This document shows positions 1 through 64,000 of a stretch of DNA of 64,000 nucleotides, in pieces. The stretch is from a virus (lineage: Duplodnaviria; Caudoviricetes). The translations under genes were made by a program, and so were the position numbers. The notes under the pieces are model-generated. The model saw only the letters and a program-made list of their open reading frames with translations. It did no database searches and was not told the DNA's origin. How positions within the stretch are numbered: position 1 is the stretch's first letter; each line of letters starts with the position of its first letter. The stretch spans positions 1 through 64,000 of the IMG/VR virus record IMGVR_UViG_3300028048_000059, one strand, 5' to 3'.

Positions 1-45
1 GGTTTCGGTGTCAATGACGAGGATGTAGTTAATGCGCTTGTCCAT
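1..45 (-). CDS. DEDD-family 3'-5' exonuclease, N-terminus only (runs off window)
   Basis: Reads MDKRINYILVIDTET after the conserved leader and RBS. The ExoI-type motif matches VVDTET of the 5327..6322 paralog. Confidence 0.65.
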   Translation of the reverse strand, partial: MDKRINYILVIDTET

Positions 46-185
46 GCGGTTTCCTTTCTGGTTTGTAGTGTTTTCCTTCACTTCATTGATTTAATTGTAT
101 CACAAAGGTGGAGGATAGTCAAGTTAAGATATGATTAAATTATCGCCCGGCCCAAATTTTAACTTGGATTTAACTGAAAAAAGGG

Positions 186-214
186 TTGACAAACAAGGGA
201 ATTTTTGGTATACT
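186..214 (+). promoter_or_regulatory. sigmaA/sigma70-type promoter (one example of the many in the cassette region)
   Basis: TTGACA-N17-TATACT with TG extended -10. Confidence 0.85.
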
Positions 215-263
215 ATTTCCAGAAGCCAAGGAAAAGGCTAAAACACCAGAAAGGGTTTTGATT

Positions 264-590
264 ATGGCTATGAACATGAATGAGATTCGCACCACCGCTC
301 GCCAGATGACCATTGCCGCGCTGATGGACGCGCTGACCGCCAACGATGCCGTCAAGTTTGATGATGCGTCTTTCGCTATCTTGCAGACGGTCGGAGAGCA
401 GGAAGTTTGGACGGAAGTCACCATTAAGTCCAAGTCGTGGAAGGACACCAAGACTTCTAAGGCGTTTGACCCGTATGAGGCCGCGGAAGCTTGGGAAGCG
501 GAGAAGAAGATCAAGGAAGCCGACAAGGCTGCTAAGGCTGCGGAAAAGGCTAAGAAGGTAGCCAAGGCAAAGGAGAAGGAAGGGGAGTAA
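264..590 (+). CDS. Hypothetical protein with Lys/Ala/Glu-rich tail (paralog family A)
   Basis: ATG after AGAAAGG. C-terminus KAAKAAEKAKKVAKAKEKEGE resembles 4247..4579. Confidence 0.8.
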   Translation: MAMNMNEIRTTARQMTIAALMDALTANDAVKFDDASFAILQTVGEQEVWTEVTIKSKSWKDTKTSKAFDPYEAAEAWEAEKKIKEADKAAKAAEKAKKVAKAKEKEGE

Positions 591-667
591 TCCCCTTCTT
601 TTTTTGTTTTGGGATGTTAAAATTGAGTTAAATTTTGGGCCGGCCAAATTCTTAATGGGTTTTTAAC

Positions 668-696
668 TTGACAATTGGTGGCGGCTTTGGTATAAT
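668..696 (+). promoter_or_regulatory. sigmaA-type promoter abutting a palindromic site
   Basis: TTAAC|TTGACA-N17-TATAAT. Confidence 0.9.
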
Positions 697-726
697 ATTA
701 GTGAAATCAAGGGGAGGTACAAGAGA

Positions 727-1086
727 ATGCGTGAAATGGTTATTTATGTGGCGTTTGATGGTGAAGAGTTTAACAATGCAGAGCGTTGTCGTGAGTATGA
801 ACAAGCATTTTCTAATTCACTTATGAAGATAAAAGAAGCCTACACTTTTTATAATTCGAAGGGCGACATTATTCCCATTGCCACTTACGATATGGAAACC
901 ATGCTCGAAGATTTAGAAGCTGCATATCAAGAAAGCGCGAAGATTGTTGTGCGGCACAATGTCCCGCATAGAACTCTTAAATATTTTTATGATACAACGG
1001 GAATCCCGTTGCCGGAAGATGCTGGGATATATAGATATGATTTTAAGAGATATACGTGGGAAAGCGTGTCAGAATATGATTTTTAA
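727..1086 (+). CDS. Hypothetical phage protein
   Basis: GGAGG RBS, own promoter, terminator hairpin AAAGCGTGTC/GACACGCTTT at ~1101-1124. Confidence 0.85.
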   Translation: MREMVIYVAFDGEEFNNAERCREYEQAFSNSLMKIKEAYTFYNSKGDIIPIATYDMETMLEDLEAAYQESAKIVVRHNVPHRTLKYFYDTTGIPLPEDAGIYRYDFKRYTWESVSEYDF

Positions 1087-1196
1087 TAGATATGTGTGGA
1101 AAGCGTGTCAGAATGACACGCTTTAATTTTTTGTTAAAATTTGGGCCGGCGGATAATTTAACATAGCGATAACAAAAGAAAAACCGCCATTGGCGG

Positions 1197-1358
1197 TTAA
1201 TCTACCTTGGCGGTTTTCCGTATGGCGGTAAGCTGCTCAGGAGTAAAGTTGTTATAATATTCGCGTCCTTTATCGCTCAAATAATCCCAATCAATCAGAC
1301 CTACGCTGTAAAGCGCCGCCTCGAACATTTCATAATCCATAATAAAGCGCTCGTTCAT
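1197..1358 (-). CDS. Hypothetical 53-aa protein (not in ORF track)
   Basis: AAGGAG RBS, MNERFIMDYEMFEAALYSVG..., followed by a terminator. Confidence 0.65.
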   Translation of the reverse strand: MNERFIMDYEMFEAALYSVGLIDWDYLSDKGREYYNNFTPEQLTAIRKTAKVD

Positions 1359-1373
1359 AGTTACTTTCTCCTT

Positions 1374-1601
1374 TCAACGTCCTTCTACTCTTTTGTACGC
1401 GCTGACCTGCCTGTATTCGAAGTATTCCTGTGCAGTGATTTCCTTGCCCGAAATCATAAGACGAGTGTGCTTCACCGAGGGCATACGTCGTGCCATGTCG
1501 CAAGCGTCCAACAGATTTTTTGCCTTGAAAGCAAACTTGATTTCCGTGCCGTGACCGGTTCCGCAGTGACCTCTGTGACAAGTTACCATGTAATACTTCA
1601 T
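1374..1601 (-). CDS. Hypothetical basic protein (CHRGHCG motif)
   Basis: GGGAG RBS, own promoter at ~1634-1662. Confidence 0.8.
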   Translation of the reverse strand: MKYYMVTCHRGHCGTGHGTEIKFAFKAKNLLDACDMARRMPSVKHTRLMISGKEITAQEYFEYRQVSAYKRVEGR

Positions 1602-1739
1602 TGTTTTGTACTCCCTTCCTTGTTTGTGAGATTATTATATCATGGGAATGGGATTGTGTCAAGTTAAGAGTACGTTAAGATACCGGCCGGCCCGAAATTT
1701 AACATGGAGATAACAAAAGAAAAAATCGCCTTGCGGCGA

Positions 1740-1931
1740 TTAGTCTTTGTCTTTATGATTGATACCCTTGAAGAGCGGGGGCACGCACCAATAAAGGCCG
1801 TAGAAGATGAAGAAATTGAAGGTTGGAAGATTGAACTCAGGCGCAATGGCGTTGTAAACAAGAGTGGCGACACCTGCAAGGATAGCCTTGACATAAGCGG
1901 CGGCAAACAGATCGACGAGAGCGTCCTTCAT
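1740..1931 (-). CDS. Small membrane protein
   Basis: Two hydrophobic segments, coupled to the upstream gene, terminator follows. Confidence 0.6.
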   Translation of the reverse strand: MKDALVDLFAAAYVKAILAGVATLVYNAIAPEFNLPTFNFFIFYGLYWCVPPLFKGINHKDKD

Positions 1932-1933
1932 GA

Positions 1934-2200
1934 TTATTCCAATCCCCTTTCAATAATCCATGCTTCGAAGTCTTTACATACTTGGTCCCAAAATGGCAGT
2001 TCTACTGGACGTCTATAATCAAGCGCTTCTTGTAACCATGTATATACACATGCTTTGCAAATTTCGGTGACTGACGGCAGTGGCTCGTCGTTTTCTTGTG
2101 CCTCGTCATACATTCCTTCTTTATGATAGAGATAATCTTTGAAGATATCATCAAAATTAATTTTGACAATGATAGAATATTCATTTATATTCTGCATCAT
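1934..2200 (-). CDS. Hypothetical acidic protein
   Basis: CCAGAAAGG RBS element upstream of ATG 2200. Confidence 0.7.
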   Translation of the reverse strand: MMQNINEYSIIVKINFDDIFKDYLYHKEGMYDEAQENDEPLPSVTEICKACVYTWLQEALDYRRPVELPFWDQVCKDFEAWIIERGLE

Positions 2201-2236
2201 AAATCCATGTCCTTTCTGGTGTTGGCTCCCATACAC

Positions 2237-2620
2237 TTACACCCGAAGGGTGTAAGTGCTGGCATTGCGACCGTTGAGATGACGTTCGACTTCATCCTTC
2301 ATCTCATGCAGAAGGACATACTGCACGCGCTGGGTAGGTTCACCCATGGCGTCCGCAAGTTCCTTGACGGTGATACCATTCGGCATACCATTGAACTTGG
2401 CGAAAGTGTCACGCACACGAGGAAGGAAAACTTCCATTTCCTTGGCGCGGGCAATCGCACGCTTTTCCTTGTTGGCAGAATTGCGGCGAGCCGCCTTTTC
2501 CTCGGTAACTACCTGCGACTTGGCAAGCTGGTCACGAATCTTGGCAATGGTGGTGAGGACTTCCGTGTCGGTCGTGTCGAAGTGTTCAAGGACGTAGTTC
2601 AGAGCATCAATTCGGGTCAT
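2237..2620 (-). CDS. Putative winged-helix DNA-binding protein (paralog family B)
   Basis: Coiled coil followed by TVKELADAMGEPTQRVQYVL...ASTYT. Similar to 7530..7859. Confidence 0.65.
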   Translation of the reverse strand: MTRIDALNYVLEHFDTTDTEVLTTIAKIRDQLAKSQVVTEEKAARRNSANKEKRAIARAKEMEVFLPRVRDTFAKFNGMPNGITVKELADAMGEPTQRVQYVLLHEMKDEVERHLNGRNASTYTLRV

Positions 2621-2889
2621 AGCGTTTTCCTCTCTGGTTTTTAGGACTTGTTCCTTGTCCTTTTGTGCCTTTATTATACCACCGATTTTTGTTTCTGTCA
2701 AGGGGTTTGAGTGTTAATTTTTTATTTGGCGTGAGGTGGTGAGCGCCTAATTCTCTTGCCCCTTGACGTATATAATTATATCAGAAGATGTGAGAGTTGT
2801 CAACCATTTTCTATGTAAAGTTTTGGTTAAATTGTGGGCCGGCGCATAACTTAACATAGTTATAATAAAAAAAGAACGCTTGCGCGTTC

Positions 2890-3195
2890 TTAGTAGTCCT
2901 CGCCGCCATAGGGGAACATATACGAGAGGTCATAAGATTCATCGACATAACAACCGCTGTATGGGTCGTAATTGGATTCATCGACATCATCATTAATGTC
3001 GTCTTCATCGGGATCTTCTTCTACGCTATCAATGCCTTGTTCATTGCAGAAGTCCTGAAACAGTTCACGGGTGATGGCATTGACCCAATCGGCATTGTAA
3101 TCATCGGGATTGCACCAAGTTCCAATAGCGCGGCACAGAGTGTAAGCCATGGCGGTCATGATGTCACGAGCAGAAGTTTCAGTGATGGTACGCAT
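2890..3195 (-). CDS. Hypothetical protein with strongly acidic C-terminus
   Basis: Leader and RBS present. Contains EEDPDEDDINDDVDESNYD. Confidence 0.8.
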   Translation of the reverse strand: MRTITETSARDIMTAMAYTLCRAIGTWCNPDDYNADWVNAITRELFQDFCNEQGIDSVEEDPDEDDINDDVDESNYDPYSGCYVDESYDLSYMFPYGGEDY

Positions 3196-3389
3196 GTTAG
3201 TTGCCTTTCTGGTTTGGAAGTGTTTTCCTTCACTTGTTGAGATAAGTATATCATATGGTGTATGTTTTGTCAAGTTAAGAATTTGTGACGCATAATTTCG
3301 CCGCAAGTTTATCCAACCATTATTTGCGGTTTGTCATTGTGGTATCATAATTGTGTGTTATACTATGCTTGAAAGCGAGGGGAACGAAG

Positions 3390-3518
3390 ATGAAAAAAAT
3401 CGCTGAGTTTGTGACTGTTGTTTACTTGATGGCTGGTCTGTTTTCGATTCTGTTGGGGCAGGGCGTTTGGATGGCGGTTTCGGGTGTTGCGGTTGGACTG
3501 TTGGTTATTTGCTCCTGA
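3390..3518 (+). CDS. 42-aa two-helix membrane peptide (not in ORF track)
   Basis: GAGGGG RBS, MKKIAEFVTVVYLMAGLFSILLGQGVWMAVSGVAVGLLVICS. Confidence 0.55.
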   Translation: MKKIAEFVTVVYLMAGLFSILLGQGVWMAVSGVAVGLLVICS

Positions 3519-3628
3519 TGTTAAAGCCGAGTTAAAATCTCGGCCGGCGCGATTCTTAACCATCTTTTAACTTGCATTCTGGCTGAATTGTGGTATAATA
3601 TTCGTAGATGAAGGAAGGAGAGATTCGA

Positions 3629-4159
3629 ATGGATAAGACGATGATTGATGCGGCACGCGATTTGATGAAACAGTTGCTTCCTGAAATCGCTGACATCATG
3701 GACGACATTTGCGAATTGGGACAGTTTTTTGATAAGTATAACTATGAGCATGGCACTGATTATGATGTGCAGTGCGGTAGCGCGCGGATGTGTCTTGTGT
3801 GCGATACTTTCGTCATTAAGTGGGATTATGATTTGACGAGTGTGGACGAAATTGGTGGATGTTGGGATGAGTGCGTGGCATATCAGACGATTAAAGATAG
3901 CCCGTTCGCGTATTTGTTCGCAGAAGCGGTTATGTTTAAGATTGGATGGAATGACTTTGAAGTCATGCCGCGAATTAAGAATGTTGGCTACAAGCCTACT
4001 GCCATTGCGACTTGGTTGACTAATGATGAGTTTCGTTTTGTGACTGATGTTACAAGCGATTTGCATAGTTATAACTGGGGTGTTGTGAATAACAAGCCTT
4101 GCATTATTGACTATGCACTTACGGAAGATGTGCGCGATAGGGCAAGCACCGATTGGTGA
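3629..4159 (+). CDS. Minimal protein-kinase-like fold protein (paralog family C)
   Basis: Motifs GSAR, VIK, E, DLHSYNWG, IIDYA. Own promoter at 3572-3599. Confidence 0.65.
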   Translation: MDKTMIDAARDLMKQLLPEIADIMDDICELGQFFDKYNYEHGTDYDVQCGSARMCLVCDTFVIKWDYDLTSVDEIGGCWDECVAYQTIKDSPFAYLFAEAVMFKIGWNDFEVMPRIKNVGYKPTAIATWLTNDEFRFVTDVTSDLHSYNWGVVNNKPCIIDYALTEDVRDRASTDW

Positions 4160-4246
4160 CTTGCCCTTAGTTAAATATCGGTTAAATTTTGGGCCGGCCG
4201 ATTTTTTAACTTAAATTTAACATGAGAAATAAAAAAAGAAAAGGGG

Positions 4247-4579
4247 TCACTCCCCCTTTTCCTTTTCCTTGGCCTCGCGCGCGGCCTTGTCCTTGGCGGC
4301 TTTCTCCGCACGCTTTGCGGCGGCCTCGGCCTTCTTGGCCTGCTTGCCGTTGTAGTCCGCGACCTCGGCGGCCATGAGTTCCTCGGCAGTCATATCCTCG
4401 CGCTCCTGCGCTACGATGACACCGACACGCGCGTAGCGCTTGTTTCCGTTGATGTCGGTGACGATGACGCCATACTGACGGTCATTGATTTTCTGGAATC
4501 CTTCGATGTTGGCAATGTCGAGAGTGGAGAAAACGGCGGTACGGATAGTGGAATCGACGATAGACTGAGAGTTCTTCAT
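4247..4579 (-). CDS. Hypothetical protein with Lys/Ala/Glu-rich tail (family A)
   Basis: Leader and RBS, tail KAEAAAKRAEKAAKDKAAREAKEKEKGE. Confidence 0.85.
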   Translation of the reverse strand: MKNSQSIVDSTIRTAVFSTLDIANIEGFQKINDRQYGVIVTDINGNKRYARVGVIVAQEREDMTAEELMAAEVADYNGKQAKKAEAAAKRAEKAAKDKAAREAKEKEKGE

Positions 4580-4676
4580 GTGGCGTGCCTTTCTGGTTTG
4601 TGAGGTTTTCCTTCCTCTGTTGTGTATTCATTATAGCATCTTTGTGCTGTAATGTCAAGTTAAGAGTTTGTTAAAG

Positions 4677-4803
4677 GGGAGTGGTGAGTTCTAACCATTC
4701 TTCGCTAATCCATCCAACAGGTTCCACCCTCTGCGTTTGTACGACTTATGCGCCATCACGTACTCGCCTTCGGCTCCGCTTGTGGGTTTCTGTCCCTTCA
4801 ACG
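4677..4803 (-). ncRNA. Candidate structured small RNA
   Basis: Own promoter TTGACA-N17-TAGAAT (4808-4836), no convincing ORF, nested stems ACCC/GGGU, GCG/CGC, GCC/GGC, GUACG/CGUAC. Confidence 0.45.
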
Positions 4804-4944
4804 TTTTTATTCTATCATGGAATCTTGTTTTTGTCAAGTTAAGAATGCGTTAAGATTTGGGCCGGTGGGCTTTTTAACTTGTGCTTAATAAAAAGAAAGA
4901 AGGTGTTGGCCTTCTTCTTTTATTTGATATGATTCCTTTATGAA

Positions 4945-5166
4945 TTATTCATACCAATATATATCAACATCCTCATCGGGATTTATTCCAATCTGTGTAT
5001 AGACAAAATCACCTAAATTATATCTATCAAGAATGTCCCAATCTGCGGCCGTCCTGCTATCTTCGTCTTTTTCCCATGCGGAGAAAAATGCTTTCCATTC
5101 GCCAGAATCTGGAATATTGAATTCACGAGTTTCGTAGATATGATAGCCGAGTTTGATGGTCTTCAT
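4945..5166 (-). CDS. Small acidic hypothetical protein
   Basis: Leader, RBS and own promoter. Confidence 0.8.
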   Translation of the reverse strand: MKTIKLGYHIYETREFNIPDSGEWKAFFSAWEKDEDSRTAADWDILDRYNLGDFVYTQIGINPDEDVDIYWYE

Positions 5167-5326
5167 GTTGCAGTTCCTTTCTGGTTTGAAGGGTTTCCTT
5201 CCCTTTGTTGTAATGTTATTATAGCACGGAAAGCGCTGTGTGTCAAGTTAAAAATCAGTAAAATTCTTGGCCGGCCCATTTTTTAACACAAAAATAACAT
5301 AACAAAAGAGCGCCCGAAGGCGCTCA

Positions 5327-6322
5327 TTAGTATTCGCAATTCCAACCACAGTAGGCCGCTAATTCATTAAGGCGATTCATCACGCTAACAACATATTTCG
5401 TCCTGTCCTCTTTGCTATCGATATACCGTGCCATTGCTTCATACACCGCGCGGCATTCGTCAAAATCGGGAACCTTGCGCCGCTGGCAGAAGTCGTAAGT
5501 AGTTCCCAAATCCCTAAAAGGAAAATACTTAATTCCCATGGTAATCGCGTGACGGTTTGCAATCTTGGACAAAATGAAAGTCTCAATAGTTGCGTCATCA
5601 AGCGCCGTGTGACTTTCGATAAAATCATACTTGTCGCACAAATATCTGTACGTGCTTTCCGCACTGGTCTTAAAGAATGTGCCGGAATTGGTGAACATGT
5701 CATAAGAAATACAATTCTTCTTATAGGACGCATTGTTCAACAGATGGGTAGTTGCAAGTCCCCACAAATCGAACAGAGGATAGCGCTTGCCGCGGAACAT
5801 AAAACCGTCATTATCGAATTCGTTCTTATTTTCCCGAGGCCCATTTACTATGATATTGTAGCAAAGATTGCGCTGCATTTTCTCCCACTCAAAATAATCC
5901 TTGCTATACAGTTTACGGATATACAGTTCCGTAAAGGGGATTGCTTTCTTAAAGTCGAACATAGAATTAAATGCGCCCACGCCATCAATATTTTCAATAT
6001 CGTGCAACCAAATATTCATGACTTCATTCCACGGCTTCACAGTAATTTCGCCGCGTTCAATCATATCAAGATAGATGGGACGCTTTTCTGCATAATATGC
6101 AGTATTGAACACAGACGGCACAGAGAACGTTTCCGCAATAAGAAACTGTTTCTTCTCATAGATATTACCCGCGCGGTCACAGATAGTATAGCCGAAGTCG
6201 TACACAAGAGGACGCGCGATAGCAATCTTCTTTTTGCGTTCAGAATCGCCATTTGCAAGTTCATTCGCAAAAGGCAGAGTGGCGGTTTCGGTGTCAACTA
6301 CACAGTACAGTTTCTTCTTCAT
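5327..6322 (-). CDS. DEDDh 3'-5' exonuclease (DnaQ-like)
   Basis: ExoI VVDTET, ExoII AFNSMFD, ExoIII HTALDD. Confidence 0.85.
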   Translation of the reverse strand: MKKKLYCVVDTETATLPFANELANGDSERKKKIAIARPLVYDFGYTICDRAGNIYEKKQFLIAETFSVPSVFNTAYYAEKRPIYLDMIERGEITVKPWNEVMNIWLHDIENIDGVGAFNSMFDFKKAIPFTELYIRKLYSKDYFEWEKMQRNLCYNIIVNGPRENKNEFDNDGFMFRGKRYPLFDLWGLATTHLLNNASYKKNCISYDMFTNSGTFFKTSAESTYRYLCDKYDFIESHTALDDATIETFILSKIANRHAITMGIKYFPFRDLGTTYDFCQRRKVPDFDECRAVYEAMARYIDSKEDRTKYVVSVMNRLNELAAYCGWNCEY

Positions 6323-6480
6323 TGTTTAATTCCCTTCTGGTTTGTCGAGTGTTTTCCTTCACTTGATGGATACATTATAGCACATTCCGCATCAATATGC
6401 AAGTTAAGAGTTGGTTAAATTTGCGGCCGGCCATAAATTTAACATAAAAATAACGACCATTGTTGTGGTCGTTATTTCTA

Positions 6481-6678
6481 TCAGTACACCGCGACGATTT
6501 CCACTTCATACTCTTCATTGTCATCGGTGATGAAAATGTAAGAGTAATCGTCTTCATCAATGATGGTGCGAATGCCAAAGCCAAGGTAGCCACCAACCGC
6601 GTTGCGTGCTTCTTTCAGAGTTTCGTAAGAGCCATGGACGCCATTCTCGAAGTAATCAGACCGAAGTGCGAAAGTCAT
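6481..6678 (-). CDS. Small acidic hypothetical protein (family D)
   Basis: GAGGAG RBS. SDYF...YETLKEA is shared with 6825..7037. Confidence 0.75.
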   Translation of the reverse strand: MTFALRSDYFENGVHGSYETLKEARNAVGGYLGFGIRTIIDEDDYSYIFITDDNEEYEVEIVAVY

Positions 6679-6824
6679 TTGCTTTTCTCCTCTCGTTGCT
6701 TTCTGGATATATTATAACGCTATTGGTGCGGGGTGTCAAGTTAAATGAAGGTTAAGATCTGGGCCGGCCGCTTTCTTTACGCAAATTTAACATAGAATGT
6801 AAAAGTAAAGACGCTTTCGCGCCT

Positions 6825-7037
6825 TTACCATCCTCGTCTGTCAATGTAGAAGTGGAACTCCTTTTTCAGACACGTGTCGTAGAGCGTCCACACGTCATCG
6901 GATTCCTGCCACAGCCCCGTGATTTCTGGGAACTGGTTGCAGAACTTGAAAATTCCGAGTTCTGCGTCTTCCAGAGTGTGATATACCTCAAAGAACGGAG
7001 AATCATCGAAGTAGTCAGAAGTGACGATGTACAGCAT
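6825..7037 (-). CDS. Small acidic hypothetical protein (family D)
   Basis: Leader and RBS, SDYF...YHTLEDA. Confidence 0.75.
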   Translation of the reverse strand: MLYIVTSDYFDDSPFFEVYHTLEDAELGIFKFCNQFPEITGLWQESDDVWTLYDTCLKKEFHFYIDRRGW

Positions 7038-7134
7038 GGTGTTGCCTTTCTGGTTTTAGAGCGTTCTTCCTTCGCTTGTTGGATATATTGTAACACACAA
7101 TGACATGATTGTCAAGAGTGTGGGATGTTAAAAA

Positions 7135-7398
7135 TTAGCTGTTTGCCACTGCGCACCTGGCAGCGGTAGGTTGCTATCCTAAGCGGTTATTACGTGTCTC
7201 TCTCACTCTCACGGATTTTTGTTCTAATGGGAGTTTTCTCTCCCCGCCCACTTTTCTTGTCTTGGTTGTGGTCGTTGCTGTCTACCTCACCCACCCAGCA
7301 GGATGGTTCCCCTCACGCTCACGCGGGTGACGCGGGCTTTTTTTAGGTGGGCTACCATACGCCTTGCGGCGGCCCTTTGAAGTGTTTCCCCACTTGAC
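7135..7398 (-). ncRNA. Candidate structured ncRNA (~260 nt)
   Basis: Own promoter (-35 at ~7428-7433) abutting a palindromic site. No ORF with an RBS. Multiple hairpins including CGCC-GCAA-GGCG. Confidence 0.55.
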
Positions 7399-7529
7399 GT
7401 ATATATAATATCATAGATTTGGCGATAAGTCAAGTTAAATATATGTAAAAATTTGGGCCGGCCGCATTTTTAACCTAAATTTAACATGCAATGTAAAAAA
7501 AGAAAAGCGCCCTCGGGCGCTTTCTTTTT

Positions 7530-7859
7530 TTACAGTCGCGTGTAGGTGTTGACCTTCTGGTCACGATTCGTCTTGACCTTATCGGCAAGCGCAGTGCGCA
7601 GAAGGTAGTTAAGCTTGGACTGGGAGAACCCTTCCGGCAGTTCCGCTTCGCAAGCGGCGAACAGTTCCTTGGAAGTCTGCGGCTCATCAGTCAGCGCCGC
7701 AAGCACAGTCGGGATCGCGGACTCATACAGCGCCGCGTTCGCCCGCGCCTTTTCGGTAAGCTTCGCCTGTTCCGCTTCCAGTTCAGTCAGCAGAGCGGCA
7801 GTGTCAACGTCAGCGCCATGCAGGTAGGAAATCATGGTTTCGAGAGTGGACTTCTTCAT
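7530..7859 (-). CDS. Putative winged-helix DNA-binding protein (family B)
   Basis: TSKELFAAC...SQSKLNYLL...VNTYT, leader and RBS. Confidence 0.7.
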   Translation of the reverse strand: MKKSTLETMISYLHGADVDTAALLTELEAEQAKLTEKARANAALYESAIPTVLAALTDEPQTSKELFAACEAELPEGFSQSKLNYLLRTALADKVKTNRDQKVNTYTRL

Positions 7860-7998
7860 AGGGCAAAATTCCTTTCTGGTTTTTAAGTGTTTCCCTTCAC
7901 TTGATGTATATATTATATCAGAAGTTCTGTCAGTTGTCAACTATTTTTTGTGTAAAGATTCAGTTAAATTCGCGGCCGGCCGGGTTTTTAACCCGGTC

Positions 7999-8235
7999 TT
8001 AATAGTCCTCGTCGATAGTAGTGCGCTCAATGCACCATATACCATTATCGGCATAGAACGTGTACATTCCAATCTCTGGCTCGATGTTACTGTCTTTGAT
8101 ATGACAGTTGTCATCTACAAGCATACGGCACATTACTGCCGTGGCTTTCTCCATAGAGGAAAATGCGCCAATGATTTGATAACAAAAATCATTCTGTCCC
8201 GTGCCATCGCCCATGCTCAAAATGTAAATGGTCAT
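7999..8235 (-). CDS. Small hypothetical protein
   Basis: AAGGAG RBS, own promoter. Confidence 0.75.
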   Translation of the reverse strand: MTIYILSMGDGTGQNDFCYQIIGAFSSMEKATAVMCRMLVDDNCHIKDSNIEPEIGMYTFYADNGIWCIERTTIDEDY

Positions 8236-8342
8236 ATTGAATATCTCCTTTCCTTTGTTCAAGAACATTATACCATAGAGAATGTTTGTTGTCAAGTTAA
8301 GAATGGGTAAAGTTTTGGGCCGGCCAACTTCTTTACAAGAAA

Positions 8343-8552
8343 TTAACCATATTCATCGAAATCAGATTCAAATGCCTCTTCAAAATCGTCCCATGTCTCA
8401 TAATGGAAATTGAAATCATCGCATTCTTCAATAGGATTTGAAATGCAACAATTTCCCCATTTGTTGATATAAGGACAATCAAATGCCTGTACGGGGCAAC
8501 GAATCGGGTGTCCGTTGTGGAACCCATTGGTTTCTTCAATTCGTTCAATCAT
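8343..8552 (-). CDS. Small Cys-rich acidic protein
   Basis: GGAGG RBS, CP..DCPY...CC...EC. Confidence 0.7.
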   Translation of the reverse strand: MIERIEETNGFHNGHPIRCPVQAFDCPYINKWGNCCISNPIEECDDFNFHYETWDDFEEAFESDFDEYG

Positions 8553-8694
8553 AATCAAATGCCCTCCCTTTGTGCTTTGTACGTGGATTCTTCTTCTTGT
8601 TCGGAATAATCTTCGTCGTAGGATTAATGGTGCCCCAATCGCCGCGCATCTTCTTGATGGTTTCATAAGTGGTGTTCTGGGGTTTGTTAGCCAT
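8545..8694 (-). CDS. 49-aa basic protein
   Basis: AAGGAGG RBS, own promoter. Confidence 0.7.
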   Translation of the reverse strand: MANKPQNTTYETIKKMRGDWGTINPTTKIIPNKKKNPRTKHKGRAFDYD

Positions 8695-8861
8695 GGTCTG
8701 CACCTCCTTGCTTTGTGTATATATTATATCAAACAATATGTGAGAAGTCAAGTTAAATATGGGTTAAAATGTGGGCCGGCCCTAATTTTAACATATGTTT
8801 AACTTGCAAATGAAATGCCAATGTAGTATAATAGTGGTGAAAGAAAGGAAGGGGTAACATT

Positions 8862-9386
8862 ATGAGAAGCAATTACGTAGAGCGTGCTGAGAAGTTCATG
8901 AAGTCGTTTGTTCGAAACTATGGGCATCCGTTTGGCTGTAAAAATATTGCAGAAGTGCGTGATATGGTTGAACGTTATAATGCTGCACATAAACGTATAC
9001 ATGTATCATACAGTTATGGTGTTAGTCGTTGTACGCTCATTCTGTCGGATTATGTCATTAAATGGGATTATGATGCTGAGAACGTCATGGAATGGGGCGG
9101 CTGCAAAAATGAGATGAAAATATACGCAAAAGCTTGCAAAATGGGTCTTCATAATGTGTTGGCACCAATTACAAGAATTAAAGTGTATGGACGTTTTTAT
9201 TATGTAATGCCGCGTTGCACTCGTACCGCATTTGGAGATAAGCATCATGATTTAACTTATTACATTGGAGAAGCACAAATGTGGGGATTGCATAATAGAC
9301 TACATCTTATTGATTTACACTGTGAAAACTGGGGGTTTCTGCATGGGCAAGCGACAGTCTTTGATTATGCGGCGTGTTGCGAATGA
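8862..9386 (+). CDS. Minimal protein-kinase-like fold protein (family C)
   Basis: Motifs GVSR, VIKWDY, E, DLHCENWG, VFDYA. Promoter at 8804-8832. Confidence 0.65.
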   Translation: MRSNYVERAEKFMKSFVRNYGHPFGCKNIAEVRDMVERYNAAHKRIHVSYSYGVSRCTLILSDYVIKWDYDAENVMEWGGCKNEMKIYAKACKMGLHNVLAPITRIKVYGRFYYVMPRCTRTAFGDKHHDLTYYIGEAQMWGLHNRLHLIDLHCENWGFLHGQATVFDYAACCE

Positions 9387-9477
9387 ATAACGGGGCGAAA
9401 TGCCCCGTTAATTATGGGTTAAAATAAAGGCCGGCCGCATTTTTAACATACATTTAACATTAAAATGAAAAAGAGGA

Positions 9478-9885
9478 TTATTCATCCTCTTTCTCATAAA
9501 TCATAGCGTCAAGTCCTTCGCTATTCAGTTTCTTAACAACCTTACGTGCGGCCGCCTTACGTTCTTTTTCCTTCTGCTTGCGGTCGCGTTCTTCCTGCCG
9601 CGCCTTTTTCTTTTCTTCATCAAGCGCGACGTCTTCCGCGTAGGCATCTGCGGCGGCATAGCCATCGTACGGAATGAACGTGCCATCAGAGCGGGAACCG
9701 CGCGGAATACTAATTTTAATCAGTGCAAACTTTTCGTTGCCATCTGCATCCAGTACCGGCATCATCAGTTCGCTTGCGCTAACCGGCTTTACATCCGTGT
9801 CGTAGTCATTGCTAAGTACTTGCTGAATGTGTGCAATAATCTGCATACGAAGCGCGCCATCCAAAGAAGCCTTACTCATATCCAT
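9478..9885 (-). CDS. Hypothetical protein with charged tail (family A)
   Basis: Leader and RBS. DADGNEKFA resembles DINGNKRYA of 4247; PYDGYAAA resembles FDPYEAA of 264. Confidence 0.8.
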   Translation of the reverse strand: MDMSKASLDGALRMQIIAHIQQVLSNDYDTDVKPVSASELMMPVLDADGNEKFALIKISIPRGSRSDGTFIPYDGYAAADAYAEDVALDEEKKKARQEERDRKQKEKERKAAARKVVKKLNSEGLDAMIYEKEDE

Positions 9886-10021
9886 TCCCTCTCTGGTTTT
9901 AAGATGTTTTCCTTCATCTATCGTAGATAATTATAGCATAACTTCTATAAGAAGTCAAGTAAAATCTATGTTAAAAATTGGACCGGCCATGTTTTTAACA
10001 TGACCTTAACACCCGAGGAAC

Positions 10022-10342
10022 TTAAAGCAGTTGGGGCATTTCTCCTGTGAGAAGTGCGGCAACCATTTCACTTGGCGTGCAATGTGTCACGTCGTCGCCG
10101 TCCCACGGCATACGATACGATTCAACGTGTCCATGCTCAACACCATAAGAACCTCTGTGACAGATTACATCGCCATCTGGGTAATCTGGGAACGTCCACT
10201 TCCATCCATCAAGGCAATGCTCAATCGTGAAGGGGATGCCTTGTTCAATCAGTTGGCGGCAGAACGACTGGGTGGTGGCTTGGATCTGGTTCTTCATAGC
10301 AATCTCATATGCATTCCTGTTTTCCATGTTTTTCAGTCCCAT
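10022..10342 (-). CDS. Hypothetical phage protein
   Basis: AGGAGG RBS, own promoter. Confidence 0.75.
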   Translation of the reverse strand: MGLKNMENRNAYEIAMKNQIQATTQSFCRQLIEQGIPFTIEHCLDGWKWTFPDYPDGDVICHRGSYGVEHGHVESYRMPWDGDDVTHCTPSEMVAALLTGEMPQLL

Positions 10343-10469
10343 CTCATATGTCCTCCTGTTTTTTACTATAATCATTATAGCACAATTTATATCGGGAGTC
10401 AAGTTAAATACTCGTTAAGAAATCGTCCGGCCGCAATTTTAACATAAAATTAATAGCCCTTGCGGGCTA

Positions 10470-10907
10470 TTACAGATTGTACAGTTCGCTCATAATGTGA
10501 TTGGGATGGAACGCGGAACCCGGCCAATTCTCACGGTTTGCCCTACTATCGTCAAACAACAGGTCGGTTTTCTGTGCGTTGCACACAAGTCCCTTGTCCT
10601 TGCCGTACTCAACAATCTTAATGAAATCCCACTCCACGCTGTGAAGGTGCTGCCGCAACCATTTTTCTTTGGCTTTGCGTACTTCATCATTGTAGCTTGC
10701 CGAGCCATTCATTGAGGTCCAACTAATGATACCGAGCTTGTAGCCAGCTTTCTGCAACTTGTTGAGCTTGCGCGCGAGCAGGCTCATATTCAGCATAGGG
10801 GCAGCTTCCAGGTAGGGCCAGACCTCTTCCGCCTGCAATCCGTCAAGCCAGTTTGGAACTGTAAAGAGAGAGGCGATAGTACCGTCCATGTCAAACCAAA
10901 TCGTCAT
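10470..10907 (-). CDS. HAD-superfamily phosphatase (5'(3')-nucleotidase-like)
   Basis: Motif I FDMDGT, motif II ISWT, K, motif IV LFDD. Confidence 0.8.
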   Translation of the reverse strand: MTIWFDMDGTIASLFTVPNWLDGLQAEEVWPYLEAAPMLNMSLLARKLNKLQKAGYKLGIISWTSMNGSASYNDEVRKAKEKWLRQHLHSVEWDFIKIVEYGKDKGLVCNAQKTDLLFDDSRANRENWPGSAFHPNHIMSELYNL

Positions 10908-11037
10908 ATCAGTTACTTCCTTTCGTCATTTCGTGATTTGATTATACCATAGGCAAACCGAAAAGTCAAGTTAAATCGAAGTTAAAATGTCGGCCGGCAG
11001 CTTTCTTAACATTCAGTTTACAAAAAAAAGAAGAGGA

Positions 11038-11265
11038 TTACTCCTCTTCGATGTAGTATGCCAGCGTGCGTCCCAGCTCTGCGTTGCAATTGTAGTAAGA
11101 AATCGTGTTGCACAGCTTGTCGAAATCAATGGAGCTGTCAGCTCCGTCATTGGTGTAGAATCCGCCGAACCACATGGAGAACGGAGATACGTAGCACGGA
11201 CAAATAGCGACCTTCTTGCCAGCGTTGTAGGCGCGACGAGCGACGGACTTGTTAACTTTCTTCAT
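11038..11265 (-). CDS. Hypothetical protein
   Basis: GGAGG RBS, own promoter. Confidence 0.8.
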   Translation of the reverse strand: MKKVNKSVARRAYNAGKKVAICPCYVSPFSMWFGGFYTNDGADSSIDFDKLCNTISYYNCNAELGRTLAYYIEEE

Positions 11266-11402
11266 GGGGTGTTCCCTCCTTCATTTGATGGATACATTAT
11301 ACCATACCAGCGGCGAAAAGTCAATAGGTTGCTGTGTAAAGATTCGGTTAATTTGCGCGCCGGCCTTTTTCTTAACACTGTGTTTACAAAAAAGGGAGCA
11401 GC

Positions 11403-11561
11403 TCACAGCTGCTCCTTATCCTCATAGTAGTCGTGGTACATCATCATGATTCCCAGATCACACCCCTGCTCTGCCATGATGTGAAGCTCGATGACCATCG
11501 GATCCTCCATGCCGCGGTTGCGCGTTACATAGTCGAGGTATTCCTTAATTTCGTTCTCCAT
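11403..11561 (-). CDS. 52-aa acidic protein (family E; not in ORF track)
   Basis: GGAGG RBS, MENEIKEYLDYVTRNRGMEDPMVIELHIMAEQG... Confidence 0.7.
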   Translation of the reverse strand: MENEIKEYLDYVTRNRGMEDPMVIELHIMAEQGCDLGIMMMYHDYYEDKEQL

Positions 11562-11698
11562 TGTGGTGCCTCCCTTGCTTTGATGGATACATTATATCAC
11601 ATCGGTGTATGGCTGTCAATACCTTGGCTGTTAAGTCTGTGTTAAAAAGTTGGCCGGCCATTTTTTTAACATGCAGATAACATAAGAAAAGAGCTGGG

Positions 11699-11860
11699 CT
11701 ATTCGTCCAGCTCGTCATCCATCCAGCTCGCCTCGGCGACGAAGCGCGCCAGCTCGTCGGCGCTTGCGCCGTCCTCGTACATGCGGAACAGTTCGATAAT
11801 GCACGGGTGTTCGAAACCGTAGCTACGGACAGCACTGTCGAGAATCTCCATGGTCTTCAT
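11699..11860 (-). CDS. 53-aa acidic protein (family E; not in ORF track)
   Basis: GGAGG RBS, MKTMEILDSAVRSYGFEHPCIIELFRMYEDG... Confidence 0.7.
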   Translation of the reverse strand: MKTMEILDSAVRSYGFEHPCIIELFRMYEDGASADELARFVAEASWMDDELDE

Positions 11861-12083
11861 TGTGGTTCCCTCCTTCATTTGATGGCATAATTATAGCATA
11901 CGCGGGCACGAATGTCAATAGGGTGTTTGTAAAGATTGGGTTAAGTTTGCGGCCGGCCTCTTTCTTAACGTCCAATTAACTTATGTGTTTTAGGGAAAAG
12001 AAAAACATGGGGCGGCCGCATTTGTAACAGGATCTTAACATTGAAATGGAGATAAAGAAAAACGCCCGAAGGCGTTTTTAAAA

Positions 12084-12263
12084 TTACAGTTCCATATCTT
12101 CGCGGTACTGGTCAAAATCGCGGTAACCAGTGTAGTAATACAAGATGCTTACTGCGGTTTCTTCATTCATGCCGTTAAGGGAAAAAGCGAGATCAAGCGC
12201 GTCACGGTTGTCGGTCACGTAGTCAAGAAGGAAATCATACATGTCGTTGACAGTCATCATCAT
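12084..12263 (-). CDS. 59-aa acidic protein (not in ORF track)
   Basis: AAGGAAGG RBS, own promoter, terminator AAACGCC-CGAA-GGCGTTT. Confidence 0.7.
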   Translation of the reverse strand: MMMTVNDMYDFLLDYVTDNRDALDLAFSLNGMNEETAVSILYYYTGYRDFDQYREDMEL

Positions 12264-12460
12264 TTCTGGGTACCTTCCTTTCGTTCGTTGTGCCTATATT
12301 ATAGCATATGGGATTTCAAATGTCAATAGTTTTTTTTGTTTTATCTTCGAATTTGAAAGTTAAATGGCGGTTAAAAAACGGGCCGGCCATTTTTTTAACG
12401 CAAGTTTAACAAAAGTAATTTTGTGGAATGAAATGGGGCAAGTTGCCTTGCCCCATTCTG

Positions 12461-12610
12461 TTAGTCGTTTATGGGACAGTAGATTTCTTTCACTGTCCAA
12501 CGCCGTTTGGTGAAAGAGTTGCGGAATTCCGCGGCGGCAACCGCCTCTTCGTAAGTGCGATAGTGCGTAACACCTTGAAACCCGCCGCATTCGATGACCC
12601 AATACTTCAT
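12461..12610 (-). CDS. 49-aa protein (not in ORF track)
   Basis: AAGGAGG RBS, own promoter, MKYWVIECGGFQG... Confidence 0.7.
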   Translation of the reverse strand: MKYWVIECGGFQGVTHYRTYEEAVAAAEFRNSFTKRRWTVKEIYCPIND

Positions 12611-12682
12611 GACTTACTTCCTCCTTGCCTTTTGTGATTACATTATACCATAGCGCCGCACGTTTGTCAAGTTAAGATTGCG

Positions 12683-12847
12683 TTATTCGATGTTTCCATC
12701 GTAGATGGTGATCTGTCGTAAATTGAAGTCAACAATCAACTTGCAATTGTTAAAATATTTCGACAGTTCCTCCATGTGATTCAGATCGCGCACAAGCAAG
12801 TAATCAACGTAGCCGTAGTCGGAAGCCTTGTAAATAGTGAACATCAT
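12683..12847 (-). CDS. 54-aa protein (not in ORF track)
   Basis: AAGGAGG RBS, own promoter, MMFTIYKASDYG... Confidence 0.7.
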   Translation of the reverse strand: MMFTIYKASDYGYVDYLLVRDLNHMEELSKYFNNCKLIVDFNLRQITIYDGNIE

Positions 12848-13015
12848 GTTGGGTTACCTCCTTTGTTCTTATGGATACATTATACCATGGGTGGCGTAGG
12901 AAGTCAAGTTAAAGGCACGTTAAGTTTTGGGCCGGCCGAAAATTTAACATACGTTTAACTTTTGAAATGACAAAAAAATGAAACGCGGCGGTTGCCGCGT
13001 TTCGGGATGGGTTGG

Positions 13016-13309
13016 TCACGCCAGCCCGTAGAACTTGCGCCCATGGATGTAGGTGTAGCCGCCATCCTCGGGGAACCAGCCCCACGCCGCCAGCTGGTCG
13101 GGGTCGAACTTGGCGGCGGCTTCCGCGGTCATGACCTCTTCGTAGGTTTCTTCGCGGACGATGGTCAGCAGCCCGTACTTGCGCAGCGTGGAGATAGACG
13201 GCACGGTCGCATTGTGCTCGGTCAGCAGTTTGAGGGTATCGTAGGACACGCCCTCGGTCGGCAGGATCGCGCGCAGGTTGGCAACTTTGATTTCGGTGGT
13301 CTTAGTCAT
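13016..13309 (-). CDS. Hypothetical protein
   Basis: RBS, own promoter, GC-rich codons. Confidence 0.8.
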   Translation of the reverse strand: MTKTTEIKVANLRAILPTEGVSYDTLKLLTEHNATVPSISTLRKYGLLTIVREETYEEVMTAEAAAKFDPDQLAAWGWFPEDGGYTYIHGRKFYGLA

Positions 13310-13633
13310 TGTGGTGTTCCCCTTTCGTTTCGTTCTGTGAACATTATACTACCAAACCTCTGATTTGTCAATCCCTTTTTTGCGTTAAAAGTGTTAAGCT
13401 TTCCGTTTACAAACTTGCCACGAAACATTTACGAAAACTTAACACAAGGGGCGGCGTAGTTCTTTACCAAAATTTAACATTATGGGCGGCGTAGTTCTTA
13501 ATATGGATTTAACATAACGAATTGGATGGGGTATGAAATGATGTTAAGCATGGGTTAAGAAACCGGCCGGCGGTTTCCTTTACATAAATTTAACATTGGA
13601 TTTGAATTAAAAATAAAATCGCCCGAGGGCGAT

Positions 13634-13810
13634 TTAGTTTTCCTCTTCGTCTTCCAATAGTGTCGCAAGTTCAGTACCATCTCTATCAAAAACGGATAAA
13701 AGAGCAAAAATATTTTCTCTATACCACCCACAAGATAACTGTACAATATCATCGTCATGAAAGCGCGCGAGGGATTTCTGCATTTCCTTAACGGTCATTT
13801 CATACTTCAT
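13634..13810 (-). CDS. 58-aa acidic protein (not in ORF track)
   Basis: AAGGAG RBS, MKYEMTVKEMQKSLARFHDDD...EDEEEN, terminator follows. Confidence 0.7.
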   Translation of the reverse strand: MKYEMTVKEMQKSLARFHDDDIVQLSCGWYRENIFALLSVFDRDGTELATLLEDEEEN

Positions 13811-13963
13811 GTTGTTACTCTCCTTTGTTTTTTGTACCTACATTATATCATCACTTATGTGAGAAGTCAAGTTAAAGTGCGGTTAAAAAATTGACCGGCC
13901 GAAATTTTAACGCACATTTAACATTGCATTTCTATACAAAAAAAAATCGCGTTTCCGCGATTT

Positions 13964-14188
13964 TTATTCGGTGATGACGCCCCAATATTCTACTACCACC
14001 CGAGGCGTGCCGTCCTGTTCCTTTGCTGTGTCAATCCACCATGCCGTCCTGCTCATGATGTCCTTCTTCAAGTCCTGCGCGATCTCGTTCGCCCTCTCTT
14101 CCGAGATAGTCCATGCCGCATGCCGCCATCCTGCGGGGCGTCCATCTTCTACCGTAACCGCGGCTGTCTTTACTTCGTACAGTTTCAT
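13964..14188 (-). CDS. Hypothetical protein
   Basis: GAGGG RBS, own promoter, terminator. Confidence 0.75.
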   Translation of the reverse strand: MKLYEVKTAAVTVEDGRPAGWRHAAWTISEERANEIAQDLKKDIMSRTAWWIDTAKEQDGTPRVVVEYWGVITE

Positions 14189-14326
14189 ATTGTTCCCTCT
14201 CTTTCTGTTTTGTGATTTTATTATACCACTGGGTTTCGGGTTTGTCAAGAGGTTTCTAAGTTAAAATGTGATTAAGGAGTAGCCCTCCCAAATGTTAAGT
14301 TTGGGTTAAGGTGTGAGCCTTGCGGC

Positions 14327-14695
14327 TCACACCTCCCCATACCACCAGTCGCCGACGTTCTCTTCACGCTCCGTCTCATTGTCTTCGTCTTCCTCGTGCC
14401 ACCGATCGATAACCGCAGGCACTCCGTAGTCATACAGCGTATCATACAGCGCGTCACCGTCGTCGGTGAACAGCAGCTCGTCGCCGCGGTAGACGGCAAC
14501 CTCGCCGACGGTGGTGTAGCTTGCCAGCGCTTCGAAAACGTCGGTGCAATCCTCTTCGTACAGGTTTTCGGTGTACCAGCTCCCGAGGGGCGCCGTCACC
14601 ACGTCGAAGTAGCTCCCGTCACCATCAGGAAGCGTGTCCAGCAGGCGGCCATCCGCGACGCGCACGAGGCGCAGGGTCTTGTCATTGTTCGTCAT
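14327..14695 (-). CDS. Acidic hypothetical protein
   Basis: AAGGAGG RBS, own promoter. Confidence 0.8.
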   Translation of the reverse strand: MTNNDKTLRLVRVADGRLLDTLPDGDGSYFDVVTAPLGSWYTENLYEEDCTDVFEALASYTTVGEVAVYRGDELLFTDDGDALYDTLYDYGVPAVIDRWHEEDEDNETEREENVGDWWYGEV

Positions 14696-15127
14696 TGGGG
14701 TTCCCTCCTTGTCTTTGATGTATACATTGTACCACAACCAGCCCGATTTGTCAATTAAGAAGTTGTAAACTATTTATGACAAAAATATGACAGTTTGTCA
14801 CACTTCTGTAACAATTGCGGTTAATGAAACAGTTACGAAACATTAACGAAAACTTAACATGCGGGGCGGCGTGTTATTTAATCGAAATTTAACATGGGGC
14901 GGCAGATACGCTAACGAAAATTTAACATTAAGTTTTCGTTAAAAAATGGGCCGGCCAAAAGTTTAACGTAAGTTTAACTTAGGTGGGCGGCGTTTTCTTT
15001 AACGAAAATTTAACATGCTATGGCGGCCGATTTCTTAACAGAAATTTAATATGTTAAAAAAGGTGGCGGCTTACGTCGTCACCTTTTTATCGCAGCCGAA
15101 ATGCCAGTATTGGTACTGGCGAATCGG

Positions 15128-15304
15128 TTAGTTTTCGTAGCCCTTGAAGAACTTGTCCAGCTCGTAATTATCGTCGGTCAGCTTGTAGACCTGCGTCAGA
15201 CGACGCTGTGCGGCGATAAGGGTTTCGATGGAGGCGTCCACAGTGGCGGCGAGGTAATCGTCGAGAGCGGTGTAGCGGTTGCCGGTGGTCAGGTAGTTCA
15301 TCAT
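15128..15304 (-). CDS. 58-aa hypothetical protein
   Basis: AAGGAGG RBS, own promoter. Confidence 0.75.
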   Translation of the reverse strand: MMNYLTTGNRYTALDDYLAATVDASIETLIAAQRRLTQVYKLTDDNYELDKFFKGYEN

Positions 15305-15650
15305 TTTAGGTTCCTCCTTGCTTTTGATGGATACATTATACCATAGGCAGGCAGGAATGTCAATTAAGAAATGGTAAACTATTTGTGACAAAAATATGAC
15401 ATTTGCGGTCATAAAAAAATAATGAAAATTTAACAATCCGGGGCGGCACGTTTCTTAACTGAAATTTAACACACGGGGCGGCTGGCTTTTTAACGCAAAA
15501 TTAATAGTTAATTTTGCGTTAAGGAATCGGCCGGCCGAAAATTTAACGCAAGTTTAACATTGGAGATTTGGGAATGTCTTAACATAAATTTAACATACGT
15601 GGGCGGCGGATTTTTTAACATGAATTTAATATGTTAAAAAATGAGGTGGC

Positions 15651-15917
15651 TTACGCCACCTCGTACCATTCTTCGTCGTAACCGCTGCGGTAGGTGTTGC
15701 CGGTGTAACCGTCTTTCAGGTGTTCGTACGGCTTTTCCCAGTCGAAATTGCTTTCTTCGAGCTTTTCCGCGGTGTTCATCACCTTCTTAGCTTTGTCAAC
15801 GATAGCCCACTGGGCGTCCTTGGCTTCGCGGGTGGTCATTTCGCCCACCTTGCAAAGCGCCGCGTACATGATAGCCCATGCCTCTTTGCTGGTGAGATTG
15901 GTCAGATTGTTCATCAT
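15651..15917 (-). CDS. Hypothetical protein
   Basis: AAGGAGG RBS, own promoter. Confidence 0.8.
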   Translation of the reverse strand: MMNNLTNLTSKEAWAIMYAALCKVGEMTTREAKDAQWAIVDKAKKVMNTAEKLEESNFDWEKPYEHLKDGYTGNTYRSGYDEEWYEVA

Positions 15918-16291
15918 TTTTGTTTCCTCCTTCGTTTTGTTCTGTGAACATTATACCACAAAGATCTGGGATTGTCAACCCCTTTTTGAGATGTTTAACA
16001 ATTTTAACATTGGGTGCCGGTGGTTTTCTTTTCTGAAATTTAACGCACGCAATGGGTTAAAAAAATTTAATTAAAATTTAACATTGGAGGGCGGCGAGAT
16101 TCTTTACGTAAATTTAACACAGAGGGGCGGCGGTATTCTTTGCACAAATTTAACACATCTAGTTAGTTAGGGTAAACTAACTGGGGCGGCGGTTCCCGTA
16201 ACGAAAATTTAACATAGTTAAATTTTCGTTACGAAACGGGCCGCCCGAGGATGTTAAATTTGTGTAAAAAAATAAACCGGTGGTGCCGCTA

Positions 16292-16630
16292 TCAGCGGCG
16301 CCATCCGGTTTTCCAAGAGTAGTCATCGTAATACTCTTGGGTGATTTCGTCGTACTGGTCCAGCATGATTCTCAGTTCCTGCACGGTGCAGGTGGTGGTG
16401 GTTTCGAACGCGGCGAAGTGCAGGAACAGCAGGTCGTTCGGGTCGTACTGGGTCTTGCAGATCTCGATGAACAGGTCGGACAGGTCAGAGGGCTCAGCTC
16501 CCTGAGCTGGGTCGAAAAAGGTCAGCGGGCTTTCCGGCGCAAGCGGCTCAAAGTCGTCGTTGTAGACGTCGCAGAGGTCGTACAGGGTGGCGCCGTTGGC
16601 GGTGGTGAGCGTGATGTTCTGGAACTTCAT
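16292..16630 (-). CDS. Acidic hypothetical protein
   Basis: AAGGAGG RBS, own promoter. Confidence 0.8.
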   Translation of the reverse strand: MKFQNITLTTANGATLYDLCDVYNDDFEPLAPESPLTFFDPAQGAEPSDLSDLFIEICKTQYDPNDLLFLHFAAFETTTTCTVQELRIMLDQYDEITQEYYDDYSWKTGWRR

Positions 16631-17594
16631 GGGATTTACCTCCTTGCCTTTGATGATTTGATTATACTACAAAAAGCCCCATTTGTCAATGACTTTTGTG
16701 TGACGAAATTGTTACATTTTTCGGGATTTTTGTCATAGAAAATTATTGCAAATTTAACACGGAGGGCGGCGTGGATCTTAATGGAAATTTAACCGAGGCA
16801 GTTAGTTAGTGTAAACTAACTCTGGGCGGCCAGATCCTTAACCCAAATTTAACATGCGTAGTAGTGCATGGAAAATAGAGTTAGTTAGTGTAAACTAACT
16901 CCATACCACATGCGTATAGTCGAAGTTAGTTAGTGTAAACTAACTCTGCACTACATGCAAGGAATTAGAGTTAGTTAGGGTAAACTAACTCTGCACGACA
17001 TGCCAGTAATTAGAGTTAGTTAGTATAAACTAACTCTGCACCACATGCGAATGATTGTGGTTAGTTAGTGTAAACTAACTCCATAGTGTGGGTGGATAAT
17101 TGGAGTTAGTTAGTGTAAACTAACTCTCACGTGGATGGGTGGAGAAAGTGAAAGTTAAAGTTGGGTTAAATTTTTGGCCGGCCAAATTTTTAACGTAAGT
17201 TTAACTTTCATTAGTCATTGCAAATACAATGCAGTTAGTTTATACTAACTAACTGCATTTTGGTGTGAGCAAATATGTAGTTAGTTTATCCTAACTAACT
17301 GGTTTTAGTGTGGGAATAAAAAGAGTTAGTTAGTGTAAACTAACTATTTTTCGTATAGAAATAAACAAAGTTAGTTAGTGTAAACTAACTATTTTTATAC
17401 TGATAATAATGTGAGTTAGTTAGTATAAACTAACTGAGGGCGGCTCGTTTTTTAACCGAAATTTTACTTTGTAAAATTTCTGTTAAGGTTTGCGCCGCCT
17501 ATCCGTGTTAAGTTTAGGTTAATTTTTATGGCAAAAATTTAACCGAACTTCTTGGTTAAAGTTCGGTTAAGAAACCAACCGGCTGACTGGTATC

Positions 17595-17765
17595 TCACAG
17601 GTTGAGATACCAGTCGAGTTCTTCCTCGGTCATGTTAAGTTTGCGTGCGACGTATTTGGCTGCTTCATCCTCATGGTCATCATCCATATCCTCCATGGGA
17701 TCCAGTCCGTTCATTTTGTACCATTCGGTGAAGGCTCTGTCAATTTCCTTCATCATGCGCTTCAT
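17595..17765 (-). CDS. 56-aa acidic protein (family F; not in ORF track)
   Basis: MKRMMKEIDRAFTEWYKMNGLDPMED..., promoter TTGACA-N17-TATAAT, paralog of 21658..21810. Confidence 0.75.
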   Translation of the reverse strand: MKRMMKEIDRAFTEWYKMNGLDPMEDMDDDHEDEAAKYVARKLNMTEEELDWYLNL

Positions 17766-18060
17766 TTTCGTTTCCCCCTTGCTTTGTTGTGACTACATTA
17801 TAACACCCAATGACGCCTTTGTCAAGTGGTTTTGTGTGATTTAACAATTTTGTATAGTTCGCACAAAACAAAAAAGTTTAACTAACATTTAACACGGAAG
17901 GGCGGCGGTTTCCTTTACGAAAATTTTACATGGTAAAATTTTCGTAAAGAACCTCGCCGTCCCGCGAATGTTAATTTTGTTAAACATTCAGAAAAGGGTT
18001 GACAAGTGTGGTTTCGTATGGTATAATGTAGTCACAAAGAACGAAAGAGAGGTACACACC

Positions 18061-18186
18061 ATGAACTTCTACTACTACGATTACAACATCACCTGCGAGG
18101 AAATCTATTACAGCGAGGCGCACGAGGAAGAGCTGAAAGAAGAGCTGGAACGCTGGTTTGAGGAACATCCTGAGGAGCGGCTGTAA
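18061..18186 (+). CDS. 41-aa very acidic peptide
   Basis: Promoter TTGACA-N17-TATAAT at 17999-18027, GAGG RBS, terminator after the stop. Confidence 0.7.
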   Translation: MNFYYYDYNITCEEIYYSEAHEEELKEELERWFEEHPEERL

Positions 18187-20317
18187 GCCGCTTCTTTTTT
18201 TAACACGGGGAGTTAGTTAGGATAAACTAACTCGCCCGGCACGAAAGTTTTCGGAATTTTAACCAAGTTAAAATTCCGCGAAGAAGCACGCTGTTCCATG
18301 TTAAAATTCTGTTAACTTTTGCCTTAATAGGATTTTAACATCCGGGCGGCGAAGTTATTAACCGAATTTTAACGAAGTTAAAATTTGGTTACGGGTTACG
18401 CCGACCCCGTGTTAAGTTTAGGTTAATAATGGGCATGGATTTTAAATTGTTATTTCTTTTAATATAACCTTAACATAATTTTAAATTTGAAAATAAAATT
18501 AGTTGCGGGTTAACATAAATTTAACGTTACGGGTTAAGTTTTAGTTAAAACTAAAATTAAATTGGATTTGAAATTTAACATGAAATTAATAATGTAATTG
18601 TTTAACATGGACTTAACAATTCGGGCGGCGAAACGCTTAACGTAAACTTAACATTACTGTGGCTTTCAAAATGATACGCGGTTTTTGTTAAGTTTTAATA
18701 AAATTGAGGTAAAGTTTTTGTTAAGGTGCGGCCGCCCGAGGTTAAGATTTTGTTAAGTGTGCTACTGATATTCTATATTCTTAACATAAACTTAACAAAA
18801 GTGGGCGGTGGTTTTCTTAACATAGTTTTAACTTATTAAATCAATGTTAATTACGGGATACAAAATATATTATGTTAAATTTAAATGTATTTTTTGTTAA
18901 AGAAATGGGATGACGTTCCGCGTGATTTCTATTATTAATTCTATATTAAAAGCAAATTAAAATTACGTTAAGTTTTGGGATGAAATGTTAAAATCAAATT
19001 AAAATTTCAGGCGCGAATATTATTTTATAATTTCCGGTTTAACAAAATCTTTTCAAAATGTTATTTTAAATTTAACATTTAGGTTAAAATTATGTTTTCT
19101 TTAAAATGAAATTTAAGAGGTAGTATAAAATTAAATTACATTTAACAATAGGATTTGAAATGTTAATTTTAGGTAAAAATAAAATGATAATTTTTAATAT
19201 GAAATTTCAACAATCTTAATTCAAATTTAACAAACGCGGGGCGGGCGATATCTTAACATACACTTAACATCGCCCGAGGATTATAGTGTTAAGTTTGTGT
19301 TATGTGGCGCGCCGCCTTGTGTTAAGTTATTGTTAACAACAATAACTTAACATTAGATTTTTTTTATTATTATATTTATGTTAAGTCTGTGTAAAGTTGT
19401 GTTAAGTTCTGGTTTAATTTATGTTAAAACAAAATAAATTTATTATTCAACATATGGTTATAGGATAAGATTCCATTGCTCTGTTAAATGCATGTTAATT
19501 CCATGTGAATTTTAAACGACGTTCCTTTTGGGATAGTTAACCTAAACTTAACAATAATTATTTTTCTTCAAAAACATATTCAAACTTAACCCACTTTTCG
19601 GATTCTCTTAACCCAAACTTAACACAAAAAGGCGGTGGGATTTTTAATTCAAACTTAACAATGGTGCGGCCGCCATTAACCCAAACTTAACAATGAAATC
19701 GCCCGAGGGACTATTGTGATTTTAACGAACCATTTACGAAACCTTAACACACAACCATTTGATTTTGATATTTCGGGATGCGTCTTAACCTATCCATAAC
19801 GATTTCTTAACCTAAACTTAACATAAAAGGACGGCGGGGATCTTAACCCAAACTTAACACAAAGGGCGGTGCGAAAATTAAATTACATTTAACGTAATGG
19901 GATTGTTAAAAAATAGGCCGCCGCACGGAATATTTTTTAACTTGAATTTGAAATAGGATTTTTGTTTCCTATTCTCATCCTCTTCTATATTAACAAAACC
20001 TTAACGAAATAGGACGGCGGATATCTTCACACCAATTTAACATCGCCCGAGGCGCTGAATTCAAATGCGATTTTAGGATGAAATGGTATGTTATGGGGTG
20101 TTAATAAATACGCCGGCTGAACATTAAATTTGAATTTTTTATTTGATATGAGAATGAAATAGAAAAGCCACAACCATTATTATGCTATTATGTTGTATGG
20201 TATTGTATAGCGTTTATACAGAGAAAGCACATATGTGGTATCTATGGGATATTGTAATTATGTATGCCTTGTTTTCCCTTACCTTCTATGCTATAATGAA
20301 ATGATAGCACTACAATG

Positions 20318-20380
20318 GTATGTATGTATGTATGTGCTTGTATGTATGTATGTATGTATGTGCTTGTTTGTGTGCTTGCC
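20318..20380. repeat. (TATG)n-rich microsatellite
   Basis: Two runs of TATG units joined by TGCTTG. Confidence 0.85.
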
Positions 20381-20446
20381 TTCTACTTGTATGCACACAC
20401 ACAAAAAGAAGCAAGCGGCTTTTTCGCCGCTTGCTTTGTCCTTTGG

Positions 20447-20911
20447 TCAGCGCTGGCCACCCTTCTCACGGATGGCCCTCTGTGCCGCCTGCTCGGTGGT
20501 GACCTCGCCGCCCTCGAACTTGATCTGCACGTCGCGCCCGAGGATGTGGCAGTCACCTGCGACCCACCAAGGCGTGCTGTTCTTGACCCAAGCGCGGTGC
20601 TCGTAGGTCTCGACGCAATACTTTTCGACCGCATCGCCGTTGTTGTGCAGGCCCTGCGCTTCGATGTCAGCCCACTTGCAGAGGATGAAGGCGCCGGCCT
20701 TGATCATGGCCTTCTGCTTGGTGTTCGGCCGGAAACGGATCTGCTGCTGACGGCCCTTGTCAGCGCTGGTCGTGTCGTCAGAGTAGAAGCGCTCAGCTTC
20801 CTCGAACGTGTAGAACCGAGCCCACACGTCGTCGCGCACGCGCACGCACAGCATGATAGCGTCAGCACCGTTCAACTCTCTGTAAGCCTTGCGCATTTCG
20901 TTGTACGTCAT
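20447..20911 (-). CDS. Putative PD-(D/E)XK-fold protein (QxK variant)
   Basis: NNGDAVE...AGD...VQIK. AGAAAGG RBS, -10 TATAAT and terminator. Confidence 0.5.
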   Translation of the reverse strand: MTYNEMRKAYRELNGADAIMLCVRVRDDVWARFYTFEEAERFYSDDTTSADKGRQQQIRFRPNTKQKAMIKAGAFILCKWADIEAQGLHNNGDAVEKYCVETYEHRAWVKNSTPWWVAGDCHILGRDVQIKFEGGEVTTEQAAQRAIREKGGQR

Positions 20912-21147
20912 GTTGTCAACCGCCTTTCTTTCTCTTGTCCTTTGGACAAGTCCATTATAGCACGCGATTGTAAAGATACAACGTATTTCGTATTAAATCG
21001 AGATTAAAAAAATATGACATTTTTTTCTTAATTTTGTCACACTTTTGTCATACTTCTGTAATAATTAAGTCACTGAACCAATTAACGAAACTCTCGAAAT
21101 CTTAACAAAGGGCGGCCGAAACCGTTACGAAAACTTAACGAAACAAT

Positions 21148-21425
21148 TTAACATCCAGCTCGCGAAAAATTAACACACATTTAACGGGCCGCGTTTAACA
21201 TGCAGCTCGCAAAAAATTAACGCAAATTTAACGCAACGGCCTTAACATGCAGCTCGCTAAATCTTAACCTACCCTTAACAAAGCGGTAATATGCAGCTCG
21301 CGAAAAATTAACGAAAACTTAACGTGCCGTTAGCTTGCAGCTCGCGAAACCTTAACGCGCGCTTAACGCGCGCGTTACTTGCAGCTCGCGAGCGCTTAAC
21401 GAAACCTTAACGAAACCTTAACGCA
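21148..21425 (+). repeat. Tandem array of CAGCTCGC + TTAAC-N6-TTAAC (6 copies)
   Basis: Cores at 21156, 21203, 21250, 21294, 21338, 21382 (spacing 47, 47, 44, 44, 44). Confidence 0.9.
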
Positions 21426-21507
21426 TGGGGCGGCTGAAACCTTAACCGGCGCTTAACACAGAGGGCGGCGAAATCCTTAACCGCCAGTTAACCTTTCAAT
21501 GTGGTAG

Positions 21508-21608
21508 CATGGTAAAGCGATAGCATACTATCATGGTAAAGTGCTAACATGCTATTGTATTACCATGGTAAAGTGTTACCACTTTACCATGGTAGCATGG
21601 TAAAGCGA
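21508..21608. repeat. CATGGTAAAG repeats with a perfect 15-bp inverted repeat
   Basis: TACCATGGTAAAGTG-ttac-CACTTTACCATGGTA at 21561-21594. Confidence 0.85.
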
Positions 21609-21657
21609 CAAAGGAAAAGGCAAGGCAGACGCTTGCCTGCCTTACCTTGAATGGCTC

Positions 21658-21810
21658 CTATTCAAGGAACCATTCAAGTTCCTGCCTGCTCATGCCCACC
21701 TTGTTTGCAACATACTCCAAAACGTCGTCACTGTAATCACCATCAAGAGGATCGTCTATGTTGTGCGCTTTGTACCATTCTGCGAATGCTTTATCAATCT
21801 TTCTGATCAT
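21658..21810 (-). CDS. 50-aa acidic protein (family F; not in ORF track)
   Basis: AAGGAAGG RBS, MIRKIDKAFAEWYKAHNIDDPLD...ELEWFLE. Confidence 0.75.
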   Translation of the reverse strand: MIRKIDKAFAEWYKAHNIDDPLDGDYSDDVLEYVANKVGMSRQELEWFLE

Positions 21811-21864
21811 TGTATTCCTTCCTTTCTTTCCTTGCCTTTGTTGCCTTTTGCCTTGCGCAAGCCC

Positions 21865-22410
21865 TTAAAAGGGCTTGCGCTTTCCGCTTCTCAGGTTAGT
21901 TCCGTCAAAATCGCGTTCCTTCCATGTATTCATCCAACTCACGACTTTGCTGACCTTCTGTGGCAACCTGACCTTGTAACCGCCTCTTTTTGTATCTGTA
22001 TCCATCCGCCCGAACTGAATTGCAAGCGTGTACAGTTCCCACTTGCTCATGCTGTACACTCTCATGGTATCAGCATTATCGCACCAGTCCACAAACCAGA
22101 ATCGCGTTGCCTTTACCGTCCGAGCCCAACGTTTCACAGCCTGCATGGGCGTTTCACCGTCATTAATGTGGACCAACGTGGCCCCATAGGTCTTAACCTC
22201 AGCATTCATGGTCGGAATGTCGGCCCCAACGGTGAAGTCATCAGGGGTAATACGGAGCGGTTCGCCCATTCTCTTGTGCTCAGCAAGCTCGGACGCTTGC
22301 CCTTTGTTCACAAGACTGTTTTCGTATTCGAAAACATGTACAGGGGTGTATTCGACTTTCACCAGTTCCATGAAAGTATGCAGGTTGCGCAACTCATGAT
22401 CAAACTTCAT
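21865..22410 (-). CDS. Putative PD-(D/E)XK-fold nuclease
   Basis: NKGQASE...GAD...AEVK. Promoter at 22496-22524. Confidence 0.5.
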   Translation of the reverse strand: MKFDHELRNLHTFMELVKVEYTPVHVFEYENSLVNKGQASELAEHKRMGEPLRITPDDFTVGADIPTMNAEVKTYGATLVHINDGETPMQAVKRWARTVKATRFWFVDWCDNADTMRVYSMSKWELYTLAIQFGRMDTDTKRGGYKVRLPQKVSKVVSWMNTWKERDFDGTNLRSGKRKPF

Positions 22411-22495
22411 TGTAGCCCTTCCTTCCTTCCCTTTATGGGGGGGGAACCCCTTCTAACCTGCCGTGCGGCCGTCCTCTTGCCGTCCGACTGATTGA

Positions 22496-22524
22496 ATTAT
22501 AGCATTGAAATAAGCATACGTCAA
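22496..22524 (-). promoter_or_regulatory. Leftward sigmaA promoter
   Basis: TTGACG-N17-TATAAT with TG. Confidence 0.85.
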
Positions 22525-22697
22525 GCCCTTTTTTCTGAAATTCTCTAATTCTCTACATTTTCAGCAAGTTGCACAAAAATCCAGCTTGGGGGTTGTATAA
22601 AGGATACAGGTTTTCGCGGTTTCTTTACATACCTTGCCGTCCCAATCTTCCACCAACTTTTTTAAAAATCAACTTTTTTAAAAATTAACTCAAACAC

Positions 22698-22726
22698 TTG
22701 ACTTTTTCACCAACCTATGCTATATT
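22698..22726 (+). promoter_or_regulatory. Rightward sigmaA-type promoter for the packaging/morphogenesis genes
   Basis: TTGACT-N17-TATATT with TG. Confidence 0.75.
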
Positions 22727-22744
22727 ATAGAAGAGGTGAGGAAT

Positions 22745-24049
22745 ATGAAAAAATCCTATTCCCTCGATTACTCCATCGAACGCGATGTAGATCGTCTACA
22801 CGCAATTGAAGACATACTTGATAAGTTACCAACCACCCCAACTCCAAACGAGTTGGAACAAATGGCATCATACATATTGTATGGCAAGGATGAAGAGGGA
22901 AAAAACGCAGTACAACGAGGAGAAACAACCGACGGCGACAAGCGCTACAAATCGTTTGCCCGCACCGAAGACAAAAATCTTTCCCTCGATGAAATACTTG
23001 ATAATCCGTTGGCAGACCAAACAAACTTGCGGCCCGCCACAGAACGTTACATTTATACAAAGAAAAAAACCGACATCACACGACCCAAAGGCGACGACCC
23101 AGGCGATTCCATCATACCAGGAATGCAACAACTGTGGGACCGCATTGATTATTTGGAGCATGTGGTTGCCGTCAACGAAGGCCGCGCACCAGCCGACCCA
23201 TCCGTCACCATCCTACGTGACAACTACCGCCTCTATCAATTGAAACACATGCTCATCGATTTGCGGCGCGAACAATATTATTTGAAGGATTCATGGAATC
23301 CACCAATTCATTTTCTCGCAGTAACACCGCCCAAACCCCAAACCTACAACTGGGATCAAGATACGGCCTACTGGTTAACGGAAGAACAATGGCGCGCCAA
23401 ATTGGCGGCTTCCTACTACCCCTACGACCGCGACATTTCTCACTACAAAACCAAGGTCGATTCCGACGGCACCACTTGGGTGCGGTGGGTAGTGCGGCGC
23501 CACCATTTCGATTGGGAAAACCCAGTCCACATTCATGCGCTCATTGATCATTACAGCAATATTTATATGCAGGTGTATGATAAGATGGATAGCTGGGGCC
23601 GCACCCTTATTTATGATTTCGACAGATATTTTGATATGTGTCACTTTTCTCCCTTGCGCGAATACGTGTTAACCTTACGTATAGATCGTATGACTTGCGC
23701 GCAAATTGCAGTTGCCGTTAAAGAGAAATTTGGCATTGATTATACGGAAAACTACATTAGCACAATTTTAGCAAAAGAAATTCCAAGAACCATGGCGGCC
23801 GTCGTAAAAAAGCATAGATTGCTCTTAGAGACACCACCTCAACACCGGAAGGCATGTCCACGTTGTGGCCGCATCCTTCCACTCGACCCGCTATTTTTTG
23901 GGCGCAACAAAAACCGCAAAACCGGCTATGCTAGCGCTTGTAAAGATTGCGAAAAATTAAGACGTATACGAGGAGGTCAATCAGTTAATGATCGAAGAAG
24001 TAAAGACTCGGCGGTGTATGAAGTGCCGCAAGGAGAAACCAGAAACTGA
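22745..24049 (+). CDS. Hypothetical DNA-binding protein (HTH-like plus C-terminal zinc ribbon)
   Basis: CPRC...CKDC and an HTH-like MTCAQIAVAVKEKFG segment. Precedes the terminase genes. Confidence 0.6.
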   Translation: MKKSYSLDYSIERDVDRLHAIEDILDKLPTTPTPNELEQMASYILYGKDEEGKNAVQRGETTDGDKRYKSFARTEDKNLSLDEILDNPLADQTNLRPATERYIYTKKKTDITRPKGDDPGDSIIPGMQQLWDRIDYLEHVVAVNEGRAPADPSVTILRDNYRLYQLKHMLIDLRREQYYLKDSWNPPIHFLAVTPPKPQTYNWDQDTAYWLTEEQWRAKLAASYYPYDRDISHYKTKVDSDGTTWVRWVVRRHHFDWENPVHIHALIDHYSNIYMQVYDKMDSWGRTLIYDFDRYFDMCHFSPLREYVLTLRIDRMTCAQIAVAVKEKFGIDYTENYISTILAKEIPRTMAAVVKKHRLLLETPPQHRKACPRCGRILPLDPLFFGRNKNRKTGYASACKDCEKLRRIRGGQSVNDRRSKDSAVYEVPQGETRN

Positions 24050-24911
24050 TTTCCAATATACGCCATCCAAGTTCTTCCCAGCACATCGTTCTCTCATTTG
24101 TACTTCTTGCTTGGAAGCAATGACGCCACAAGACAATTTCGGTGAAGTGGATAGATTGTGTCGCTACCTAGATCTTCCTTTCGATCTAGATAAATGGTCA
24201 CAGCTATATGCGATTCATGGCGATCACACCCTATCTGCATATTTTAATACGCTACTTGATGACCACTATCAAGCATTGCAATGGGCAGACGAAAACGAAC
24301 GATGGCGTTTGGCTCGTGCAGAAGGCACAATTGACGAAGAAATTCAAGCCATTTCGGCGGCAAAAATCGCACGGTTGCGCCGCCAATGGTCGTCCGTATA
24401 CTCTACGGAAGAGCTACTTTTTCTAGAAGATTATTATAATCAAATTGTTGCAACCCAAAATGTGTCTACTCCAATTTTACAAAACTATGCACGTGACCTT
24501 TGTGAAATTGAGTTGCGTATTAAGAAAGGATTGCGTGACGGGGCGGATATAAAAAAGGATATGGACGCCCGAGACAATATTATTAAAATCGCGAAATTTG
24601 AAGCCAGTAATGCCAAGAATGCGGCCGACTTTGAATCTGTTGGTGAACTCATGGTTTACTATGGCAAGAAAGGCTGGCATCCTAAGTGGCATACAGAGCC
24701 AAAGGATTCTGTTGATTTCTGTATGGAAAATATTCAAAACTATCTGAAGAGACTTGTTACTAATGAAGGGAATTTTTCAGAGCAAGTAGAAGATGCAAAA
24801 GCACGCTACAACCTAACTGAACGGCTAGAAGAAATTGAAAATGAAGATGTAGAAACCGATGGCGGCGACATTGAATATGAAGATGATGATATAGGTGATG
24901 TCGATGAATGA
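23988..24911 (+). CDS. Putative terminase small subunit (zinc-finger protein)
   Basis: CMKC...CTSC, AGGAGG RBS, immediately upstream of terL. Call is positional. Confidence 0.5.
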   Translation: MIEEVKTRRCMKCRKEKPETDFQYTPSKFFPAHRSLICTSCLEAMTPQDNFGEVDRLCRYLDLPFDLDKWSQLYAIHGDHTLSAYFNTLLDDHYQALQWADENERWRLARAEGTIDEEIQAISAAKIARLRRQWSSVYSTEELLFLEDYYNQIVATQNVSTPILQNYARDLCEIELRIKKGLRDGADIKKDMDARDNIIKIAKFEASNAKNAADFESVGELMVYYGKKGWHPKWHTEPKDSVDFCMENIQNYLKRLVTNEGNFSEQVEDAKARYNLTERLEEIENEDVETDGGDIEYEDDDIGDVDE

Positions 24912-27495
24912 TAATGGCTTTTTACTTGATGGCATACCTATTGAAAAAGGTGTCGTTCTTACTAAGCAATTCTTGGATAATAACCAAGAATTGCTTACAA
25001 ATTATTTGAATTGTTGGATTCTGTACCCAGATTTATATTTAGATGCTATTCAGCCGCAAGAAGATCGCAAAAATTTTCATCTTTTCTTCTATCAACGTAT
25101 TGCGCTTCGTGCAAGCATGAGGTATAAATATCATTTTTGGACCGCTACACGTGCAACATCCAAATCTTTTACTGCTTATCTTGCGGCGGTTGTTCGTGCA
25201 GTTCTCTTACCGAACTCACAAATTTTCATTGCCTCTGACGTGAAAGGCACTGTTATTAAAATTGCAGATGCTAAATTTAATGAAATTTGGCGCCATTGGC
25301 CGATGCTACGTAATGAGCTTGCTACCCGTGCAGATGATGGACGTACTGGTGAAAAACGTAGTGGTAACTACTATGAACTTTATTTTAAAAATGGTAGCGC
25401 GATCACCGTTGTTTCAAAAGACACGAGCCGTGGTTTACGTGCCAATTTCGGCATTCTTGAAGAGGCCGCAACAATTGAAGAAGACGACTACAATGCTGTG
25501 CTATTGCCTCAGATGAACGTAGCAAGGCGTGAAGTCGATGGTTCTTTAAATCCAGAAGAACCTTCAAGCCCGCAAACCTTCATAACAACAGCAAGAGAAA
25601 AAACAGTTTTTATGTATTCTAAGTTGATAGAATGCGCAGTTAATGCGGTTTTGCGGCCGCAAGACAGCTTCGTATGGGGTTTAAGCTACGAAGTACCCCT
25701 TCATTATGGTTTAATTGACCGTCAAACCATTATGGACCAACGCTATTCTAAAACTATGAATGAAGAAATATTTGCCAGAGAGAATTTAAGTATATGGACT
25801 GGCAACAACGCAGAAGCATGGCTAGATTCTAAAAAATTAAGCAAGCGCCGAACTTTATTAAAGTGTGAACGAAAAGCGCAAGAAAATCCAACTAATCCAA
25901 ATACCTTCTATATAGTTAGTGCCGATATCGCTCGTTATTCTGCGAACACGGCTATAACTGTAATCAAGGTAATTCCTACTCAAAATTGTTTTAAAAAACG
26001 TGTTATTTATACGGAAGTAATACATGGCGCCAATTATATCACTGAGCAAGCGCCACGTTTAAAGAAATTGATTCAGCTCTATCAACCAAGGGAGGTTGTC
26101 ATTGACGGCAATGGGCGGAATGAAATCTGGCCCACCTGACAAGTAATTGTCTTGATTAAACTCTTTTAATTGCGGGAACATCCCAAGTGGACAATCCGCA
26201 GCCAAGCATAAAAATTATTTTAAGGAGAGAAATTTATGATGAAAATTATACCCCATAACTACGTTACAAGGTATGGATATCATTATTTTGCCACCGATGA
26301 TGGGCATATTTATTCAGAACACTTAAAAAGAAATATCAGTGAATATTATGATAAAGATGGATATAAAAAAGTTCGTTTATGCAACGGTACTGGCGAACGA
26401 AAAGTATTTTCTGTACATAGATTAATTTTAGAAACTTTTTGCCCTAATGAAAATAGCAATAACTTGCAAGTTAATCATAAAGATGGCGATAAAACCAATA
26501 ATGCTTTATCAAATTTAGAATGGGTTACTTGTAAAGAAAATATAAACCACGCTTATAATTTAGGTTTATATACTAACATTGGAGACAATAATAATGGTGA
26601 ACATAAATTAGTTACTTCACAAGTTTTAGAAATTATTCAATTGTTATTAGATCATGAAATGACTATACAAGAAATTGCTAATAAGTATTCAGTTAGTAAA
26701 CATGCAATTGAATCAATTAAATATAAAAAAACTTGGAAGCATCTTACTAAAAATATTAATTTTTATGAAGGTTCAACGACCAGTCAGAATGACGTAGATC
26801 GCAAGCAAATGGCGATCGAAATGGAGAGCTCCTCAATTGAGGATGATGAGATGGTCTGAACTATATGGTAACATATAGCTGGATAAAATCCGCATAAGAA
26901 CTTGCGATTCTTATGGAACATAATTACAGGAATTGGCCTGCTTGATGCCATGGCATTGCCTTCTTTTGATGCAAAAACTGGCGAGCAATTCCCCGCTTAC
27001 TATGTTTTTAACAATGAGCATCATTTGCCGCCAGAAAAGAAAACACCTAGCGAAGAACCTTGGCCAGAAATAAATGGTATCATTTATGACATTAAAGCGG
27101 GCGCATCTAATGATGATGAAATTCATTCGAATTTTTTTGCTCAAATTAATAATGGTACAGTTTCTTTCTTAGCGTCTGAGCGTGTTGTAAAGGATAAATT
27201 GTTAAAAACTAAAAAAGGGCAAGCGATGAGTTTCTATGATAGAAGGGTATTCCTTTTACCATATGAAATGACTTCTCGCCTGATGGATGAGTTAAATAAT
27301 TTAAAATTAAAACCTACTGGCGTGCAGAATCAATTTAAAGTAGAGCGCATTTCTCATTCTATTGAGAAAGACCGCTTCTCATCGCTGGAATACAATCTCT
27401 TCCGTGTAAAATATTATGAAGATAAAGCAACACGAAAAAATAAAAGTCGTGATTTTAATAAATACATATTTTTTAGTCCTAGAAAAAGGGGGTGA
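24895..27495 (+). CDS. terL: Terminase large subunit, spliced (24895..26116 + 26927..27495, ~596 aa)
   Basis: Walker A-like TRATSKS, SRGLR, Walker B ILEE, coupling motif ITT, nuclease SADIAR. The join reads IDGNG-PGIGLLD; C-terminal KDRFS. Confidence 0.9.
26117..26926 (+). mobile_element. Group I intron in terL
   Basis: P: AATTGCGGGAA; Q: AATCCGCAGCC; P7 GACCA/TGGTC; P1 and P10 pairing. Removal restores the reading frame. Confidence 0.85.
26236..26859 (+). CDS. Intron-encoded HNH homing endonuclease
   Basis: VHRLILETF...VNHKDGDKTNNALSNLEW, AAGGAG RBS. Confidence 0.9.
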   Translation: MMKIIPHNYVTRYGYHYFATDDGHIYSEHLKRNISEYYDKDGYKKVRLCNGTGERKVFSVHRLILETFCPNENSNNLQVNHKDGDKTNNALSNLEWVTCKENINHAYNLGLYTNIGDNNNGEHKLVTSQVLEIIQLLLDHEMTIQEIANKYSVSKHAIESIKYKKTWKHLTKNINFYEGSTTSQNDVDRKQMAIEMESSSIEDDEMV

Positions 27496-29054
27496 GCATT
27501 TTGGGAACACAGCGTGAAAAATATGATTTCTCGAACTTTAAGTTACGCGTGAATCGTGTGAAACGGGCTCCATTTAATATCACAGGTTACAATCGTTGGG
27601 GATACGATGGGGCAAAACGTTTCAGCGACGATTTTACCTTAGAAGAAATCCAACAAATCATTCGCTCTGGTGATGTTCAGGCTTACCGTGAATTATCGTT
27701 ATATTATTATCGTACTAATAGTGAGTATCGTAATAATATTGACTATTTGGCGGCCCTACCTTTATATGACACTGTTGTCATTCCAGTAATGGAAGAAGGG
27801 CGCGGTTCCGCTACACAAATTCGTAAAAATTTTGAGAAGGCTTGTGAATTTATTGAAAATTTAGATGTTCCAAATACATTTTCTCACATTACAAGAGAAT
27901 GGTTAAAAACAGGCATTTATTATGGTGTATTGCGCACAGATGGCGATTTGGTGGTTATTCAAGATTTGCCGTTAGAATATTGTCGCGTGCGTTTTAAGGA
28001 CATGCATAATTTAAATATTTTGGAATTTAATCTTACTTATTTTCTTAGGATTAGTGATGAAGAACTTCGTAGAGAGGCCGTAGAAAGCTTTCCAGAAATT
28101 GTACAAGAAGCATGGCATGAATATTATGATCTGCACACACGTATTGATACGTGGGTAATGCTGCCTGCCGGCTCTGGCGGCGTTAGCTTTTCTTTTGCAG
28201 ATGATCAGACGCCACTATTGCTAGCAAGTATTGAGAGCTTGAAAAAGCTAGATGATGCCGTTAAACGCGAAGAGAAACGCGATGAAAACGAATTATATAA
28301 ATTATTAATTCAAAAAATGCCAATAGATAAAAATGGTGAACTTGTTTTCCAACTTGAAGAAGTTGCAGATATTCACGCTTCTGTCGCAGAAATGCTAAGT
28401 GACACAGATACGGTTGATGTATTGACTACTTTTGGTGATACAAGTTTAGAGAGTTTACAGGACACTTCGGCCGCCTCACAATCTGCGGATCGTATTGAAA
28501 AATATCGTAAAAATACATTTGATGCGTTAGGCCGCAGTTCTTTGCTATTTAATGCAGAAGGTAGTTCTTCTCTTGCTTATTCTATTAAGAAAGATGAAGC
28601 ATTAATGACGGTATATTTAAATGCCTATGAGACTTGGATTAAGTATCATTTGAATGAAAAATTTGCGCGCAATGGATTAAGTTTTGACTTTGAGATTCTA
28701 CCAACAACAGTTTTTAATCGTCAAGATATACAAGCAACATATTTCCGTGGCGCTCAATATGGTTATTCAAAAATGTTTGCTGGCGTTGCTATTGGCATCA
28801 AACAGCGCGATCAATTATCGCTTATGGATTTTGAAAATGAGTTGTTACACATGTCTGAAAAGATGATTCCATTACAATCTTCTTATACAACATCTGGTGT
28901 TGCGGTTGCGCAAGAAGAAAAAAGTAATTCTACTACACAAAAAACCACAATCAGCACGCAGAGTAACGACTTAGATAATAAGGGGGGTCGTCCCGAACTT
29001 CCCGATGAACAAAAATCTGAAAAAACTCAGGCCAATATCGCGGCCGCGGGTTAA
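27492..29054 (+). CDS. Portal protein
   Basis: 520 aa directly after terL, C-terminal GGRP motif. Confidence 0.8.
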   Translation: MSILGTQREKYDFSNFKLRVNRVKRAPFNITGYNRWGYDGAKRFSDDFTLEEIQQIIRSGDVQAYRELSLYYYRTNSEYRNNIDYLAALPLYDTVVIPVMEEGRGSATQIRKNFEKACEFIENLDVPNTFSHITREWLKTGIYYGVLRTDGDLVVIQDLPLEYCRVRFKDMHNLNILEFNLTYFLRISDEELRREAVESFPEIVQEAWHEYYDLHTRIDTWVMLPAGSGGVSFSFADDQTPLLLASIESLKKLDDAVKREEKRDENELYKLLIQKMPIDKNGELVFQLEEVADIHASVAEMLSDTDTVDVLTTFGDTSLESLQDTSAASQSADRIEKYRKNTFDALGRSSLLFNAEGSSSLAYSIKKDEALMTVYLNAYETWIKYHLNEKFARNGLSFDFEILPTTVFNRQDIQATYFRGAQYGYSKMFAGVAIGIKQRDQLSLMDFENELLHMSEKMIPLQSSYTTSGVAVAQEEKSNSTTQKTTISTQSNDLDNKGGRPELPDEQKSEKTQANIAAAG

Positions 29055-29059
29055 GGAGA

Positions 29060-30313
29060 ATGAATATGGATAAAAATATACCTATTTATTTTGATAGTAT
29101 AATTATTGATTCTCCATTTCAAGAAATTTCTCAAGATACCCCAAACATTGGCCGCTTAAAGGTTAGGGTGTTTTCAAAATATGGAAACCGCAATGGTTCC
29201 TATATTACTGATGCCGTAGCAGATCAATTAATTCAATCTGCTATTGGCGGGAACACTCCCGTTGTTGGGTTCTTTGATCCTGAAACAAATTCATGGGCAT
29301 CTCATACTGGCCCTATGATTGCAAATGCTTATGGATATGTTGAGGATTTCTTAGGATGGCAATCATTTGATGATACAGATGGCGTAGCTCGTGACTATGC
29401 TGTTTTCTCAGTAGTGCTTTTTACAGATTATTTCGATGAAGCGCGCAAGATTCTTGGTCAAAACCAATCAATGGAATTAGACCCAGCGTCTATCACCGGC
29501 GAATGGGCAGATATCGAAAATCAACCATATTATGTCTACAAAACAGCTAAGATGCTAGGTTTTTGTGTAATCGGTGATCACGAGCCATGCTTTTCTGTGT
29601 CTTCATTCTTCGCGAAGAATGATGAAAATTATAATAATCAATATGAAAAATTTGCTTCTTTATTATCTGATTTAAAGGTTAAAGTAGAAGCAACTGAAAA
29701 AGATATGGGAGGAGAACATCCAATGGACGTATTTGAAAATCAAGTTGCCGTTGAAGAGATTCAAGAAGCTCCCGAAGTAGAAGTTAATGTTGTTGAAGAA
29801 ACAACCGCACCTGAAAATTTTGAGAAGGAAGAAGAACAAGTAGAGGTTACCGTAGAAGAAACAGAAGTAACCGAACCTACTGAATTCGAACTTCTACAAC
29901 AGCGTTTTGAAGAGCTTCAGGCTTCTTATGATGCATTACAGGAGCGTTTTGATCAGGTTTCTAATGAATTTTCTGCTTTTCAAACAAGCGCAAATGAAGA
30001 GTTGGAAACTTTACGCAATCAAAACACGGAATTACAAGCTTCTGTCCAAAATTATGAAGCCCAAGCAATAGAAATAGAAGAGAATCGCAAAAATATTTTG
30101 CTTGAAAAATATGAAAAGATGCTTGACGCGGAAGAAATTGCACCAATCCGTGAAGCGTCTAAGGACTATTCTTATGAAGAATTGGAGTCAAAGTTGGCTG
30201 TTATGTTTGTTAATGCTAAAATGAACGGCAGTGAAGAAGTGCAAAAAGTCCCACTACCTGAGCCACAAGAATCCCAATTCGCGTTACTTATGAAAAAATA
30301 TCGTAAAAACTAA
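29060..30313 (+). CDS. Prohead protease/scaffold
   Basis: GNRNGS, H, QSMEL, GFCVIG...PCF, followed by an acidic coiled coil. Position fits. Confidence 0.75.
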   Translation: MNMDKNIPIYFDSIIIDSPFQEISQDTPNIGRLKVRVFSKYGNRNGSYITDAVADQLIQSAIGGNTPVVGFFDPETNSWASHTGPMIANAYGYVEDFLGWQSFDDTDGVARDYAVFSVVLFTDYFDEARKILGQNQSMELDPASITGEWADIENQPYYVYKTAKMLGFCVIGDHEPCFSVSSFFAKNDENYNNQYEKFASLLSDLKVKVEATEKDMGGEHPMDVFENQVAVEEIQEAPEVEVNVVEETTAPENFEKEEEQVEVTVEETEVTEPTEFELLQQRFEELQASYDALQERFDQVSNEFSAFQTSANEELETLRNQNTELQASVQNYEAQAIEIEENRKNILLEKYEKMLDAEEIAPIREASKDYSYEELESKLAVMFVNAKMNGSEEVQKVPLPEPQESQFALLMKKYRKN

Positions 30314-30326
30314 GGGGGTATATGTT

Positions 30327-30935
30327 ATGGCTCTTACTAACTTTCCAAAAGAACAATATGCTAGCCTAGAACTCAATCAAGTTGCGTTCCCCCAGACTGG
30401 CATGGTAGTTTCTCAAGTACCACTAGGCACAGCGTTTACCAAGGACGCGCCCTGTGAGAATGGTATGTGGGTAGTCGCTGATAAGGCTGCTGGCGTTATT
30501 AATGCTCCTGCCGCTGCTACTGACAAACCAATTGGTATTGTTTATACCACTGAAAAAGAATATGATTATATGCACTATGGACTAAAAACCTTTGGCCGCA
30601 AGATTGCTGGCGACTATCCTCGTGTAGGTATTCTTGGTGTAGGTGACACTGTTACCACCAACTGCTTACAGTATGATGATAGCGTATTCCAAGCAGTTAC
30701 TACTACTGGTAGTGAAAAGACTTCTGCCGAAGTTCTAGATGCTTATCTAAGCGCTCTAGATGATACTAATAAGGCTTATGTTGTTATTAGCACCAAGAAT
30801 GGCGCCAAGCCTGGTGTTCCAGAGATCGTTAAGACTCTACCCAATGGTTATGCTGGCATTTATGGCCGCATTGTAAAATACTACACTGTACCTAACGGCG
30901 AAAAGGGCGTTAAGTATCAGATTATTAGTCTATAA
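30327..30935 (+). CDS. Putative head decoration/structural protein
   Basis: Lies between scaffold and capsid; CENGM motif. Confidence 0.55.
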   Translation: MALTNFPKEQYASLELNQVAFPQTGMVVSQVPLGTAFTKDAPCENGMWVVADKAAGVINAPAAATDKPIGIVYTTEKEYDYMHYGLKTFGRKIAGDYPRVGILGVGDTVTTNCLQYDDSVFQAVTTTGSEKTSAEVLDAYLSALDDTNKAYVVISTKNGAKPGVPEIVKTLPNGYAGIYGRIVKYYTVPNGEKGVKYQIISL

Positions 30936-30950
30936 TAGGAGGTGCGAACT

Positions 30951-32045
30951 ATGAATACTCTACAAGTTCTAATGAATGGTGTTTTCGGCCGCAAGGTTCC
31001 TGCTGAGTTCGCTGCCGAAAATTATGACTATGAGGCCGCTCTACATGATGAGCTAGCTAAGTTATTCTGCGACGAAAATGGTCGTTTTAATCGTTATAAG
31101 TTTGAGCGCAATAAGATTGACCTATTTGAGTTACTTTCTGAGAATCTAGAAGAGGTTCTTCCTCGTAGCATTCAAGGCGCTCTTGATATGTTCACTGAAA
31201 TCATGCGTGTGCCACAGGGCGCTCGTCCAGAGTTCCGTGTAACTCGCGGCAAGCAACGTGGTCGTCAGTTTGTAACTCGTGCCACCGAGTCCGGCAATTA
31301 TGAAACCTTCCGTCTAGACCGTGATCGTTTTGACGTTTTCATTCAGGCGATCGGCGGCGCTGGTCGTGTAGATTTCGAACGCTATCTTGATGGCGTAGAG
31401 TCTATTACTGACATTTATGAAGTTATCAACCAAGGCATGATTGACCGCATCTTTGAGATGGTTCAAGAGGCTCTACTTGCTACTTGGAATCTCGCGGGCC
31501 GTCCTGCTCGCAACAAGGTTGTTGCCAATACCTTTGATCCTGTTGAGATGCAAAAGCTCTGCAACACCGTTGCGGCTTATGGTTCTCCTGTAATTTATTG
31601 CTCTCCCGAGTTCGCTGCTGAAATGGCTAATGCGATTGTATATGTGCATACTCCTGCTAGTGGCGCTGCTACTACTAAGATTGCTATTGCTGATCAGGAT
31701 CTAGTTGACATCCGTGAGCGTGGCTATATCGGCAAGTTCCGTGGCGTACCAGTTGTTGTAATGCCTCAGTCCTTCACTGATGAGTTCAACACCAAGCTAG
31801 CCATGAACCCCTCTTTCGCTTATGTTATTCCTACTGGCCGTGAGAAGCTAATCAAGCTAGTATTTGAAGGCGCTCCTTATTTCCGTGAGTGGGATGACCA
31901 TGAGGGCGATAATTCTATTACACTACAAGCTTATGCTAAGGTTGGTCTAGCTATTGTTTCTACTCCCAACTATTGGGGCATCTACTACAACAGTGGTATC
32001 GATGCTGGCGGCTGGGAAGACTATAACGACGCGCTAGTTGACTAA
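30951..32045 (+). CDS. Major capsid protein
   Basis: ~364 aa, AGGAGG RBS, GYIGKFRGVPVV, strong codon bias, terminator follows. Confidence 0.85.
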   Translation: MNTLQVLMNGVFGRKVPAEFAAENYDYEAALHDELAKLFCDENGRFNRYKFERNKIDLFELLSENLEEVLPRSIQGALDMFTEIMRVPQGARPEFRVTRGKQRGRQFVTRATESGNYETFRLDRDRFDVFIQAIGGAGRVDFERYLDGVESITDIYEVINQGMIDRIFEMVQEALLATWNLAGRPARNKVVANTFDPVEMQKLCNTVAAYGSPVIYCSPEFAAEMANAIVYVHTPASGAATTKIAIADQDLVDIRERGYIGKFRGVPVVVMPQSFTDEFNTKLAMNPSFAYVIPTGREKLIKLVFEGAPYFREWDDHEGDNSITLQAYAKVGLAIVSTPNYWGIYYNSGIDAGGWEDYNDALVD

Positions 32046-32058
32046 TTGATATAGATTG

Positions 32059-32090
32059 AGAATGGGTGGTATACCCACCCATTCTTTTTT
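32059..32090 (+). terminator. Rho-independent terminator
   Basis: AGAATGGGTGG/CCACCCATTCT plus T run. Confidence 0.85.
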
Positions 32091-32110
32091 GGAGTTAAAG
32101 GAGGAATATT

Positions 32111-32551
32111 ATGAATAAGATTACAATGAAGAACGTAAGTTCGGCGACTGTCAGTGTTATTTCTGATAATTTTAGGCGTTCACTAGCGCCAGGCCGCGTA
32201 GTTCCAATTACGCGCGCTATTTATGACGATTTAATGTTTGATCCCGGTTTCGTTAAACTAGTTGAATCTCACTTTTTGAAGATTGATGGTGTTAGCGACG
32301 ATCAGGGTGTCATTCCTAATGAGCAAAACGTATATGATGTTGCCGCAATTCGTTCTATGTTAGAAAATAAAGATTATGCCGCTTTTACTAAATTCATTCC
32401 TCATGCTACTGCCGCTGAGAAAGACACTGTTATAAAGCTTGCGGTAGAAATGGGAATTACAGATGGCGGCTTCACCGCTCTTATTAAGAAATATTGTGGC
32501 GTAGATGTTATTTCTGCTATTAATCAAAAACATCTTGCCGAAGAAAAGTAA
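32111..32551 (+). CDS. Hypothetical protein (head module)
   Basis: AGGAGG RBS, position. Confidence 0.7.
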   Translation: MNKITMKNVSSATVSVISDNFRRSLAPGRVVPITRAIYDDLMFDPGFVKLVESHFLKIDGVSDDQGVIPNEQNVYDVAAIRSMLENKDYAAFTKFIPHATAAEKDTVIKLAVEMGITDGGFTALIKKYCGVDVISAINQKHLAEEK

Positions 32552-33033
32552 TGGCTACACCTTTTCTAAAAGTTTATGACGCCTTTTTAGGGCGTATTAC
32601 CGCGGACGAATGGTCGCTAGAAGAAGAACTAGCTATTGTAGAGCGGGATTGGCAAGAACTTTTAAAAATTGCGGTCTTTCGTTTTAAGTATCCGCGAGTA
32701 GATTTAACAATAGAAGAAGTAGAACCTCCTGAACATGGTCGATTAGGAATATATCAATTTGCCGCCGATTTGAATAATGAAGAAATTCAATTACTTGCTT
32801 TATACATGAAGCATGAGTGGGTAAAGAGATGTATTGCTAGTTGGGAAAACATTCGCCAACTTTATGCCGATAAAGATTTCTCACAAGCAAACCATTTAGA
32901 TAAATTAAATAAACTTGAAGCCGCGATTGAATTAGAAGTTCATCGTGCCGAAGGAATTTATGATAGATCAAGGGAAAAGCGGCCAGCAGATTTATTCAAA
33001 AAGCTCGCCGGAAAAAAGAACATTGTCGGATGA
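32551..33033 (+). CDS. Putative head-tail adaptor
   Basis: MATPF..VYDAFL..I N-terminus, DFSQANHL, position. Confidence 0.6.
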   Translation: MATPFLKVYDAFLGRITADEWSLEEELAIVERDWQELLKIAVFRFKYPRVDLTIEEVEPPEHGRLGIYQFAADLNNEEIQLLALYMKHEWVKRCIASWENIRQLYADKDFSQANHLDKLNKLEAAIELEVHRAEGIYDRSREKRPADLFKKLAGKKNIVG

Positions 33034-33295
33034 AACTTTTGACGGATATAAGAATAAATTAAAAGGCCGATTATACGGCTTACTTTGTGAGAAAGAAAAA
33101 AATGGCGATTGGGAAAAATTTCTAGATTCAATTATTATTGAATTATATGGTTTAGGACCGAATTCAATTAATTACTGGGCGCTGATGGGAAAAATACAGG
33201 CGTTACGCTTCTTATCTTATGATGCGTTTCGCCGTACCGTTTTTGAGAGTATTAATCTTGTCGGCGGTTTAGATAAAAACGATGCATTATCTTGA
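33023..33295 (+). CDS. Small hypothetical protein (start uncertain)
   Basis: Open frame overlapping both neighbours; TTG start proposed. Confidence 0.55.
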   Translation: MSDETFDGYKNKLKGRLYGLLCEKEKNGDWEKFLDSIIIELYGLGPNSINYWALMGKIQALRFLSYDAFRRTVFESINLVGGLDKNDALS

Positions 33296-35707
33296 TGTAT
33301 ATTGGTCTAGAATAAACCATTTAGGAGAGACTACTGCTGAACGTATTAAAAATGGTGGTATTCGTTCATTTGAAAAATGGATGGCTGAATCACCACATAC
33401 GGTTCGAGATTTATCTGTGGAAAGAGGTCTTTATTTTGATGGATTAATTCTCACAAATAAAGATAAAGAATATGAAAAAATTATGTTTTTAAATGTTGCA
33501 AATGATATTCCTATTCGCGTTGGGGATATTATGAATTGGGCTATTGAAGATGGCACCATTGAAAAATGGATTTTAATTCAAAAAGAGAAAAAAGTAAATG
33601 GAACATATCAAACTTTTTGGATTGTACGTTGCAATTATTTATTAAAATGGATTGATGAGGTTGGGCATTTGAAACAATCTTGGGCATATGTTGTTAGTTC
33701 TCTTGATTCAAAAATTAAGGGAAATTATCGAACTTGAATTTCAGGTTCCTTAACCAGTAATGGTTATGAAAAATGCTATTGAATTGCTGGGAAATTTTAA
33801 TACTCTTTTTACTACAACACGATCCCTGAGACGGGATGAATGTGATAGTTACGAAAGTAGAAAAAAATAAAAGAGTTGATATAATGCTGTAAAGCTAATA
33901 TATCATACAATAAATAATCAGCAGCTAAGCTTAAATAAAAAAGAAAGTTCAACGACTATCCTTTATGGAGTAGGGCGAGTAAGCTCGAAGCGGTAGCCCC
34001 CTGATTAGGGTGAAGATATAGTCTGAAAGGAGTAACAATGAAAGGTATTATTTATTGTGCATATAATAAAATAAACGGAAAAAGATATATTGGGCAAACA
34101 ATTAAACCTTTGGAGCAACGGATTAAATTACATTATTATAGTTCAAATTGTACTTTATTCCATCGTGCTTTAATGAAGTATGAAGAAAAAGATTGGGAAT
34201 GGACAATCATTGATACTGGTGAAGCTGGTACAGAATTATCACAGAAAGAGCAATATTGGATTAATTATTATGATACTTATAACAATCCTTCTAAGGGATA
34301 CAATCTGACGAAAGGCGGCGAAGGCAGCCTTGGTGTTGTTGTAAGTGTTGAACATAAACAAAGAACACGTAACGCTATGTTAACATTAAAAATGAATCAT
34401 TATAAAGAAAAGGTTGAATCTATCAGCAAACCAATAAAATGTATAGAAACAAATGAAGTGTTTTCTTCTATTTCAGAAGCCGCTCGTGCAAAAAATGTTT
34501 CTAATTCTACAATTGCTAAGGCCGCACATTCTGAAAATGGAATGGCTGTTGGTTGCCATTGGAAATTTTTAACTGGTATTGAAAAATTAAAAGTATTAAA
34601 AAATGCTATTTATTGTGTAGAATTAGATCGATTTTATGAAAGTTTTAAAGAGGCTAGAAAGGTTGACAGATTTCATGAAGGAAATTTACGTCTGGCTATG
34701 ATCCAAGGCGACCCGTATGAAGGGAAAATATATGCTGGGTATACTTTTTATTGGGTTAATCCTGATTTACATAGTGGAATTCACTAATAACTCCACAACC
34801 AAACAAATATGCCGAAATCCTTATGCCACGTTATCCAATCAATCGTGCGACCAACTTTATCGTAGAAGACGAATCTTGGTCGGTAATTGAATATGACCAT
34901 ACCAGTGTGCCTGGTGTTATTTACTTATCTCTTACCGAAGGTAAAATTAATTCTATTTATGATGATATCATTAATGATATTGCCGATACTGATCGTTTAG
35001 CGCAATATTCATTAAGTGTGCCAGAAAAAGTGCAAACATTTAAACCCGGTGATAAAATTGAGCCAAAATTTACTTTAATGAAAAATGGGATGCCATGTGG
35101 CGCAGCATATAAAATTTTGTCTGCGCCCGAAAGTAAGGATAAGACCAAAGAAAAGGATGGCCAACTTACTGTCGCGCCAGATGCTACTGGCGAGATAACC
35201 ATTATTATACAATTAGTTGATTACCCTGAAATTCAAAAAATGATGACTATTCAAGTTAGTAATGTAGATCAAGAATTTTCTGTATATATTGATGGTAAAT
35301 CAACTATTTCCTTAGATAGGCATGCTACCTATCAATTGCAGACCACTGACGAAAATTACAGTGGCGCTAATATTTTCCAACTCTACAAATTATTAGTAGT
35401 TGAAGAATCTGATATAGAACAATATGATAATGATGATTATGTTTTATTTAATCATCCACGCATTGAAGGCGCAAAACTTGCTTTACACAAAAGTGCTGAT
35501 TGGGCCAATTATAGTGCGGCCGCAACTATAACCGAGTTTGCGAAGCAGTATGAAAAAGAGTCAGTTCTTGCTGTGATAAAGGAAAATAATGTTGTGCAAG
35601 CAAATAATAGGAATAAATTAGGCTTTACAATGTTAGCAAATATTTATGAGTATGACGGACAATTTAATATTACTTTTAAGATAATAGAAATTGTTCCATT
35701 ATGGTAG
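33282..35707 (+). CDS. Neck/head-closure-like protein, spliced (33282..33734 + 34775..35707, ~461 aa)
   Basis: The join GNYRT-WNSLITPQPN is in frame. RCNYLLKW motif, position. Confidence 0.7.
33735..34774 (+). mobile_element. Group I intron
   Basis: P1 GAACU|UGA..UCAGGUUC with U-G pair, 9-bp P10, GAATTGCTGGGAA, AATCAGCAGC, P7 GACTA/TAGTC, terminal G. Confidence 0.9.
34038..34787 (+). CDS. Intron-encoded GIY-YIG homing endonuclease (NUMOD1-like repeats)
   Basis: GIIYCAYNKINGKRYIGQT, EQYWI, GYN, FSSISEAAR. Confidence 0.9.
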   Translation: MKGIIYCAYNKINGKRYIGQTIKPLEQRIKLHYYSSNCTLFHRALMKYEEKDWEWTIIDTGEAGTELSQKEQYWINYYDTYNNPSKGYNLTKGGEGSLGVVVSVEHKQRTRNAMLTLKMNHYKEKVESISKPIKCIETNEVFSSISEAARAKNVSNSTIAKAAHSENGMAVGCHWKFLTGIEKLKVLKNAIYCVELDRFYESFKEARKVDRFHEGNLRLAMIQGDPYEGKIYAGYTFYWVNPDLHSGIH

Positions 35708-35711
35708 GTGA

Positions 35712-36233
35712 GTGTATATGGATTTAGAAATGACTCAAAGACGCTTTTCTGTCATGGGTGAAAATGCTTTTATTATTGCTAACAGAATAATGTCTAATCA
35801 AAGAGTTTGTCGTTTGTTAAAATATCAAACACGTAATCCTTTTGCTTTGAAAGAAAACGGAAAAGATCAACCTGACGTGGATGGTGCAGAGCTTATTAAT
35901 AAACAAATATTAATTGTTCCAAAAATTTATGATGATTCAACTGAAAAAATGTCGTATGTTACGGCTATTTTTGATGATTTTGTAGTGAATCAATTAAATC
36001 CAGAATTTAAAATTTCAACAGTGCGTTTTGATGTTGTTTGTCCTTATGATGAATGGATTTTGAATGATAAATCATTGCGGCCATATTTGATTATGGAAGA
36101 AATTGATAGAATGTTTAACCAAAAACCACTACGTGGCATTGGTAATTTACAATTCCATCGAGCAGATAATTTGGCTTTGTCTCCATGGATAGGCGGTTAT
36201 TCCATGAGGTATAAGATTAATGAATTTAACTGA
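35712..36233 (+). CDS. Putative tail completion/terminator protein
   Basis: Position before the tail tube; LRPY.IM.EID...N...GIG. Confidence 0.55.
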   Translation: MYMDLEMTQRRFSVMGENAFIIANRIMSNQRVCRLLKYQTRNPFALKENGKDQPDVDGAELINKQILIVPKIYDDSTEKMSYVTAIFDDFVVNQLNPEFKISTVRFDVVCPYDEWILNDKSLRPYLIMEEIDRMFNQKPLRGIGNLQFHRADNLALSPWIGGYSMRYKINEFN

Positions 36234-36996
36234 TACAGAAGTTTTAAAATTTCAGCGCGGCTCGCCAGTATTATTGGACGATATTTGCGCTATCTATCCA
36301 CTTACATTAGGAGAAATCGCTGATGTTGGATATGATAAATTTCAGTTGTATTTAGGAATTTTAACTAGTGAAAAACCGACCGATATAAAAGGAGAGCATG
36401 AGCTAGTAAAGTTGTTAAATGATTTATCAGATTTTCAATATTTATTAATGATGACGGCAATCGATAAGCAATCGAATGAAACATTTCGGGATGCTTTTCA
36501 ATTGTTTTGCAAAGAGGACGTTTTTTTCTCGCTTGACCCTCCGCAAATTGTGGTGGGGCCGCCGGAAGAAAAACGAATTTTAGATGAGCAACATTTTTAC
36601 GATTTGCAACACATTTTAAAACGCATGTATTGGATTGAGCAAGACGGCGAAGAGATTGTGATCAATGCGGACGATTCTCCTGCTGTAAGAAATTTAAAAT
36701 TACAGATGAAAAAAAATAGAGAAAGAGTGCGCAAAGCAAAAGCAAATAGGTCACGTCAAGAAGGCCATGATTTAAAGTTTTCTGATTTAATTGGTAGTTT
36801 AACTATAAATAATTGTGGGTTAAACATGGAAAATATTTGGAATATTACATACTATGCTTTTCACGATCAATTAAAGAGAATGGGTTGGCGTGATCAGTTT
36901 AATATAAATCAATCCGCGGCCCTTGCGGGCGCAAAATTAAAGAAGTCACAATTGAAGCATTGGATGCGTACAATTGGTGATTCTGAAAAATCATGA
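36220..36996 (+). CDS. Hypothetical tail-module protein
   Basis: Translationally coupled, C-terminal LAGAK...HW. Confidence 0.6.
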   Translation: MNLTDTEVLKFQRGSPVLLDDICAIYPLTLGEIADVGYDKFQLYLGILTSEKPTDIKGEHELVKLLNDLSDFQYLLMMTAIDKQSNETFRDAFQLFCKEDVFFSLDPPQIVVGPPEEKRILDEQHFYDLQHILKRMYWIEQDGEEIVINADDSPAVRNLKLQMKKNRERVRKAKANRSRQEGHDLKFSDLIGSLTINNCGLNMENIWNITYYAFHDQLKRMGWRDQFNINQSAALAGAKLKKSQLKHWMRTIGDSEKS

Positions 36997-37016
36997 TTTT
37001 TTAGGAGGTAACTCTT

Positions 37017-38796
37017 ATGGCTGTTAATATTTTTGATAAGTACGGTATGTAGATGCTGCATTAAAAAGTAATTTTTAATGAAAATCTCGTGAATTGCTGG
37101 AAAGTCCTAAAGCCTATTTACTACAACATGGCGCGAAAGCGCGAGTGTGAATGTTTAAAAAATAATAGGATGTAACAATGGATAATCAGCAGCCAAGCTA
37201 AGGAGGAATAATAATGTGGAAGACAATTCCCGTTGATGATAATTATGAAGCGAGCAATGATGGACAAATTAGAGAAAAAAGTAATAAAAAAATAGTGTCA
37301 CAATGGAAAGACAAAGACGGATATTTAATTGCAACTTTATCTCAAAAATTATATCGAGTACATCGTTTAATTGCTTTAACTTTTATTAGTAACCCGAATA
37401 ATTTACCGGTGGTTAATCATAAAAATTTTAATAAAAGTGACAATCATGTTGCTAATCTTGAATGGGTAACCTATTCTGAAAATAGCAAACATAGTTTTAC
37501 AGGAAATCATAGAGACGATAGTGTGCAAGTTTGGGTGCAAAAAGTGCAACCACTTGCGGCGGAAGCGTCAAAAACCAAAGTCGCTCAATATGATTTAAAT
37601 GGAACCTTGCTGAACGTTTTCAACAGCCAGCGTGAGGCAAGTGAAAAAACAGGTGTGTGTAGAAGTTCTATCACTCGATGCGTCACTGGACATAGAAAAA
37701 CTGCTGGTGGATATAAATGGGAATACTACTTAGAAGGTTCAACGACTAAGAATGAAGAAAATCCCACTTCATCTGTGCGAGACTCCGAGAAATCGGAAGA
37801 AGATATAGTCTGAACTTATGTGAAAGCATAAGAAGCCATGATGGGTATGGCTGTAACATATTGATCAAAGAGGTTGCCAATGTATATTTTGAAGCGTTAG
37901 CGGATGACCCCGCGGCTAATATTTATAAAGGCGACATCGTACTATTTTTGGATACTCTAAAAGTATCTACTATTGAAACAACCGCTGAGCAAACCGATGC
38001 TACTGGCGGCTGGGGCAACCCCAAACTAATCACTTGGGACTATGGTAAGGAAATTACTCTAACTCTAGAAGATGCTCTAATGTCCTTAGAATCTTTACGT
38101 TTCATGATGGGCGGCGCGATTAAGCGTTCCAAACCTGCGTCTTCTGATTCACAGACTACTATTCCAGCGACTAAGGTGCTTGTCCATCGCACTGAGGAAG
38201 TTGTAGCTGGCGATAATGGCGTCATACCACTACCAGTAGATCATATTACAAAAGCTACTTTATATCCAGAAGCTCTTACTGGTCACCCAATTCGTTTTAT
38301 CAACTATGGCGGCGGCACAGATAGCGCAACTGCTGGTACACGTACACAAGTGACTAGTGGTAAAATGGAAGCTCCCGCAGCTCTTAAGTTTAAGAATACT
38401 GCTATGGGTGTTGCGGAGGAAACATTAGCGACAAAGGGCGACCATATTCGTATTTTCTGGGTTGAAGAAGTTGATGAAGCTGATTCCGCTATTGAAGTAA
38501 CCATTTCTCCCAGCACCTTCCCTGGCACTTATCGTGTTGTTGGTGATACCTTCATGCGCTCTCAGAAGACCGGTAAGGACGAAGCCTTCCAGTTCGTTAT
38601 TGGCAAGGCCAAGGTTTCCTCTGAGGTTACTCTAACCCTAGAAGCCGAAGGCGATCCTACCACTTTCGAAATGACGCTAACCGTTCTTCGTGATACCAAC
38701 GAAGCTGGCGAAGCTGAAATGATGAAGCTAATCCGTTACGGCGATGCTGCCGCAGATGGTGGCACCACTGGTGATGACATCGGTTCTTTAACTTAA
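37017..38796 (+). CDS. Major tail tube protein, spliced (37017..37046 + 37864..38796, ~320 aa)
   Basis: AGGAGG RBS. The join MAVNIFDKYG-IKEVANV matches the paralog's YFGIKELYEV. EGDP motif. Confidence 0.85.
37047..37863 (+). mobile_element. Group I intron in the tail tube gene
   Basis: P1 CGGU|AU..AUGCUG with U-G pair, GAATTGCTGGAAA, AATCAGCAGCC, P7 GACTA/TAGTC, terminal G. Confidence 0.9.
37214..37813 (+). CDS. Intron-encoded NUMOD4-HNH-NUMOD1 homing endonuclease
   Basis: WKTIP..YEASNDG, VHRLIA, VNHKNFNKSDNHVANLEW, TAGGYKW. Confidence 0.9.
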   Translation: MWKTIPVDDNYEASNDGQIREKSNKKIVSQWKDKDGYLIATLSQKLYRVHRLIALTFISNPNNLPVVNHKNFNKSDNHVANLEWVTYSENSKHSFTGNHRDDSVQVWVQKVQPLAAEASKTKVAQYDLNGTLLNVFNSQREASEKTGVCRSSITRCVTGHRKTAGGYKWEYYLEGSTTKNEENPTSSVRDSEKSEEDIV

Positions 38797-38805
38797 TATA
38801 ACATT

Positions 38806-39690
38806 ATGATAGATCAATATTTCGGAATAAAAGAGCTTTACGAAGTAGCTCTAAAAGCAAAAACTCCGATGCAATTCGGAGAACGTTATTTAGAAGCTGG
38901 CGAACCTGTTCTATATTTTGAGAATGTTGAGATATCAACCTTAACTGAGCGTTCCTCCCCCATAATGGCTCGTGGCGGTTGGTCCAATTTGCCACGAGTT
39001 ATTTGGGAGGACCGCTCTGAGGTCCAATTTTCTCTTACAGAAGGGGTTCTCTCTTCTATTAGTATGGGAATTCTACTTAGTGCCGCCATGCGGCCGCAAC
39101 CAGAGGAACCATTGCTCGTTCCTAAGAAAGAAGGGCCTTATTCACTTTTTACAGTGGGGCAAGAAAATCGTTTATATTTAGAGCATTGGCCTGTGGACTA
39201 TCCTGTACGGAAAACATTTATTTATGAATATTCGCGTGACGTTGCGCAAAAGAAATATTACGGTAAAAAAATATTCGGCGTTCCTGACCCTTGGGATGAC
39301 GATAAAGAGCGTCCTTGTATTGCAGTTTATGAAGACAAGGCATGCACAATACCGGCAGACGCAAGTAAGAAATATATTGTAGATTATTACTATCAATATA
39401 CAGATGAAGCTTTGATTTATACAATCAATAAAGAGCGGTTTAATGGATTATTCACTCTTGAGGGTAAGTTTTACTCCAAGGATGAAAACGAAGGCTTGAA
39501 TTATACTAATTTAATTTATATGCCTCGCGTGAGAGTCGTAAGTGATATAAACTTACGCTTGGGAGAAAGGGCTGATCCAACAACGTCTGTTTTTCATATT
39601 ATTGGATTGCCAGAAACAATATCCAATAATAGTAAGGGTACAATATTGGAGATAACGCGCTTAAATGATGACATTGATGCGCAAGAGTAA
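38806..39690 (+). CDS. Tail tube protein paralog
   Basis: GIKE, ARGGWSN...W and ADPT motifs shared with the upstream tail tube. Confidence 0.7.
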   Translation: MIDQYFGIKELYEVALKAKTPMQFGERYLEAGEPVLYFENVEISTLTERSSPIMARGGWSNLPRVIWEDRSEVQFSLTEGVLSSISMGILLSAAMRPQPEEPLLVPKKEGPYSLFTVGQENRLYLEHWPVDYPVRKTFIYEYSRDVAQKKYYGKKIFGVPDPWDDDKERPCIAVYEDKACTIPADASKKYIVDYYYQYTDEALIYTINKERFNGLFTLEGKFYSKDENEGLNYTNLIYMPRVRVVSDINLRLGERADPTTSVFHIIGLPETISNNSKGTILEITRLNDDIDAQE

Positions 39691-39727
39691 GCCACTTCCT
39701 TCAACGAGGAAGTGGCTTTATTTTTTT
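39689..39727 (+). terminator. Rho-independent terminator
   Basis: AAGCCACTTCCT/AGGAAGTGGCTT plus T run. Confidence 0.85.
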
Positions 39728-39746
39728 GGGTTAAAGGAGTGATATT

Positions 39747-42700
39747 ATGGCAGGTTCTAGTAGTGGAACTACTGTAACAATTGATTTAGGTGTACAACTT
39801 AGATTGATTGAATCATCTTTACGAGATGCACAAAATGCATTGAAGATGTTAAAACCCGATAGTAAGAGTTTTAAAGAGTTACAAAGGATTTTAGCTGTAA
39901 TTACACAGCAAATGAATAAAATTGAAGCGCAATCGAAATCACCGATTAGTTCGACGAAACAGTTAACGCAAATTGATAGGGAGTTTGCGAAAATTAATGA
40001 ATCAATCGCAAGTTTTCAGACTGCATTAAGTCATGTTGATTTTTCTGATTTGGAATTGGATCCGGGGACTGCAAAGCGATTTCAAGAGTTGACTGAACAA
40101 ATTGCGGCTTCACAGAAAAAATATGAAGATTTAAAACAAGCACAAGCAGAAGCATTAGGTAAAAATGCAGATGTACAGGCATTGGTGCCAGACTCAAAAG
40201 TTGTGCAAAAAGGGTATGATGCATTAGCACAAGCAATTGAAGATGGTGCTACCAAAACAGAAGCAGAATTAAGAGCGGCTGAAAAAGCATTAAACACATC
40301 AAAAAAGAAAATAGACATAGGAAAAAGAATTTATTCTATCACCGGCAATGATGGGAAAAATCGGCTACCGCAAGTAGAGAAACAAAAAATAACAGATGCT
40401 ATACCAGAACTTGATCGTTTTATAAGTACAGATAAAAATGGGGCGATGAGGTTTCGGAGTGGTACGCCATACGGTGGTGGAAAGAGCTTTGGCCCTGGTG
40501 AAGCAAAGCAACAGCTTATACAATATTTAAAGGAATTATATTCTTTAAATGACGCGGAAGTTACAAAATTAACAGAAGAAACTGCAAAAAGCACAAGCAC
40601 ACAATTTTTAGCAAAACTGGAAGAAGAAATCGGCAAAGGCGTAAAATCTGAAATTTTTGGGCGTTCTTTACGAGGATTTAAAAAAGCTTCTTCTGATATT
40701 GGGCAGCAAACAACTGATTATGAAGAAGCAAAAAGTAGAAATGAGCAAGCTCAACGTGCAAGAGATGCTTTAAATACTTCTGGTTCAATTATTGATGCTA
40801 GTAGTGAAACAACGCGTGAAGAAATAGAACATCTTAAAATAGAGATAGAGGATTTAAAAGCCAAATTAACACAAGCAGCACAAGCTAATACGCAAATGCA
40901 AAATAGCTTGAATGATATGGGTGACGCCGCGAAAAAAGGGCAACAAGACCTTGAAAAAACTAATAATGAATTAGAGCGTACAAAAACCGTCGCGTCTGCC
41001 TTTGACAGGATTAAACAAGGCATTATCAATTTCACTGGTTTCCACCAAGTAATGCGTATGGTAGGTTCTGCTGTCCGCGAAGCAATGAATCATATAAAGC
41101 AACTTGACTCAACTATGAATGGTATTGCTATTGTTACTAATATGACGACGGCGGACCTGTGGGATCAGGTTGGAGTATATAGCGATATTGCTCGTCAATA
41201 TGGCGTTAGTATTCAAGGTGCTTATGAAGTTTCTAAAATTTACTATCAGGCAGGTTATGAAACTAATGAAGTAATGACCTTGATGAACGAAACATTAAAG
41301 CTATCTAAAATTTCTGGCCTAGATTATGCAACAACAACCGACTACATGATGACCGCAATGCGCGGCTTCAAGTTAGAAATGGAAGATGCGTCACACGTAG
41401 TTGACGTTTATAGCGGTTTGGCCGCCAATACTGCTGTATCACAGAAAGAATTGGCAGAGGCTATGACACGTACTGCATCTTCTATGGAATCTGTTGGTGC
41501 AACATTTGAAGAAACATCCGCTATGATTGCTACCATGGTAGCTGTTACTCGTGAGTCTGCTAGTAACATTGGTAGCGCGATGAAGAGTATAGGTAGTAGG
41601 TTTGGTGAATTAACAAAAGACCCAACCGCATTGTTAGATGCGGAAGGCGAAGCAATGAGCTTCAACAAAGTTGACAAAGCATTACGTTCTGTTGGTATTA
41701 CGTTGCAAACAACAGATCACCAATTCCGTGACTTTACTGATGTAATTTTAGAGTTGGCTGATAAGTGGGATACATTGGATTCTGCTCAACAGCGTTATAT
41801 AGCGACTCAATTCGCAGGAAATCGTTTGGTATTGCTGGCGTTTTCAAGAGCTGCGTAAAAACTCAAAATAAAACAACGTGAATTGCGGGGACATCCTTAG
41901 AGTCTTTTTAACTAAACATTCATAGTAATATAGAATGCGGCTTTCAGTAATGATGAAAGGTATGGTAAAATCAAAAAGAATTGGATAATCCGCAAGCAAG
42001 CATCCCAATATTTGACAAGATAGAATTTTTATGTTATAATAAAAGAAAAAGGTTGAATTTTATGTTTAAAAAAATTATTTTAGATGGAGAAACCACACGA
42101 TGGTCAGTTGATGAAAGTGGCCGCGTTAGGAATGATGAAACAGGTCATTTTTTAACTGGTACGATTTTACATAGCTATCGTTATATTAATTTTCGATGGA
42201 ACGGTAAACAGAAGAATAAGTCAGTTCATCGTTTAGTGGCAGAAGCATTTTTGCCCAATCCAGAAAATTTGCCTTATGTTCATCATAAAGATGGAAATAG
42301 GTTAAATAATAATTTGGAAAATTTGGAATGGGTTACGGAGCAAGATAACCGTTTAGAAGCTATAATGCCGCAAGGATATAAAAAATATGATGGTACTAAG
42401 ATCGAAGGCGAGCAATGGCGCTATTTTAGAGATAGCGTTTATCAAGTATCTGATTACGGGCGTGTTAAAAACACAAAAACTGGAAAAATTTTAAAAGGCA
42501 CTGCCAGTGATTGTGGTTATATTCGAGTAGATTTACAATTAGCTGGACAAAAGCGTCGTAAATTTTTAGTTCATCAATTAGTCTATGAGTGTTTTGTTTC
42601 TCCTGAATTTGATGTTATTAATCATATAGATGGTAATAAAAAAAATAATAAAGTAAGTAATTTAGAGAGTGTATCTCATAAAGAAAATTTACAAAAAGCC

Positions 42701-45700
42701 GCGAACGAAACTAATGCATGGCATTTTAGGAAAGTTGCACAATATGATTTAGAAGGCAATTATATTCGAACGTTTTTAAATGCCTCTGATGCCGGTAGGG
42801 CCATGGGTATCTTACCTAGTAGCATGAGAAATTGTATTCGTTTGCGTGGTGGAAAACATAAAAATTTTATTTTTAAATATATTGATGAGGATGAAGCTTC
42901 ATCGACCATCTCGGAAGAGAGTAGGGTGAATAGCCCGAAGTGCGTTGCCCACACTAGTGGTGAAGATATGGTCAAAACTGAATGAGAAATCTTCAGATAC
43001 AAAAATAGCGTGCTATTATAGCACGCTTTTTGTATGCCTTTTTATAAAGGTAGAATTACAGCAATCTCGTTTCTTAGCTCTCGTATCCAATGGAGATCTA
43101 TTGCGTGAAAATCTACGTGTCGCAGAAACTAGCGATGATGTAGGTACAATTCAAGCATTGAAAGCATTGGATTCATTGGAATCGAAGTTAGAGCAAGTTC
43201 GAGTTAGTTATCAACAATTCTATACGTCGATGGGTATTGAGAGCGTATGGAAAGGATTCTTAGATGGCGTTCGACGGGTTATTGATAATTTAAATAAATT
43301 ACCTAAGTTATTTGGTAAATTACCAGTTAATGCAGTCGTTATGATTGCTAATTTGGTTAAAGTTATTAGTCATGGTTTACTAAGTGGGTTAAATAAAATT
43401 GCACAAAATGTTCAAAGTATTATTCAACGTATTAATAAAAACTCCAAGACAGAAGCCGATCAAGGCGGTACGCAGGTTGGAAAAACATGGGTAGATAAAA
43501 TTGTTGATTCAATTACACAGGGGCAAAGTAAGGTTGAACAAGCGGCTCGCGAAACAGTTCAAAAGGCAAATAAAGCGGCGGAAGAAGCTGCGCAAGAAGT
43601 CACGAATGTACAAAAATCAAAGACTAGCAAAGATATTGCGAAGGATGGCCTTAAAGATAACGGCATAGCCGGTATTACTATACCAAAAGGGCAGGCAGCA
43701 GCTGATAAAGCACAATTTAATCGTGATTTATATAATGCATTAGTTGATACATCAAATCCAGAGCAAACTGCGGCTACGTTAGACCCAATTCTTGAAGGCG
43801 TTAATAACGGTACTATAAGTTATAAACAAGCTTTATTAGATGCATCCGCGGCTGTCGCAAAAAATACAAATGAAGCCAAAGGGCTCGGCGACACCATGGA
43901 TTTAGTGGGAAAAAATACTGATAAATTTAAAACAAGCGCAGGCAATTCTGTTGGTGTTGTAGATTCTTTAGTTAAAGAAACCAGTAAAATGGAAACAACA
44001 ACAAAAACTTCTGCTAAGATATGGGAATCTTTTAAATCTGGAGGAGCGTGGAACAAAGCCGCTGTTGGTATTGGAACTGCGATGCAGGCCGCGGCTATGT
44101 TAATTGACACAAGTTCGCGTGCTGGTGAAGTTGCATCTGGGAGCTTTACTACGCTAGGTAGCGCAGTATCAGGTATTGCTGCCGGTGTACGTGTGTTCTC
44201 TGGTGATTTAAGTGCATTACCGCAATTATTATCTAGTGCTGTTTCTCTTTTTAGTGGTATAGGTTTAATAGTTGAAACTGATGCTGAAAAAGTAGAACGT
44301 TTAACAAAAGAAGCTGAAAAATTATCCAATGAAGCGTTGGTTAAGAAAAATGAATATAATACGCTAGATCAGAGTATTAAAAAGTTAGAAGAATTAGAAG
44401 AAAAAAGATATGATAGTGCAGAAGCTGCCGAGGAATATCAAACTGCTGTTGATGAGCTAGCAAAGCAATATCCAGAATTAATTACTGGAATTGATGAGTT
44501 GGGAAATGTTACTATTGAAACTGCGAACATCGAATATGAATTGGAAAAAGCTCGTGCCGCGGCAGCAGAGGCAACATATAATGCGGCCCAAGCTGAACGA
44601 GAAAAAGCTATCGCAGAACGAGATAGTGCTTTAAATGCTTTAACAGGGAAAAAAGAACAAACTTCATATGCGCACAGTATGAATCCAACTGATGGGAGAA
44701 AAGATAATACAAAACGCTTGACGGAGCAAGCATGGAATGAAATTATTGGGGATTATACTGGCAAAACAGATCTTTCTGGATTATACAACACAGATCAGAA
44801 TGGCTTTACAGAATGGATTACTACAGCTGATGGTTTTACCGAGAAGCTATTAAGAGAGATTCTTGAAGGCGCGGCAAACGCCAATTTTGTGGATACGAAT
44901 ACTGGATTTACAATAGTAGCTGGTGAGCCAAACGAAGATAAGAAGGAAATATCTATAAATGAAATTTTGTCTCAATATTTTGATGAATCTGGCGAATTGA
45001 CAGATACAGGTTTAATGTCAAAAATTGATAAAGAAATAGAAGATTTAAATCATGATATTGAAGCAAAAAAGTTTGATGGCGATGAAGGTACTCAAGAATA
45101 TATAAAAAGATCCAAAGCAATTATTGATTTAATTACAGCTAACGGTTTACAGGGATACTATGAGAATTTTTTAGAAAATACGACAGGTGTCACTGAGGCA
45201 GCTAGTGAGTTAGAACGCTCTCGTCGAGTATTGTTATCCACTTCAAAAATAACCATCGATGCTGCGGTTAAAACATATGCTGGCGGTCAAACAGAATTTT
45301 TAGAATCATTAGGTAATTCTAACGCACTTTTAAATCAATATTTATTTGATAAAGCAAATGAACTTGATGCTTATGATTTAGAAAATGATCCAGATGCAAT
45401 TGAAAAGTTTAAGAATTCTGATGATTTTGCAGAAGGTATTGAGGCTTACAAGGCTGAATTTGAAGCATTGTCACCATCCGACACTAAAAAATTCTTAGAC
45501 ATGTGGAAGAATCGCCAAAATTATTCTGAGCAAGATTGGATGGAAGTTTTTGATTTTGACGGCGCATCTGTAATTTGGCAAAGTATTCAAGGATATTATA
45601 GTGATCAAGCTATTGGTTATAGAGATCAATTAGAGCGTTTAAAAAAGCAAATTGATCGTTTGCCAAAAGAAAGCACTTCCGATACATTATTTTCAAATCT

Positions 45701-48700
45701 AGAAAATACGTTACGAGAATTTGCTCCATATTTATCTAGTTCTTTAACTAAGTGGATTGGTGGAGTCTTTGATGAATATGAAAAATATGTTTCTCAAGGT
45801 TTTTATAGCAATGCTAATGATTTAATTATGGGTTTAACTGGCGCCTTAACGTCTTTACAAGGTATGTCAGAAGATGACCGTTTAAATGCCGAGAATATTC
45901 TTCAACAAGTTGATTTTTCATCAATTGAAAGCATTGATAAAGCCATAGAAGCCGCTACTGCTGCTGGCTTTGAGGTTGACTCTTTCATTGTAACTAGTTT
46001 AAATAAAATCAAAGAAGCATATGTATTTAATTTACCATTAGCTATTCAATCATACACAGATCAAATTGTTGCTGGCGCAGATGAATTAGAGCAGTCTTTA
46101 AAAAAGATTAGAAGTGGAGTATCTTTTTCAGAAGCATTAACTGCCATAGAAAAAATAAATACTTATGCAAAGGGCGTACCAGAAGTTTCATTACGAGATT
46201 TTGATCAAAAGAATGGCAAGTTGGTGTTAAATAATCCAGAACTTTTAAAGGCTTACATTGATGCAGAGCGTGCTTCGTTAAAAGAGTCATATGCTCCAAT
46301 TAAAGGAGAACTTGAAAAATATAAAACAGATCAGGAGAAAGGTATTAAAGGAGCATATGTCGATCTTTTAGACACATTAAAGGAAAATGATACTGAGATT
46401 GATGAAAGCATCACTAAACATGCGAATTTAATTAATGCGTTAGAAGCTGCTGGTTTGGCCTATCAAGGCGATGATAAACTTTGGTATACGGTTAAAGATT
46501 TTACTAGCAAAATAGACGGTGGATCTGCTTCGGATTGGATGGTTAATTGGTTACAACAACAACAAGCCAATGCTGACGAAGTAATGAAATACTTCGATAG
46601 CGAGATTATACCATCATTATTCTTAGATGCAGGCTTATATACAGATTATTTAGACGGTATCAAGGCAGCTTTCACTGACGAGCAAGGCAATTTTAATGAC
46701 GTCTTCAATGAACATTTAAATTTTAAAGATATTGCACAAGGTAATTTTTCTGGTATTGAAGATAAGAGAATCGTTAACAATATTCTCCGTCCAGCCCAAG
46801 AAAAAATTAATTCTGAAATGAATACTTTCCTTTCGGATATTATTGAGAAAGGCATTGATAATATTTATTTCCCAGACTATGATTTAGGTTTTGCTGGCGC
46901 TAACGTTCAAAATAACGTTGCAAGCATCTTGGCTGGCCCGAATGGATATACTAATTTAATAAAAGAGTATGGCTCCTGGCTCGGTAATTCCATTGAAGAC
47001 TACAACTCAATGTTCCTCTCTGCCTTAGAAAAAGACACTCAAAAAACACAAGCAATTTCCGACGTTATTAATGACGTCACCTTCATCGGAAAGGATCTCG
47101 CCTATGCATCCGCAGACACAATTAAAGAAATCGCTGATATCTATGGTATGCGCATGGATGAGTTGTTCGATGTTGATAGTTATAATGAAGCATTGGGCGG
47201 CTATCAAGTTAATTTCGCCGCCATTAAAGATTTCTCGCTAGATGAAATTCAAGGCGGCATGGAAGCAGTAGCTGATAGTACCAACTCGTTCTTCCAAGCC
47301 ATGGCAGAAACCATTACCAATGGTATTGAAGGCAAATTAACCTATGGTGAATTAGGTGAATTCCGTCAACGTTTAGATGCATTTGGTATTAATTTGGATT
47401 TGTCATTTAAGCGGACGGCGGATGGATTACAATTAAGCACCAATTCTGCTCGCGATCTCTACTTTGAATTACTGAAAATCGATGCTTTGCAAGCACGTCT
47501 TGTGTTCGATTCTTTGGTTGAATCGTTGGAAGAAACCGATGAGCATTATAAAGACATCAGTTCTATTGCTGCACGTATTGCAGAATTACAAGACTTAATT
47601 GATGATGTTAAAACCAATGATGCGCGTCGCAAGCAATATATGGATGAACTTGAATTAGCAAAAGAAATCTATCAAGTTCGTTCTTCCACAGACAACGATT
47701 CCTTTGATTTCATGAATCGTGACTTGGCACCCGGCATGCAGAACCCAATTGATTATTGGAATGCTGGCGGCGAAGCCTATACCGCGATGAATGAGGCCGC
47801 GAAGAGCGGTTACATGAAAATCGAGGACTTCTACAATATTGTTAATGAAATGAACAACATGGCTGCGACTAGCGGCCAAACGCTTATCTTTATGGGCCAG
47901 ACTCTTAGCGGGAGCGCAGAAGATGCGGCCGCACTTATTGAGGCCGGTTTTGGTGCTTTAAAGAATGTCGATGGTAAGGGTGTGCAAATTTCATTAAAGG
48001 ATATTGGTGCTGGATTTGATGTTGGCGCCGCAGCGATGACCAAAGACTTCGATTCTGGCTTGAAAGCTATGGCGAAGTCGCAGATTGAAATGATTGACTC
48101 TGCCATTAGGATGTTGGAAACGGTTGCTGCATTGGAAGAAATAGACACCGACGAAGACGGCGTGCTTTCAATGGATGAAGTCTTTGATGGGAATGAACTT
48201 AGTGAAAATGTACAACAATGGATTAAAGATACTGATATAGCCGCTGGCGGTATTACTATTGGCGGTAAAACACTATTTGAAGCTATCGACGGTTTAGACC
48301 CCGCGCAAGCTGTTGCCTTATTAAACGAATGGAAAGATATCGATTTCTCCGATCCAATTGCTGCTTGGGATTCAATTAGACAACTTTTGAATATCTATTT
48401 CCCCGGTGCAGAAATCGTAAAAGGCGAATCAATTTTTGATATTTTGAAAGTTCCAAGCGGTGCGAAGGAAGATAGTGAGGCATTTGCAGACTGGGCAGAA
48501 AGTTTAGGGTTAGTTAGTAGCTCAGCAAAAGGAATGATAGATTTCCTTGAAAAAGGGCATGAATTGCAAACTGGTTTACCTTGGTATGAAGCAGTTAAAA
48601 AAGCTTTACTTGGTGATAATACTAGTGAAGATGTTTCTAATTTATTTGATCTTTTTGCCGGGTCTAGTTTATCCGCAGAAGACATGCAATTATGGTCTAA

Positions 48701-51700
48701 ATTAAATATAAAAGTAGACGAAAAAGGTAATGTAGATAGTGTTATATATACAGCTTCTGATGGTTCGCAGTTGGAATTACCAGAAGATTCTCCCAGCCAA
48801 TGGTCTGATTTAATCGCTGAATATGAAAATAACGTAGCAATTGTTGCGCATACTGGTGGCTCGGCGAAAAAAGTTAATAAAAACAGTAAACTCATAACTC
48901 TAACATTAGAAGATGGAACTGAGATCAATGGCGTTCTTACCTCAGACGGTGATGGTACATATACTGCATCATATGGAGGAAAAAGTGCTACATTTGATCA
49001 TCCTGGTGAAGCAGCAGAGTGGATACGTGAACAAGCGCGTGCAGCAATATGGGGCGTTGGTAATCGCGGCGGTAAAAAATTAAACACCGAAACTGGTACT
49101 ATCGAAACATATTATACAATCACTGGAAAAATTGATGAAGATATTGAAGAACAAATTCAGACTGGTGACATTTCAGAAGAATTACAGAAAAAAATTGATG
49201 AAGGAGTTGCTAGCGGCAAAGCTTTCGAAATTGGCGGTATTACTTTTGATGCTGGCACCACACAGCAGGAAGTAATTGATGCTTTTAATGAATCTTTGCC
49301 AGAAGATCCATATGCTACATTAGTGCAACAAATTGCTGACGGTATTACTGCGGCCTTTACTCAACATAGCACAGAAATTGCGAAAGCTTTTTCTGATGGT
49401 ATTTCCCAAGCAGTAAAAGATGCTATGGGCGGAGGTGAAAATCCTACTACTACCGTCCCAGAATCAATTGATTTTATCTCCGTTGCTGGCTTAAGCATCA
49501 TACGCGCTTATGAAGAAGACGGCACGATATCCTATGCTTTTGCTGATGATCCTAACAATACAATGACGCGGGAAGCCATGGTCGCGGCGATAAATGAAAA
49601 AATTACCAATGATGAAGGCGAAGGCGGTATTGATGCTGGCACATTAGATAATGTTTTAGCTACTGGTTCTGGTGGTTTGAATTTTAAAGCTAATTATGAC
49701 CCAGATACTGGCGAAACGACTTGGACTGTTAGCGGCATTGATGGCAAGGGCGCATTTACAGAGGAAAATATCACCGCAGACCAAAAAGCGCAGTTAATTA
49801 AAAGTTTGTCTACTGGCGCGAGCGCAATAGTAAATTTAGGAGATAGTGGTAAAGTAATTGTAGCACAATCTACTAATGGTGTGATTTATACAGCGATTTT
49901 AGAGCCAGATGAAAATGGTATTTACTCTATGACAATGCCTAGCGGTTCTAAATGGACTAGTAAGAATCCGCAAGTTTTATTAACTAGCTATATTAAACTA
50001 AAACGTACAGCAGATAACAAGGCTTTACTCGACTCTTACGCTAATGATGCTGGTGCATCGCCAGATGATGAACCGCTACAACCATTGAAGTTTAGTTATA
50101 CTGTTGGAATGGAAGAACGCACTATAACGGTTCAAGATGAAGGGAACGGTCTTTTCTTGGTACAAGGCTTTGGAGATCCTATACATACTTCTAATCCAAT
50201 AGAATATATTAATAATCAATTAGCAAGCCAAGGTATATCAATTGATCAGTTGCAAACAGTGCCAGATTCACTTGGTTATATTCCATTCGAACAAACTATT
50301 GATGGCATTACTTATAGAATTGTAAATAAAGGTAATAATAATTATGGTTTCTATTCAGATGATAATTTGCTTGGCACGCTTACTAGTACTAATTTAGAAA
50401 TATTTTTAGACTCTATAAAGGCAAGTGCTAAAAGTAGCGCTCTTCAAATAACAGGCTTCTCTGTTAATGAAGAGAATAATTTATTAATTGATTTTAAATA
50501 TCCAGGTTTAAATTATGATATACAATATGATGCTACAAAAAATCAATGGTTAGAGAACGGTACACCACTGACAGGTGTAACAGATTTTGATTCTGTCATT
50601 GAGCATTTTAAAGAGGAAGCCAAAAAAACAGCTGGGTCAACAACTAGTGAATCTCAATCGCAAGATGTCGATTTTGAAGTCAAGGGCGCCATTACTTTTG
50701 ATAATGACACAACACGAGAGCAATTAATTAATTTTCTCGCAGCATTGCAGTCATTATTGACTGGGCAGCCATTACATGTAGGGGTTGTCGCGACACCTGT
50801 GAACCACCTTAATACTGATTTATCAACAGCTGATGATATATCTGATAGTAGTGGTATTTGGAGTGGCGCGGGGTATAAAAATGCAGCAGACTATGCCACC
50901 ACTTTGGCTGATATTGTGCTTCATGGTGGACAATTGGAAAAATTAGATTTTAGTAATTTAAATGTCCTAAATAATTCTGGCTTAGTTACTTCTGTTACCA
51001 TTGGAGAAAATGAATATACAATTGCTGATATTTTAGAAAAAGCTGAAGAGAATGCAGATGGCGTAACTTCCATGCAAGATCTAGCGAACGCTTTTAAGGA
51101 TATCGATGCTGATAATCTCGGAAAAGTTGCAGACGCATTAGCACTTATGGCAACCAACGCGCTAACTTTGAAAGACATTCCTTGGGTCACTATTGCAGAA
51201 GGTATTAATAATTTAGTGCTAAAGAAAAAGCCTAAACCAGAGGGACAATCTAATCCAACTACACCAGAGAAAGTTGGAGACGCCGCAACACAAAAAGTAG
51301 AAGAAATTGTAGAAGAATATGAATTGGATGTCGAAATTCCAAATCTAGCAATTACAGCGACTTCTGCAACTTTAACTGCAACCGACCTTACTGTTACTGG
51401 TGGGCAAACAACACCTACTCCTGGCGGCAATGCAGGTGGTTCAGAAGGAGATAGTAGTGGCGGCCCCACTACTTCAACATCTGTTAGCATAGATACTTCT
51501 GCTGCACAAGCATCTATTGCACAATTGGCTACGTCAATTGGATTTTTAGGATTAACATCCCTTACATCCAGTATTTCCGTAACTGGCTTACAAACTGCGA
51601 TGGGGAAAATTCCTACTGAGGCAGGCTCTCGTGTTGGGTTTTTGGCAGAAAAAATGGGTACTATTCCATCTGGTAAAAGTACCTACGTATCTTCTTTGGC

Positions 51701-54542
51701 TACCGCTATGGGTAAAATACCCACTGGCGCGGCCACTGCTGTAAATAATGTTGCGAACGCACTTGATAAGATAAAGAACGCAACCGTTCGTCTAGTGTTA
51801 TCTGTATCAGTACAAACGTCTGGTACAGGTGCGAAAGGCACTGTTACTAGTATTAGCCGCGGAACAAAAACTGGTACTGCATTTGGTACTGCTGGCACAA
51901 TCACATTAACCAATGCAAAAGGCAATGTAGCTCTCGCCGCGGGCCGCCGCACATTGATGGGCGAACTTGGACCAGAGCTAGTCGTTTCCAATGGTCGCTA
52001 CTTTGTTGCAGGACAAAACGGCGCGGAATTTGTTAATTTGGATGACGATGCTATTGTATTCAACCACATGCAAACTAAGCGTTTGCTTTCACATGGTTCT
52101 TCCGGTCGTGGTAAACCAATAACCAATGAGCGCAACGCAGTCTCATTTGCTACTGGTAATACTAGCGGCCCAGCCATGGCATCTGCAAAGCAAGCCATCG
52201 CGCAGCTACAAAAAATTCGTGCCATGTGGCAATCCATGCTCGATGCATCCGCGAAAGACCTAGGCGCGCAAGCCGGTAAAGGCGGCGGAGGCGGCGGAGG
52301 TGGAGGCGGTGGTGGAGGAAAAGACGATAACAAACTCCCCACCAATGTTGTCCATGATCTTGAACGCTGGTATAACTTAGAGCGGCAGATTGATTTAATT
52401 GAGAAGGATATTACTTATCAAGAAAAATTGCAAGATCGCATGTTAAATGACCGCATTGCTAATGGTAAGGAAATTTATAATTCTTATGTGCAAGAACTTA
52501 ATATGTTGCGTAATCAGATTTCGGCACAAAAAGAATTGGCTGCTCTACAAAAGAACTGGTATGACAGTAAAATGGAAGAACTTAATAATTCTTTCTATGG
52601 ACTTGTTTATACCTATAATGAGAAGGGACTGCAACAGTACGTTTCCGATGCGCCAGGTAGCAATCGTGGCTTAGATATTCTTGCATCGTTGCAGACGCGC
52701 GATACAATGAATAATCCTACTGGACATGCAGTTACTGCACAAGAACAAATTAAGTTCTTGATGGATATCGCGCGGCAAGCTGATATTGATGGACAACAAA
52801 ATGATCAAAATTTTGTTCCACATTTTGTGCAAGATTTACAAAAGCTCCTTGTAAAGGATGATGGCTCACGTATTGGCACTAGCATCGATATGAATGGCAT
52901 CATTAGTGGCCTTGAAGAAGGCACTGAACAAAATGATGCGCAAGTCGAATGGATGGAAAACTTCTATGATATGCTAGATGGCTATCAAGAAGAGTTAGAT
53001 AGTCTGTATGATGCTTATCACGATACTCAATTAGACATTCTTGAAAATCAAGTTAAGCTGGAAGAATACGTACAAAAAATGTACGACAACCAGCTAGAAG
53101 TTGAGCAAGAGGTCCTAAAAGCCATTGAAAATCGTCAACAAAAAATGATTGATACTCTGCAAGATCAACGTGACGCATTAGATGAGGCCGCGAAGAAATT
53201 CACAGACGGCTTGAATGAACAAATGCAACGCGAACAGCAGATGTATCAGAATAGTGAAAATGACCAAGAACTGTTGAAGTTACAACGTCAACTCAACATT
53301 CTACGTCGTTCTGGCGGCTCTGCTTCTCAAATTCGCAATCTAGAAGAGCAGATTGCAAGCAAGCAACGCGATTCCTATTTTGAGGCGCAACAACAACAAA
53401 TTGATGCAATTCAAGAAGCTTCGGATAAGGAATTGGAGAGATTGGATGCTCAACTTGATATTATGAATGAGACATTAGAATATCAGAAAGAGCATGGTCT
53501 ATTCTGGGATGAAGTCCAACAAATTATGCAAGGCACAGAAGAAGAAATTCAACATTTCATTCAAGCCAATGGCGAAGAATGGGAGAGTAAATCTGGCTTG
53601 CAGATTCATGAGGATTTGGTTGAACTTGCCGATAAGATTGGTATTTGGGTTGGTTTTAGAGACGATCCTAATAAAGATCAAAACTTGGATATTAAGGATT
53701 GGACAACCTTCGATACTGCATATAGAAGCTACTATGAGAGATTGGGCATGTCCGACACTGATTGGACAGGCGCGGTCAAAACTGCTCATGAAGAAGCCTT
53801 AAAAGCTGGATACGACCCTTGGCAGGCCAGCGTTATGGCGCGCAATAAAGCTGATAAATTGGTTGGAAAACCACCAGTAAGCGATCAAGGCGCTGACAAA
53901 GATAAGGATGCGGCCGCGAATGCAACCCACTATGAGGACGGTCAGCATGCATATCCTGTTATTTTAGCTGGCGGTTCAGGTTTGTTTGCTCATAGGTTCG
54001 ATGATAAATCCCGCATTCGTAATTATGACGCAGGTTCTGAACTTATTGCTTATCCGAATACAGCATATGGCCCTGGCAATCATTTTGTTTGGGTACATGA
54101 CCCATCAACTGGATTGTCTGGTTGGATGTGGTTCAATGGCGGCAACATTAAATATAAGGATAGCGGCAAACCACTATACAGTTATCGCACAGGTGGCCTA
54201 ATCGACTATACTGGCCCCGCATGGGTGGATGGTACAAAGTCACAACCAGAAGCCATATTAAATGCAGAACAAACTGCAATCCTACGTTCTACCCTATTAA
54301 GCGGCAAGAGTTCATTACCTTATGTGCTATCTGAATTAACTAGCATAATAGATGAAACAAGTCACAATAATCTATCAGGATTGAGTGGCGGCGGCACTAT
54401 TATGATAGAACACGCAGAAGTGAACATGAACGTTGGTTCAATTGCAAACGATTATGACGCACGTCGTGCTGGTGAGGCCGCACTTGATGAAATGGTGCGA
54501 ATTGCGAGAAAATCTGGCAGTCGTAGCGTAACAAGGAGGTAA
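39747..54542 (+). CDS. Tape measure protein, spliced (39747..41825 + 43059..54542, ~4,520 aa)
   Basis: TP901-type core (VDVYSGLAANTAVS, TRESASNIGSAMKSI). The join reads AGNR-QQSRF. MGELGPEL and YRTGGLIDYTGPAWVDG motifs. Confidence 0.9.
42012..42040 (+). promoter_or_regulatory. Intron-internal sigmaA promoter
   Basis: TTGACA-N17-TATAAT with TG. Confidence 0.8.
42062..42985 (+). CDS. Intron-encoded double-HNH homing endonuclease
   Basis: Two HNH units (VHHKDGNRLNNNLENLEW; INHIDGNKKNNKVSNLE) plus a NUMOD1-like end. Confidence 0.88.
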   Translation: MFKKIILDGETTRWSVDESGRVRNDETGHFLTGTILHSYRYINFRWNGKQKNKSVHRLVAEAFLPNPENLPYVHHKDGNRLNNNLENLEWVTEQDNRLEAIMPQGYKKYDGTKIEGEQWRYFRDSVYQVSDYGRVKNTKTGKILKGTASDCGYIRVDLQLAGQKRRKFLVHQLVYECFVSPEFDVINHIDGNKKNNKVSNLESVSHKENLQKAANETNAWHFRKVAQYDLEGNYIRTFLNASDAGRAMGILPSSMRNCIRLRGGKHKNFIFKYIDEDEASSTISEESRVNSPKCVAHTSGEDMVKTE

Positions 54543-54549
54543 TGGAGTA

Positions 54550-56268
54550 ATGCCGAATGAATTGATTGGCAATGAGGAGTGGAGTAATTCCACTCCTCAT
54601 ACCCAAGTTTGGATGGCGACGCATGATAAGAATGATGAAAGACTATCAGATGCGCGTCGCTCGTTTATTAGTTTTAGTTGGGGCGATAAGTGGATTGAAG
54701 ATTTTGGGCTTATTGCTACCATTTCTGGTGATAGGTTACAAAGAACATTGTATGGGCAATTCAATAATTTAACAACCACATATGATGTTATTGATGGGCA
54801 ATTCTTTTGGGGATCGCACTTTACTACCAATAATTTGAATTTTACCTTATCTACCGATGGAATTACTGATAGACAATTGGAAGAATTTCGTCATTGGTTT
54901 AAGCCTGGTGTAGAGAATGAATTGGTATTAGCCGAACACCCCAACCGCGCGATTATGGCAAGAATGGAGACACAACCATCTTATTCTTTTCTTCCTTTTG
55001 AAGAGAAAACCGAGTGGGGCTTTTCGACTACGTTGTATAAAGGCGATATTAATATTAGTTTTGTAATGGATGATCCGTTTTGGTATAGTAAAGAAAATAT
55101 TATTATGTCGATACTAAAAGCAAAACAATCTAGTTCTTCATTATATTATAACAGTCCATTTAGTGGGATGCAAGTTGAGAGCACCATTACTTGGCCCTAT
55201 GTTGAAATAGATACTGTAACTCGCCCATTAATAAATAATACTTATGCACGTATTACGGCAGCATATGATGATAATATGAATTTAATGAGCATATATGACA
55301 TCGATGTAGACGACCCGATGGCAGATGTTAAATATATTAATTTAAATGATTTTAGTCCTCTTAGTGAAAAGATGAAAATCATTTTTGAAGATAATACATA
55401 TGTTAATTCTATGATCACAATTCCATTAGAAGATAATAATTTTAAGCCCGCATGTTTTGGCAGCGAACAAAAGAATTGGATGATAAGCGCTTCTCAGACA
55501 TTTAGTGATAAATTAGCTAGTACAGAGAACGGCGCAAGATTGTACTATCCCGGCACTGCTTCCGGACGTCCAATTATTGATTTTGATATTGTCCCTAAAA
55601 AAGACGATAACGGCTATATAGTAGAGCCGCGCAATCAGATAGCGGAAGATAGCGATAAGGCCGATGATGAAAAATACAACTATCTTTCTATCGGTGATGA
55701 CAAAATGTATTTCACAACGCCAGGCATTTGGACTGGTTATAATCAAGCGCTTCAAATTATCGATAATTTTGAAGAAGGCAAATCATTCGCTGATTTGCGT
55801 GTCGCTTTTATAAATGGCGTAAATGAATACTATTCTCGCGCTTGGGCTGTTGCTTGTATGGAACAAGCTCGCACAGCAAACGTGGACACGCCATTGGAGG
55901 AAATACAAACAACCGCGGCGAATCTGCAACAAATGCGTAAGAATATGTTATTCTTTATTGATGCAGAACAACCAGCACACTTTTCTTTTGATTCTAAAAC
56001 TGGTGTGGCAAGAGGCACATTTAACGCATTAAAATTGGCCGCGGACGTTTCACATGAAATCGAAGGGTGCGATATTAACCATACTACTGAGAATATTACT
56101 GAAAATGTTGGTGATATGTTACGCTCTAATTTCTTAATGATTAATGGACGTAGCACTACTGATATGTCTACTATGACAGCACAAAATTTATTGCCAGTAA
56201 CAACCAATTATTCAACTAATTTAACGAATCTCAGTATTCAATATAAAAACTTATATCTAATGAGTTAA
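54550..56268 (+). CDS. Distal tail protein (Dit-like)
   Basis: Follows the TMP; FISFSW..IEDFG, YKGDI..FV.DDPF. Confidence 0.7.
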   Translation: MPNELIGNEEWSNSTPHTQVWMATHDKNDERLSDARRSFISFSWGDKWIEDFGLIATISGDRLQRTLYGQFNNLTTTYDVIDGQFFWGSHFTTNNLNFTLSTDGITDRQLEEFRHWFKPGVENELVLAEHPNRAIMARMETQPSYSFLPFEEKTEWGFSTTLYKGDINISFVMDDPFWYSKENIIMSILKAKQSSSSLYYNSPFSGMQVESTITWPYVEIDTVTRPLINNTYARITAAYDDNMNLMSIYDIDVDDPMADVKYINLNDFSPLSEKMKIIFEDNTYVNSMITIPLEDNNFKPACFGSEQKNWMISASQTFSDKLASTENGARLYYPGTASGRPIIDFDIVPKKDDNGYIVEPRNQIAEDSDKADDEKYNYLSIGDDKMYFTTPGIWTGYNQALQIIDNFEEGKSFADLRVAFINGVNEYYSRAWAVACMEQARTANVDTPLEEIQTTAANLQQMRKNMLFFIDAEQPAHFSFDSKTGVARGTFNALKLAADVSHEIEGCDINHTTENITENVGDMLRSNFLMINGRSTTDMSTMTAQNLLPVTTNYSTNLTNLSIQYKNLYLMS

Positions 56269-56281
56269 AGGAGGAGACTGC

Positions 56282-59200
56282 ATGATACGTAATTATGAAG
56301 TCTCTGTTTGGACGCTTCAAGACAGTTTTATAACTGTCTTGAAGCCTGACAAATTAGAGAGTAAAGGACAAATCGAAAATGCAAAAATGCATTTAGTGAA
56401 TGATGGAACCGCTGAACTATCATTCACAATTCCTATGTATTTAGGGCATACGGAAAATACTTATTGGTATGATGAAACCAATGAGGCCGCGCCAACAAGA
56501 GAAAATCCATTATGGCAAAATACAGTGAATGGCGTAATTCTTGCTGGTATGCGGAAAATTAAAGTTATTTTTAATAAACAAACAGAAGATGAAGCTGTTT
56601 TTGAATTTGTTATAACAAAAGTAACTGAGCGCCACGAGAAAGACGAAAAGTGGTGCGATGTTGAATGTGAAGGGCTAGCGTTCCACGAATTGGGAAAAAA
56701 TGGGTATAAAATTTCTTTAACAGAAGAAACCTACTATAATGATTATGAGGACTGGGCTAAGACTGAATATACCGAAAGCGAAGAGGCGGCCCACATGGCG
56801 GCCGAGCCACGTAACAATATTGAGTATTGGCTACATAAAATATTTGATGGCACTGATTGGAATTGGTCAGTACAAATGGATTATGCTAACCACGATGGTA
56901 TTGTCTATCGTCTTGATTTGACCAATTCTGCAATAGATCATGCTTGGGTTGATTTAAGTAATATTGCTGATGAAGAATATCATGACACCAAATTATTGAC
57001 TTATTTTGACCTAACAAAAGAGCAACAGGCTGTTGTTAATCAGCGCAGAGAGAACATGGGACTATGGCGCTGCGATAAAATTTATGAAGAAGAATATGTG
57101 ACGGAATGGGATGATGATAGTCAAACAAACTCTGTTCCGTTTGGTAGTTCTAATTATATTACTAATGCTAGCATTGGGCCGCTAACAGATGTTAAAATTA
57201 ATATAAAGCAGGTACAAGAAGCCGAAGAGTCATCTTCGACTAATAATAGACCAATTAGTGGCTGGACGAAGGCTAATATTTATATTGATTCTACACATAC
57301 GACTACTGCACCTGCAAAGACAATAGAATTTCCTGAGACTGTATATGGAGGCACTCTCGATGTTACTAGTGGCACGTTAACTGTTACACAGTGCGTGGAT
57401 GTGTTTGATGGCAGTGAAAAATGGACGTATGCAGGTATGGCTGGATCACGACCTTATTATTCCACGGCCACTACGAATTATTATCTAAATGTAAAAAAGG
57501 GCACTGGCGGGGTTAGCGCGAATTGGTTACCTGTTATTGATGATGAGCAAGATCAAACTTATACTCTTAGTTCGGTACGATTGCGTTCTTCCTCCGCGGC
57601 ACAAAATATAGTTTTTTTCATAGTTGGTAGCGATTTGCCGAATATTACTGATGCAAGTACATTGCAAGCGTATTTAAAAGAACACCCATTGCAAGTAAGT
57701 TATCCTATAATGACGCCAAAAGTACAAACTATCAATCCTACTTCTATCACTACGCCAACTAGTAATTCATATATTTGGTCAGACGCGGGTGATATATCAG
57801 TAATATATCAGACGCAACCAACAGCCATCTTCCCCGGAGCAGTCGAAAAAGCGAAAGAAAAAGAGCGCCTTATTAACTGCGAAGAAAGCAATATTTATAA
57901 TATAACACAAGACCTTGCAGAAGCATTTGGAGTTTTTTGTAAATATAAATATTACTATAACGATAATTATCACATAACTGGCCGCGAGGTAATTTTTTAT
58001 AACACATTTATCCAAGATTCAACAGGTGTTATTGATATAACCTATCCATATGATACAGGGAAAATTACTAGGGAAATGGATAGCGCGGATGTAGCTACGA
58101 AGCTGTATGTAAAAAAATTAGAAAATAGTAATACGGCATCAGGATGGGCTACAATAACTGATACCGCGATAAATAAAACGCTCGAAGACTATATTTTAAA
58201 TTTTGACTATCTCTATACAATTGGCACAATCACAGAAGAGCAATATGCTGAGATACCAAAATTTGAAACAGACGTACGTAAGCTTAATTTGGAAATGCTA
58301 CCAAAAGAGCAAGAGTTAGATTTACTACAATTGAAGTTGCCAGAAGCTGAGGCCGCAGTAACAGTATTAAACAATGCAGTAGCATTAGATCAAGAGCGCA
58401 TTTCTGCGAATGACGACCTTTTAAATAATTTAACGAATGGCACACAAATATTACATGTAACCGCAAATAGACCAAATCTTTCTTATTTGGTTCCAGATAA
58501 GGATGCAAAAGAAGACGAAAAGCCATATAAAATTATTTTGCGAGAGAAAGGCATTATTAAAGACACAGTGCATGTATATAAAAAATGGGAACTTTCTAGC
58601 GCTCAAACAACAGAGAATACAGAAGGAACTGAAAATACTGAATCAACAGAAGATACCGCTACTGAAACAGAAACTACTACTGAAACGGAAACCACTGGCA
58701 ATGAGTCTACGCCAGCCAATACGGAAGAAGAAATCGGTCGATACACCTTAACGGAAGAAGTAACCTATTCTCCCAGATTCGATGCCGATGGCAACTTAAT
58801 TGCTCTGGCTAATTTAGCAAAGAGTGATGACGAAAGCTCTCTACGTTATATTACTTATGATTATAGGCCAGCATTGTACTATGATAATATAAAAGAGTCT
58901 TGGGTGCGTAGGCTTAACGATGATGAAGCAAATCGTGTTAAGGCGCAAGCAGAATTAGAAACTATACAAAACCGCATTGAAGTTTTAAAAGCAGAATTGG
59001 AAGCTTTGATGATTCAAAAAGACAACCTCTTAAAATATTTCAATCGCTTAATGGGGCCGGCTCTTAGAGAAGCTAATTGGCAGCCCGAAGACGAATATGG
59101 TAAGTTTGGCGCTAAATATAATACAAAATTATCTTTTAGCGATTTTAATAAAGATACACTAATTCAACTCTATTGGGACGACGTTGGTTTTGAGGACGAA

Positions 59201-62200
59201 CAAAAAAATACATATGTCATTGGCGCCGCAGAACAAGTGACGCGGCATTACCCATGTGTGGAACTTACACAAGAATTCATTCAGAATTTTCATAATGGCG
59301 GTTATACCAAACTCTCTGATATTTGCTTTATTTTTACAGATGTGAATGCTGAACAAATTTCTGGGTCTGTAACTAATCCAGAAAATACCACAACATCGAC
59401 TGTTGATGAATTAAAATATTATCGCTATTATGCTATTGGTTCTCAAAGTCAATTGGCTTTTGTGCGCTCCAAACTTACTGGCGCGATCAAGCCAGTTTTA
59501 ATGCTTACTGGTATTGAAACCGTGAACATTTATGATGGGAGCGAAGAAGAAGAGGTTATTATTAAGCAACCAACACAAGAGCAATTAGAGACGTTTTTAA
59601 GTCATAATGCACAAATTGGGCATATTGTTCCTGTATACAATGCTGAAACTACACAATTTAATTATGATATCAAAACAGTCCAATCCTTTAATGGATTTTT
59701 GGATACAGAAGAATACGACACAATTGTGTTCCCGCGCATTCGAGTAAATAGTTTGAATTTAAAAACAAATTCAGATGAATTGAATGTAGCGTTGCCGCCA
59801 TCTGGCGTTAAAAGCAACATACCACTTTCTGAATATGTTGACTATTATGTTACACCACGTGAAAATGAATATTACATCACATTGCGGCCCGATGTATTCT
59901 ACATGAAAGCACAAAAATTGCCAGATAGTAACTTCTCTGTCAATTTAAATTGCATGATAGCTGACGCCGCCAGTGGTATCTATCTCGATGCGCTACAAAT
60001 TGCACGTGAGAATGCTTATCCAAAAGTTGAATATACCGTAGACATTTCAATGGCTAAGCAAGATTTTATGCGTGTTGCTTATTCTACTATGAACAAAATT
60101 GTGCATATTAATGATAATGAGCTGAAATTTAATCATGTGCAAGGGTACATTTCTGATCTTGATTTGGATTTGGATCATCCTTGGCAGGACAAGATAGGGA
60201 TTAAAAATTATAAAACCAAGTTTGAAGATCTGTTTGTAGATATCGTTGCGCAGACGGAAGCGATGAAAAAGAATTCACAAATTGCAGAAATTGGTGGACA
60301 AATTTTCGCACCTACTGGTATGCTAACAAAAGAATCGTTACAAGAAGCCTTTGATGGCTATAATTTGCAGTATGAATTTAATAATGGCAAATTGATGATT
60401 GATGATAAAAATGGTATTTTGGCCGCCAGTGATGAAGGTGTGGTCGCATATCGTGGCGGCGGCATATTCACTGCAACTGAGCAAGACGATGATGGTAATT
60501 GGGTGTGGAATACTGGTATTTTGCCTTCTGGCATTAATGCAGATTTAATTAGAACTGGTAGATTAGATACTAATTTAATTAATATTTATGCCGGAGACAA
60601 TTTAAAGTTGCAAATGAATGGCACCGGATTGTATGCATTCAAGTCATGGTCCGATATGGTGGATTTTGCTAACGAAAGTGTTGCGAGCCAGATATTAGAG
60701 AATCTTGATGAGCCACTTAGCGATGCGGCTTTAAGTTATGTTGTTTTTAATGAAGAGGGGCTATTTTTAACAATGAATGACGGCGCGCCATATATTGATA
60801 CGGATGGCACGGTTCAAACATTAGATTTAGAAGCCCTAGAAAACCCTGTTGATAAAGTTAACCGCGTTGAAATAAGTTGGCGCGGTTTGATTTTAAGAAA
60901 TAATGCGAATGAGGAAGTATTTTATGCCGATCCTGATACGGGTAATTTAACTATTCAGGGCAAGATAACCGCAACTGATGGACAAATTGGACCTTGGATG
61001 ATTGGAAGCCGCAGTTTATATCAAACATTGGATACTAAAATAGAGAATGGCCAAGAGCAAGAAGCTGTTCCATTTGCTACAAAAAATACAATTTATCTTG
61101 GAGAGGAAGGACTAAGTATATCAGACTTATTTCAATTAAAAACGGAAGTTGTTCAATCTACTGCGATGGGCAGCACAGAGATAAAACGTATTTTAAGTGA
61201 TTTTAGTATTAATGAATATGTATTAACTGCTCCGACCCAAGAAGAAAAAGAAGAGGAACAGACAGAAAGCGCAAATACTGTACTATCGCCTATCTTTCAA
61301 ATTAAAAATATCCAAACATCAACAAGTCCCGCTTATCAAATTATTATTAATAGCGACGTTCAATTTGGCAATAATTTTGTATTACCAATTAAGAATGGTG
61401 GCACGGGATCTAATGATGGAACTGGATTATATTATAAAGTGAGTACAGAAGAAGCATTAGGAAACATAGAAGCAAAGAACGGGGATTTAGCTGTCGTTTT
61501 GAATGATGATAATAAAATTGTTTATACAAACTATACAACAGTTGTACATGAAGCAGGCGACTATTACGGACCATTTGATTTTAATACAGATAACAGTAGC
61601 TTCACAAAAAATCATAAAAATGGTGCTTTTGGAGGAGTCGCCGCATTGTGTTGGAACACACATTTAACAACGAATGAAGTCAAGGATGGTTATTCGATGC
61701 CAAATGGCGATAATTATGCTCGTTTAGGTTGGGTTCACAACGGCAATGATGTGTTTAATAGTGCTATTTGGCTACCTTTTACTACAACAGGCAATACAAT
61801 AAACAGCGGAATGACGTTAAAACTGACCTTTTATGTACAAAATAGATTTTGGGGAAACTCTAATTCACAGACTAACGGCGTTCATCAAATTAATGGATCA
61901 TCTACGGATGATAATGTCTTTGGTATCAAAATAATTGGTAGTGATTATAGTACTATTTTAGCATCTGGAAATTTTAAAGTTACGCATGAAGTAAGTCGTG
62001 ATTTTGAGCAACAAAAATTAGATTGTTATTGTAAGTTAATTAATAATTTAAATAAAAATGAACAAGCATTTTTGTTATTTTATGCTAATACAGGAGCAAC
62101 AAATAATAGTTTGACTTATTTAGATTGTAGCAACATTCAATTATTCACTGGTGCAAATCAACCCAATATACCGATGCTTCATATATATTCAAAAAAAGAT

Positions 62201-62239
62201 GCTAAATGGTTAAAATTAGCATTCGCAGAAGAGCCATAA
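56282..62239 (+). CDS. Tail hub/central fibre protein (Tal-like)
   Basis: Follows Dit. Contains a coiled coil, GINADLIRTGRLDT and GNLTIQGKITATDGQIG. Confidence 0.75.
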   Translation: MIRNYEVSVWTLQDSFITVLKPDKLESKGQIENAKMHLVNDGTAELSFTIPMYLGHTENTYWYDETNEAAPTRENPLWQNTVNGVILAGMRKIKVIFNKQTEDEAVFEFVITKVTERHEKDEKWCDVECEGLAFHELGKNGYKISLTEETYYNDYEDWAKTEYTESEEAAHMAAEPRNNIEYWLHKIFDGTDWNWSVQMDYANHDGIVYRLDLTNSAIDHAWVDLSNIADEEYHDTKLLTYFDLTKEQQAVVNQRRENMGLWRCDKIYEEEYVTEWDDDSQTNSVPFGSSNYITNASIGPLTDVKINIKQVQEAEESSSTNNRPISGWTKANIYIDSTHTTTAPAKTIEFPETVYGGTLDVTSGTLTVTQCVDVFDGSEKWTYAGMAGSRPYYSTATTNYYLNVKKGTGGVSANWLPVIDDEQDQTYTLSSVRLRSSSAAQNIVFFIVGSDLPNITDASTLQAYLKEHPLQVSYPIMTPKVQTINPTSITTPTSNSYIWSDAGDISVIYQTQPTAIFPGAVEKAKEKERLINCEESNIYNITQDLAEAFGVFCKYKYYYNDNYHITGREVIFYNTFIQDSTGVIDITYPYDTGKITREMDSADVATKLYVKKLENSNTASGWATITDTAINKTLEDYILNFDYLYTIGTITEEQYAEIPKFETDVRKLNLEMLPKEQELDLLQLKLPEAEAAVTVLNNAVALDQERISANDDLLNNLTNGTQILHVTANRPNLSYLVPDKDAKEDEKPYKIILREKGIIKDTVHVYKKWELSSAQTTENTEGTENTESTEDTATETETTTETETTGNESTPANTEEEIGRYTLTEEVTYSPRFDADGNLIALANLAKSDDESSLRYITYDYRPALYYDNIKESWVRRLNDDEANRVKAQAELETIQNRIEVLKAELEALMIQKDNLLKYFNRLMGPALREANWQPEDEYGKFGAKYNTKLSFSDFNKDTLIQLYWDDVGFEDEQKNTYVIGAAEQVTRHYPCVELTQEFIQNFHNGGYTKLSDICFIFTDVNAEQISGSVTNPENTTTSTVDELKYYRYYAIGSQSQLAFVRSKLTGAIKPVLMLTGIETVNIYDGSEEEEVIIKQPTQEQLETFLSHNAQIGHIVPVYNAETTQFNYDIKTVQSFNGFLDTEEYDTIVFPRIRVNSLNLKTNSDELNVALPPSGVKSNIPLSEYVDYYVTPRENEYYITLRPDVFYMKAQKLPDSNFSVNLNCMIADAASGIYLDALQIARENAYPKVEYTVDISMAKQDFMRVAYSTMNKIVHINDNELKFNHVQGYISDLDLDLDHPWQDKIGIKNYKTKFEDLFVDIVAQTEAMKKNSQIAEIGGQIFAPTGMLTKESLQEAFDGYNLQYEFNNGKLMIDDKNGILAASDEGVVAYRGGGIFTATEQDDDGNWVWNTGILPSGINADLIRTGRLDTNLINIYAGDNLKLQMNGTGLYAFKSWSDMVDFANESVASQILENLDEPLSDAALSYVVFNEEGLFLTMNDGAPYIDTDGTVQTLDLEALENPVDKVNRVEISWRGLILRNNANEEVFYADPDTGNLTIQGKITATDGQIGPWMIGSRSLYQTLDTKIENGQEQEAVPFATKNTIYLGEEGLSISDLFQLKTEVVQSTAMGSTEIKRILSDFSINEYVLTAPTQEEKEEEQTESANTVLSPIFQIKNIQTSTSPAYQIIINSDVQFGNNFVLPIKNGGTGSNDGTGLYYKVSTEEALGNIEAKNGDLAVVLNDDNKIVYTNYTTVVHEAGDYYGPFDFNTDNSSFTKNHKNGAFGGVAALCWNTHLTTNEVKDGYSMPNGDNYARLGWVHNGNDVFNSAIWLPFTTTGNTINSGMTLKLTFYVQNRFWGNSNSQTNGVHQINGSSTDDNVFGIKIIGSDYSTILASGNFKVTHEVSRDFEQQKLDCYCKLINNLNKNEQAFLLFYANTGATNNSLTYLDCSNIQLFTGANQPNIPMLHIYSKKDAKWLKLAFAEEP

Positions 62240-62272
62240 AAAAATAAGCCCGCCGAAAGGCGGGCTTTATTC
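62240..62272. terminator. Bidirectional terminator between convergent operons
   Basis: AAGCCCGCC-GAAA-GGCGGGCTT flanked by A/T runs. Confidence 0.85.
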
Positions 62273-62662
62273 TTTTATAAAAGGCTCAATTAATAGCATA
62301 TCATTTGGTGAAAAATTGAGTTCCATCAACTCTTCAATATCAATCTGCTCGCTATTAATTATTACCTGCTCTTGCAGAGCATTATTAATCGTGTTATTAA
62401 AATCTTCAATTTTATCTCGTTCAAGTGAGATATTACCATTCTCATCTTGTTTGATGCGGCCGCCCTCATCGCGCTCCGCATATTTTTCAATCAATTGATT
62501 ACGAATTTCTGTAAAGCTGTCTACATGATTTTGTACTTCTTTACTAATCCTAGCAATCTTATACGCGGTGCGGACGGGCATCTTCATGCCCATCATTTCC
62601 TTTAAAATACTTACGCTATCAATAATTTGTCTTAGTGTTGCTTCAATCATGGTTCTCCCCAC
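62267..62662 (-). CDS. DUF1617-like hypothetical protein
   Basis: AYKIARI..., RNQLIEKYAERDE.G pattern. Confidence 0.55.
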   Translation of the reverse strand: MGRTMIEATLRQIIDSVSILKEMMGMKMPVRTAYKIARISKEVQNHVDSFTEIRNQLIEKYAERDEGGRIKQDENGNISLERDKIEDFNNTINNALQEQVIINSEQIDIEELMELNFSPNDMLLIEPFIKE

Positions 62663-63381
62663 TCTTTATTCTTTTTTAACAGGTGACAAAAATATTTACC
62701 GATACAAATAGCATCTGCCTCATCTTGTGTGCAATCTTGACCATACCATAATTTAACTTTGTCTTGCGCGGCTTTCTTTTTATTTTCTCGCCCCTTATCA
62801 TCCCCAACATTGCAATAGTTGCGCCATGTGGTTGAATAAACTAAATCATGGTCGATGCAGGCTTCAAAAATTGTGTCAACTAAAACGCCTTGCAAATTAG
62901 CAAGTGTACGATACATTTCTACTTGAAATTGGCCTTTACCAAAACTTTGCAGTTGAATATTTTCTAATCCAATGAAATCTGGCTGGCATTCTTCAATTAC
63001 AGAAATTAGCCATTTCTTCATTTTATTAATACGTTCTTCTGTGGGCAAATTTTTATCAACTTTATACGTACCAAAACTAACTAATTTTTGATTATCATAA
63101 ATTGAATAACCGGTCACCACAGTGGCCGCATCTAATGCTAATACTCTTTGTGTGTCGTCATTCTTTGGCGGCACTTTATTTTTTTGCCCCAAAAATGGTG
63201 CGCCAGCAAGGCATATATCACATTGTGGATGTTTCCGCCATTCATTATATGTTTTCTTTTGTAAATGCCCTTTTGGGCATTTCATTTCTAATTCTGTATT
63301 TAAATTTTTATATGAGTCACTAATCAACTCCCAACCCAACTCATTGAGATGATTAGTGACTGCATAAATGTTAATTGGCAT
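62647..63381 (-). CDS. RuvC-like Holliday junction resolvase with N-terminal zinc ribbon
   Basis: LALDAAT..TGY, IGLE, DEADAICIG; N-terminal CPKGH...CDIC. Confidence 0.8.
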   Translation of the reverse strand: MPINIYAVTNHLNELGWELISDSYKNLNTELEMKCPKGHLQKKTYNEWRKHPQCDICLAGAPFLGQKNKVPPKNDDTQRVLALDAATVVTGYSIYDNQKLVSFGTYKVDKNLPTEERINKMKKWLISVIEECQPDFIGLENIQLQSFGKGQFQVEMYRTLANLQGVLVDTIFEACIDHDLVYSTTWRNYCNVGDDKGRENKKKAAQDKVKLWYGQDCTQDEADAICIGKYFCHLLKKNKEWGEP

Positions 63382-64000
63382 TACTTGCCTGTGCTGCCGA
63401 AACCTTCATTGTTCCTTTCTGTCGTTTGTAGAATATCGACTTGCCGTGGCTTAAAACGATAGATAGGTTCAACCCATAGCTGAGCAATGCGGTCGCCGGC
63501 ATGAATAGTATAATCAGAATCAGAAATATTATCAAATAGAACTGTGACATCGCCAGTATAGCCAGTGTCAATAATTCCCATGCTATTGCTAAGACGAAGT
63601 GGCGTCTTCGCACCAATACTGGAACGTGGCGCCAATCTGGCTTGCCACCCTTCTGGAAGTTGTAGATGTATACCAGTTGGTACTTTTTGACCAATGACAT
63701 GCGCAGGAATTACGCAATCATTTAGAGCAGCGAGATCTGCACATGCGTCGCTTTCATGGGCATACTGTGGCATGGTGGCGCTGCCATCAAGCTTAATTGG
63801 TAGTTCAATATCATATGTAAGATAGCGGTCACTAGCTTCTTGATACATTTCTACAAAAATGTTAAGGACATTTTCTAGGATGGTGCGTTTTTCTTTTGAG
63901 GGCGCTAGATTATCTAGGAGAACGGTGATGCCGTTTGTTAGGTCAGCAATTTGCTGACTAACTTCTGACCGAGTGGCGGCTGCATCACGAAAACTTTGTA
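63381..64000 (-). CDS. dut: Trimeric dUTPase with N-terminal extension (5' end off window)
   Basis: ACADL, PRSS, GIIDTGYTG, GDRIAQL, RNNEGFGSTG. The frame stays open to the window edge. Confidence 0.9.
   Translation of the reverse strand, partial: QSFRDAAATRSEVSQQIADLTNGITVLLDNLAPSKEKRTILENVLNIFVEMYQEASDRYLTYDIELPIKLDGSATMPQYAHESDACADLAALNDCVIPAHVIGQKVPTGIHLQLPEGWQARLAPRSSIGAKTPLRLSNSMGIIDTGYTGDVTVLFDNISDSDYTIHAGDRIAQLWVEPIYRFKPRQVDILQTTERNNEGFGSTGK

Follow-up and report, generated by a model that had tools for sequence, protein, structure and literature searches.

What are the palindromic sites that punctuate the small genes at the start of this virus genome: junctions at which gene cassettes are moved, or control elements of the promoters beside them? 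The virus is a cattle rumen phage with a genome of 157,489 bp, of which the window (the whole stretch analysed) covers 64 kb. Its capsid match and packaging genes are SPbeta-like and the YonB, YonD and YonG families are present, which indicates a distant relation to SPbeta; judged from its genes, the phage is an SPbeta-like siphophage with a Gram-positive-like host. An earlier, sequence-only reading had described about 29 sites of ~55 bp and had taken them for junctions at which self-contained cassettes are gained, lost, duplicated or inverted, keeping a regulatory role as a fallback. On balance, and with moderate confidence, we favour a reading in which the site is a protein-binding dyad belonging to an early-promoter architecture and, in addition, a preferred crossover point for general recombination.

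A symmetric 52-bp dyad in one early zone

The GGCCGGCC core is present in 18 exact copies in the window against 0.36 expected, and the 20 copies found genome-wide all lie at 638-17176 or at 155970/156830. Alignment of the sites gives the symmetric consensus GTTAA-N6-GTTAA-N6-GGCCGGCC-N6-TTAAC-N6-TTAAC, in which the spacers are N6 and the length is 52 bp rather than the ~55 bp first claimed. Each half contains three elements one helical turn apart, namely GGCC, TTAAC and TTAAC. As had been noticed, the key positions are invariant while the spacer bases vary; the C of TTAAC is kept by 39 of 40 half-sites. The spacers to the left and right of one site show a complementarity of 0.40, compared with 0.37 between different sites. 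Because the spacers vary and are not self-complementary, while the key positions are invariant, we regard the dyad as a protein site and not as a hairpin.

A scan of the full genome with a half-site weight matrix, which had been proposed as a check, returned 113 half-sites above the threshold of 8 bits and none in a shuffled control genome. All but four of these fall between 155.9 kb and the end of the genome or between 1 and 21.5 kb, and so define a single early zone. The estimate of about 29 sites was close, with 28 full dyads in the window and 31 in the genome. The sites are mapped below, with offsets given in bp from the dyad centre to the start of the -35.

123-174: full dyad with core GCCCGGCC at a divergent junction; minus-strand -35 at 117-122, plus-strand -35 at 186
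616-667: full dyad; plus-strand promoter, its -35 at 668 adjoining the right arm; to the left, the terminator of gene 264-590
1122-1173: full dyad without promoter at a convergent junction, terminators 1100-1124 (plus) and 1182-1198 (minus)
1663-1714: full dyad; adjoining minus-strand promoter, offset 26, of a conserved 75-aa gene at 1374-1601
2815-2866: full dyad; minus-strand promoter one turn farther away, offset 37
3520-3571: full dyad; plus-strand promoter of gene 3629-4159
4170-4221: full dyad without promoter at a convergent junction; its core is the insertion point in strain L067
4838-4870, minus strand: strong half-site with core GGCCGGTG; adjoining minus-strand promoter, inside the hypervariable spot 4663-5242
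5247-5298: full dyad; adjoining minus-strand promoter
6403-6454: full dyad; minus-strand promoter (TTGCAT) of the 331-aa gene 5327-6322
6740-6791: full dyad; adjoining minus-strand promoter
7434-7485: full dyad; minus-strand promoter heading an apparently ORF-less unit, ~7130-7400
7952-8003: full dyad; minus-strand promoter, offset 37
8296-8347: full dyad; adjoining minus-strand promoter
8752-8803: full dyad at a divergent junction, a promoter on each arm
9407-9458: full dyad without promoter at a convergent junction between plus-strand gene 8862-9386 and the terminator of 9478-9879
9959-13922: ten more full dyads in a row, nine with a minus-strand promoter (centres 9985, 10429, 10996, 11362, 11656, 11955, 12385, 12934 and 13897; offsets 26, 36-37 and 58)
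13569 (dyad centre): the dyad of this row without promoter, preceded by two half-sites
14864-15050: cluster with a period of ~35 bp, a full dyad (centre 14953) between two half-site pairs, 110-300 bp upstream of the promoter at 14754
15441-15640: second such cluster, around full dyad 15533
16089-21500: ORF-poor zone, ~31% GC at 18-20 kb, with many half-sites of the form GGGCGGCG-N6-TTAAC-N6-TTAAC in direct, head-to-head and tail-to-tail orientations
17154-17205: full dyad without promoter, in the middle of an array of 22-bp palindromes

The proposed unit plan of site, promoter, RBS, ORF, terminator and site was confirmed, and with it the plus-strand units at 264, 727, 3390, 3629 and 8862, so that both orientations occur. 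Across 1-20 kb, 55 terminator-like hairpins and 20 perfect (12/12) promoters alternate with the small genes. Dispersed paralogues are also present: bases 1-163 match 156686-156848 at 92.7%, and phrog_20187 is matched by two proteins, of 331 and 249 aa. The ORF-less units that had been described come down to one apparent case (~7130-7400), which gave no tRNA and no Rfam family match. The longest exact match common to different units has a median of only 10 bp.

Coupling of the dyads to a single promoter class

A near-consensus TTGACA-17-(TG)TATAAT promoter is found at 22 of the 31 dyads, on one arm or, at sites 149 and 8778, on both, and the outer arm of the dyad adjoins the TTGACA. The combined motif TTAAC-N6-TTAAC-TTGAC, with at most one mismatch, occurs 16 times compared with 0.02 expected. 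From the dyad centre to the start of the -35 there are 26 bp at 16 promoters, 36-37 bp at six and 58 bp at one. Among 221 cores in relatives (152 with a promoter) the offset peaks at 26 (69 cases), 36-37 (30), 47-48 (18) and 58-60 (5), with a period of ~10.7 bp and a phase statistic of 0.67 versus 0.04 at random anchors; at one orthologous promoter, a 10-bp indel shifts the offset from 26 to 37. The genome has 27 strong promoters outside this zone, none of them with the arms; on this basis, the arms are the mark of a single promoter class. Helical phasing and restriction to one class make regulation, previously the fallback, the best-supported primary function of the site.

These offsets place the dyad centre at about -61.5, -72, -82.5 or -93.5 relative to the inferred start of transcription. 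The Class I activator CAP occupies positions -61.5, -71.5, -82.5 and -92.5, and the likeness is purely geometric: these promoters already match the consensus, and there is no CAP-like protein or site. We propose that a protein or protein assembly binds the 52-bp dyad beside host sigma-A-type early promoters, and that a lineage-specific phage factor acts jointly on about 25 of them. Since near-consensus promoters need no activator, this factor would most likely time the early promoters or shut them off. Nine of the 31 dyads have no promoter, including the well-conserved dyads at 1148, 4196 and 9433 between convergent terminators; there would be no need for these if the dyad were an operator only, and they count against our reading.

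Two other accounts make different use of the same geometry. In Firmicutes, phased A/T tracts ahead of a promoter are known to activate it. The phased TTAAC arms and their A/T-rich spacers might form an extended promoter element, UP-like or curved DNA contacted by the alpha subunits of host RNA polymerase, that gives the early promoters great strength with no dedicated factor. The arms do lie at about -40 and -51, the positions of UP subsites, adjoining the -35, and they are conserved across lineages while the cores change. We nevertheless consider this very improbable, because the 27 other strong promoters manage without arms, the C of TTAAC is held so strictly, and arms also occur in promoter-distal positions, in promoterless dyads and in long promoterless arrays; the palindromic core is, moreover, left unexplained. 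The promoterless dyads between terminators and the direct half-site arrays (period ~35 bp) in the ORF-poor, 31% GC zone are more readily accommodated by a structural or insulating role of one oligomeric DNA-binding protein, be it a stoperator-like roadblock, which would keep transcription from running on into the next unit, or an iteron-like initiator. In the initiator version, direct half-site arrays would serve in the AT-rich 16-21.5 kb zone and inverted half-sites at promoters; plasmid Rep proteins likewise use the same site in direct and inverted arrangement. Such a role is decidedly unlikely given that the likely replication modules (HTH_36 and DUF5659 matches) lie elsewhere in the genome, that every unit is already equipped with its own intrinsic terminator, and that no Rep-like or ParB-like family is among the Pfam families listed, at most 25 per scan, in aggregated scans of 132 proteins.

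Crossovers at the dyads and a core-linked protein family

Comparison of strains and relatives supports the earlier claim that self-contained units enter, leave and change orientation at these junctions. Strain L067 has an additional 93-aa unit whose insertion point is precisely the GGCCGGCC core of site 4196, so that the original half-sites now lie outermost. In relatives, three unrelated left modules adjoin one core and right module; both the insertion and the three-module junction are exact in the 8-bp core and show otherwise no identity. A promoterless site is kept at three of three convergent junctions, and one inversion boundary lies inside a dyad. Homology breakpoints are 2.3-3.8 fold enriched within 30 bp of dyad centres, in counts that include non-independent pairs, and 41% of homology switch points fall within 10 bp of the core versus 17.5% if uniform. 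A fixed gene order and orientation among relatives had been named as grounds for refutation, and neither is fixed. The hypervariable spot 4663-5242 holds different units in each strain, and relatives have swapped units both there and at 17543-17819. Many breakpoints lie at arms, at the -35 or at the promoter-leader and not at the core, and one indel (1955-2192) has no site or motif at all.

In the reading we favour, units would be gained, lost, swapped and inverted by general short-homology recombination, preferentially at the dyads; the motif stands at every unit boundary and each unit has its own promoter and terminator, and for this reason the dyad would be a preferred crossover point. The core-exact crossovers are more precise than general recombination usually gives, and count against this reading.

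Relatives keep the dyad, its arms and the TTGACA, while their cores vary (GGCCGGCC, ACGT, CCGG and CCCGGG) and the core types are scattered over the terminase tree. One small protein accompanies the core of this phage:

20447-20911, minus strand: 154-aa protein, candidate core-binding factor

Every genome with a GGCCGGCC cluster has a member of its family, encoded at the edge of that cluster, and genomes that lack such clusters have none; a 178-aa family has the reverse distribution. Both families track core types through genes physically linked to the sites, so that these contrasts are not independent, and the link between the 154-aa protein and the core could reflect physical linkage inside one exchanged module. 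E96, D120, Q129 and K131 are invariant in the family, in a helix-strand-strand arrangement, and the protein, which has no known relative, gave no fold match for its model and no family match. From its distribution, the 154-aa protein is a candidate binder of the GGCCGGCC core.

A more specific explanation is a dedicated site-specific cassette system in which an undescribed recombinase or site-specific nuclease, for example the 154-aa protein, would cut or exchange strands in the palindromic core, and circular units would enter, leave or flip at every site in the manner of integrons or pdif modules. A unit indel placed precisely at the core, where identity amounts to just 8 bp, three different modules adjoining one core, one site per junction (all three convergent junctions included) and switch points enriched at the core are all in its favour, as are the strict association of the 154-aa family with this core at the cluster edge and a layout of its four invariant residues that recalls nuclease motifs. 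However, neither this genome nor five relatives of 96-100% completeness have tyrosine recombinases (PF00589), with all control genomes positive, and serine recombinases of the resolvase/invertase type (PF00239) are absent from the same six genomes; the earlier remark that no recombinase lies in the window holds for the whole genome. Breakpoints at arms, -35 or promoter-leader are also out of keeping with such a system, helical phasing to promoters is not predicted by it, and the model of the 154-aa protein does not match any known fold of nucleases or recombinases. We consider this dedicated system unlikely, and the integron-like or pdif-like logic suggested earlier is not supported in view of the missing recombinases, the many non-core breakpoints and the site-less indel. 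It is unlikely, too, that a lineage-specific small protein binds the core and both controls the early promoters and cuts or exchanges DNA, which would make this a new kind of phage cassette. The 154-aa family would then serve GGCCGGCC and another family the ACGT and CCGG cores, and the early region would be an actively reshuffled array of promoter-bearing cassettes with interchangeable half-sites.

Comparison with known systems

With integron attC and pdif sites, the dyads have in common that one site stands at each boundary of self-contained small units, that both orientations occur and that insertion can be core-exact. A dif-like site consists of 28 bp, namely two Xer arms of 11 bp each and a spacer of 6 bp. 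The sites here span 52 bp and combine TTAAC arms with a GC core of 8 bp, and the judgement that they match neither attC nor dif is borne out. There is no integrase or Xer-type site, and every unit brings along a promoter of its own, at a fixed phase to the site. A host Xer site does not fit a core that varies between phage lineages, and the folded single-strand hairpin of attC was rejected on the spacers, which are no more complementary within a site than between sites.

Stoperators of Cluster A mycobacteriophages are repressor sites that occur by the dozen in short intergenic gaps and also in promoterless places (PMC9283540, PMC6550527). Their specificity shifts with phage lineage, as the core type does here, but they are 13-14 bp long, asymmetric, oriented with transcription, genome-wide and monomer-bound, whereas the sites here are symmetric, 52 bp long, confined to the early zone and promoter-phased. 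The SPBRE operators of Bacillus phage SPbeta, bound by the master repressor and global regulator MrpR (YopR) (PMC10516654), are similar in being a short repeated element at many intergenic promoter regions of a large, distantly related siphophage. They differ in being a 15-bp motif at ~10 sites in a temperate phage (PMC10516654), compared with 31 dyads of 52 bp and ~50 half-sites in a phage without integrase. No MrpR-type protein of tyrosine-recombinase fold was detected in this genome. As in a multi-operator regulon, one motif recurs in 31 dyads, 22 of them with a promoter in register, and belongs to a single promoter class.

The closest known analogue, as had been suggested, is the promoter-stem-loop (PeSL) cassette of T4-type phages, in which a terminator and a strong host-type early promoter flank small genes without assigned function in a plastic region (PMC2839356, PMC4122927) and two motifs in one phage face a single chimeric motif in a relative (Arbiol et al. 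2010, PMC2839356; Comeau et al. 2014, PMC4122927). Here too, strong promoters and terminator stem-loops lie in a plastic region, and indels and replacements are bounded by motifs (L067 at 4196, the swaps at 4663-5242 and 17543-17819), with 1955-2192 as the exception. PeSL exchange involves no dedicated recombinase and the crossovers here probably need none, and the L067 insertion again sets two motifs against one chimeric motif. Since neither this genome nor any of five complete relatives yielded a recombinase of the tyrosine or serine type, we class the locus with PeSL-like regulatory cassettes, here with a new dyad of operator type, and not with integron-like systems. It is an analogue and not a homologue, since the phage is an SPbeta-like siphophage with a Gram-positive-like host and not of the T4-type myovirus lineage. 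What sets the locus apart from PeSL is an additional dyad of 52 bp, which has invariant arms and a GC core of 8 bp and is helically phased to the promoter, and a core type that varies by lineage; some of its crossovers fall within the 8-bp core, compared with ~100 bp of diffuse similarity in PeSL.

Layout of the genome and early zone

The window forms the first 64 kb of a phage contig of 157,489 bp, and relatives sharing ~90% nucleotide identity with this phage come from cattle-rumen assemblies. The sequence of two of these relatives is continuous from the contig's last base to window position 117, so that the genome is closed and a clean circular overlap of the contig ends is rejected in favour of a mis-joined paralogous repeat:

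Window 1–116: mis-assembled paralogous repeat; the first ~110 nt are misplaced and the true sequence passes from the contig end to position 117

Late genes run rightward from 22.7 kb, while replication and other genes run leftward between 157 kb and 62 kb; genes for the capsid and for packaging are distantly SPbeta-like. The early zone (155.9 kb to the end, then 1 to 22 kb) holds small leftward genes followed by a repeat-rich, ORF-poor stretch. When window 1–20 kb was compared with deposited phages by Megablast, nothing matched; 1–23 kb contains no tRNA or Rfam hit, and the early proteins have almost no matches in Pfam and PHROGs. The two largest early proteins, of 331 aa (window 5327–6322) and 249 aa (genome 156017–156766), are paralogues which both match phrog_20187, the latter with an additional weak match to a polymerase exonuclease subunit family. 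The best conserved early protein is a Cys/His-rich product of 75 aa (window 1374–1601, minus strand), which recurs in 27 related loci with identities reaching 83%; its features weakly match (0.86) those of the RNA polymerase epsilon subunit family, RpoY. On two contigs binned with an Acutalibacteraceae metagenome-assembled genome (L072 and L073), the arm-promoter motif is present 7 and 9 times, together with exact dyads, which hints either at Acutalibacteraceae as a possible host family or at binned phage.

A dyad phased with early promoters

The window has 18 copies of the 8-bp core GGCCGGCC, where 0.36 would be expected, and all 20 copies in the genome are within the early zone. When aligned, the sites take the form GTTAA-N6-GTTAA-N6-GGCCGGCC-N6-TTAAC-N6-TTAAC, a 52-bp element whose conserved positions are perfectly dyad-symmetric. 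A matrix for the half-site (the core plus two TTAAC arms) retrieved 113 examples from the genome, 4 of them outside the early zone, and none from a shuffle. Full dyads number 31 in the genome, 28 of these in the window, and the array of palindromic sites described in the sequence-only reading is thereby borne out. The dyad spacers are variable, with a left/right complementarity of 0.40 within a site versus 0.37 between unrelated sites. Such a pattern is characteristic of a DNA site bound by protein as opposed to a hairpin, and a hairpin or RNA reading of the dyad was rejected.

In the region 1–20 kb, 20 promoters match TTGACA-17-TATAAT perfectly, and most of these have an extended -10. Near-consensus promoters are found on one arm at 22 of the 31 dyads, and on both arms at the sites centred on 149 and 8778. 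The distance from dyad centre to the start of the -35 is 26 bp at 16 promoters, where TTAAC adjoins TTGACA, 36–37 bp at 6 and 58 bp at 1. Among the relatives, a strong promoter accompanies 152 of 221 GGCCGGCC cores, with offset peaks at 26 (69), 36–37 (30), 47–48 (18) and 58–60 bp (5) and a phase statistic of 0.67 at 10.5–11 bp, compared to 0.04 with random anchors; an indel of 10 bp in a single orthologous unit shifts the promoter from the first to the second offset position. Given the usual placement of the -35, the dyad centres would lie near -61.5, -72, -82.5 and -93.5. None of the 27 other strong promoters of the genome has TTAAC arms within 60 bp, and so the arms are specific to one class of promoter and not shared by host promoters at large. 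A second class was observed at window 14740–14800, 15350–15410, 16690–16740 and 20990–21050, consisting of consensus promoters preceded by repeated TGACA/TGTCA, with no abutting dyad and with half-site clusters 100–300 bp upstream.

Relatives were collected with the terminase protein (25 IMG/VR loci, 58–61% identity) and with the N6 site pattern (23 further stretches). All of those retrieved keep the order dyad, arms, TTGACA, and it is the core that varies:

Core type GGCCGGCC: some relatives
Core type ACGT within a TTAATTA-type dyad: other relatives
Core type CCGG or CCCGGG: other relatives

These types are scattered over the terminase tree, and in some phages one half of a GGCCGGCC site is swapped for a 22-bp palindrome of the AGTTAG type or for a palindrome of the CACTTTA type, both of which also form separate arrays in the window. 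On the basis of the phasing, the single promoter class and the lineage-specific cores, we infer that the dyad is a putative protein-binding operator coupled to RNA polymerase. An OmpR/PhoB-type regulator was rejected as the reader of the 11-bp direct repeats because the family (PF00486) is absent. Our literature search found no paper linking GGCCGGCC to phage promoters; the nearest regulatory precedents are the SPbeta SPBRE/MrpR regulon (PMC10516654) and the mycobacteriophage stoperators (PMC9283540).

A candidate core-specific factor is the 154-aa protein encoded at window 20447–20911 (minus strand). All genomes that have GGCCGGCC clusters carry its family, in each case at the cluster edge, whereas two complete genomes without any GGCCGGCC lack it and have a 178-aa family in its place. 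The association with core type would be explained equally well by physical linkage to the sites. The 154-aa protein matches no known family. Its structural model was poor when built from 9 sequences (pLDDT 44) and confident when built from 50 (pLDDT 95.6), and the searches returned no PDB match by Foldseek or VIA-align (best Z 2.3), none in BFVD, and matches only to unnamed viral clusters in the Atlas. With no known-fold match in these structure searches, identity as a PD-(D/E)XK nuclease was not upheld. A 181-aa protein beside the terminase gene was rejected as a family member, being unrelated to both the 154-aa and the 178-aa families.

Exchange of transcription units at the dyads

The sites had been proposed to be junctions at which self-contained gene cassettes are gained, lost, duplicated or inverted. 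When breakpoints were examined among strains of ~90% identity and in more distant relatives, the expectation that they fall in the cores held in part. In its favour, site 4196 is interrupted in strain L067 by a 93-aa gene that brings its own promoter, such that the old half-sites lie outside, each with GGCCGGCC, the new arms lie inside, and the shared sequence is the 8-bp core only. Among distant relatives, one identical core and right module is abutted by three unrelated modules, and one inversion endpoint is inside a dyad. Breakpoints are also enriched 2.3–3.8 fold at ≤30 bp from dyad centres. On the other side, the unit swaps at 4663–5242 and 17543–17819 end at a -35 or directly after an arm, one strain difference is an unequal crossover within the promoter-leader of tandem paralogues, and one indel lies within an operon without any site. 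Across 78 site pairs with one flank homologous and one unrelated, spacer identity was 71% (near half-site), 50% (far) and 33% (background), and 41% of inferred switch points were ≤10 bp from the core centre, compared to 17.5% if uniform, although the pairs do not represent independent events. In the window, each of the three convergent junctions (1148, 4196 and 9433) has a promoterless dyad between two terminators, while at divergent junctions one dyad is common to both units; this is the arrangement expected if units were exchanged or inverted at the sites. The strain comparisons show that units are exchanged at the dyad sites.

Different units share a median exact identity of only 10 bp, and any exchange must therefore rely on short conserved motifs. 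A tyrosine or serine recombinase was sought elsewhere in the genome, but neither group of families is present in the whole window phage genome or in five relatives (96–100% complete, two with terminal repeats). General recombination and repair functions are encoded by the phage in the form of AAA_24 and RecJ-like proteins. A dedicated activity that recombines or cleaves DNA at the dyad core is a less likely alternative explanation for the exchange. Among described systems, the closest analogue is the PeSL cassette of T4-type phages, whose composite motifs combine promoter and terminator, lie on either side of genes with no assigned function, and bring about indels with no specialised enzyme (PMC2839356, PMC4122927). 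The sites described here differ from PeSLs in phage lineage, in the presence of an extra dyad, in having interchangeable core types, and in that crossovers can map to the 8-bp core.

Most of the unknown host-takeover genes of large phages reside in their early regions, which are also the most changeable part of the genome. Here, this variability has a visible sequence basis in one short symmetric site, helically phased to the promoter and also serving as an exchange point for whole transcription units. The system is widespread among 165–184 kb rumen phages, its specificity types are interchangeable, and small uncharacterised proteins are indicated as candidate cognate factors. It offers a testable model for the way in which dozens of early promoters are coordinated in a virulent Gram-positive phage, and for how regulatory motifs channel gene shuffling beyond the T4 group. 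Expression control in gut Clostridia could also draw on the strong consensus promoters and portable operator as parts.

Other elements of the early zone

Two free-standing HNH (NUMOD4) endonuclease genes lie between early units of L067 (locus coordinates 11961–12494 and 14996–15478) and are missing from the other strains and the window genome. In locus L071 (reverse strand, ~3300–3480), a putative tRNA-like unit ending in CCA occupies a hypervariable spot equivalent to window 4674–5242.

The genome contains 38 copies of a GC-only 8-bp palindrome, GCGGCCGC (for example at window 9548, 12012, 18728, 19666, 35516 and 47929), and 34 of these fall outside the early zone, an enrichment separate from that of GGCCGGCC and complementary to it in distribution. 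Around dyad 17180, window 16161–18232 contains ~14 copies of the 22-bp palindrome AGTTAGTTAG-N4-AACTAACT, many of them spaced with a period of 45 bp; this palindrome stands in for one half of a GGCCGGCC site in L011, L012 and L017. Long near-perfect palindromes made of two half-sites placed tail to tail (core-arms, arms-core) are found at window 16184–16250, 17438–17500, 17900–17965 and 18344–18405. Unlike the dyads, these have complementary spacers and so could fold. Three further repeat families lie in window 21150–21400, 21500–21610 and 20315–20380: GCAGCTCGCG-N5-TTAAC-N6-TTAAC, present six times and recurring every 44 bp; repeats of the CATGGTAAAG type; and a microsatellite of (ATGT)n.

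Follow-up and report, generated by a model that had tools for sequence, protein, structure and literature searches.

Phage T4 RegA represses the translation of a regulon of early mRNAs at the ribosome-binding site, acting on unstructured sites that overlap the AUG. The operator of T4 gene 43, a lone autoregulatory site with a 5-bp stem and an 8-nt loop, adjoins the Shine-Dalgarno (SD) sequence. In lambdoid phages, the boxB sites consist of a short, covarying stem and a purine-rich conserved loop. The HTH proteins Aca1 and Aca2 bind hairpins located just 3' of the TSS and some 20 nt ahead of the start codon; they serve several target operons, their motifs are also found between genes, and in the models the protein recognises the double-stranded RNA stem in the way it reads DNA (PMC13551039). 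For CsrA, the hairpins obtained by SELEX mostly have 4 base pairs or fewer and follow the consensus RUACARGGAUGU, with ACA before the GGA and GU after it, mostly in hexaloops, and two sites can be bridged over a range of 10-63 nt (PMC7652899). The closest models of a leader that loads ribosomes or protects the mRNA, listed in PMC3997798, are the B. subtilis aprE leader (a 5' stem-loop with ribosome binding), the cryIIIA STAB-SD and the SP82 polypurine 5' stabiliser.

The DNA analysed here, referred to as the window, is a 64-kb stretch of a 157,489-bp IMG/VR phage record. The source phage is large, uncultivated and of gut or rumen origin, and Bacillota are its probable host group. Between positions 50 and 9928, ten early-gene leaders follow one common design, in which a sigma-70-type promoter is followed by a hairpin, a AAACCAGAAAGG box and the ATG. 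The promoter is TTGACA-N17-TATAAT-like upstream of each of the ten, and the leader transcription start is placed from promoter geometry only. Stems are 3-6 bp long (4-6 bp in the ten leaders of the window), and the loop of 7-9 nt is rich in purines and A, with AAGGA as its first five positions. After a gap of 1-5 variable nt comes the box, within which AGAAAGG constitutes the SD, 7-10 nt from the ATG. A terminator-like hairpin, seen in the sequence, closes each cassette, and the ten promoter spacers show no operator in common.

Allowing at most one mismatch, the box AACCAGAAAGG lies at 53, 244 (plus strand), 2629, 3204, 4588, 5176, 6332, 7045, 7871 and 9888. In all, the 64 kb contain 11 matches of this quality against 1.09 expected, and none of 100 shuffles reaches 11. 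A covariance model built from the ten leaders and run with filters off gives these ten 47.4-63.4 bits, and 15.4 bits to the next-best match in the window. The sequence-only reading had located ten leaders here, and box, promoter and model scores agree with it at every one; the stems it quoted, which are all those given below except AAGUG/CACUU, are also right.

Leader 1 (50..92, minus strand; AGUG/CACU, loop AAGGAAAA, then AAACCAGAAAGG; 53.3 bits; promoter 94-122) precedes a gene of the exonuclease family, whose ATG is at 47-45 and which continues past the window start. Leader 2 (214..257, plus strand; AGCC/GGCU, loop AAGGAAAA, then AACACCAGAAAGG; 50.4 bits; promoter 186-214) serves a 108-aa gene at 264-590 of family C, a family with 12 members in related loci. 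The remaining eight are on the minus strand. Leader 3 (2626..2670; AGGAC/GUCCU, loop AAGGAACAA, then AAACCAGAGAGG; 52.2 bits; promoter 2673-2701) stands before a family A gene (2237-2620, 127 aa) with a predicted winged helix, and leader 4 (3201..3244; AAGUG/CACUU, loop AAGGAAAA, then AAACCAGAAAGG; 61.0 bits; promoter 3245-3273) before a 101-aa gene at 2890-3195, for which searches of Pfam and PHROG give no match. The gene of leader 5 (4585..4627; GAGG/CCUC, loop AAGGAAAA, then AAACCAGAAAGG; 53.5 bits; promoter 4630-4658) is a family B member of 110 aa at 4247-4579, and that of leader 6 (5173..5215; AAGGG/CCCUU, loop AAGGAAA, then AAACCAGAAAGG; 47.4 bits; promoter 5218-5246) encodes 73 aa at 4945-5166. 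Leader 7 (6329..6373; AGUG/CACU, loop AAGGAAAA, then AAACCAGAAGGG; 53.6 bits; promoter TTGCAT...TATAAT) precedes a second exonuclease-family gene (5327-6322, 331 aa), which matches phrog_20187 and, in Enterococcus phage H1, a protein annotated as exodeoxyribonuclease. Behind leader 8 (7042..7086; AGCG/CGCU, loop AAGGAAGAA, then AAACCAGAAAGG; 60.4 bits; promoter 7087-7115) lies a 70-aa gene at 6825-7037, and behind leader 9 (7868..7911; AAGUG/CACUU, loop AAGGGAAA, then AAACCAGAAAGG; 63.4 bits; promoter 7912-7940) a family A gene of 109 aa at 7530-7859, again with a predicted winged helix. Leader 10 (9885..9928; AGAUG/CAUCU, loop AAGGAAAA, then AAACCAGAGAGG; 55.9 bits; promoter 9930-9958) belongs to a family B gene at 9478-9885, with the ATG at 9885 or 9879 as its start.

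The eleventh box match is a ribosome-binding site, CACCAGAAAGG, at 2211..2221 on the minus strand, between two genes of one operon and with an in-frame ATG at 2200. It has no AAGGA hairpin and is preceded by a different, longer hairpin (~2237-2261) across the upstream stop codon; the box is thus usable without the AAGGA hairpin, because the covariance model gives this site only 12.1 bits. The earlier observation that the motif is not seen beyond ~10 kb holds because the sole further strong match in the 157,489-bp genome, at 156735-156777, is a near-copy of leader 1 at the other contig end. The contig ends themselves differ by one extra cassette. The proposed subclass of cassettes is marked, and sharply: motif leaders in this phage genome measure 44-52 nt, whereas the other cassettes of the array, with the same kind of promoter, have unstructured leaders of 28-34 nt and AAGGAGG-type SDs. 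The A/C-rich tract upstream of the SD is found in the non-motif leaders as well.

The leader motif forms a new family of an already known kind. A search of the 64 kb with Rfam 15, a check that had been called for, yields no match at gathering thresholds, and none of the ten weak matches in 1-10500 (E up to 5) overlaps a leader. In IMG/VR DNA, an exact-pattern scan finds matches in more than 116 stretches, and the covariance model finds 281 motif copies in 790 kb, a spread over contigs of related phages. The copies use 38 stem types. The tabulated loop variants include AAGGAAAA (191), AAGGACA (14), AAGGAAA (10), AAGGGAAA (8) and AAGGAACAA (7); all start with AAGG(A/G), and AAGGAG(G) is not among them. 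Rare copies with the same architecture carry non-GGA loops (AACGACA, AGCCGAA). All twelve positions of the box are near-invariant, partly as an effect of the selection filter, between variable flanking spacers; variant boxes retain AAACC and GAAAGG, and the base after the invariant GG at the SD is A (57% of copies), G (31%) or else C or T (12%). In alignments A1 and A2, the region 5' of the hairpin has no second conserved element.

The geometry of these copies is tied to the start codon. The distance from the box GG to the start codon peaks at 7-10 nt and that from the hairpin end to the ATG is about 20-25 nt, and the hairpin starts 2 to 38 nt after the -10 box (9-14 nt in most copies). For about 11% of copies there is no promoter close by, and some are intergenic, following a stop codon; because the start-codon spacing holds despite these promoterless and intergenic copies, the motif is a module of the ribosome-binding region. 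It is always sense to its gene, and box-only ribosome-binding sites also occur. In five Clostridia MAGs with the motif, the copies cluster on a few phage-like contigs, not across host genes.

The compensatory change of the stems, first noted in the ten leaders, is upheld in a larger alignment of 132 distinct rows from IMG/VR loci, whose DNA is independent of the window. Paired stem cells make up 88.7% of the total against 65.1% in shuffles, and 139 stem cells are changed on both sides against 42.4 in shuffles, with none of 500 shuffles reaching the observed values. When the 3' partner is slid by 1-3 columns, pairing falls to 18-53%. The motif is RNA-level, strand-specific and covarying, and its compensatory stems, fixed loop and box and drifting spacers indicate purifying selection on RNA structure.

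Downstream of the motif lie 234 ORFs in 72 unrelated protein clusters, although four protein families make up 147 of them. Family A is the commonest (77 of 234), and 107 of 133 family A homologues are preceded by the motif. Its fold model, that of the leader 9 protein, combines N-terminal helices with a winged helix (pLDDT 94.1), with structural matches of Z 8-9.6; winged helices match one another generically, and the fold is therefore no proof of RNA binding. Seven motif-bearing genome-contig loci, of another leader/promoter style, contain neither family A nor family B genes in the 8 kb examined around them.

A post-transcriptional regulon, as the sequence-only reading had proposed, is still the most likely reading of this RNA-level covarying motif, while the CsrA and boxB/N forms that it offered are not supported. 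Tentatively, at a probability of about 0.4, we read the motif as a translational operator for a putative trans-acting factor, by analogy with the Aca-bound 5'UTR hairpins. As an RNA module it would act in cis, within the region where translation of some of the early phage mRNAs is initiated: a weak hairpin presents the AAGGA loop, and the factor would read this loop in a fixed register, sitting beside or over the SD. That transcription passes through the hairpin, that a factor binds it, and in which direction it acts, we infer. Its logic would match that by which Aca1 and Aca2 bind hairpins in the 5'UTRs of anti-defence operons of phages, or that of T4 RegA. The conserved loop on a freely covarying stem argues for the operator, and so does the fixed loop register without stronger SDs, because simple anti-SD pairing would tolerate both a shifted register and a stronger SD. 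The near-invariant box points the same way, since anti-SD pairing accounts for AGAAAGG only, as do the geometry tied to the start codon, the sharp leader subset, the Aca precedent and the frequency of family A.

The likeness to the Aca 5'UTR motifs extends to a phage hairpin just 3' of the (here predicted) TSS and some 20 nt ahead of the start codon, a covarying stem, occurrence at several operons of one element, intergenic copies, a small (w)HTH protein encoded behind it (here a candidate regulator) and, as predicted here, translational repression of early or anti-defence genes. The Aca motifs, however, are paired with an inverted repeat in the promoter DNA, whereas no promoter operator is seen here; the cited Aca examples are from Pseudomonadota, whereas this phage is probably one of Bacillota; and the copy number here, ten per genome, is much higher. 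In Aca the protein is modelled as reading the stem, but here stems vary freely and conservation lies in the loop and the single-stranded box, so that the mode of recognition would have to differ. With the RegA regulon the motif shares early phage mRNAs and a predicted control at the ribosome-binding site, but not the unstructured, AUG-overlapping sites, and the phage genome has no RegA homologue. The gene 43 operator resembles it in a short stem and 8-nt loop beside the SD, but is a single autoregulatory site. Genes of the CsrA, RegA, Hfq, CSD and S21 families are absent from the phage genome, which leaves neither CsrA nor RegA encoded there as the factor. The generic winged-helix matches, the seven loci lacking families A and B and the rare non-GGA loops speak against the operator. 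Furthermore, immediate-early genes must at first be expressed by nothing but the host machinery, for which a factor-independent role is the simpler account.

Such a role is the main rival, though we consider it rather unlikely. The 5'-proximal hairpin and its AAGGA loop would hold the 30S subunit or block 5'-to-3' decay, and the unstructured A/C-rich spacer together with an SD that fits the very 3' end of Bacillota 16S rRNA would drive initiation. Pairing energies suit this: with a 16S tail of Bacillus type the box gives -7.9 to -10.4 kcal/mol (with one of E. coli type, -5.6), and the loop pairs at -4.7 kcal/mol. The SD is unpaired in predicted folds, the hairpin would start 2-7 nt from the 5' end, early genes bear host-type promoters and have to function before any phage protein is present, non-motif leaders share the A/C-rich pre-SD sequence, box-only sites occur, and the regulator search is negative (CsrA in the phage and five MAGs; RegA, Hfq, CSD and S21 in the phage). 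Yet the register-fixed loop never turns into a stronger SD (AAGGAG or GGAGG), AAACC is conserved although unable to pair with the rRNA tail, intergenic and longer-leader copies are not 5'-terminal, the hairpins are weak (-2.7 to -6.0 kcal/mol), and short leaders with stronger SDs serve the sister cassettes well, leaving no evident need in a subset only. Like aprE, STAB-SD and SP82, the motif combines a Bacillota context, a 5'-proximal stem-loop (its 5' end here being predicted) with a ribosome-binding element, and an SD-like purine tract 5' of the true SD with complementarity to the 3' end of 16S rRNA. Each of those elements belongs to one gene and lacks a conserved loop family, whereas the motif here is a family with copies also away from 5' ends. 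STAB-SD is a strong SD, GAAAGGAGG, unlike the weak, register-fixed AAGGA loop. PMC3997798 lists the precedents (its refs 106, 109 and 179).

Binding by host CsrA/RsmA is improbable. A dimer would bridge the loop GGA and an SD-proximal GG(A), repressing or stabilising early mRNAs as in B. subtilis hag; a short hairpin does carry a GGA in its loop, the SD some 20-23 nt further downstream offers a second AAGG, within the 10-63-nt bridging range, and there are many targets, as in the hag leader and SELEX sites. But the ACA/GU (UGU) flanks of SELEX are missing in AAGGAAAA-type loops, which have 8 nt rather than 6, and the second site is GGA in only 57% of copies. PF02599, the csrA-like gene whose presence was to be checked, is found neither in the phage genome nor in the five Clostridia MAGs with motif contigs (these MAGs are incomplete, and their host assignment by binning may be wrong), where the motif is on few phage-like contigs and not on host genes.

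More improbable still is that the motif has no present function, either as a promoter-leader module copied with its cassettes by descent or as a DNA operator or recombination site. Co-inheritance with genes could account for much of the spread, because four families hold 147 of the 234 ORFs, and cassettes appear mobile from the extra one at a contig end; however, the motif is carried by 72 unrelated clusters and is always sense-strand, its stems have altered through compensatory pairs, with loop and box kept constant and spacers drifting, and variable stems are ill-suited to a sequence-specific DNA site. Least probable is an N/boxB-like or put-like antitermination signal, in which the nascent hairpin loads a factor on RNA polymerase that reads through cassette terminators: the promoter-proximal position, the early transcripts, the short covarying stem with a purine-rich conserved loop, as in lambdoid boxB, and the terminator-like hairpin at each cassette end agree with it, but lambda boxB acts on RNA polymerase and is untied to the start codon, whereas this motif includes the SD, is fixed to the AUG and not the promoter (-10 distance 2-38 nt) and has intergenic promoterless copies, its 7-9-nt loop is not a GNRA-like pentaloop, no boxA-like partner is seen, and read-through is not needed because each cassette has its own promoter.

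The motif probably functions in translation control of an early-gene set. Under the translational-operator reading, one factor would set the timing or level of translation for all ten cassettes, and the winged-helix protein of family A is one candidate for this factor, which would then autoregulate.

The sequence AACCAGAAAGG, with at most one mismatch allowed, occurs at 11 sites in the window against 1.09 expected, and all of them lie in the first 10 kb. Ten sit in leaders of one common design, where a promoter is followed after about 9-12 nt by a stem of 4-5 bp, a loop beginning AAGG(A/G), a gap of 1-5 nt, the box AAACCAGAAAGG, and a further 5-11 nt to the ATG. The eleventh (2211-2221) is a ribosome binding site between two genes, with another hairpin upstream. 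A covariance model (R1) was made from the ten leaders; without filters it gives them 47-63 bits, and the next site 15 bits. In the rest of the genome its sole further strong match is a near-copy of the first leader at 156735-156777. The sequence-only reading had described ten leaders with a covarying hairpin, had listed their stems, and had placed the motif within about the first 10 kb; the same stems were recovered, the confinement holds, and the case is stronger than was claimed.

The first ~23 kb of the genome, with a G+C of 0.44-0.46 against about 0.37 elsewhere, represents an array of small cassettes, each under a strong TTGACA-N17-TATAAT promoter. Motif leaders measure 44-52 nt from the -10 box to the ATG, while the other cassettes of the array, with similar promoters, have leaders of 28-34 nt that are predicted to be unstructured and carry AAGGAGG-type Shine-Dalgarno (SD) sequences; the surplus length is the hairpin. 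Upstream mini-ORFs are present in a few of the leader sequences inspected and are not conserved. Palindromic GGCCGGCC sites with at most one mismatch number 55 in the genome, mainly within the array. Several cassette promoters (94-9958) also contain a short inverted repeat, whose sequence varies, in the 17-bp spacer, up to an extended -10 box, such as AGCACAAAGAUGCU before TATAAT at 4630-4658 and CTTCTTATAGAAG at 9930-9958, and the same pattern occurs in relatives. On the minus strand, stretches without a convincing ORF follow consensus promoters at 7125-7404 (promoter 7405-7433), 2700-2775 (2775-2803) and 4680-4810 (4809-4837). The first opens with an AAGUG/GGGAAA/CACUU hairpin; its 274 nt at 7125-7398 (-) do not fold above shuffles (z = -0.91), and just short pieces of them are found again in related loci.

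The covariation was confirmed in a larger IMG/VR alignment of 132 distinct rows, in which 88.7% of stem cells are paired against 65.1% in shuffles. Changes on both sides of the stem occur in 139 cells against 42.4, a value reached by 0 of 500 shuffles, and the signal is lost when the 3' partner is slid. A gapless analysis counted 38 different four-base stems. Among 254 distinct copies, the stem is 4 bp in 160, 5 bp in 62, 3 bp in 24 and 6 bp in 8. The loop starts with AAGG(A/G) in all tabulated variants and is A-rich thereafter (AAGGAAAA in 191, AAGGACA in 14, AAGGAAA in 10, AAGGGAAA in 8 and AAGGAACAA in 7); AAGGAG is absent among them. The hairpin stands 1-5 nt from the box, which is nearly invariant at all twelve positions, CCAG and no more than two mismatches having been imposed by the filter. 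The base 3' of the box GG is A in 57% and G in 31% of copies. Variant boxes, such as AAACCGAAAGGAG and AAACCCACGAGAGAAAGG, retain AAACC and GAAAGG, and box-like ribosome binding sites without a hairpin are also found.

The distance from the box GG to the start codon is mainly 7-10 nt in these copies. The distance from the -10 box to the hairpin is mainly 9-14 nt, ranging from 2 to 38 nt, and 16 copies lack any -10 box; at several loci the motif comes after a stop codon, or stands behind a longer leader with another hairpin whose loop is of GAGGGAA type. Thus the start codon, and not the promoter, is the constant partner of the hairpin. The longer leaders (L133 3772-3942, L145 1344-1370, L162 7056-7082, L117 4997-5023, L123 2002-2027, and L215) come from a second set of contigs in binned Clostridia genomes (MAGs), with a different promoter style. 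They begin with a hairpin whose loop is GAGGGAA or GAAGGGAA, for example CACAAGGUUGAGGGAAGCAGCCAAGACCUU, which may represent a second conserved leader element. In addition, rare viral leaders (L032, L044, L106 and others) share an architecture of hairpin, AAAC and GAGAAAGG with non-GGA loops such as AACGACA and AGCCGAA, and some of these stand upstream of family A homologues.

The hairpins are weak, at a predicted -2.7 to -6.0 kcal/mol. Against a Bacillus-type 16S 3' tail, whose sequence was taken from general knowledge, the box pairs at -7.9 to -10.4 kcal/mol, compared with -5.6 for an E. coli-type tail. For the loop by itself the value is -4.7. On these energies AGAAAGG is the SD, and its match is to the very 3' end of a 16S rRNA of Bacillota type. 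The AAACC of the box cannot pair with that tail.

The Rfam comparison proposed in the sequence-only reading gave no match at gathering thresholds, and no match with E<=5 overlapping a leader. The box resembles CCAGAGAGG, which we take to be a PyrR-binding element; this candidate was dropped, as the Rfam search returned no PyrR match. Literature searched by the motif letters gave primers and unrelated sequence only. The motif is a family not described before, though of a type already known, a putative cis-regulatory hairpin at a phage ribosome binding site.

In IMG/VR at large, a scan for the exact pattern AAGGAAAA, 6-12 nt, AACCAGARAGG found at least 116 stretches, the first 80 listed coming from at least 70 contigs. 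Among the viral instances listed and far enough from the locus end to be scored, 186 of 194 have at least three contiguous pairs directly flanking the loop. In bacterial genome contigs the same pattern has stem lengths mainly of 0-1, as expected of chance matches, which serves as an internal control. The model R1 found 281 copies in 790 kb of these loci, and the 132-row alignment derives from them. All true matches in bacterial assemblies come from Clostridia MAGs, whose sources are rumen, sheep, goat, roe deer, rabbit and human gut. In five such MAGs they are clustered on a few contigs, 43 of them lying on just six in one case, and not across host genes; therefore, the motif is a property of a phage clade and not of host leaders generally.

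The genome is a single linear IMG/VR record of 157,489 bp with a CheckV completeness of 91%, the window being its first 64 kb, and its genes for portal, virion and sigma-factor proteins have PHROG matches. At about 29% identity, the portal resembles those of the 130-140-kb Enterococcus phages EF1, VRE9 and H1, and likewise that of the gut phage Phass-1, with weaker similarity to Lactococcus and Bacillus phage portals; because of these similarities, a Bacillota host is likely. Megablast of window 1-10000 against GenBank phages gave no match. A sigma-factor-like protein (22736-24049, +; phrog_5767, E = 9e-20), whose C-terminal part matches an endonuclease VII PHROG, is encoded at the junction of the cassette array and the structural genes. 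At the contig ends, window 1-152 matches genome 156686-156837 at 94.8%, an imperfect overlap, and window 108-237 matches the last 129 nt of the genome (ending at 157489) at 98.5%; the ~520 bp between the two matches is an extra cassette with its own promoter at 157346-157374 (-). Such ends suggest a genome that is circularly permuted or terminally redundant, and a population in which this cassette is present in some members and absent from others.

Behind the 254 copies stand 234 complete ORFs in 72 clusters, dominated by family A (77 members), family B (35), an exonuclease family (23) and family C (12), all four of which occur in the window. Pfam gave no function for any of the four. The exonuclease matches phrog_20187 and an annotated exodeoxyribonuclease of Enterococcus phage H1; homologues show 25-31% identity in Enterococcus phages and Phass-1 and 46% in a human-faecal fragment. 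Two paralogues each are present in our genome and in EF1, VRE9 and H1, and in H1 (L242) a HAD-type hydrolase lies two genes upstream of one exonuclease, in a small-gene block. The covariance model found no motif in the regions surrounding the exonuclease homologues of H1 and MT835855.1. Early-region gene content is therefore shared, and the leader motif is not.

Family A is confidently predicted to have N-terminal helices and a C-terminal winged helix (pLDDT 94.1); its fold matches, at Z 8-9.6, are generic winged-helix folds (cullin WHB, Z-alpha, and Fur/MarR/ArsR domains). It forms virus-only clusters in the ESM Atlas and has no match among GenBank phages, and 107 of its 133 homologues carry the motif. 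Family B is confidently predicted (pLDDT 88.7) as a small beta-sheet with a 55-residue helix after it, and has no fold match in the PDB. The window paralogues are diverged in both families (A, 2237-2620 and 7530-7859, 24% identity; B, 4247-4579 and 9478-9885, 16%).

We favour, at a probability of roughly 0.42, the reading of the motif as a putative translational operator, since a register-fixed loop, free stems, a conserved adjacent single strand and a defined subset of mRNAs are the usual signature of a protein-binding site. Plain anti-SD pairing by the loop is disfavoured because the other registers and stronger SDs that it would allow are absent. A close functional precedent is offered by the HTH proteins Aca1 and Aca2, which bind hairpins just downstream of transcription starts in phage anti-defence operons and regulate several operons, with motifs found between genes too (PMC13551039). 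Against the operator reading, the models for Aca1 and Aca2 have the protein read a duplex stem, and the stems of the present motif vary freely. A candidate autoregulator is the winged-helix family A, whose genes mostly stand behind the motif, but loci of the other leader and promoter style have no family A nearby. Also against it, no homologue of CsrA, RegA, Hfq, CSD or S21 was found in the genome. Clustering all ORFs near motifs yielded no co-occurring regulator.

The leader could, with less probability, need no factor at all and simply promote ribosome loading and mRNA stabilisation, which would suit genes needed before any phage protein exists. In Bacillota, according to references cited in PMC3997798 (106, 109 and 179), a 5' stem-loop together with ribosome binding stabilises the aprE mRNA, and SD-like tracts upstream of the real SD (STAB-SD, the SP82 polypurine stabiliser) act likewise. 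This account leaves the fixed loop register, the conserved AAACC and the internal copies unexplained, and gives no reason why a subset alone needs the device.

A host CsrA site, the sequence-only reading's first model, is improbable: the loop GGA and a second site at bridgeable distance suit that family, yet the loop lacks the ACA/GU flanks seen in the SELEX consensus, the second GGA is not conserved, and a csrA gene was found neither in the genome nor in the five Clostridia MAGs. A DNA-level site or plain common descent is still harder to credit, as variable stems are kept by compensatory change and the loop and box are held while the spacers drift. The least probable is the boxB/N-type alternative of the sequence-only reading, since the motif is tied to the start codon, has copies between genes and a loop of 7-9 nt, and each cassette has its own promoter. 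What stands of the earlier interpretation is an RNA motif defining a subclass of genes.

A more specific form of the operator reading, which we hold to be unlikely, is a phage regulon resembling IRE/IRP. The family A winged helix would read the AAGGA loop as RNA, not as a DNA duplex, and would shut off translation of its own mRNA and of about ten immediate-early cassettes, probably with host-takeover or anti-defence roles; mobile gene cassettes would carry the hairpin and box along as a plug-in unit of control.

The motif represents a well-supported structured RNA absent from databases, with hundreds of copies and clear covariation, placed on the earliest-expressed genes of a large uncultivated phage clade of the rumen and herbivore gut. 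It offers a handle on jointly controlled early cassettes, where nearly all early proteins lack known function, and the four families behind it form a coherent set of candidates for roles in host takeover or anti-defence. Should no factor be involved, the motif is a compact natural leader that combines hairpin and SD, and a possible expression part for Bacillota hosts. If there is a dedicated binding protein, Bacillota phages would join those known to control translation of early and anti-defence genes through 5'UTR hairpins, and recognition would differ in that the protein reads the loop and not the stem.

Follow-up and report, generated by a model that had tools for sequence, protein, structure and literature searches.

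An ORF-less segment in a phage small-gene array: a candidate non-coding RNA that alternates with a protein-coding cargo

What does a promoter in a phage small-gene array drive when the segment behind it, some 283 nt in length, has no credible open reading frame (ORF)? The segment lies in a 157,489-bp IMG/VR virus record from an uncultured phage (estimated completeness, 91%), of which the first 64 kb were analysed here and are referred to as the window. The window encodes a portal, a terminase-like protein, a tape-measure protein, and a 3,865-aa ORF. The identity of the portal is only 23-29% with the portals of the listed phages of Firmicutes and about 67-71% with portals on uncultured contigs, and the record names of these related contigs suggest that they are of ruminant gut origin. 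Five phage tRNAs are located at 111-117 kb of the genome.

The small-gene array fills the first ~20 kb, mostly on the minus strand, with a near-consensus sigma-70 promoter per gene; about 33 minus-strand promoters were counted in these 20 kb, most of them matching the consensus at 12/12 or 11/12 positions. Upstream of many of the array promoters are the terminator of the preceding gene and a palindrome of ~57 bp with GTTAA arms and a GGCCGGCC core, and the palindromic-site families D1-D5 are present in 12-18 copies within the first 12 kb. Within the first 10 kb, a 5' hairpin with a AAGGAAAA-type loop is common to about 10 leaders, and AAACCAGAAAGG comes after it as the ribosome-binding site (RBS).

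The features of the unit under study are listed in Table 1. It begins at the terminator of a 109-aa gene, in a region (7542-7489) with a z score of -8.6 in the sliding fold, and continues through a palindromic site and the promoter P1, which adjoin each other as the original prediction had it. The ORF-less segment (X) comes next and ends at 7116 because the -35 element of the following promoter, P2, begins at 7115; the length of ~260 nt given originally was therefore corrected to ~283 nt. Transcription is predicted to start near 7398, and the predicted transcript would open with the hairpin AAGUG-GGGAAA-CACUU, the sequence of which was confirmed as first described. The CCAGAAAGG RBS that usually comes next in the array is missing after this hairpin, and neither a CCAGAAAGG-type nor an AGGAGG-type RBS was found in the ~260 bases of X that follow it. 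X is purine-rich and U-poor (A 32%, G 28%, C 25%, U 14.5%; 53% GC). Upstream of P2, just one TTAAC arm (scoring E 4-8) is found at the 3' end of X, and downstream of P2 are a standard leader hairpin, a CCAGAAAGG RBS, a 70-aa gene (6825-7037), and a terminator (6829..6804).

Table 1. Features of the X unit, with positions in the window
Feature	Position	Strand	Details
Terminator of upstream 109-aa gene (7530-7859), left edge of unit	7503..7524	-	9-bp stem, 5 GC pairs, U-run
Palindromic site, GTTAA arms and GGCCGGCC core (7456-7463), adjoining P1 -35	7434..7490	.	~57 bp
Promoter P1, TTGACT-17-TATTAT with TG extension, sigma-70-type	7405..7433	-	
ORF-less segment X, ~283 nt, predicted transcribed	7116..7398	-	282-287 nt in 12 haplotypes
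5' hairpin AAGUG-GGGAAA-CACUU, standard leader hairpin of the array	7380..7395	-	Stem invariant; two changes, both in loop
Variable patch a, several allelic forms	7344..7359	-	13/17 columns variable
23-codon ATG ORF, not conserved	7287..7358	-	AAGG just 3 nt 5' of ATG
Long imperfect hairpin, 19 bp, several G-U pairs, GGAA apical loop	7282..7335	-	-27 kcal/mol, z -2.76
Five GUGAG words	7202..7322	-	Tandem pairs 7322/7316 and 7212/7206, 6 nt apart; single at 7290
Hairpin GGGAG-AGAAAA-CUCCC	7229..7244	-	Stem invariant in 12 haplotypes; sole change in loop
Variable patch c, tip of 3' hairpin, at least 4 versions	7132..7167	-	17/36 columns variable
Promoter P2, TTGACA-17-TACAAT	7087..7115	-	Without full palindromic site

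Strain variants of the locus were obtained from public ENA and Logan assemblies, which were reached via exact-sequence look-ups of the two flanking proteins. The resulting dataset for X comprised 12 distinct haplotypes from 26 loci, 88-99% identical to the window, and the contigs belong to records with the names STEW19, XIEF21, SHIW14, and WOLF17. The 23-codon ORF in Table 1 is, as originally noted, the only ATG ORF and has no RBS, the nearest candidate being the AAGG word at a spacing too short for a Shine-Dalgarno (SD) sequence. Its presence in the window, with AAGG upstream, could be taken to mean that X encodes a micro-peptide, from this ORF or from another short frame, and we regard this as highly improbable. 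The start codon is ATG in 2 of the 12 haplotypes, TTG in 4, and absent in 6, and the frame is shifted by indels of +2 and -1 nt. The indels of X as a whole, which are 1-3 nt in size and shift the frame in three patches (+2, -1, -1, and +1 nt, with more in the 3' patch), disrupt all forward frames as well as a 50-aa plus-strand frame. No codon periodicity was seen at the variable sites, and a tblastn search of the phage and of two relatives with all six frames of the segment, each stop being written as X, returned noise only. The kept start and frame and the properly spaced RBS of a small protein-coding gene are thus lacking. Since neither start codon nor frame is kept among the 12 haplotypes, X is non-coding, in line with the first description, and the loss of the ATG together with the frame-shifting indels largely refutes the micro-peptide.

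The promoter, a strong one of host type, has on the other hand been maintained. In the 11 upstream haplotypes that could be told apart, the P1 hexamers were variable at 0/12 positions versus 6/17 for the spacer, and the core of the GGCCGGCC site was variable at 0/8 positions versus 20/65 for the rest of the upstream positions. X itself appears to be under constraint. Its length is stable, with zero large deletions in the 12 haplotypes, and about 77% of it is nearly invariant, with 13 variable columns out of 219 (5.9%). In the two flanking genes of the same haplotypes, 39/88 four-fold degenerate sites and 13/358 sites at codon positions 1 and 2 were variable, and the conserved blocks of X differ from the flanking four-fold sites with a Fisher p of 2e-14. 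The four-fold sites vary at 42-45% on either side of X. The mean pairwise difference was 0.066-0.087 in X versus a pS of 0.16-0.17 and a pN of 0.003-0.02.

Three patches of X are hypervariable, at transcript positions 40-55 (patch a), 138-149 (5/12 columns variable), and 232-267 (patch c), and the patches assort independently among haplotypes. In patch a, GGUAGCCC of the window is replaced in clade B by GGGAUCCC, a perfect palindrome. Both patch a and patch c have their dense changes in quasi-palindromes, and single template-switch events at the DNA level, instead of RNA-driven remodelling, could have produced them.

Some pairs of haplotypes have near-identical X sequences on flanks that are 12-14% apart at synonymous sites, from which it follows that X has been exchanged between backbones. 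The comparison with the flanks is weakened by this exchange, as recombination acts as a confounder of the low diversity seen in X, which may simply be younger than its flanks. Part of the contrast in constraint survives because the P1 spacer, just 10-30 nt from X, is 35% variable despite its closeness, versus 6% for the X blocks.

The folding of X was compared with dinucleotide shuffles. The minimum free energy (MFE) of the whole of X is -85.6 kcal/mol (z -1.28), and an equally good fold was reached in 19 of 200 shuffles. In a sliding scan of 54 nt across 5300-9900, z was at or below -2.5 in 1 of the 14 windows of X versus 20 of 253 windows overall, and X is no more structured than the neighbouring coding DNA. 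Just two sub-segments, 7282-7335 (z -2.76) and 7226-7277 (z -3.3), both hand-picked after the fact, beat the shuffles. The latter contains the GGGAG-AGAAAA-CUCCC hairpin, and the former is the long imperfect hairpin of Table 1. The antisense strand of this long hairpin folds with -14.9 kcal/mol (z -0.14); the hairpin is strand-specific because several of its pairs are G-U, and a hairpin that is stable on the transcribed strand only fits an RNA read in the P1 direction. The three substitutions found in it are structure-neutral (one C-G to U-G, one in the loop, and one in a bulge), and in haplotypes with G to U at 7290, it alternates with the shorter hairpin CCAUCC-UGCU-GGGUGG. That shorter hairpin belongs to a set of eight helices that had been proposed in addition to the opening one. 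All eight exist, except that UCACCC/GGGUGA and CCAUCC/GGGUGG share two G residues and therefore cannot both form in full.

Some softer signs do speak for structure. The pairing of these helices is largely maintained among strains: 93.5% of cells pair across 9 haplotypes, and 3 of the 72 stem columns of helices 1-8 are variable. Among the columns before 235, variable ones are under-represented at positions that pair in single-sequence MFE folds, with p 0.0004-0.03 when 7 of the 9 sequences serve as the reference. The 3' hairpin tip occurs in at least four rewritten versions, in each of which a hairpin of -10 to -20 kcal/mol still folds, and the changes in the outer stem of this hairpin are solely G-U to G-C and U-A to U-G, with pairing kept. 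Double changes indicative of compensation were seen in 0/60 pairs of the RNAalifold structure and in 1/41 pairs of the structure originally proposed, shuffles doing no worse, in a covariation test that has little power because the haplotypes diverge by 12% at most. X thus does not show the combination that defines a structured non-coding RNA (ncRNA) in the strict sense, namely, a fold that beats shuffles plus compensatory changes. The earlier label of a structured RNA has to be reduced to a few hairpins, given the z score of the whole fold and the lack of a covarying pair.

Homologues of X were sought at several levels. The Rfam 15 covariance models gave 0 matches at gathering thresholds across the whole window, and at E<=10 in 7000-7520 they gave a 26-nt terminator-like match outside X (sbrA, 17.6 bits versus 45) and a 13-bit snoRNA match, so that no known family was matched and the RNA stays unclassified, as first stated. 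No tRNA or tmRNA was found in the window using ARAGORN. A set of 50,697 phage records contained no match to 6700-7900 by megablast or blastn, and in five related phage records (~70% portal identity), X had no blast match at E<=10. A profile of X run with nhmmer --max against its own genome and two complete relatives found itself only, with no paralogue, and when the five relatives were searched with a covariance model built on the middle 119 nt, the only match was one of 30 nt and 15.5 bits. Two conserved 20-21-mers, used as exact words, had 0 hits in IMG/VR; their 17 matches in GTDB genomes and 5 in JGI metagenomes were all in unrelated contexts by inspection. As for the neighbourhood, the flanking small proteins were not found in IMG/VR, the 70-aa protein falls into one single cluster at >=99% among 5.8 billion proteins, and Pfam and PHROGs gave nothing usable for the neighbouring proteins and for the 51-aa alternative described below. 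Judged by the collections searched, X is an orphan with no homologues, and hence no deep conservation, beyond strain level.

The word content of X was also compared with shuffles. GUGAG occurs five times (Table 1), a count reached in 0 of 2,000 dinucleotide shuffles, although any 5-mer reached five copies in 44 of 2,000 (2.2%); the copies are mostly, not fully, conserved among haplotypes. Sponge RNAs of the CsrB/RsmZ type carry many copies of a motif and have hairpin loops that present purine motifs. X had been proposed to act in this manner, its purine-rich loops titrating a protein that binds the leader hairpins of other cassettes, and indeed its 5' hairpin closely copies the one in the leader of the neighbouring cassette, and a second hairpin has the purine loop AGAAAA. 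We consider a sponge very unlikely. X has a single leader-type hairpin, as does every such cassette, and its other loops (GCAA, GGAA/UGCU) are unlike the AAGGAAAA loop. Leader-loop cores are not enriched (1 versus 0.63 expected, P(>=obs) 0.46), nor are SD-like words (4 versus 5.3 expected, P(>=obs) 0.76), and GGA, the CsrA-type motif, is below its chance expectation (4 versus 5.9 expected, P(>=obs) 0.91). Tandem Repeats Finder reported 0 rows for X at a minimum score of 30, and repeats of about 34-36 nt as in type III antitoxins (ToxI) were likewise absent. A binding protein for the leader hairpins is not known to exist. As regards an antisense target in the phage's own genome, the longest complementarity of X is 13 nt, which is within chance.

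A stand-alone small RNA would have its own promoter and a defined 3' end. X has the former (P1); a terminator was not predicted anywhere between 7503 and 6829. A run of five U residues lies in the window at a distance of 11 nt from the GC-rich portion of the 3' hairpin, and this run is broken in clade-B haplotypes (AAAUCUU). The discrete transcript of ~260 nt assumed at first is thus not borne out, there being no conserved terminator between X and the next promoter and gene, and, barring processing, P1 transcripts should extend past P2 and across the 70-aa gene as far as ~6804. The RNA from P1 would then form the 5' part of a transcript of ~0.6 kb.

Predicted co-transcription of X with the 70-aa gene raises the alternative of a cis-acting leader, in which X would stabilise the P1 transcript, promote terminator read-through, or tune translation of the 70-aa gene. 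The put RNA of phage HK022 makes RNA polymerase read through terminators, and a put-like RNA consists of cis-acting stem-loops just 3' of a promoter that cause terminator bypass. The position of X, directly 3' of P1 and upstream of terminators, fits such an element, and the array is rich in terminators that a read-through element could override. Translation-independent stabilisers of mRNA 5' ends are described for Firmicutes and phages, including STAB-SD and the polypurine stabiliser of early RNA of Bacillus phage SP82 (PMC7509114, PMC3997798; Hue et al. 1995, as cited in PMC7509114). Like the SP82-type stabilisers, X is an untranslated, purine-rich sequence at what is predicted to be the extreme 5' end of a phage early transcript, and it starts with a 5'-terminal hairpin that is also found on the other leaders of the array. 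Stabilisers, in contrast to X with its 283 nt, are short, and they rely on a strong SD-like word, a class of words in which X is, as noted, not enriched. The 70-aa gene already has P2 and a standard leader, so that an additional 283 nt is not obviously needed, and no complementarity of the U-poor X to the P2 leader or RBS was seen. X also has no similarity to any Rfam cis-regulatory family. A cis-acting leader, the next alternative after the main rival discussed below, is on this evidence unlikely.

In at least nine loci (L092, L095, and L105-L111), a different cargo lies between the same P1 and P2, consisting of an ordinary AAGGAG RBS and a 51-aa ORF, the stop codon of which falls inside the TTAAC arm that adjoins the P2 -35. 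The 51-aa cassette has no similarity to X. The swap extends from immediately 3' of the P1 -10 to immediately 5' of the P2 -35, and this allele, like X, has no terminator between the cargo and P2. It replaces X in about a quarter of the sampled contigs, which makes X dispensable.

The main rival explanation is that X is a by-product of cassette shuffling, either a decayed protein cassette or recombination filler, that is functionless in itself and is kept only because P1 feeds the 70-aa gene. A real ORF in the same slot in other strains would be in keeping with such an origin, and X also starts like a coding cassette, with an ATG 22 nt after the hairpin versus 26 nt in the neighbour. Its GC content and purine bias resemble those of cassette ORFs (57% and 47% GC, with a genome mean of 38%), and the single palindromic-site arm at P2 is as would be left by an illegitimate join. 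X furthermore lacks covariation, homologues, and a terminator, and its fold is no better than chance. Two further units composed of a site, a P1-type promoter, an ORF-less stretch, and a P2-type promoter were found in the array, with ORF-less stretches of ~150 nt at 4809-4658 (unit 4658-4837) and ~70 nt at 2775-2701 (unit 2701-2803). These have no similarity to X or to one another, and a strain look-up for the second ORF-less unit returned only one near-identical genome. By their appearance, these units could be dead cassettes that form a deletion series. Against such a pattern weighs the placement of non-coding cargo behind promoters of this kind in related phages: G001 has an orphan unit at 43217-43380 with a promoter, ~115 nt without a gene, and a good intrinsic terminator, and G002 has tRNA genes immediately 3' of the same kind of promoter. 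Further points against a relic are that the blocks of X vary at 5.9% when the P1 spacer varies at 35% and four-fold sites at 42-45%, that all 12 haplotypes are free of large deletions, that the long hairpin is strand-specific, and that X has no translated similarity to any ORF of the phage or of two relatives. All in all, the shuffling origin is a serious possibility that we nevertheless hold to be doubtful.

The explanation to which we incline, tentatively and at somewhat less than an even chance, is that X is a selected RNA-level element, the non-coding cargo of one palindrome-bounded, promoter-per-gene unit of an early cassette array. Its non-coding nature, the kept promoter, length, and majority of bases, and the strand-specific hairpin are together moderate evidence for such an element, and as a candidate, X is a plausible phage RNA gene. 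P1 would yield an untranslated purine-rich RNA with a few stable strand-specific hairpins. Our best guess at the mechanism is that X would work at the RNA level by binding some factor of the host or the phage, for which it would be a platform or a decoy, with the invariant hairpins and the GUGAG pairs as putative contact points and the hairpin tips free to vary.

A more far-reaching version, which we think quite improbable, makes X a trans-acting RNA gene that is interchangeable with the 51-aa protein, both solving the same early-infection task; the conserved hairpin bodies would then be a scaffold, and diversifying selection would act on the hypervariable tips (patches a and c) as determinants of specificity. 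The shared task could, for example, be to neutralise either a defence of the host or a factor that binds RNA.

The array as a whole is comparable to the promoter-early stem-loop (PeSL) cassettes of T4-type phages (Arbiol et al. 2010, PMC2839356). In both, strong sigma-70-like early promoters and terminator stem-loops flank small non-essential cargo in a hyperplastic region, and the combination of a sigma-70-like promoter with an adjoining terminator stem-loop is repeated across the small-gene region here. In both, close relatives also swap cargo by recombination at regulatory modules, which at this locus are P1 and P2, with X and the 51-aa ORF as the exchanged cargo. Unlike in PeSL cassettes, the modules of this phage carry the ~57-bp GGCCGGCC/TTAAC palindrome, which its related phages lack, and the cargo X has no ORF. 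Mini-circles are a feature of PeSL; the likeness of the array was drawn from sequence. The phage itself, which has a tape-measure protein and a portal that is only 23-29% identical to those of the listed phages, is not T4-type.

Orphan small RNAs have been reported from virulent phages, namely, sRNA1 and sRNA2 of Pseudomonas phage PAK_P3 (PMC4933390), and the band C and D RNAs of T4 are cited in the same paper as further orphan phage small RNAs. X resembles these in being a short ORF-less intergenic unit of a lytic-type phage that belongs to no Rfam family and is conserved among close relatives only, and the function is not known in either case. Those RNAs were detected by RNA-seq, are ~100 nt long, and, in PAK_P3, are late, whereas X is a prediction from DNA sequence, is ~283 nt long, and lies in an early-type cassette without a terminator of its own. 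X is therefore best described as an orphan candidate phage ncRNA in a PeSL-like array, of a poorly characterised kind that is already known and not of a new kind.

Of most interest at this locus is that, in nature, one promoter slot holds either an RNA cargo or a protein cargo. Little is known about the non-coding RNAs of lytic phages, and for the majority of candidates, RNA-seq is the sole evidence. The candidate described here brings a population-genetic signal, in the form of invariant P1 hexamers, blocks that are conserved like amino-acid-determining positions, and a strand-specific hairpin, and the X and 51-aa ORF alleles on similar backbones provide a clean natural comparison. If X is a relic, it shows how cassette shuffling can leave junk under the control of a promoter, where it may pass for an ncRNA gene, which would call for caution in the annotation of such arrays. 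If X is functional, the modular early arrays of large gut and rumen phages would trade RNA as well as protein cargo.

In other strains of the same phage, the slot of X, the ORF-less segment behind promoter P1, holds a 51-aa ORF with the N-terminus MNLYDAVMEAL and the RBS AAGGAG, and its stop codon lies inside the TTAAC arm adjoining the -35 element of promoter P2. No usable match to this ORF was found in Pfam or PHROGs. The 109-aa gene next to the slot is a member of a multi-copy family, with three copies in each of four related phage records (G001, G002, G003, and G005), at 33-42% identity and all in early regions. Within X, the variable patch a is a dense block of between-clade changes from GGUAGCCC to GGGAUCCC, which is perfectly palindromic and BamHI-like; the pattern resembles what a quasi-palindrome template-switch mutation leaves behind.

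Coordinates of features at the slot of X, of other ORF-less units of the window, and of related loci (L-numbers, strain variants or relatives in assemblies)
Feature	Location	Strand	Remark
109-aa gene	window 7530-7859	minus	upstream of X
Patch a	window 7344-7359	minus	part of X
51-aa ORF cassette	L092:1114-1500; also L095, L105-L111		slot of X, bounded by the same P1 and P2
Two site-P1-(ORF-less stretch)-P2 units	window 4658-4837 and 2701-2803	minus	layout like that of X
AT-rich DNA	L116:905-1237		one ENA contig
Orphan sRNA-like unit	G001 (record of L003) 43217-43380, inside L123	plus	promoter, ORF-less stretch, and terminator
tRNA genes	G002 (record of L012) 41294-41700, 47569-47658, 165591-165830		directly 3' of array-type promoters

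The ORF-less stretches of the two further units of the window are about 150 nt (4658-4837) and about 70 nt (2701-2803) long, and P2 in both is without the palindromic site and is followed by a leader hairpin, an RBS, and a gene. The stretches showed similarity neither to X nor to one another; ACGTCAAGGGG is the common 5' start of the 2775 unit (within 2701-2803) and X. Non-coding cargo also follows promoters in relatives. In the sRNA-like unit of G001, the promoter TTGACA-17-TATTAT precedes about 115 nt in which no ORF exceeds 13 codons, and a clean intrinsic terminator, AAGCGGTTTTAACCGCTT plus a T run, closes the unit. Its start, CGGGGAGAGA...ACUCCC, is similar to the GGGAG hairpin of X (GGGAG-AGAAAA-CUCCC); blast found no match to the unit in the record of this phage (G000) or in G002. 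G002 carries 27 tRNAs, one of which, with the anticodon CUA and labelled Pyl by ARAGORN, is a possible TAG suppressor.

In L116, the DNA that follows the terminator of the 109-aa gene is AT-rich from a point within the palindromic site's left arm onward, and it encodes the N-terminus of a putative ClpP-like protein (resemblance judged by eye). Either the contig was assembled as a chimera, or another neighbour has been joined on at the palindromic site. In G000, nearly all copies of GGCCGGCC are confined to the cassette array and the opposite end of the contig (155970, 156830). The palindrome is lineage-specific, since GGCCGGCC occurs 20 times in the whole record of this phage versus 2 and 0 times in two complete relatives (G001 and G002).

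Follow-up and report, generated by a model that had tools for sequence, protein, structure and literature searches.

Group I introns in the terL and tape-measure genes of a metagenomic phage appear to end in A instead of G

The group I introns in the terL and tape-measure (TMP) genes of this phage almost certainly end in A instead of the near-universal G, judging from intron-less alleles and from predicted structure (P9.0 and P10 in both introns, and a tail alignment in the terL intron only). Compared with the DNA of intron-less relatives, the insertions are exactly positions 26117-26926 (terL, 810 nt) and 41826-43058 (TMP, 1233 nt) of the window, the whole 64,000-nt stretch that was analysed, and excising exactly these gives back the conserved Pro-Gly of TerL and Gln-Gln of TMP. 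The terL, tail-tube and TMP features described here lie on the + strand. We consider it probable that both elements are ordinary group I introns whose last nucleotide is A, of the phage type that has extra P7.1/P7.2 and P9.x hairpins; in each of them P6 loops out a gene for an HNH homing endonuclease. The genome is a metagenome-assembled contig that is 91% complete, and a megablast search against GenBank phages found no close relative of the phage.

The translation of terL exon 1 (24895..26116) ends in ...VIDGNG and its product is 68-83% identical to 62 IMG/VR TerL relatives. The final base of the exon, C26116, is the first base of a Pro codon; the first bases of exon 2 (26927..27495, starting CA GGA AUU GGC) finish this codon and are followed by GIGLLDA. 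Among the 59 relatives that span the site, 57 have no intron and all of these read VIDGNG-x-GIGL, with one codon between GNG and GIGL. This codon is Pro (CCN) in 56 and Ala (GCA) in one, and the GNG/GIGL spacing is also kept in four distant TerL homologues. The relatives thus agree with the initial annotation, which had read GNG-PGIG across the junction and placed the intron end at AAUUA (26926).

TMP exon 1 (39747..41825) matches Pfam PhageMin_Tail (E 3e-34), the match stopping at the exon end, and terminates ...GCA GGA AAU CGU with U41825 at -1. Exon 2 (43059..54542) starts CAG CAA UCU CGU UUC (QQSRF). None of the 10 close TMP relatives has the intron; all 10 read AGNR-Q-QSRF, an exact match to the AGNR-QQSRF, with exon 2 from C43059 and an intron end of AAUUA, that had been proposed. 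The spacing at the junction is constant across all 15 homologues.

Only the joins C26116|C26927 and U41825|C43059 yield the protein sequences of the relatives, and the intron boundaries therefore follow. The terL intron starts GGAAUG and ends AUAAUUA (omega = A26926); the TMP intron starts UUGGUA and ends GAAUUA (omega = A43058). Given the mature sequences, neither junction can be slid because the bases flanking it differ from their counterparts (in terL, C against A on one side and G against C on the other; in TMP, U against A and U against C). No spliced terL junction was found by exact matching in metagenome contigs, with 0-8 free bases allowed between the flanks. Each intron carries an intact endonuclease ORF and related genomes carry intron-less alleles, as in mobile introns.

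Both exon 2 sequences open with CAG, which places a G 3 nt downstream whose use costs one codon only. In a rival reading both introns have a canonical end, the G of AAUUACAG (G26929 and G43061), which would give the junctions ...AAUGGGC|GAAUUGG in terL and ...AAUCGU|CAAUCUCG in TMP. A terminal G is near-universal, the guanosine pocket is unchanged, the octamer AAUUACAG is common to both introns and the frame would be preserved in both genes. However, the products (TerL ...GNG-R-IGLLDA and TMP ...NR-QSRF) would be one residue shorter than all relatives. TerL would lose a Gly that is kept, beside the conserved VIDGNG, in 57 close and four distant homologues, and the constant TMP spacing would shrink. 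Together with the structural evidence given below, this makes a canonical end at these positions unlikely. Canonical alternatives for terL were enumerated by hand. U26112 or G26113 joined to either A26928 or G26929 leaves GNGIGL, a loss of two residues, and the other pairs were C26116 with G26929 (GNGRIGL), A26119 with G26929 (GNGRRIGL) and U26126 with G26930 (GNGRNEIIGL); the 57 intron-less relatives disagree with all of them. In TMP, U41825 with G43061 (NRQSRF) and G41828 with G43061 (NRLQSRF) are ruled out by the TMP relatives.

There is an internal guide in each intron. In terL the guide (26126..26134, from script output) consists of a P10 strand, UCUG (26126-26129), which forms 4 bp with exon 2 CAGG (26927-26930), and a P1 strand, GCCCA (26130-26134), which pairs with UGGGC (26112-26116). 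G26130 pairs with C26116 at the 5' splice site. The C-G pair that had been suggested here in place of U-G is borne out, since the junction is fixed by the relatives; it arises because the insertion point follows the first base of the conserved Pro codon. In TMP the guide (41831..41843) consists of AUUGCUG (41831-41837), which forms a 7 bp P10 with exon 2 CAGCAAU (43059-43065), and GCGUUU (41838-41843), which forms P1 with exon 1 AAUCGU and places the wobble pair G41838-U41825 at the splice site. P10 is contiguous with P1 in both introns, and it abuts P1 and begins at exon-2 +1 (as in the sibling intron L066) only if exon 2 starts CAG. With an end at the G of CAG, P10 would be lost in terL and would lie 3 nt away from P1 in TMP. 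The initial annotation had tied stacking of TMP P10 on P1 to an exon 2 start at C43059.

P7 in terL is formed by GACCA (26778..26782, where G26778 is the guanosine-binding G) and UGGUC (26852-26856), the latter running into J7/9 UGAAC (26857-26861; together 26852..26861). In TMP the strands are GACCA (42904..42908) and UGGUC (42969-42973), followed by J7/9 AAAAC (42974-42978; together 42969..42978). In these introns positions 3-4 of J7/9 pair with the two bases preceding the last base to form P9.0 (A26859-U26925 and A26860-U26924 in terL; A42976-U43057 and A42977-U43056 in TMP), and the pairing covaries across introns (AA/UU, AU/AU, AU/GU and CU/AG). A third terminal-A intron, L055, was found at the terL site of another phage. 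In all three, both P9.0 pairs form when A is the last base and neither forms when the G of CAG is last. The P9.0/P9/P9.2 model is 88% paired, compared with 21-49% for slid controls, and was reached by 0 of 500 shuffles. Measured against the features of Rfam RF00028, the introns have the pairings by which the 3' splice site is defined, P10 and P9.0, and, in all three, the P7 G-C binding pair with its flanking pairs (CGAC.../...GUC). The U-G pair at the 5' site is present in TMP and is replaced by Watson-Crick C26116-G26130 in terL, and the terminal omega-G is replaced by A26926 and A43058.

Every sequence element of the two introns named in the initial annotation is present where it had been placed. 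The terL endonuclease ORF (26236..26859, 207 aa; Pfam HNH_3, E 3.2e-10) is looped out of P6, for which the stem CAUAAAAAUUA/UAAUUUUUAUG was read directly, and its 3' end spans P7, P3', P8 and P7'. The ORF inside the TMP intron (42062..42985, 307 aa) has two HNH_3 stretches, NUMOD4 and NUMOD1. There is no Rfam match in the window at the gathering threshold, and E-value mode was needed because the endonuclease ORFs split the cores. For the same reason the two halves of the terL intron score 20 and 29.3 bits against RF00028, under the 50-bit cut-off. The TMP intron scores 11 bits only, on the P4 region; its P3, P4, P6, P7, P7.1/7.2 and P8 were read by eye and its core motifs (AAUUGCGGGG, AAUCCGCAAGC, CGACCA and GAAGAUAUGGUC) directly. 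The 5' half of L055 reaches 58.1 bits, and siblings that have no ORF lie at 90-96 bits.

Among the closest comparisons are the terminal-G terL introns of related IMG/VR phages, those at site A (L049, L052, L054, L055, L059, L060, L064 and L071) together with L066/L067 and L068/L069. Like the terL intron, these siblings have the P7'-P9-P9.1-P9.2-tail architecture and a P9.0, and in their guide P10 lies next to P1; their P10 usually runs from exon-2 +2 with one guide base unpaired. Unlike the terL intron, they carry U at -1 and end in G. Their tails are near-identical (GGAACAUAAUUA versus GGAAGAUAAUUG), and in an alignment made with MAFFT and a covariance model the terL terminal A shares a column, with no gap, with the terminal G of the siblings, a column reached by 9 of 10 sibling rows, the row for the 37k intron of the window itself being cut short. 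The TMP 3' domain was left out of this alignment as too divergent. An end at the G of CAG would make the 3' tail 14 nt, compared with 10-12 nt in the siblings, and would still leave a C at -1 in terL. The terL intron belongs in an ordinary family in which the remaining introns have a terminal G. The two introns do not form a structural subgroup of their own, contrary to the non-canonical subgroup that had been put forward.

As a control, the same mapping was applied to 13 other terL introns of relatives, which lie at four other sites, and 12 of them have a canonical U/G solution. Within the genome, the group I intron in the tail-tube gene (37046..37863; Rfam halves of 24.9 and 28.6 bits) has U37045 at -1 and G37863 at omega when placed by intron-less relatives that read MAVNIFDKYG|IKEVANV, in agreement with its initial assignment as an omega-G intron.

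The initial annotation had further linked the terminal A to a change in P7. The observation behind this is correct: P7 is GACCA/UGGUC in the terL and TMP introns, and the introns at 33725 and 37046 (the tail-tube intron) have GACUA/UAGUC. The link itself does not survive comparison with relatives. L055 has ends identical to those of the terL intron and a canonical P7 (GACUA/UAGUC). In a survey of P7 and terminal base, G seems to be the last base of at least seven further IMG/VR introns whose P7 3' strand is UGGUC; both of their P9.0 pairs form, and their ends come from model alignment and P9.0 instead of exon comparison. L094 (with its identical copies), a UGGUC intron considered as a terminal-A candidate, has a capsid exon reading that gives U(-1) and a terminal G. 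The guanosine-binding sandwich consists of C262-G312, G264-C311, A265-U310 and C266-G309 (PMC9943679). The altered P7 pair is the equivalent of Tetrahymena U267-A308, just outside the sandwich, and the guanosine-binding G-C pair is intact in all three terminal-A introns. No core difference common to these three and absent in the siblings was found in J6/7, P7 or J8/7, and there is no sign that the nucleotide cofactor has changed, for instance to ATP. An appealing covariation drawn from four introns of one genome thus vanished once relatives were examined, which calls for caution.

L055 ends ...aaugggc|GGAAU...CAAUUA|cagg.... Its ribozyme differs from the terL intron by about six compensatory pair changes (in P5, P7, P8 and P9, and two in P9.2), its guide is CCUG instead of UCUG, so that the +4 pair is G-C and not G-U, and its endonuclease is a LAGLIDADG_2 protein encoded at a different place from the terL HNH gene. 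The sequence (L055 = L083 = L084) comes from a sample and assembly independent of this phage. Searches for further terL-site or TMP-type introns returned the L055 contig again or none. The three terminal-A introns represent two independent sites (terL and TMP), and the type is rare across the collections searched.

These comparisons bear on two further explanations. The introns could be decaying, with the terminal A and the C at -1 disabling them and the phage dependent on a helper protein or defective. Both changes weaken splicing in model ribozymes, and this is a metagenome assembly, 91% complete, of a phage that may not be viable. Against this, terL and the tape-measure gene are essential, all core elements and both exon frames are intact, and natural terminal-A introns do splice in vivo. 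In addition, the second phage keeps the ends while its helices have taken compensatory substitutions, and therefore selection on the fold is indicated. Taken together, the data make decay very unlikely. An error at the last intron base is conceivable in a metagenome-assembled contig, but the base is repeated in the independent sample and assembly, two separate introns of the genome show it, and a G in place of the A would leave the exon mapping unchanged. We regard such an error as highly improbable.

If the introns end in A, splicing could proceed by the usual two steps. In the first, free guanosine would bind at the unchanged P7 G-C pair (G26778-C26856; G42904-C42973) and the cut would fall after the base held in P1, C26116 (with G26130) in terL and U41825 (with G41838) in TMP. 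In the second, P9.0 (the two A-U pairs just ahead of the last base) would fix the 3' site together with a P10 that begins at the first base of exon 2 and stacks directly onto P1. A26926 or A43058 would thereby occupy the guanosine site, where it may be tolerated, probably with slower reaction, as in natural terminal-A introns. The U-A to C-G change in P7 would be an unrelated neutral variant. A difficulty for this reading is that the guanosine-binding pair is unchanged. From work on Tetrahymena, an A at the terminal position should strongly slow exon ligation.

A terminal A in group I introns is rare, yet precedents have been published. The hexacoral mitochondrial ND5-717 intron (Stichodactyla haddoni; corallimorphs) is likewise a natural group I intron of a protein-coding gene with A as its last base, and even so its exons are joined without error in vivo (PMC8146996, PMC6545197). 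For the phage introns the terminal A is deduced from intron-less alleles and structure. ND5-717 is mitochondrial and strictly vertical, holds OxPhos genes in P8 and is without a homing endonuclease, whereas the phage introns are of mobile type, encode HNH or LAGLIDADG endonucleases and fall into another structural family. The Coxiella burnetii 23S rRNA intron Cbu.L1917 reportedly ends in A. It is a self-splicing bacterial intron that 'lacks the canonical omegaG' (Raghavan et al., 2007, J Bacteriol 189:6572). In contrast with the phage introns it lies in an rRNA gene, and it has been assigned to subgroup IB2 with a LAGLIDADG gene. For the 5' site, one type of bacterial tRNA group I intron has C at -1 as in the terL intron (Williams, 2020, bioRxiv 10.1101/2020.01.27.920355). 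Introns of this type lie in tRNA genes, unlike the terL intron, and the likeness noted concerns the C at -1. The L064 intron at site D probably also has C replacing the U of the U-G wobble.

We are not aware of a terminal-A intron reported from a phage. If the reading is correct, a trait of organelle and bacterial rRNA introns would also occur in mobile introns that interrupt phage protein-coding genes. Pipelines or readers applying a rule of 'U before, G at end' to group I introns would mis-join both essential genes, dropping a conserved terminase Gly or a tape-measure Gln. The terL intron would be a natural example of an intron with both conserved splice-site nucleotides exchanged and the guanosine pocket unchanged, and its close G-ending siblings form a natural pair with it for gauging P9.0 and P10 as a substitute for recognition of the terminal G. 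It is possible, and we suggest it tentatively, that the terL intron splices accurately without either hallmark (the U of the U-G pair and the terminal G) and with an unaltered guanosine pocket, the 3' site being chosen purely by P9.0 and a P1-stacked P10, and that the terminal A is perhaps selected. Selection might act through slower exon ligation, or through a block on circularisation or reverse splicing, in late structural genes. If this were true, two 'universal' splice-site nucleotides would be dispensable together.

The window covers the first 64 kb of an IMG/VR virus record that is 157,489 bp long, with a completeness of 91% (CheckV), and the source phage is siphovirus-like and large. 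Its terminase large subunit (TerL) shows about 36% identity to the closest GenBank phages, including Geobacillus virus E3 and Enterococcus phage H1, and there are dozens of relatives among IMG/VR contigs at 68-83% identity. The Rfam group I model matches several places across the record, including a match above the cut-off at 33725-34030. The terL and tail-tube introns each appear as two sub-threshold halves (26087-26360 and 26685-26878; 37036-37272 and 37610-37832) because there is an endonuclease ORF inside each. Pfam finds HNH_3 at 26236-26859 in the terL intron, and HNH_3, NUMOD4 and NUMOD1 at 42062-42985 in the intron of the tape-measure gene (TMP). The TMP intron gives only a weak match to the Rfam model and its core is based mainly on motifs picked out by eye. 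There is a terminator-like hairpin followed by a run of U (AUAGCGUGCUAUUAUAGCACGCUUUUU) at 42995-43031 in the P9 region of this intron, about 30 nt upstream of the 3' splice site.

The exon joins were located by comparison with alleles that lack the introns. Of 62 related terL loci retrieved, 57 have no insertion at the site, and every one of these encodes VIDGNG-x-GIGL(L/M)DA: a single codon separates GNG from GIGL, in 56 cases a Pro codon (CCN) and in the other GCA. The spacing is likewise held in four distant TerL homologues (GNG-[L/A]G-[I/V/R]GL). In the window, CCA is obtained only if exon 1 ends at C26116 and exon 2 starts at C26927, and the junction cannot be slid because the bases at the two ends differ (C versus A and G versus C). 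For TMP, 10 close intron-less relatives read AGNR-Q-QSRF, and AG-xx-Q-xxx-F is held in five distant homologues, with QQSRFL in Psychrobacillus phage Perkons. AGNR-Q-QSRF together with a U-G pair in P1 is obtained only from U41825 and C43059. This sets the insertions at 26117-26926 (810 nt) and 41826-43058 (1233 nt), each with AAUUA at its 3' end. Every motif quoted in the initial annotation was found in its place when the sequence was re-read. With a terminal A, the spliced junctions would be ...GGCAAUGGGC/CAGGAAUUGG in terL and ...GGAAAUCGU/CAGCAAUCUCG in TMP. If the introns instead ended after the G of CAG, the junctions would be ...AAUGGGC/GAAUUGG and ...AAUCGU/CAAUCUCG, respectively.

Three of the close TMP relatives (L074, L076 and L080, at about 3210-3230 of each locus) carry an in-frame TAG exactly at the position of a Gln codon (CAA or CAG) in the others, as in AT*FAGNR and NR*QSRF. 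TAG would thus seem to be read as Gln in some phages of this clade. Phage Phass-1, a distant match, is classed under 'code 15 clade'.

Intron structure gives independent support for the A endings. In their 3' domains the terL intron and its siblings are clearly homologous, and the terminal A of the terL intron shares a column, free of gaps, with the terminal G of the siblings (GGAACAUAAUUA versus GGAAGAUAAUUG; MAFFT and an alignment-derived covariance model); nine of the 10 rows for siblings extend to this column, and the 37k row, which comes from the window itself, ends short of it. This tail alignment excludes the TMP 3' domain, which is too divergent. In this intron family, P9.0 is formed by positions 3-4 of J7/9 with the two bases preceding the last base, and its covariation is clear (AA/UU, AU/AU, AU/GU and CU/AG). 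Both P9.0 pairs are formed in nine of 10 exon-mapped canonical introns. They are also formed in all three terminal-A introns (the two in the window and one at the same terL site in another phage, L055) with A last, and neither is formed with the G of CAG last. The combined model of P9.0, P9 and P9.2 is 88% paired, compared with 21-49% in slid controls, and it contains 10 pairs changed on both sides; none of 500 shuffles matched the model. Additionally, only an exon 2 starting at CAG puts the P10 guide segment immediately 5' of the G that pairs with the -1 base, the arrangement found in the siblings. P10 then has 4 bp for terL, the first pair being G26129-C26927, and 7 bp for TMP. The L055 guide is CCUG as against UCUG in the window, and the fourth P10 pair is improved.

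The same script allowed the canonical solution (U at -1, G last) in 12 of 13 other terL introns of relatives, at four other sites. The 13th, at site D near residue 84 (L064:1783-2999), probably has G last but C at -1, and C at -1 is thus recurrent in the window phage's group; reading it with U before and U last breaks P9.0. When compared with relatives reading MAVNIFDKYG/IKEVANV, the window tail-tube intron has U37045 at -1 and G37863 last. Its exon 1 (36994-37045) has just 10 codons, MAVNIFDKYG, so the intron is nearly at the gene start. A further candidate terminal-A intron, elsewhere (L094), was rejected as it proved canonical after its capsid exons were read, so the A endings are not an artefact of the mapping method. 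terL is an intron hot spot in this clade (relatives L049-L071; window 24895-27495), where introns have inserted at five separate positions, near residues 84, 228, 297, 343 and 408, with at most two introns per gene (L055, L064).

The initial annotation had tied the A ending to a P7 of GACCA/UGGUC in place of GACUA/UAGUC. This link fails. The L055 intron, from a different sample, has the same terL site and ends and the canonical GACUA/UAGUC. A pattern scan for UGGUC in a matching sequence context gave 21 loci, and among these at least seven distinct introns appear to have G last and to form both P9.0 pairs, their ends being set by model alignment and P9.0 and not by exons. The changed P7 pair is the counterpart of Tetrahymena U267-A308, just outside the published sandwich that holds the bound G, which is made up of C262-G312, G264-C311, A265-U310 and C266-G309 (PMC9943679). 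Terminal-A and terminal-G introns agree in the G-C binding pair, in J6/7 and in the A preceding P7'. There is therefore no ground for assuming that guanosine is replaced by another cofactor.

On a reading of the two sequences, about six compensatory pair changes separate the terL intron of the window from that of L055 (two in P9.2 and a single one in each of P5, P7, P8 and P9). The endonucleases differ as well: the window has an HNH ORF in L6 (26236-26859) and L055 a LAGLIDADG_2 ORF after the P7 5' strand (L055:4576-5286). Each ORF reads across P8 and P7' and terminates in J7/9, at the UGA of GUCUGAAC. C at -1, the terminal A and the P9.0 bases (A26859/A26860 with U26924/U26925 in the window) are nevertheless kept in both introns. 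Such a pattern points to a ribozyme kept functional by selection for some evolutionary time, and not to a lesion of recent origin. The insertion point, which follows the first base of the Pro codon, dictates the C at -1.

The most likely way of working is that guanosine would initiate cleavage at the site set by P1; for the exons to be ligated, P9.0 and the P1-stacked P10 would then bring the terminal A into the guanosine site. The Watson-Crick C-G at position +1 of exon 2 in both genes, just two independent sites, may make up for A being bound weakly.

Members of the terminal-A intron family are rare among the sequences searched, and we know of no earlier case in phage structural genes. The two window introns belong to a rare kind that has already been published. 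For the hexacoral ND5-717 group I intron, which has A last, exons 'perfectly ligated' in vivo are reported (PMC8146996, PMC6545197), and the Coxiella Cbu.L1917 intron is described as one that 'lacks the canonical omegaG'. C at -1 is known in a tRNA intron type (10.1101/2020.01.27.920355). The terL intron would be a group I intron without either of the hallmark nucleotides, U at -1 and the terminal G.
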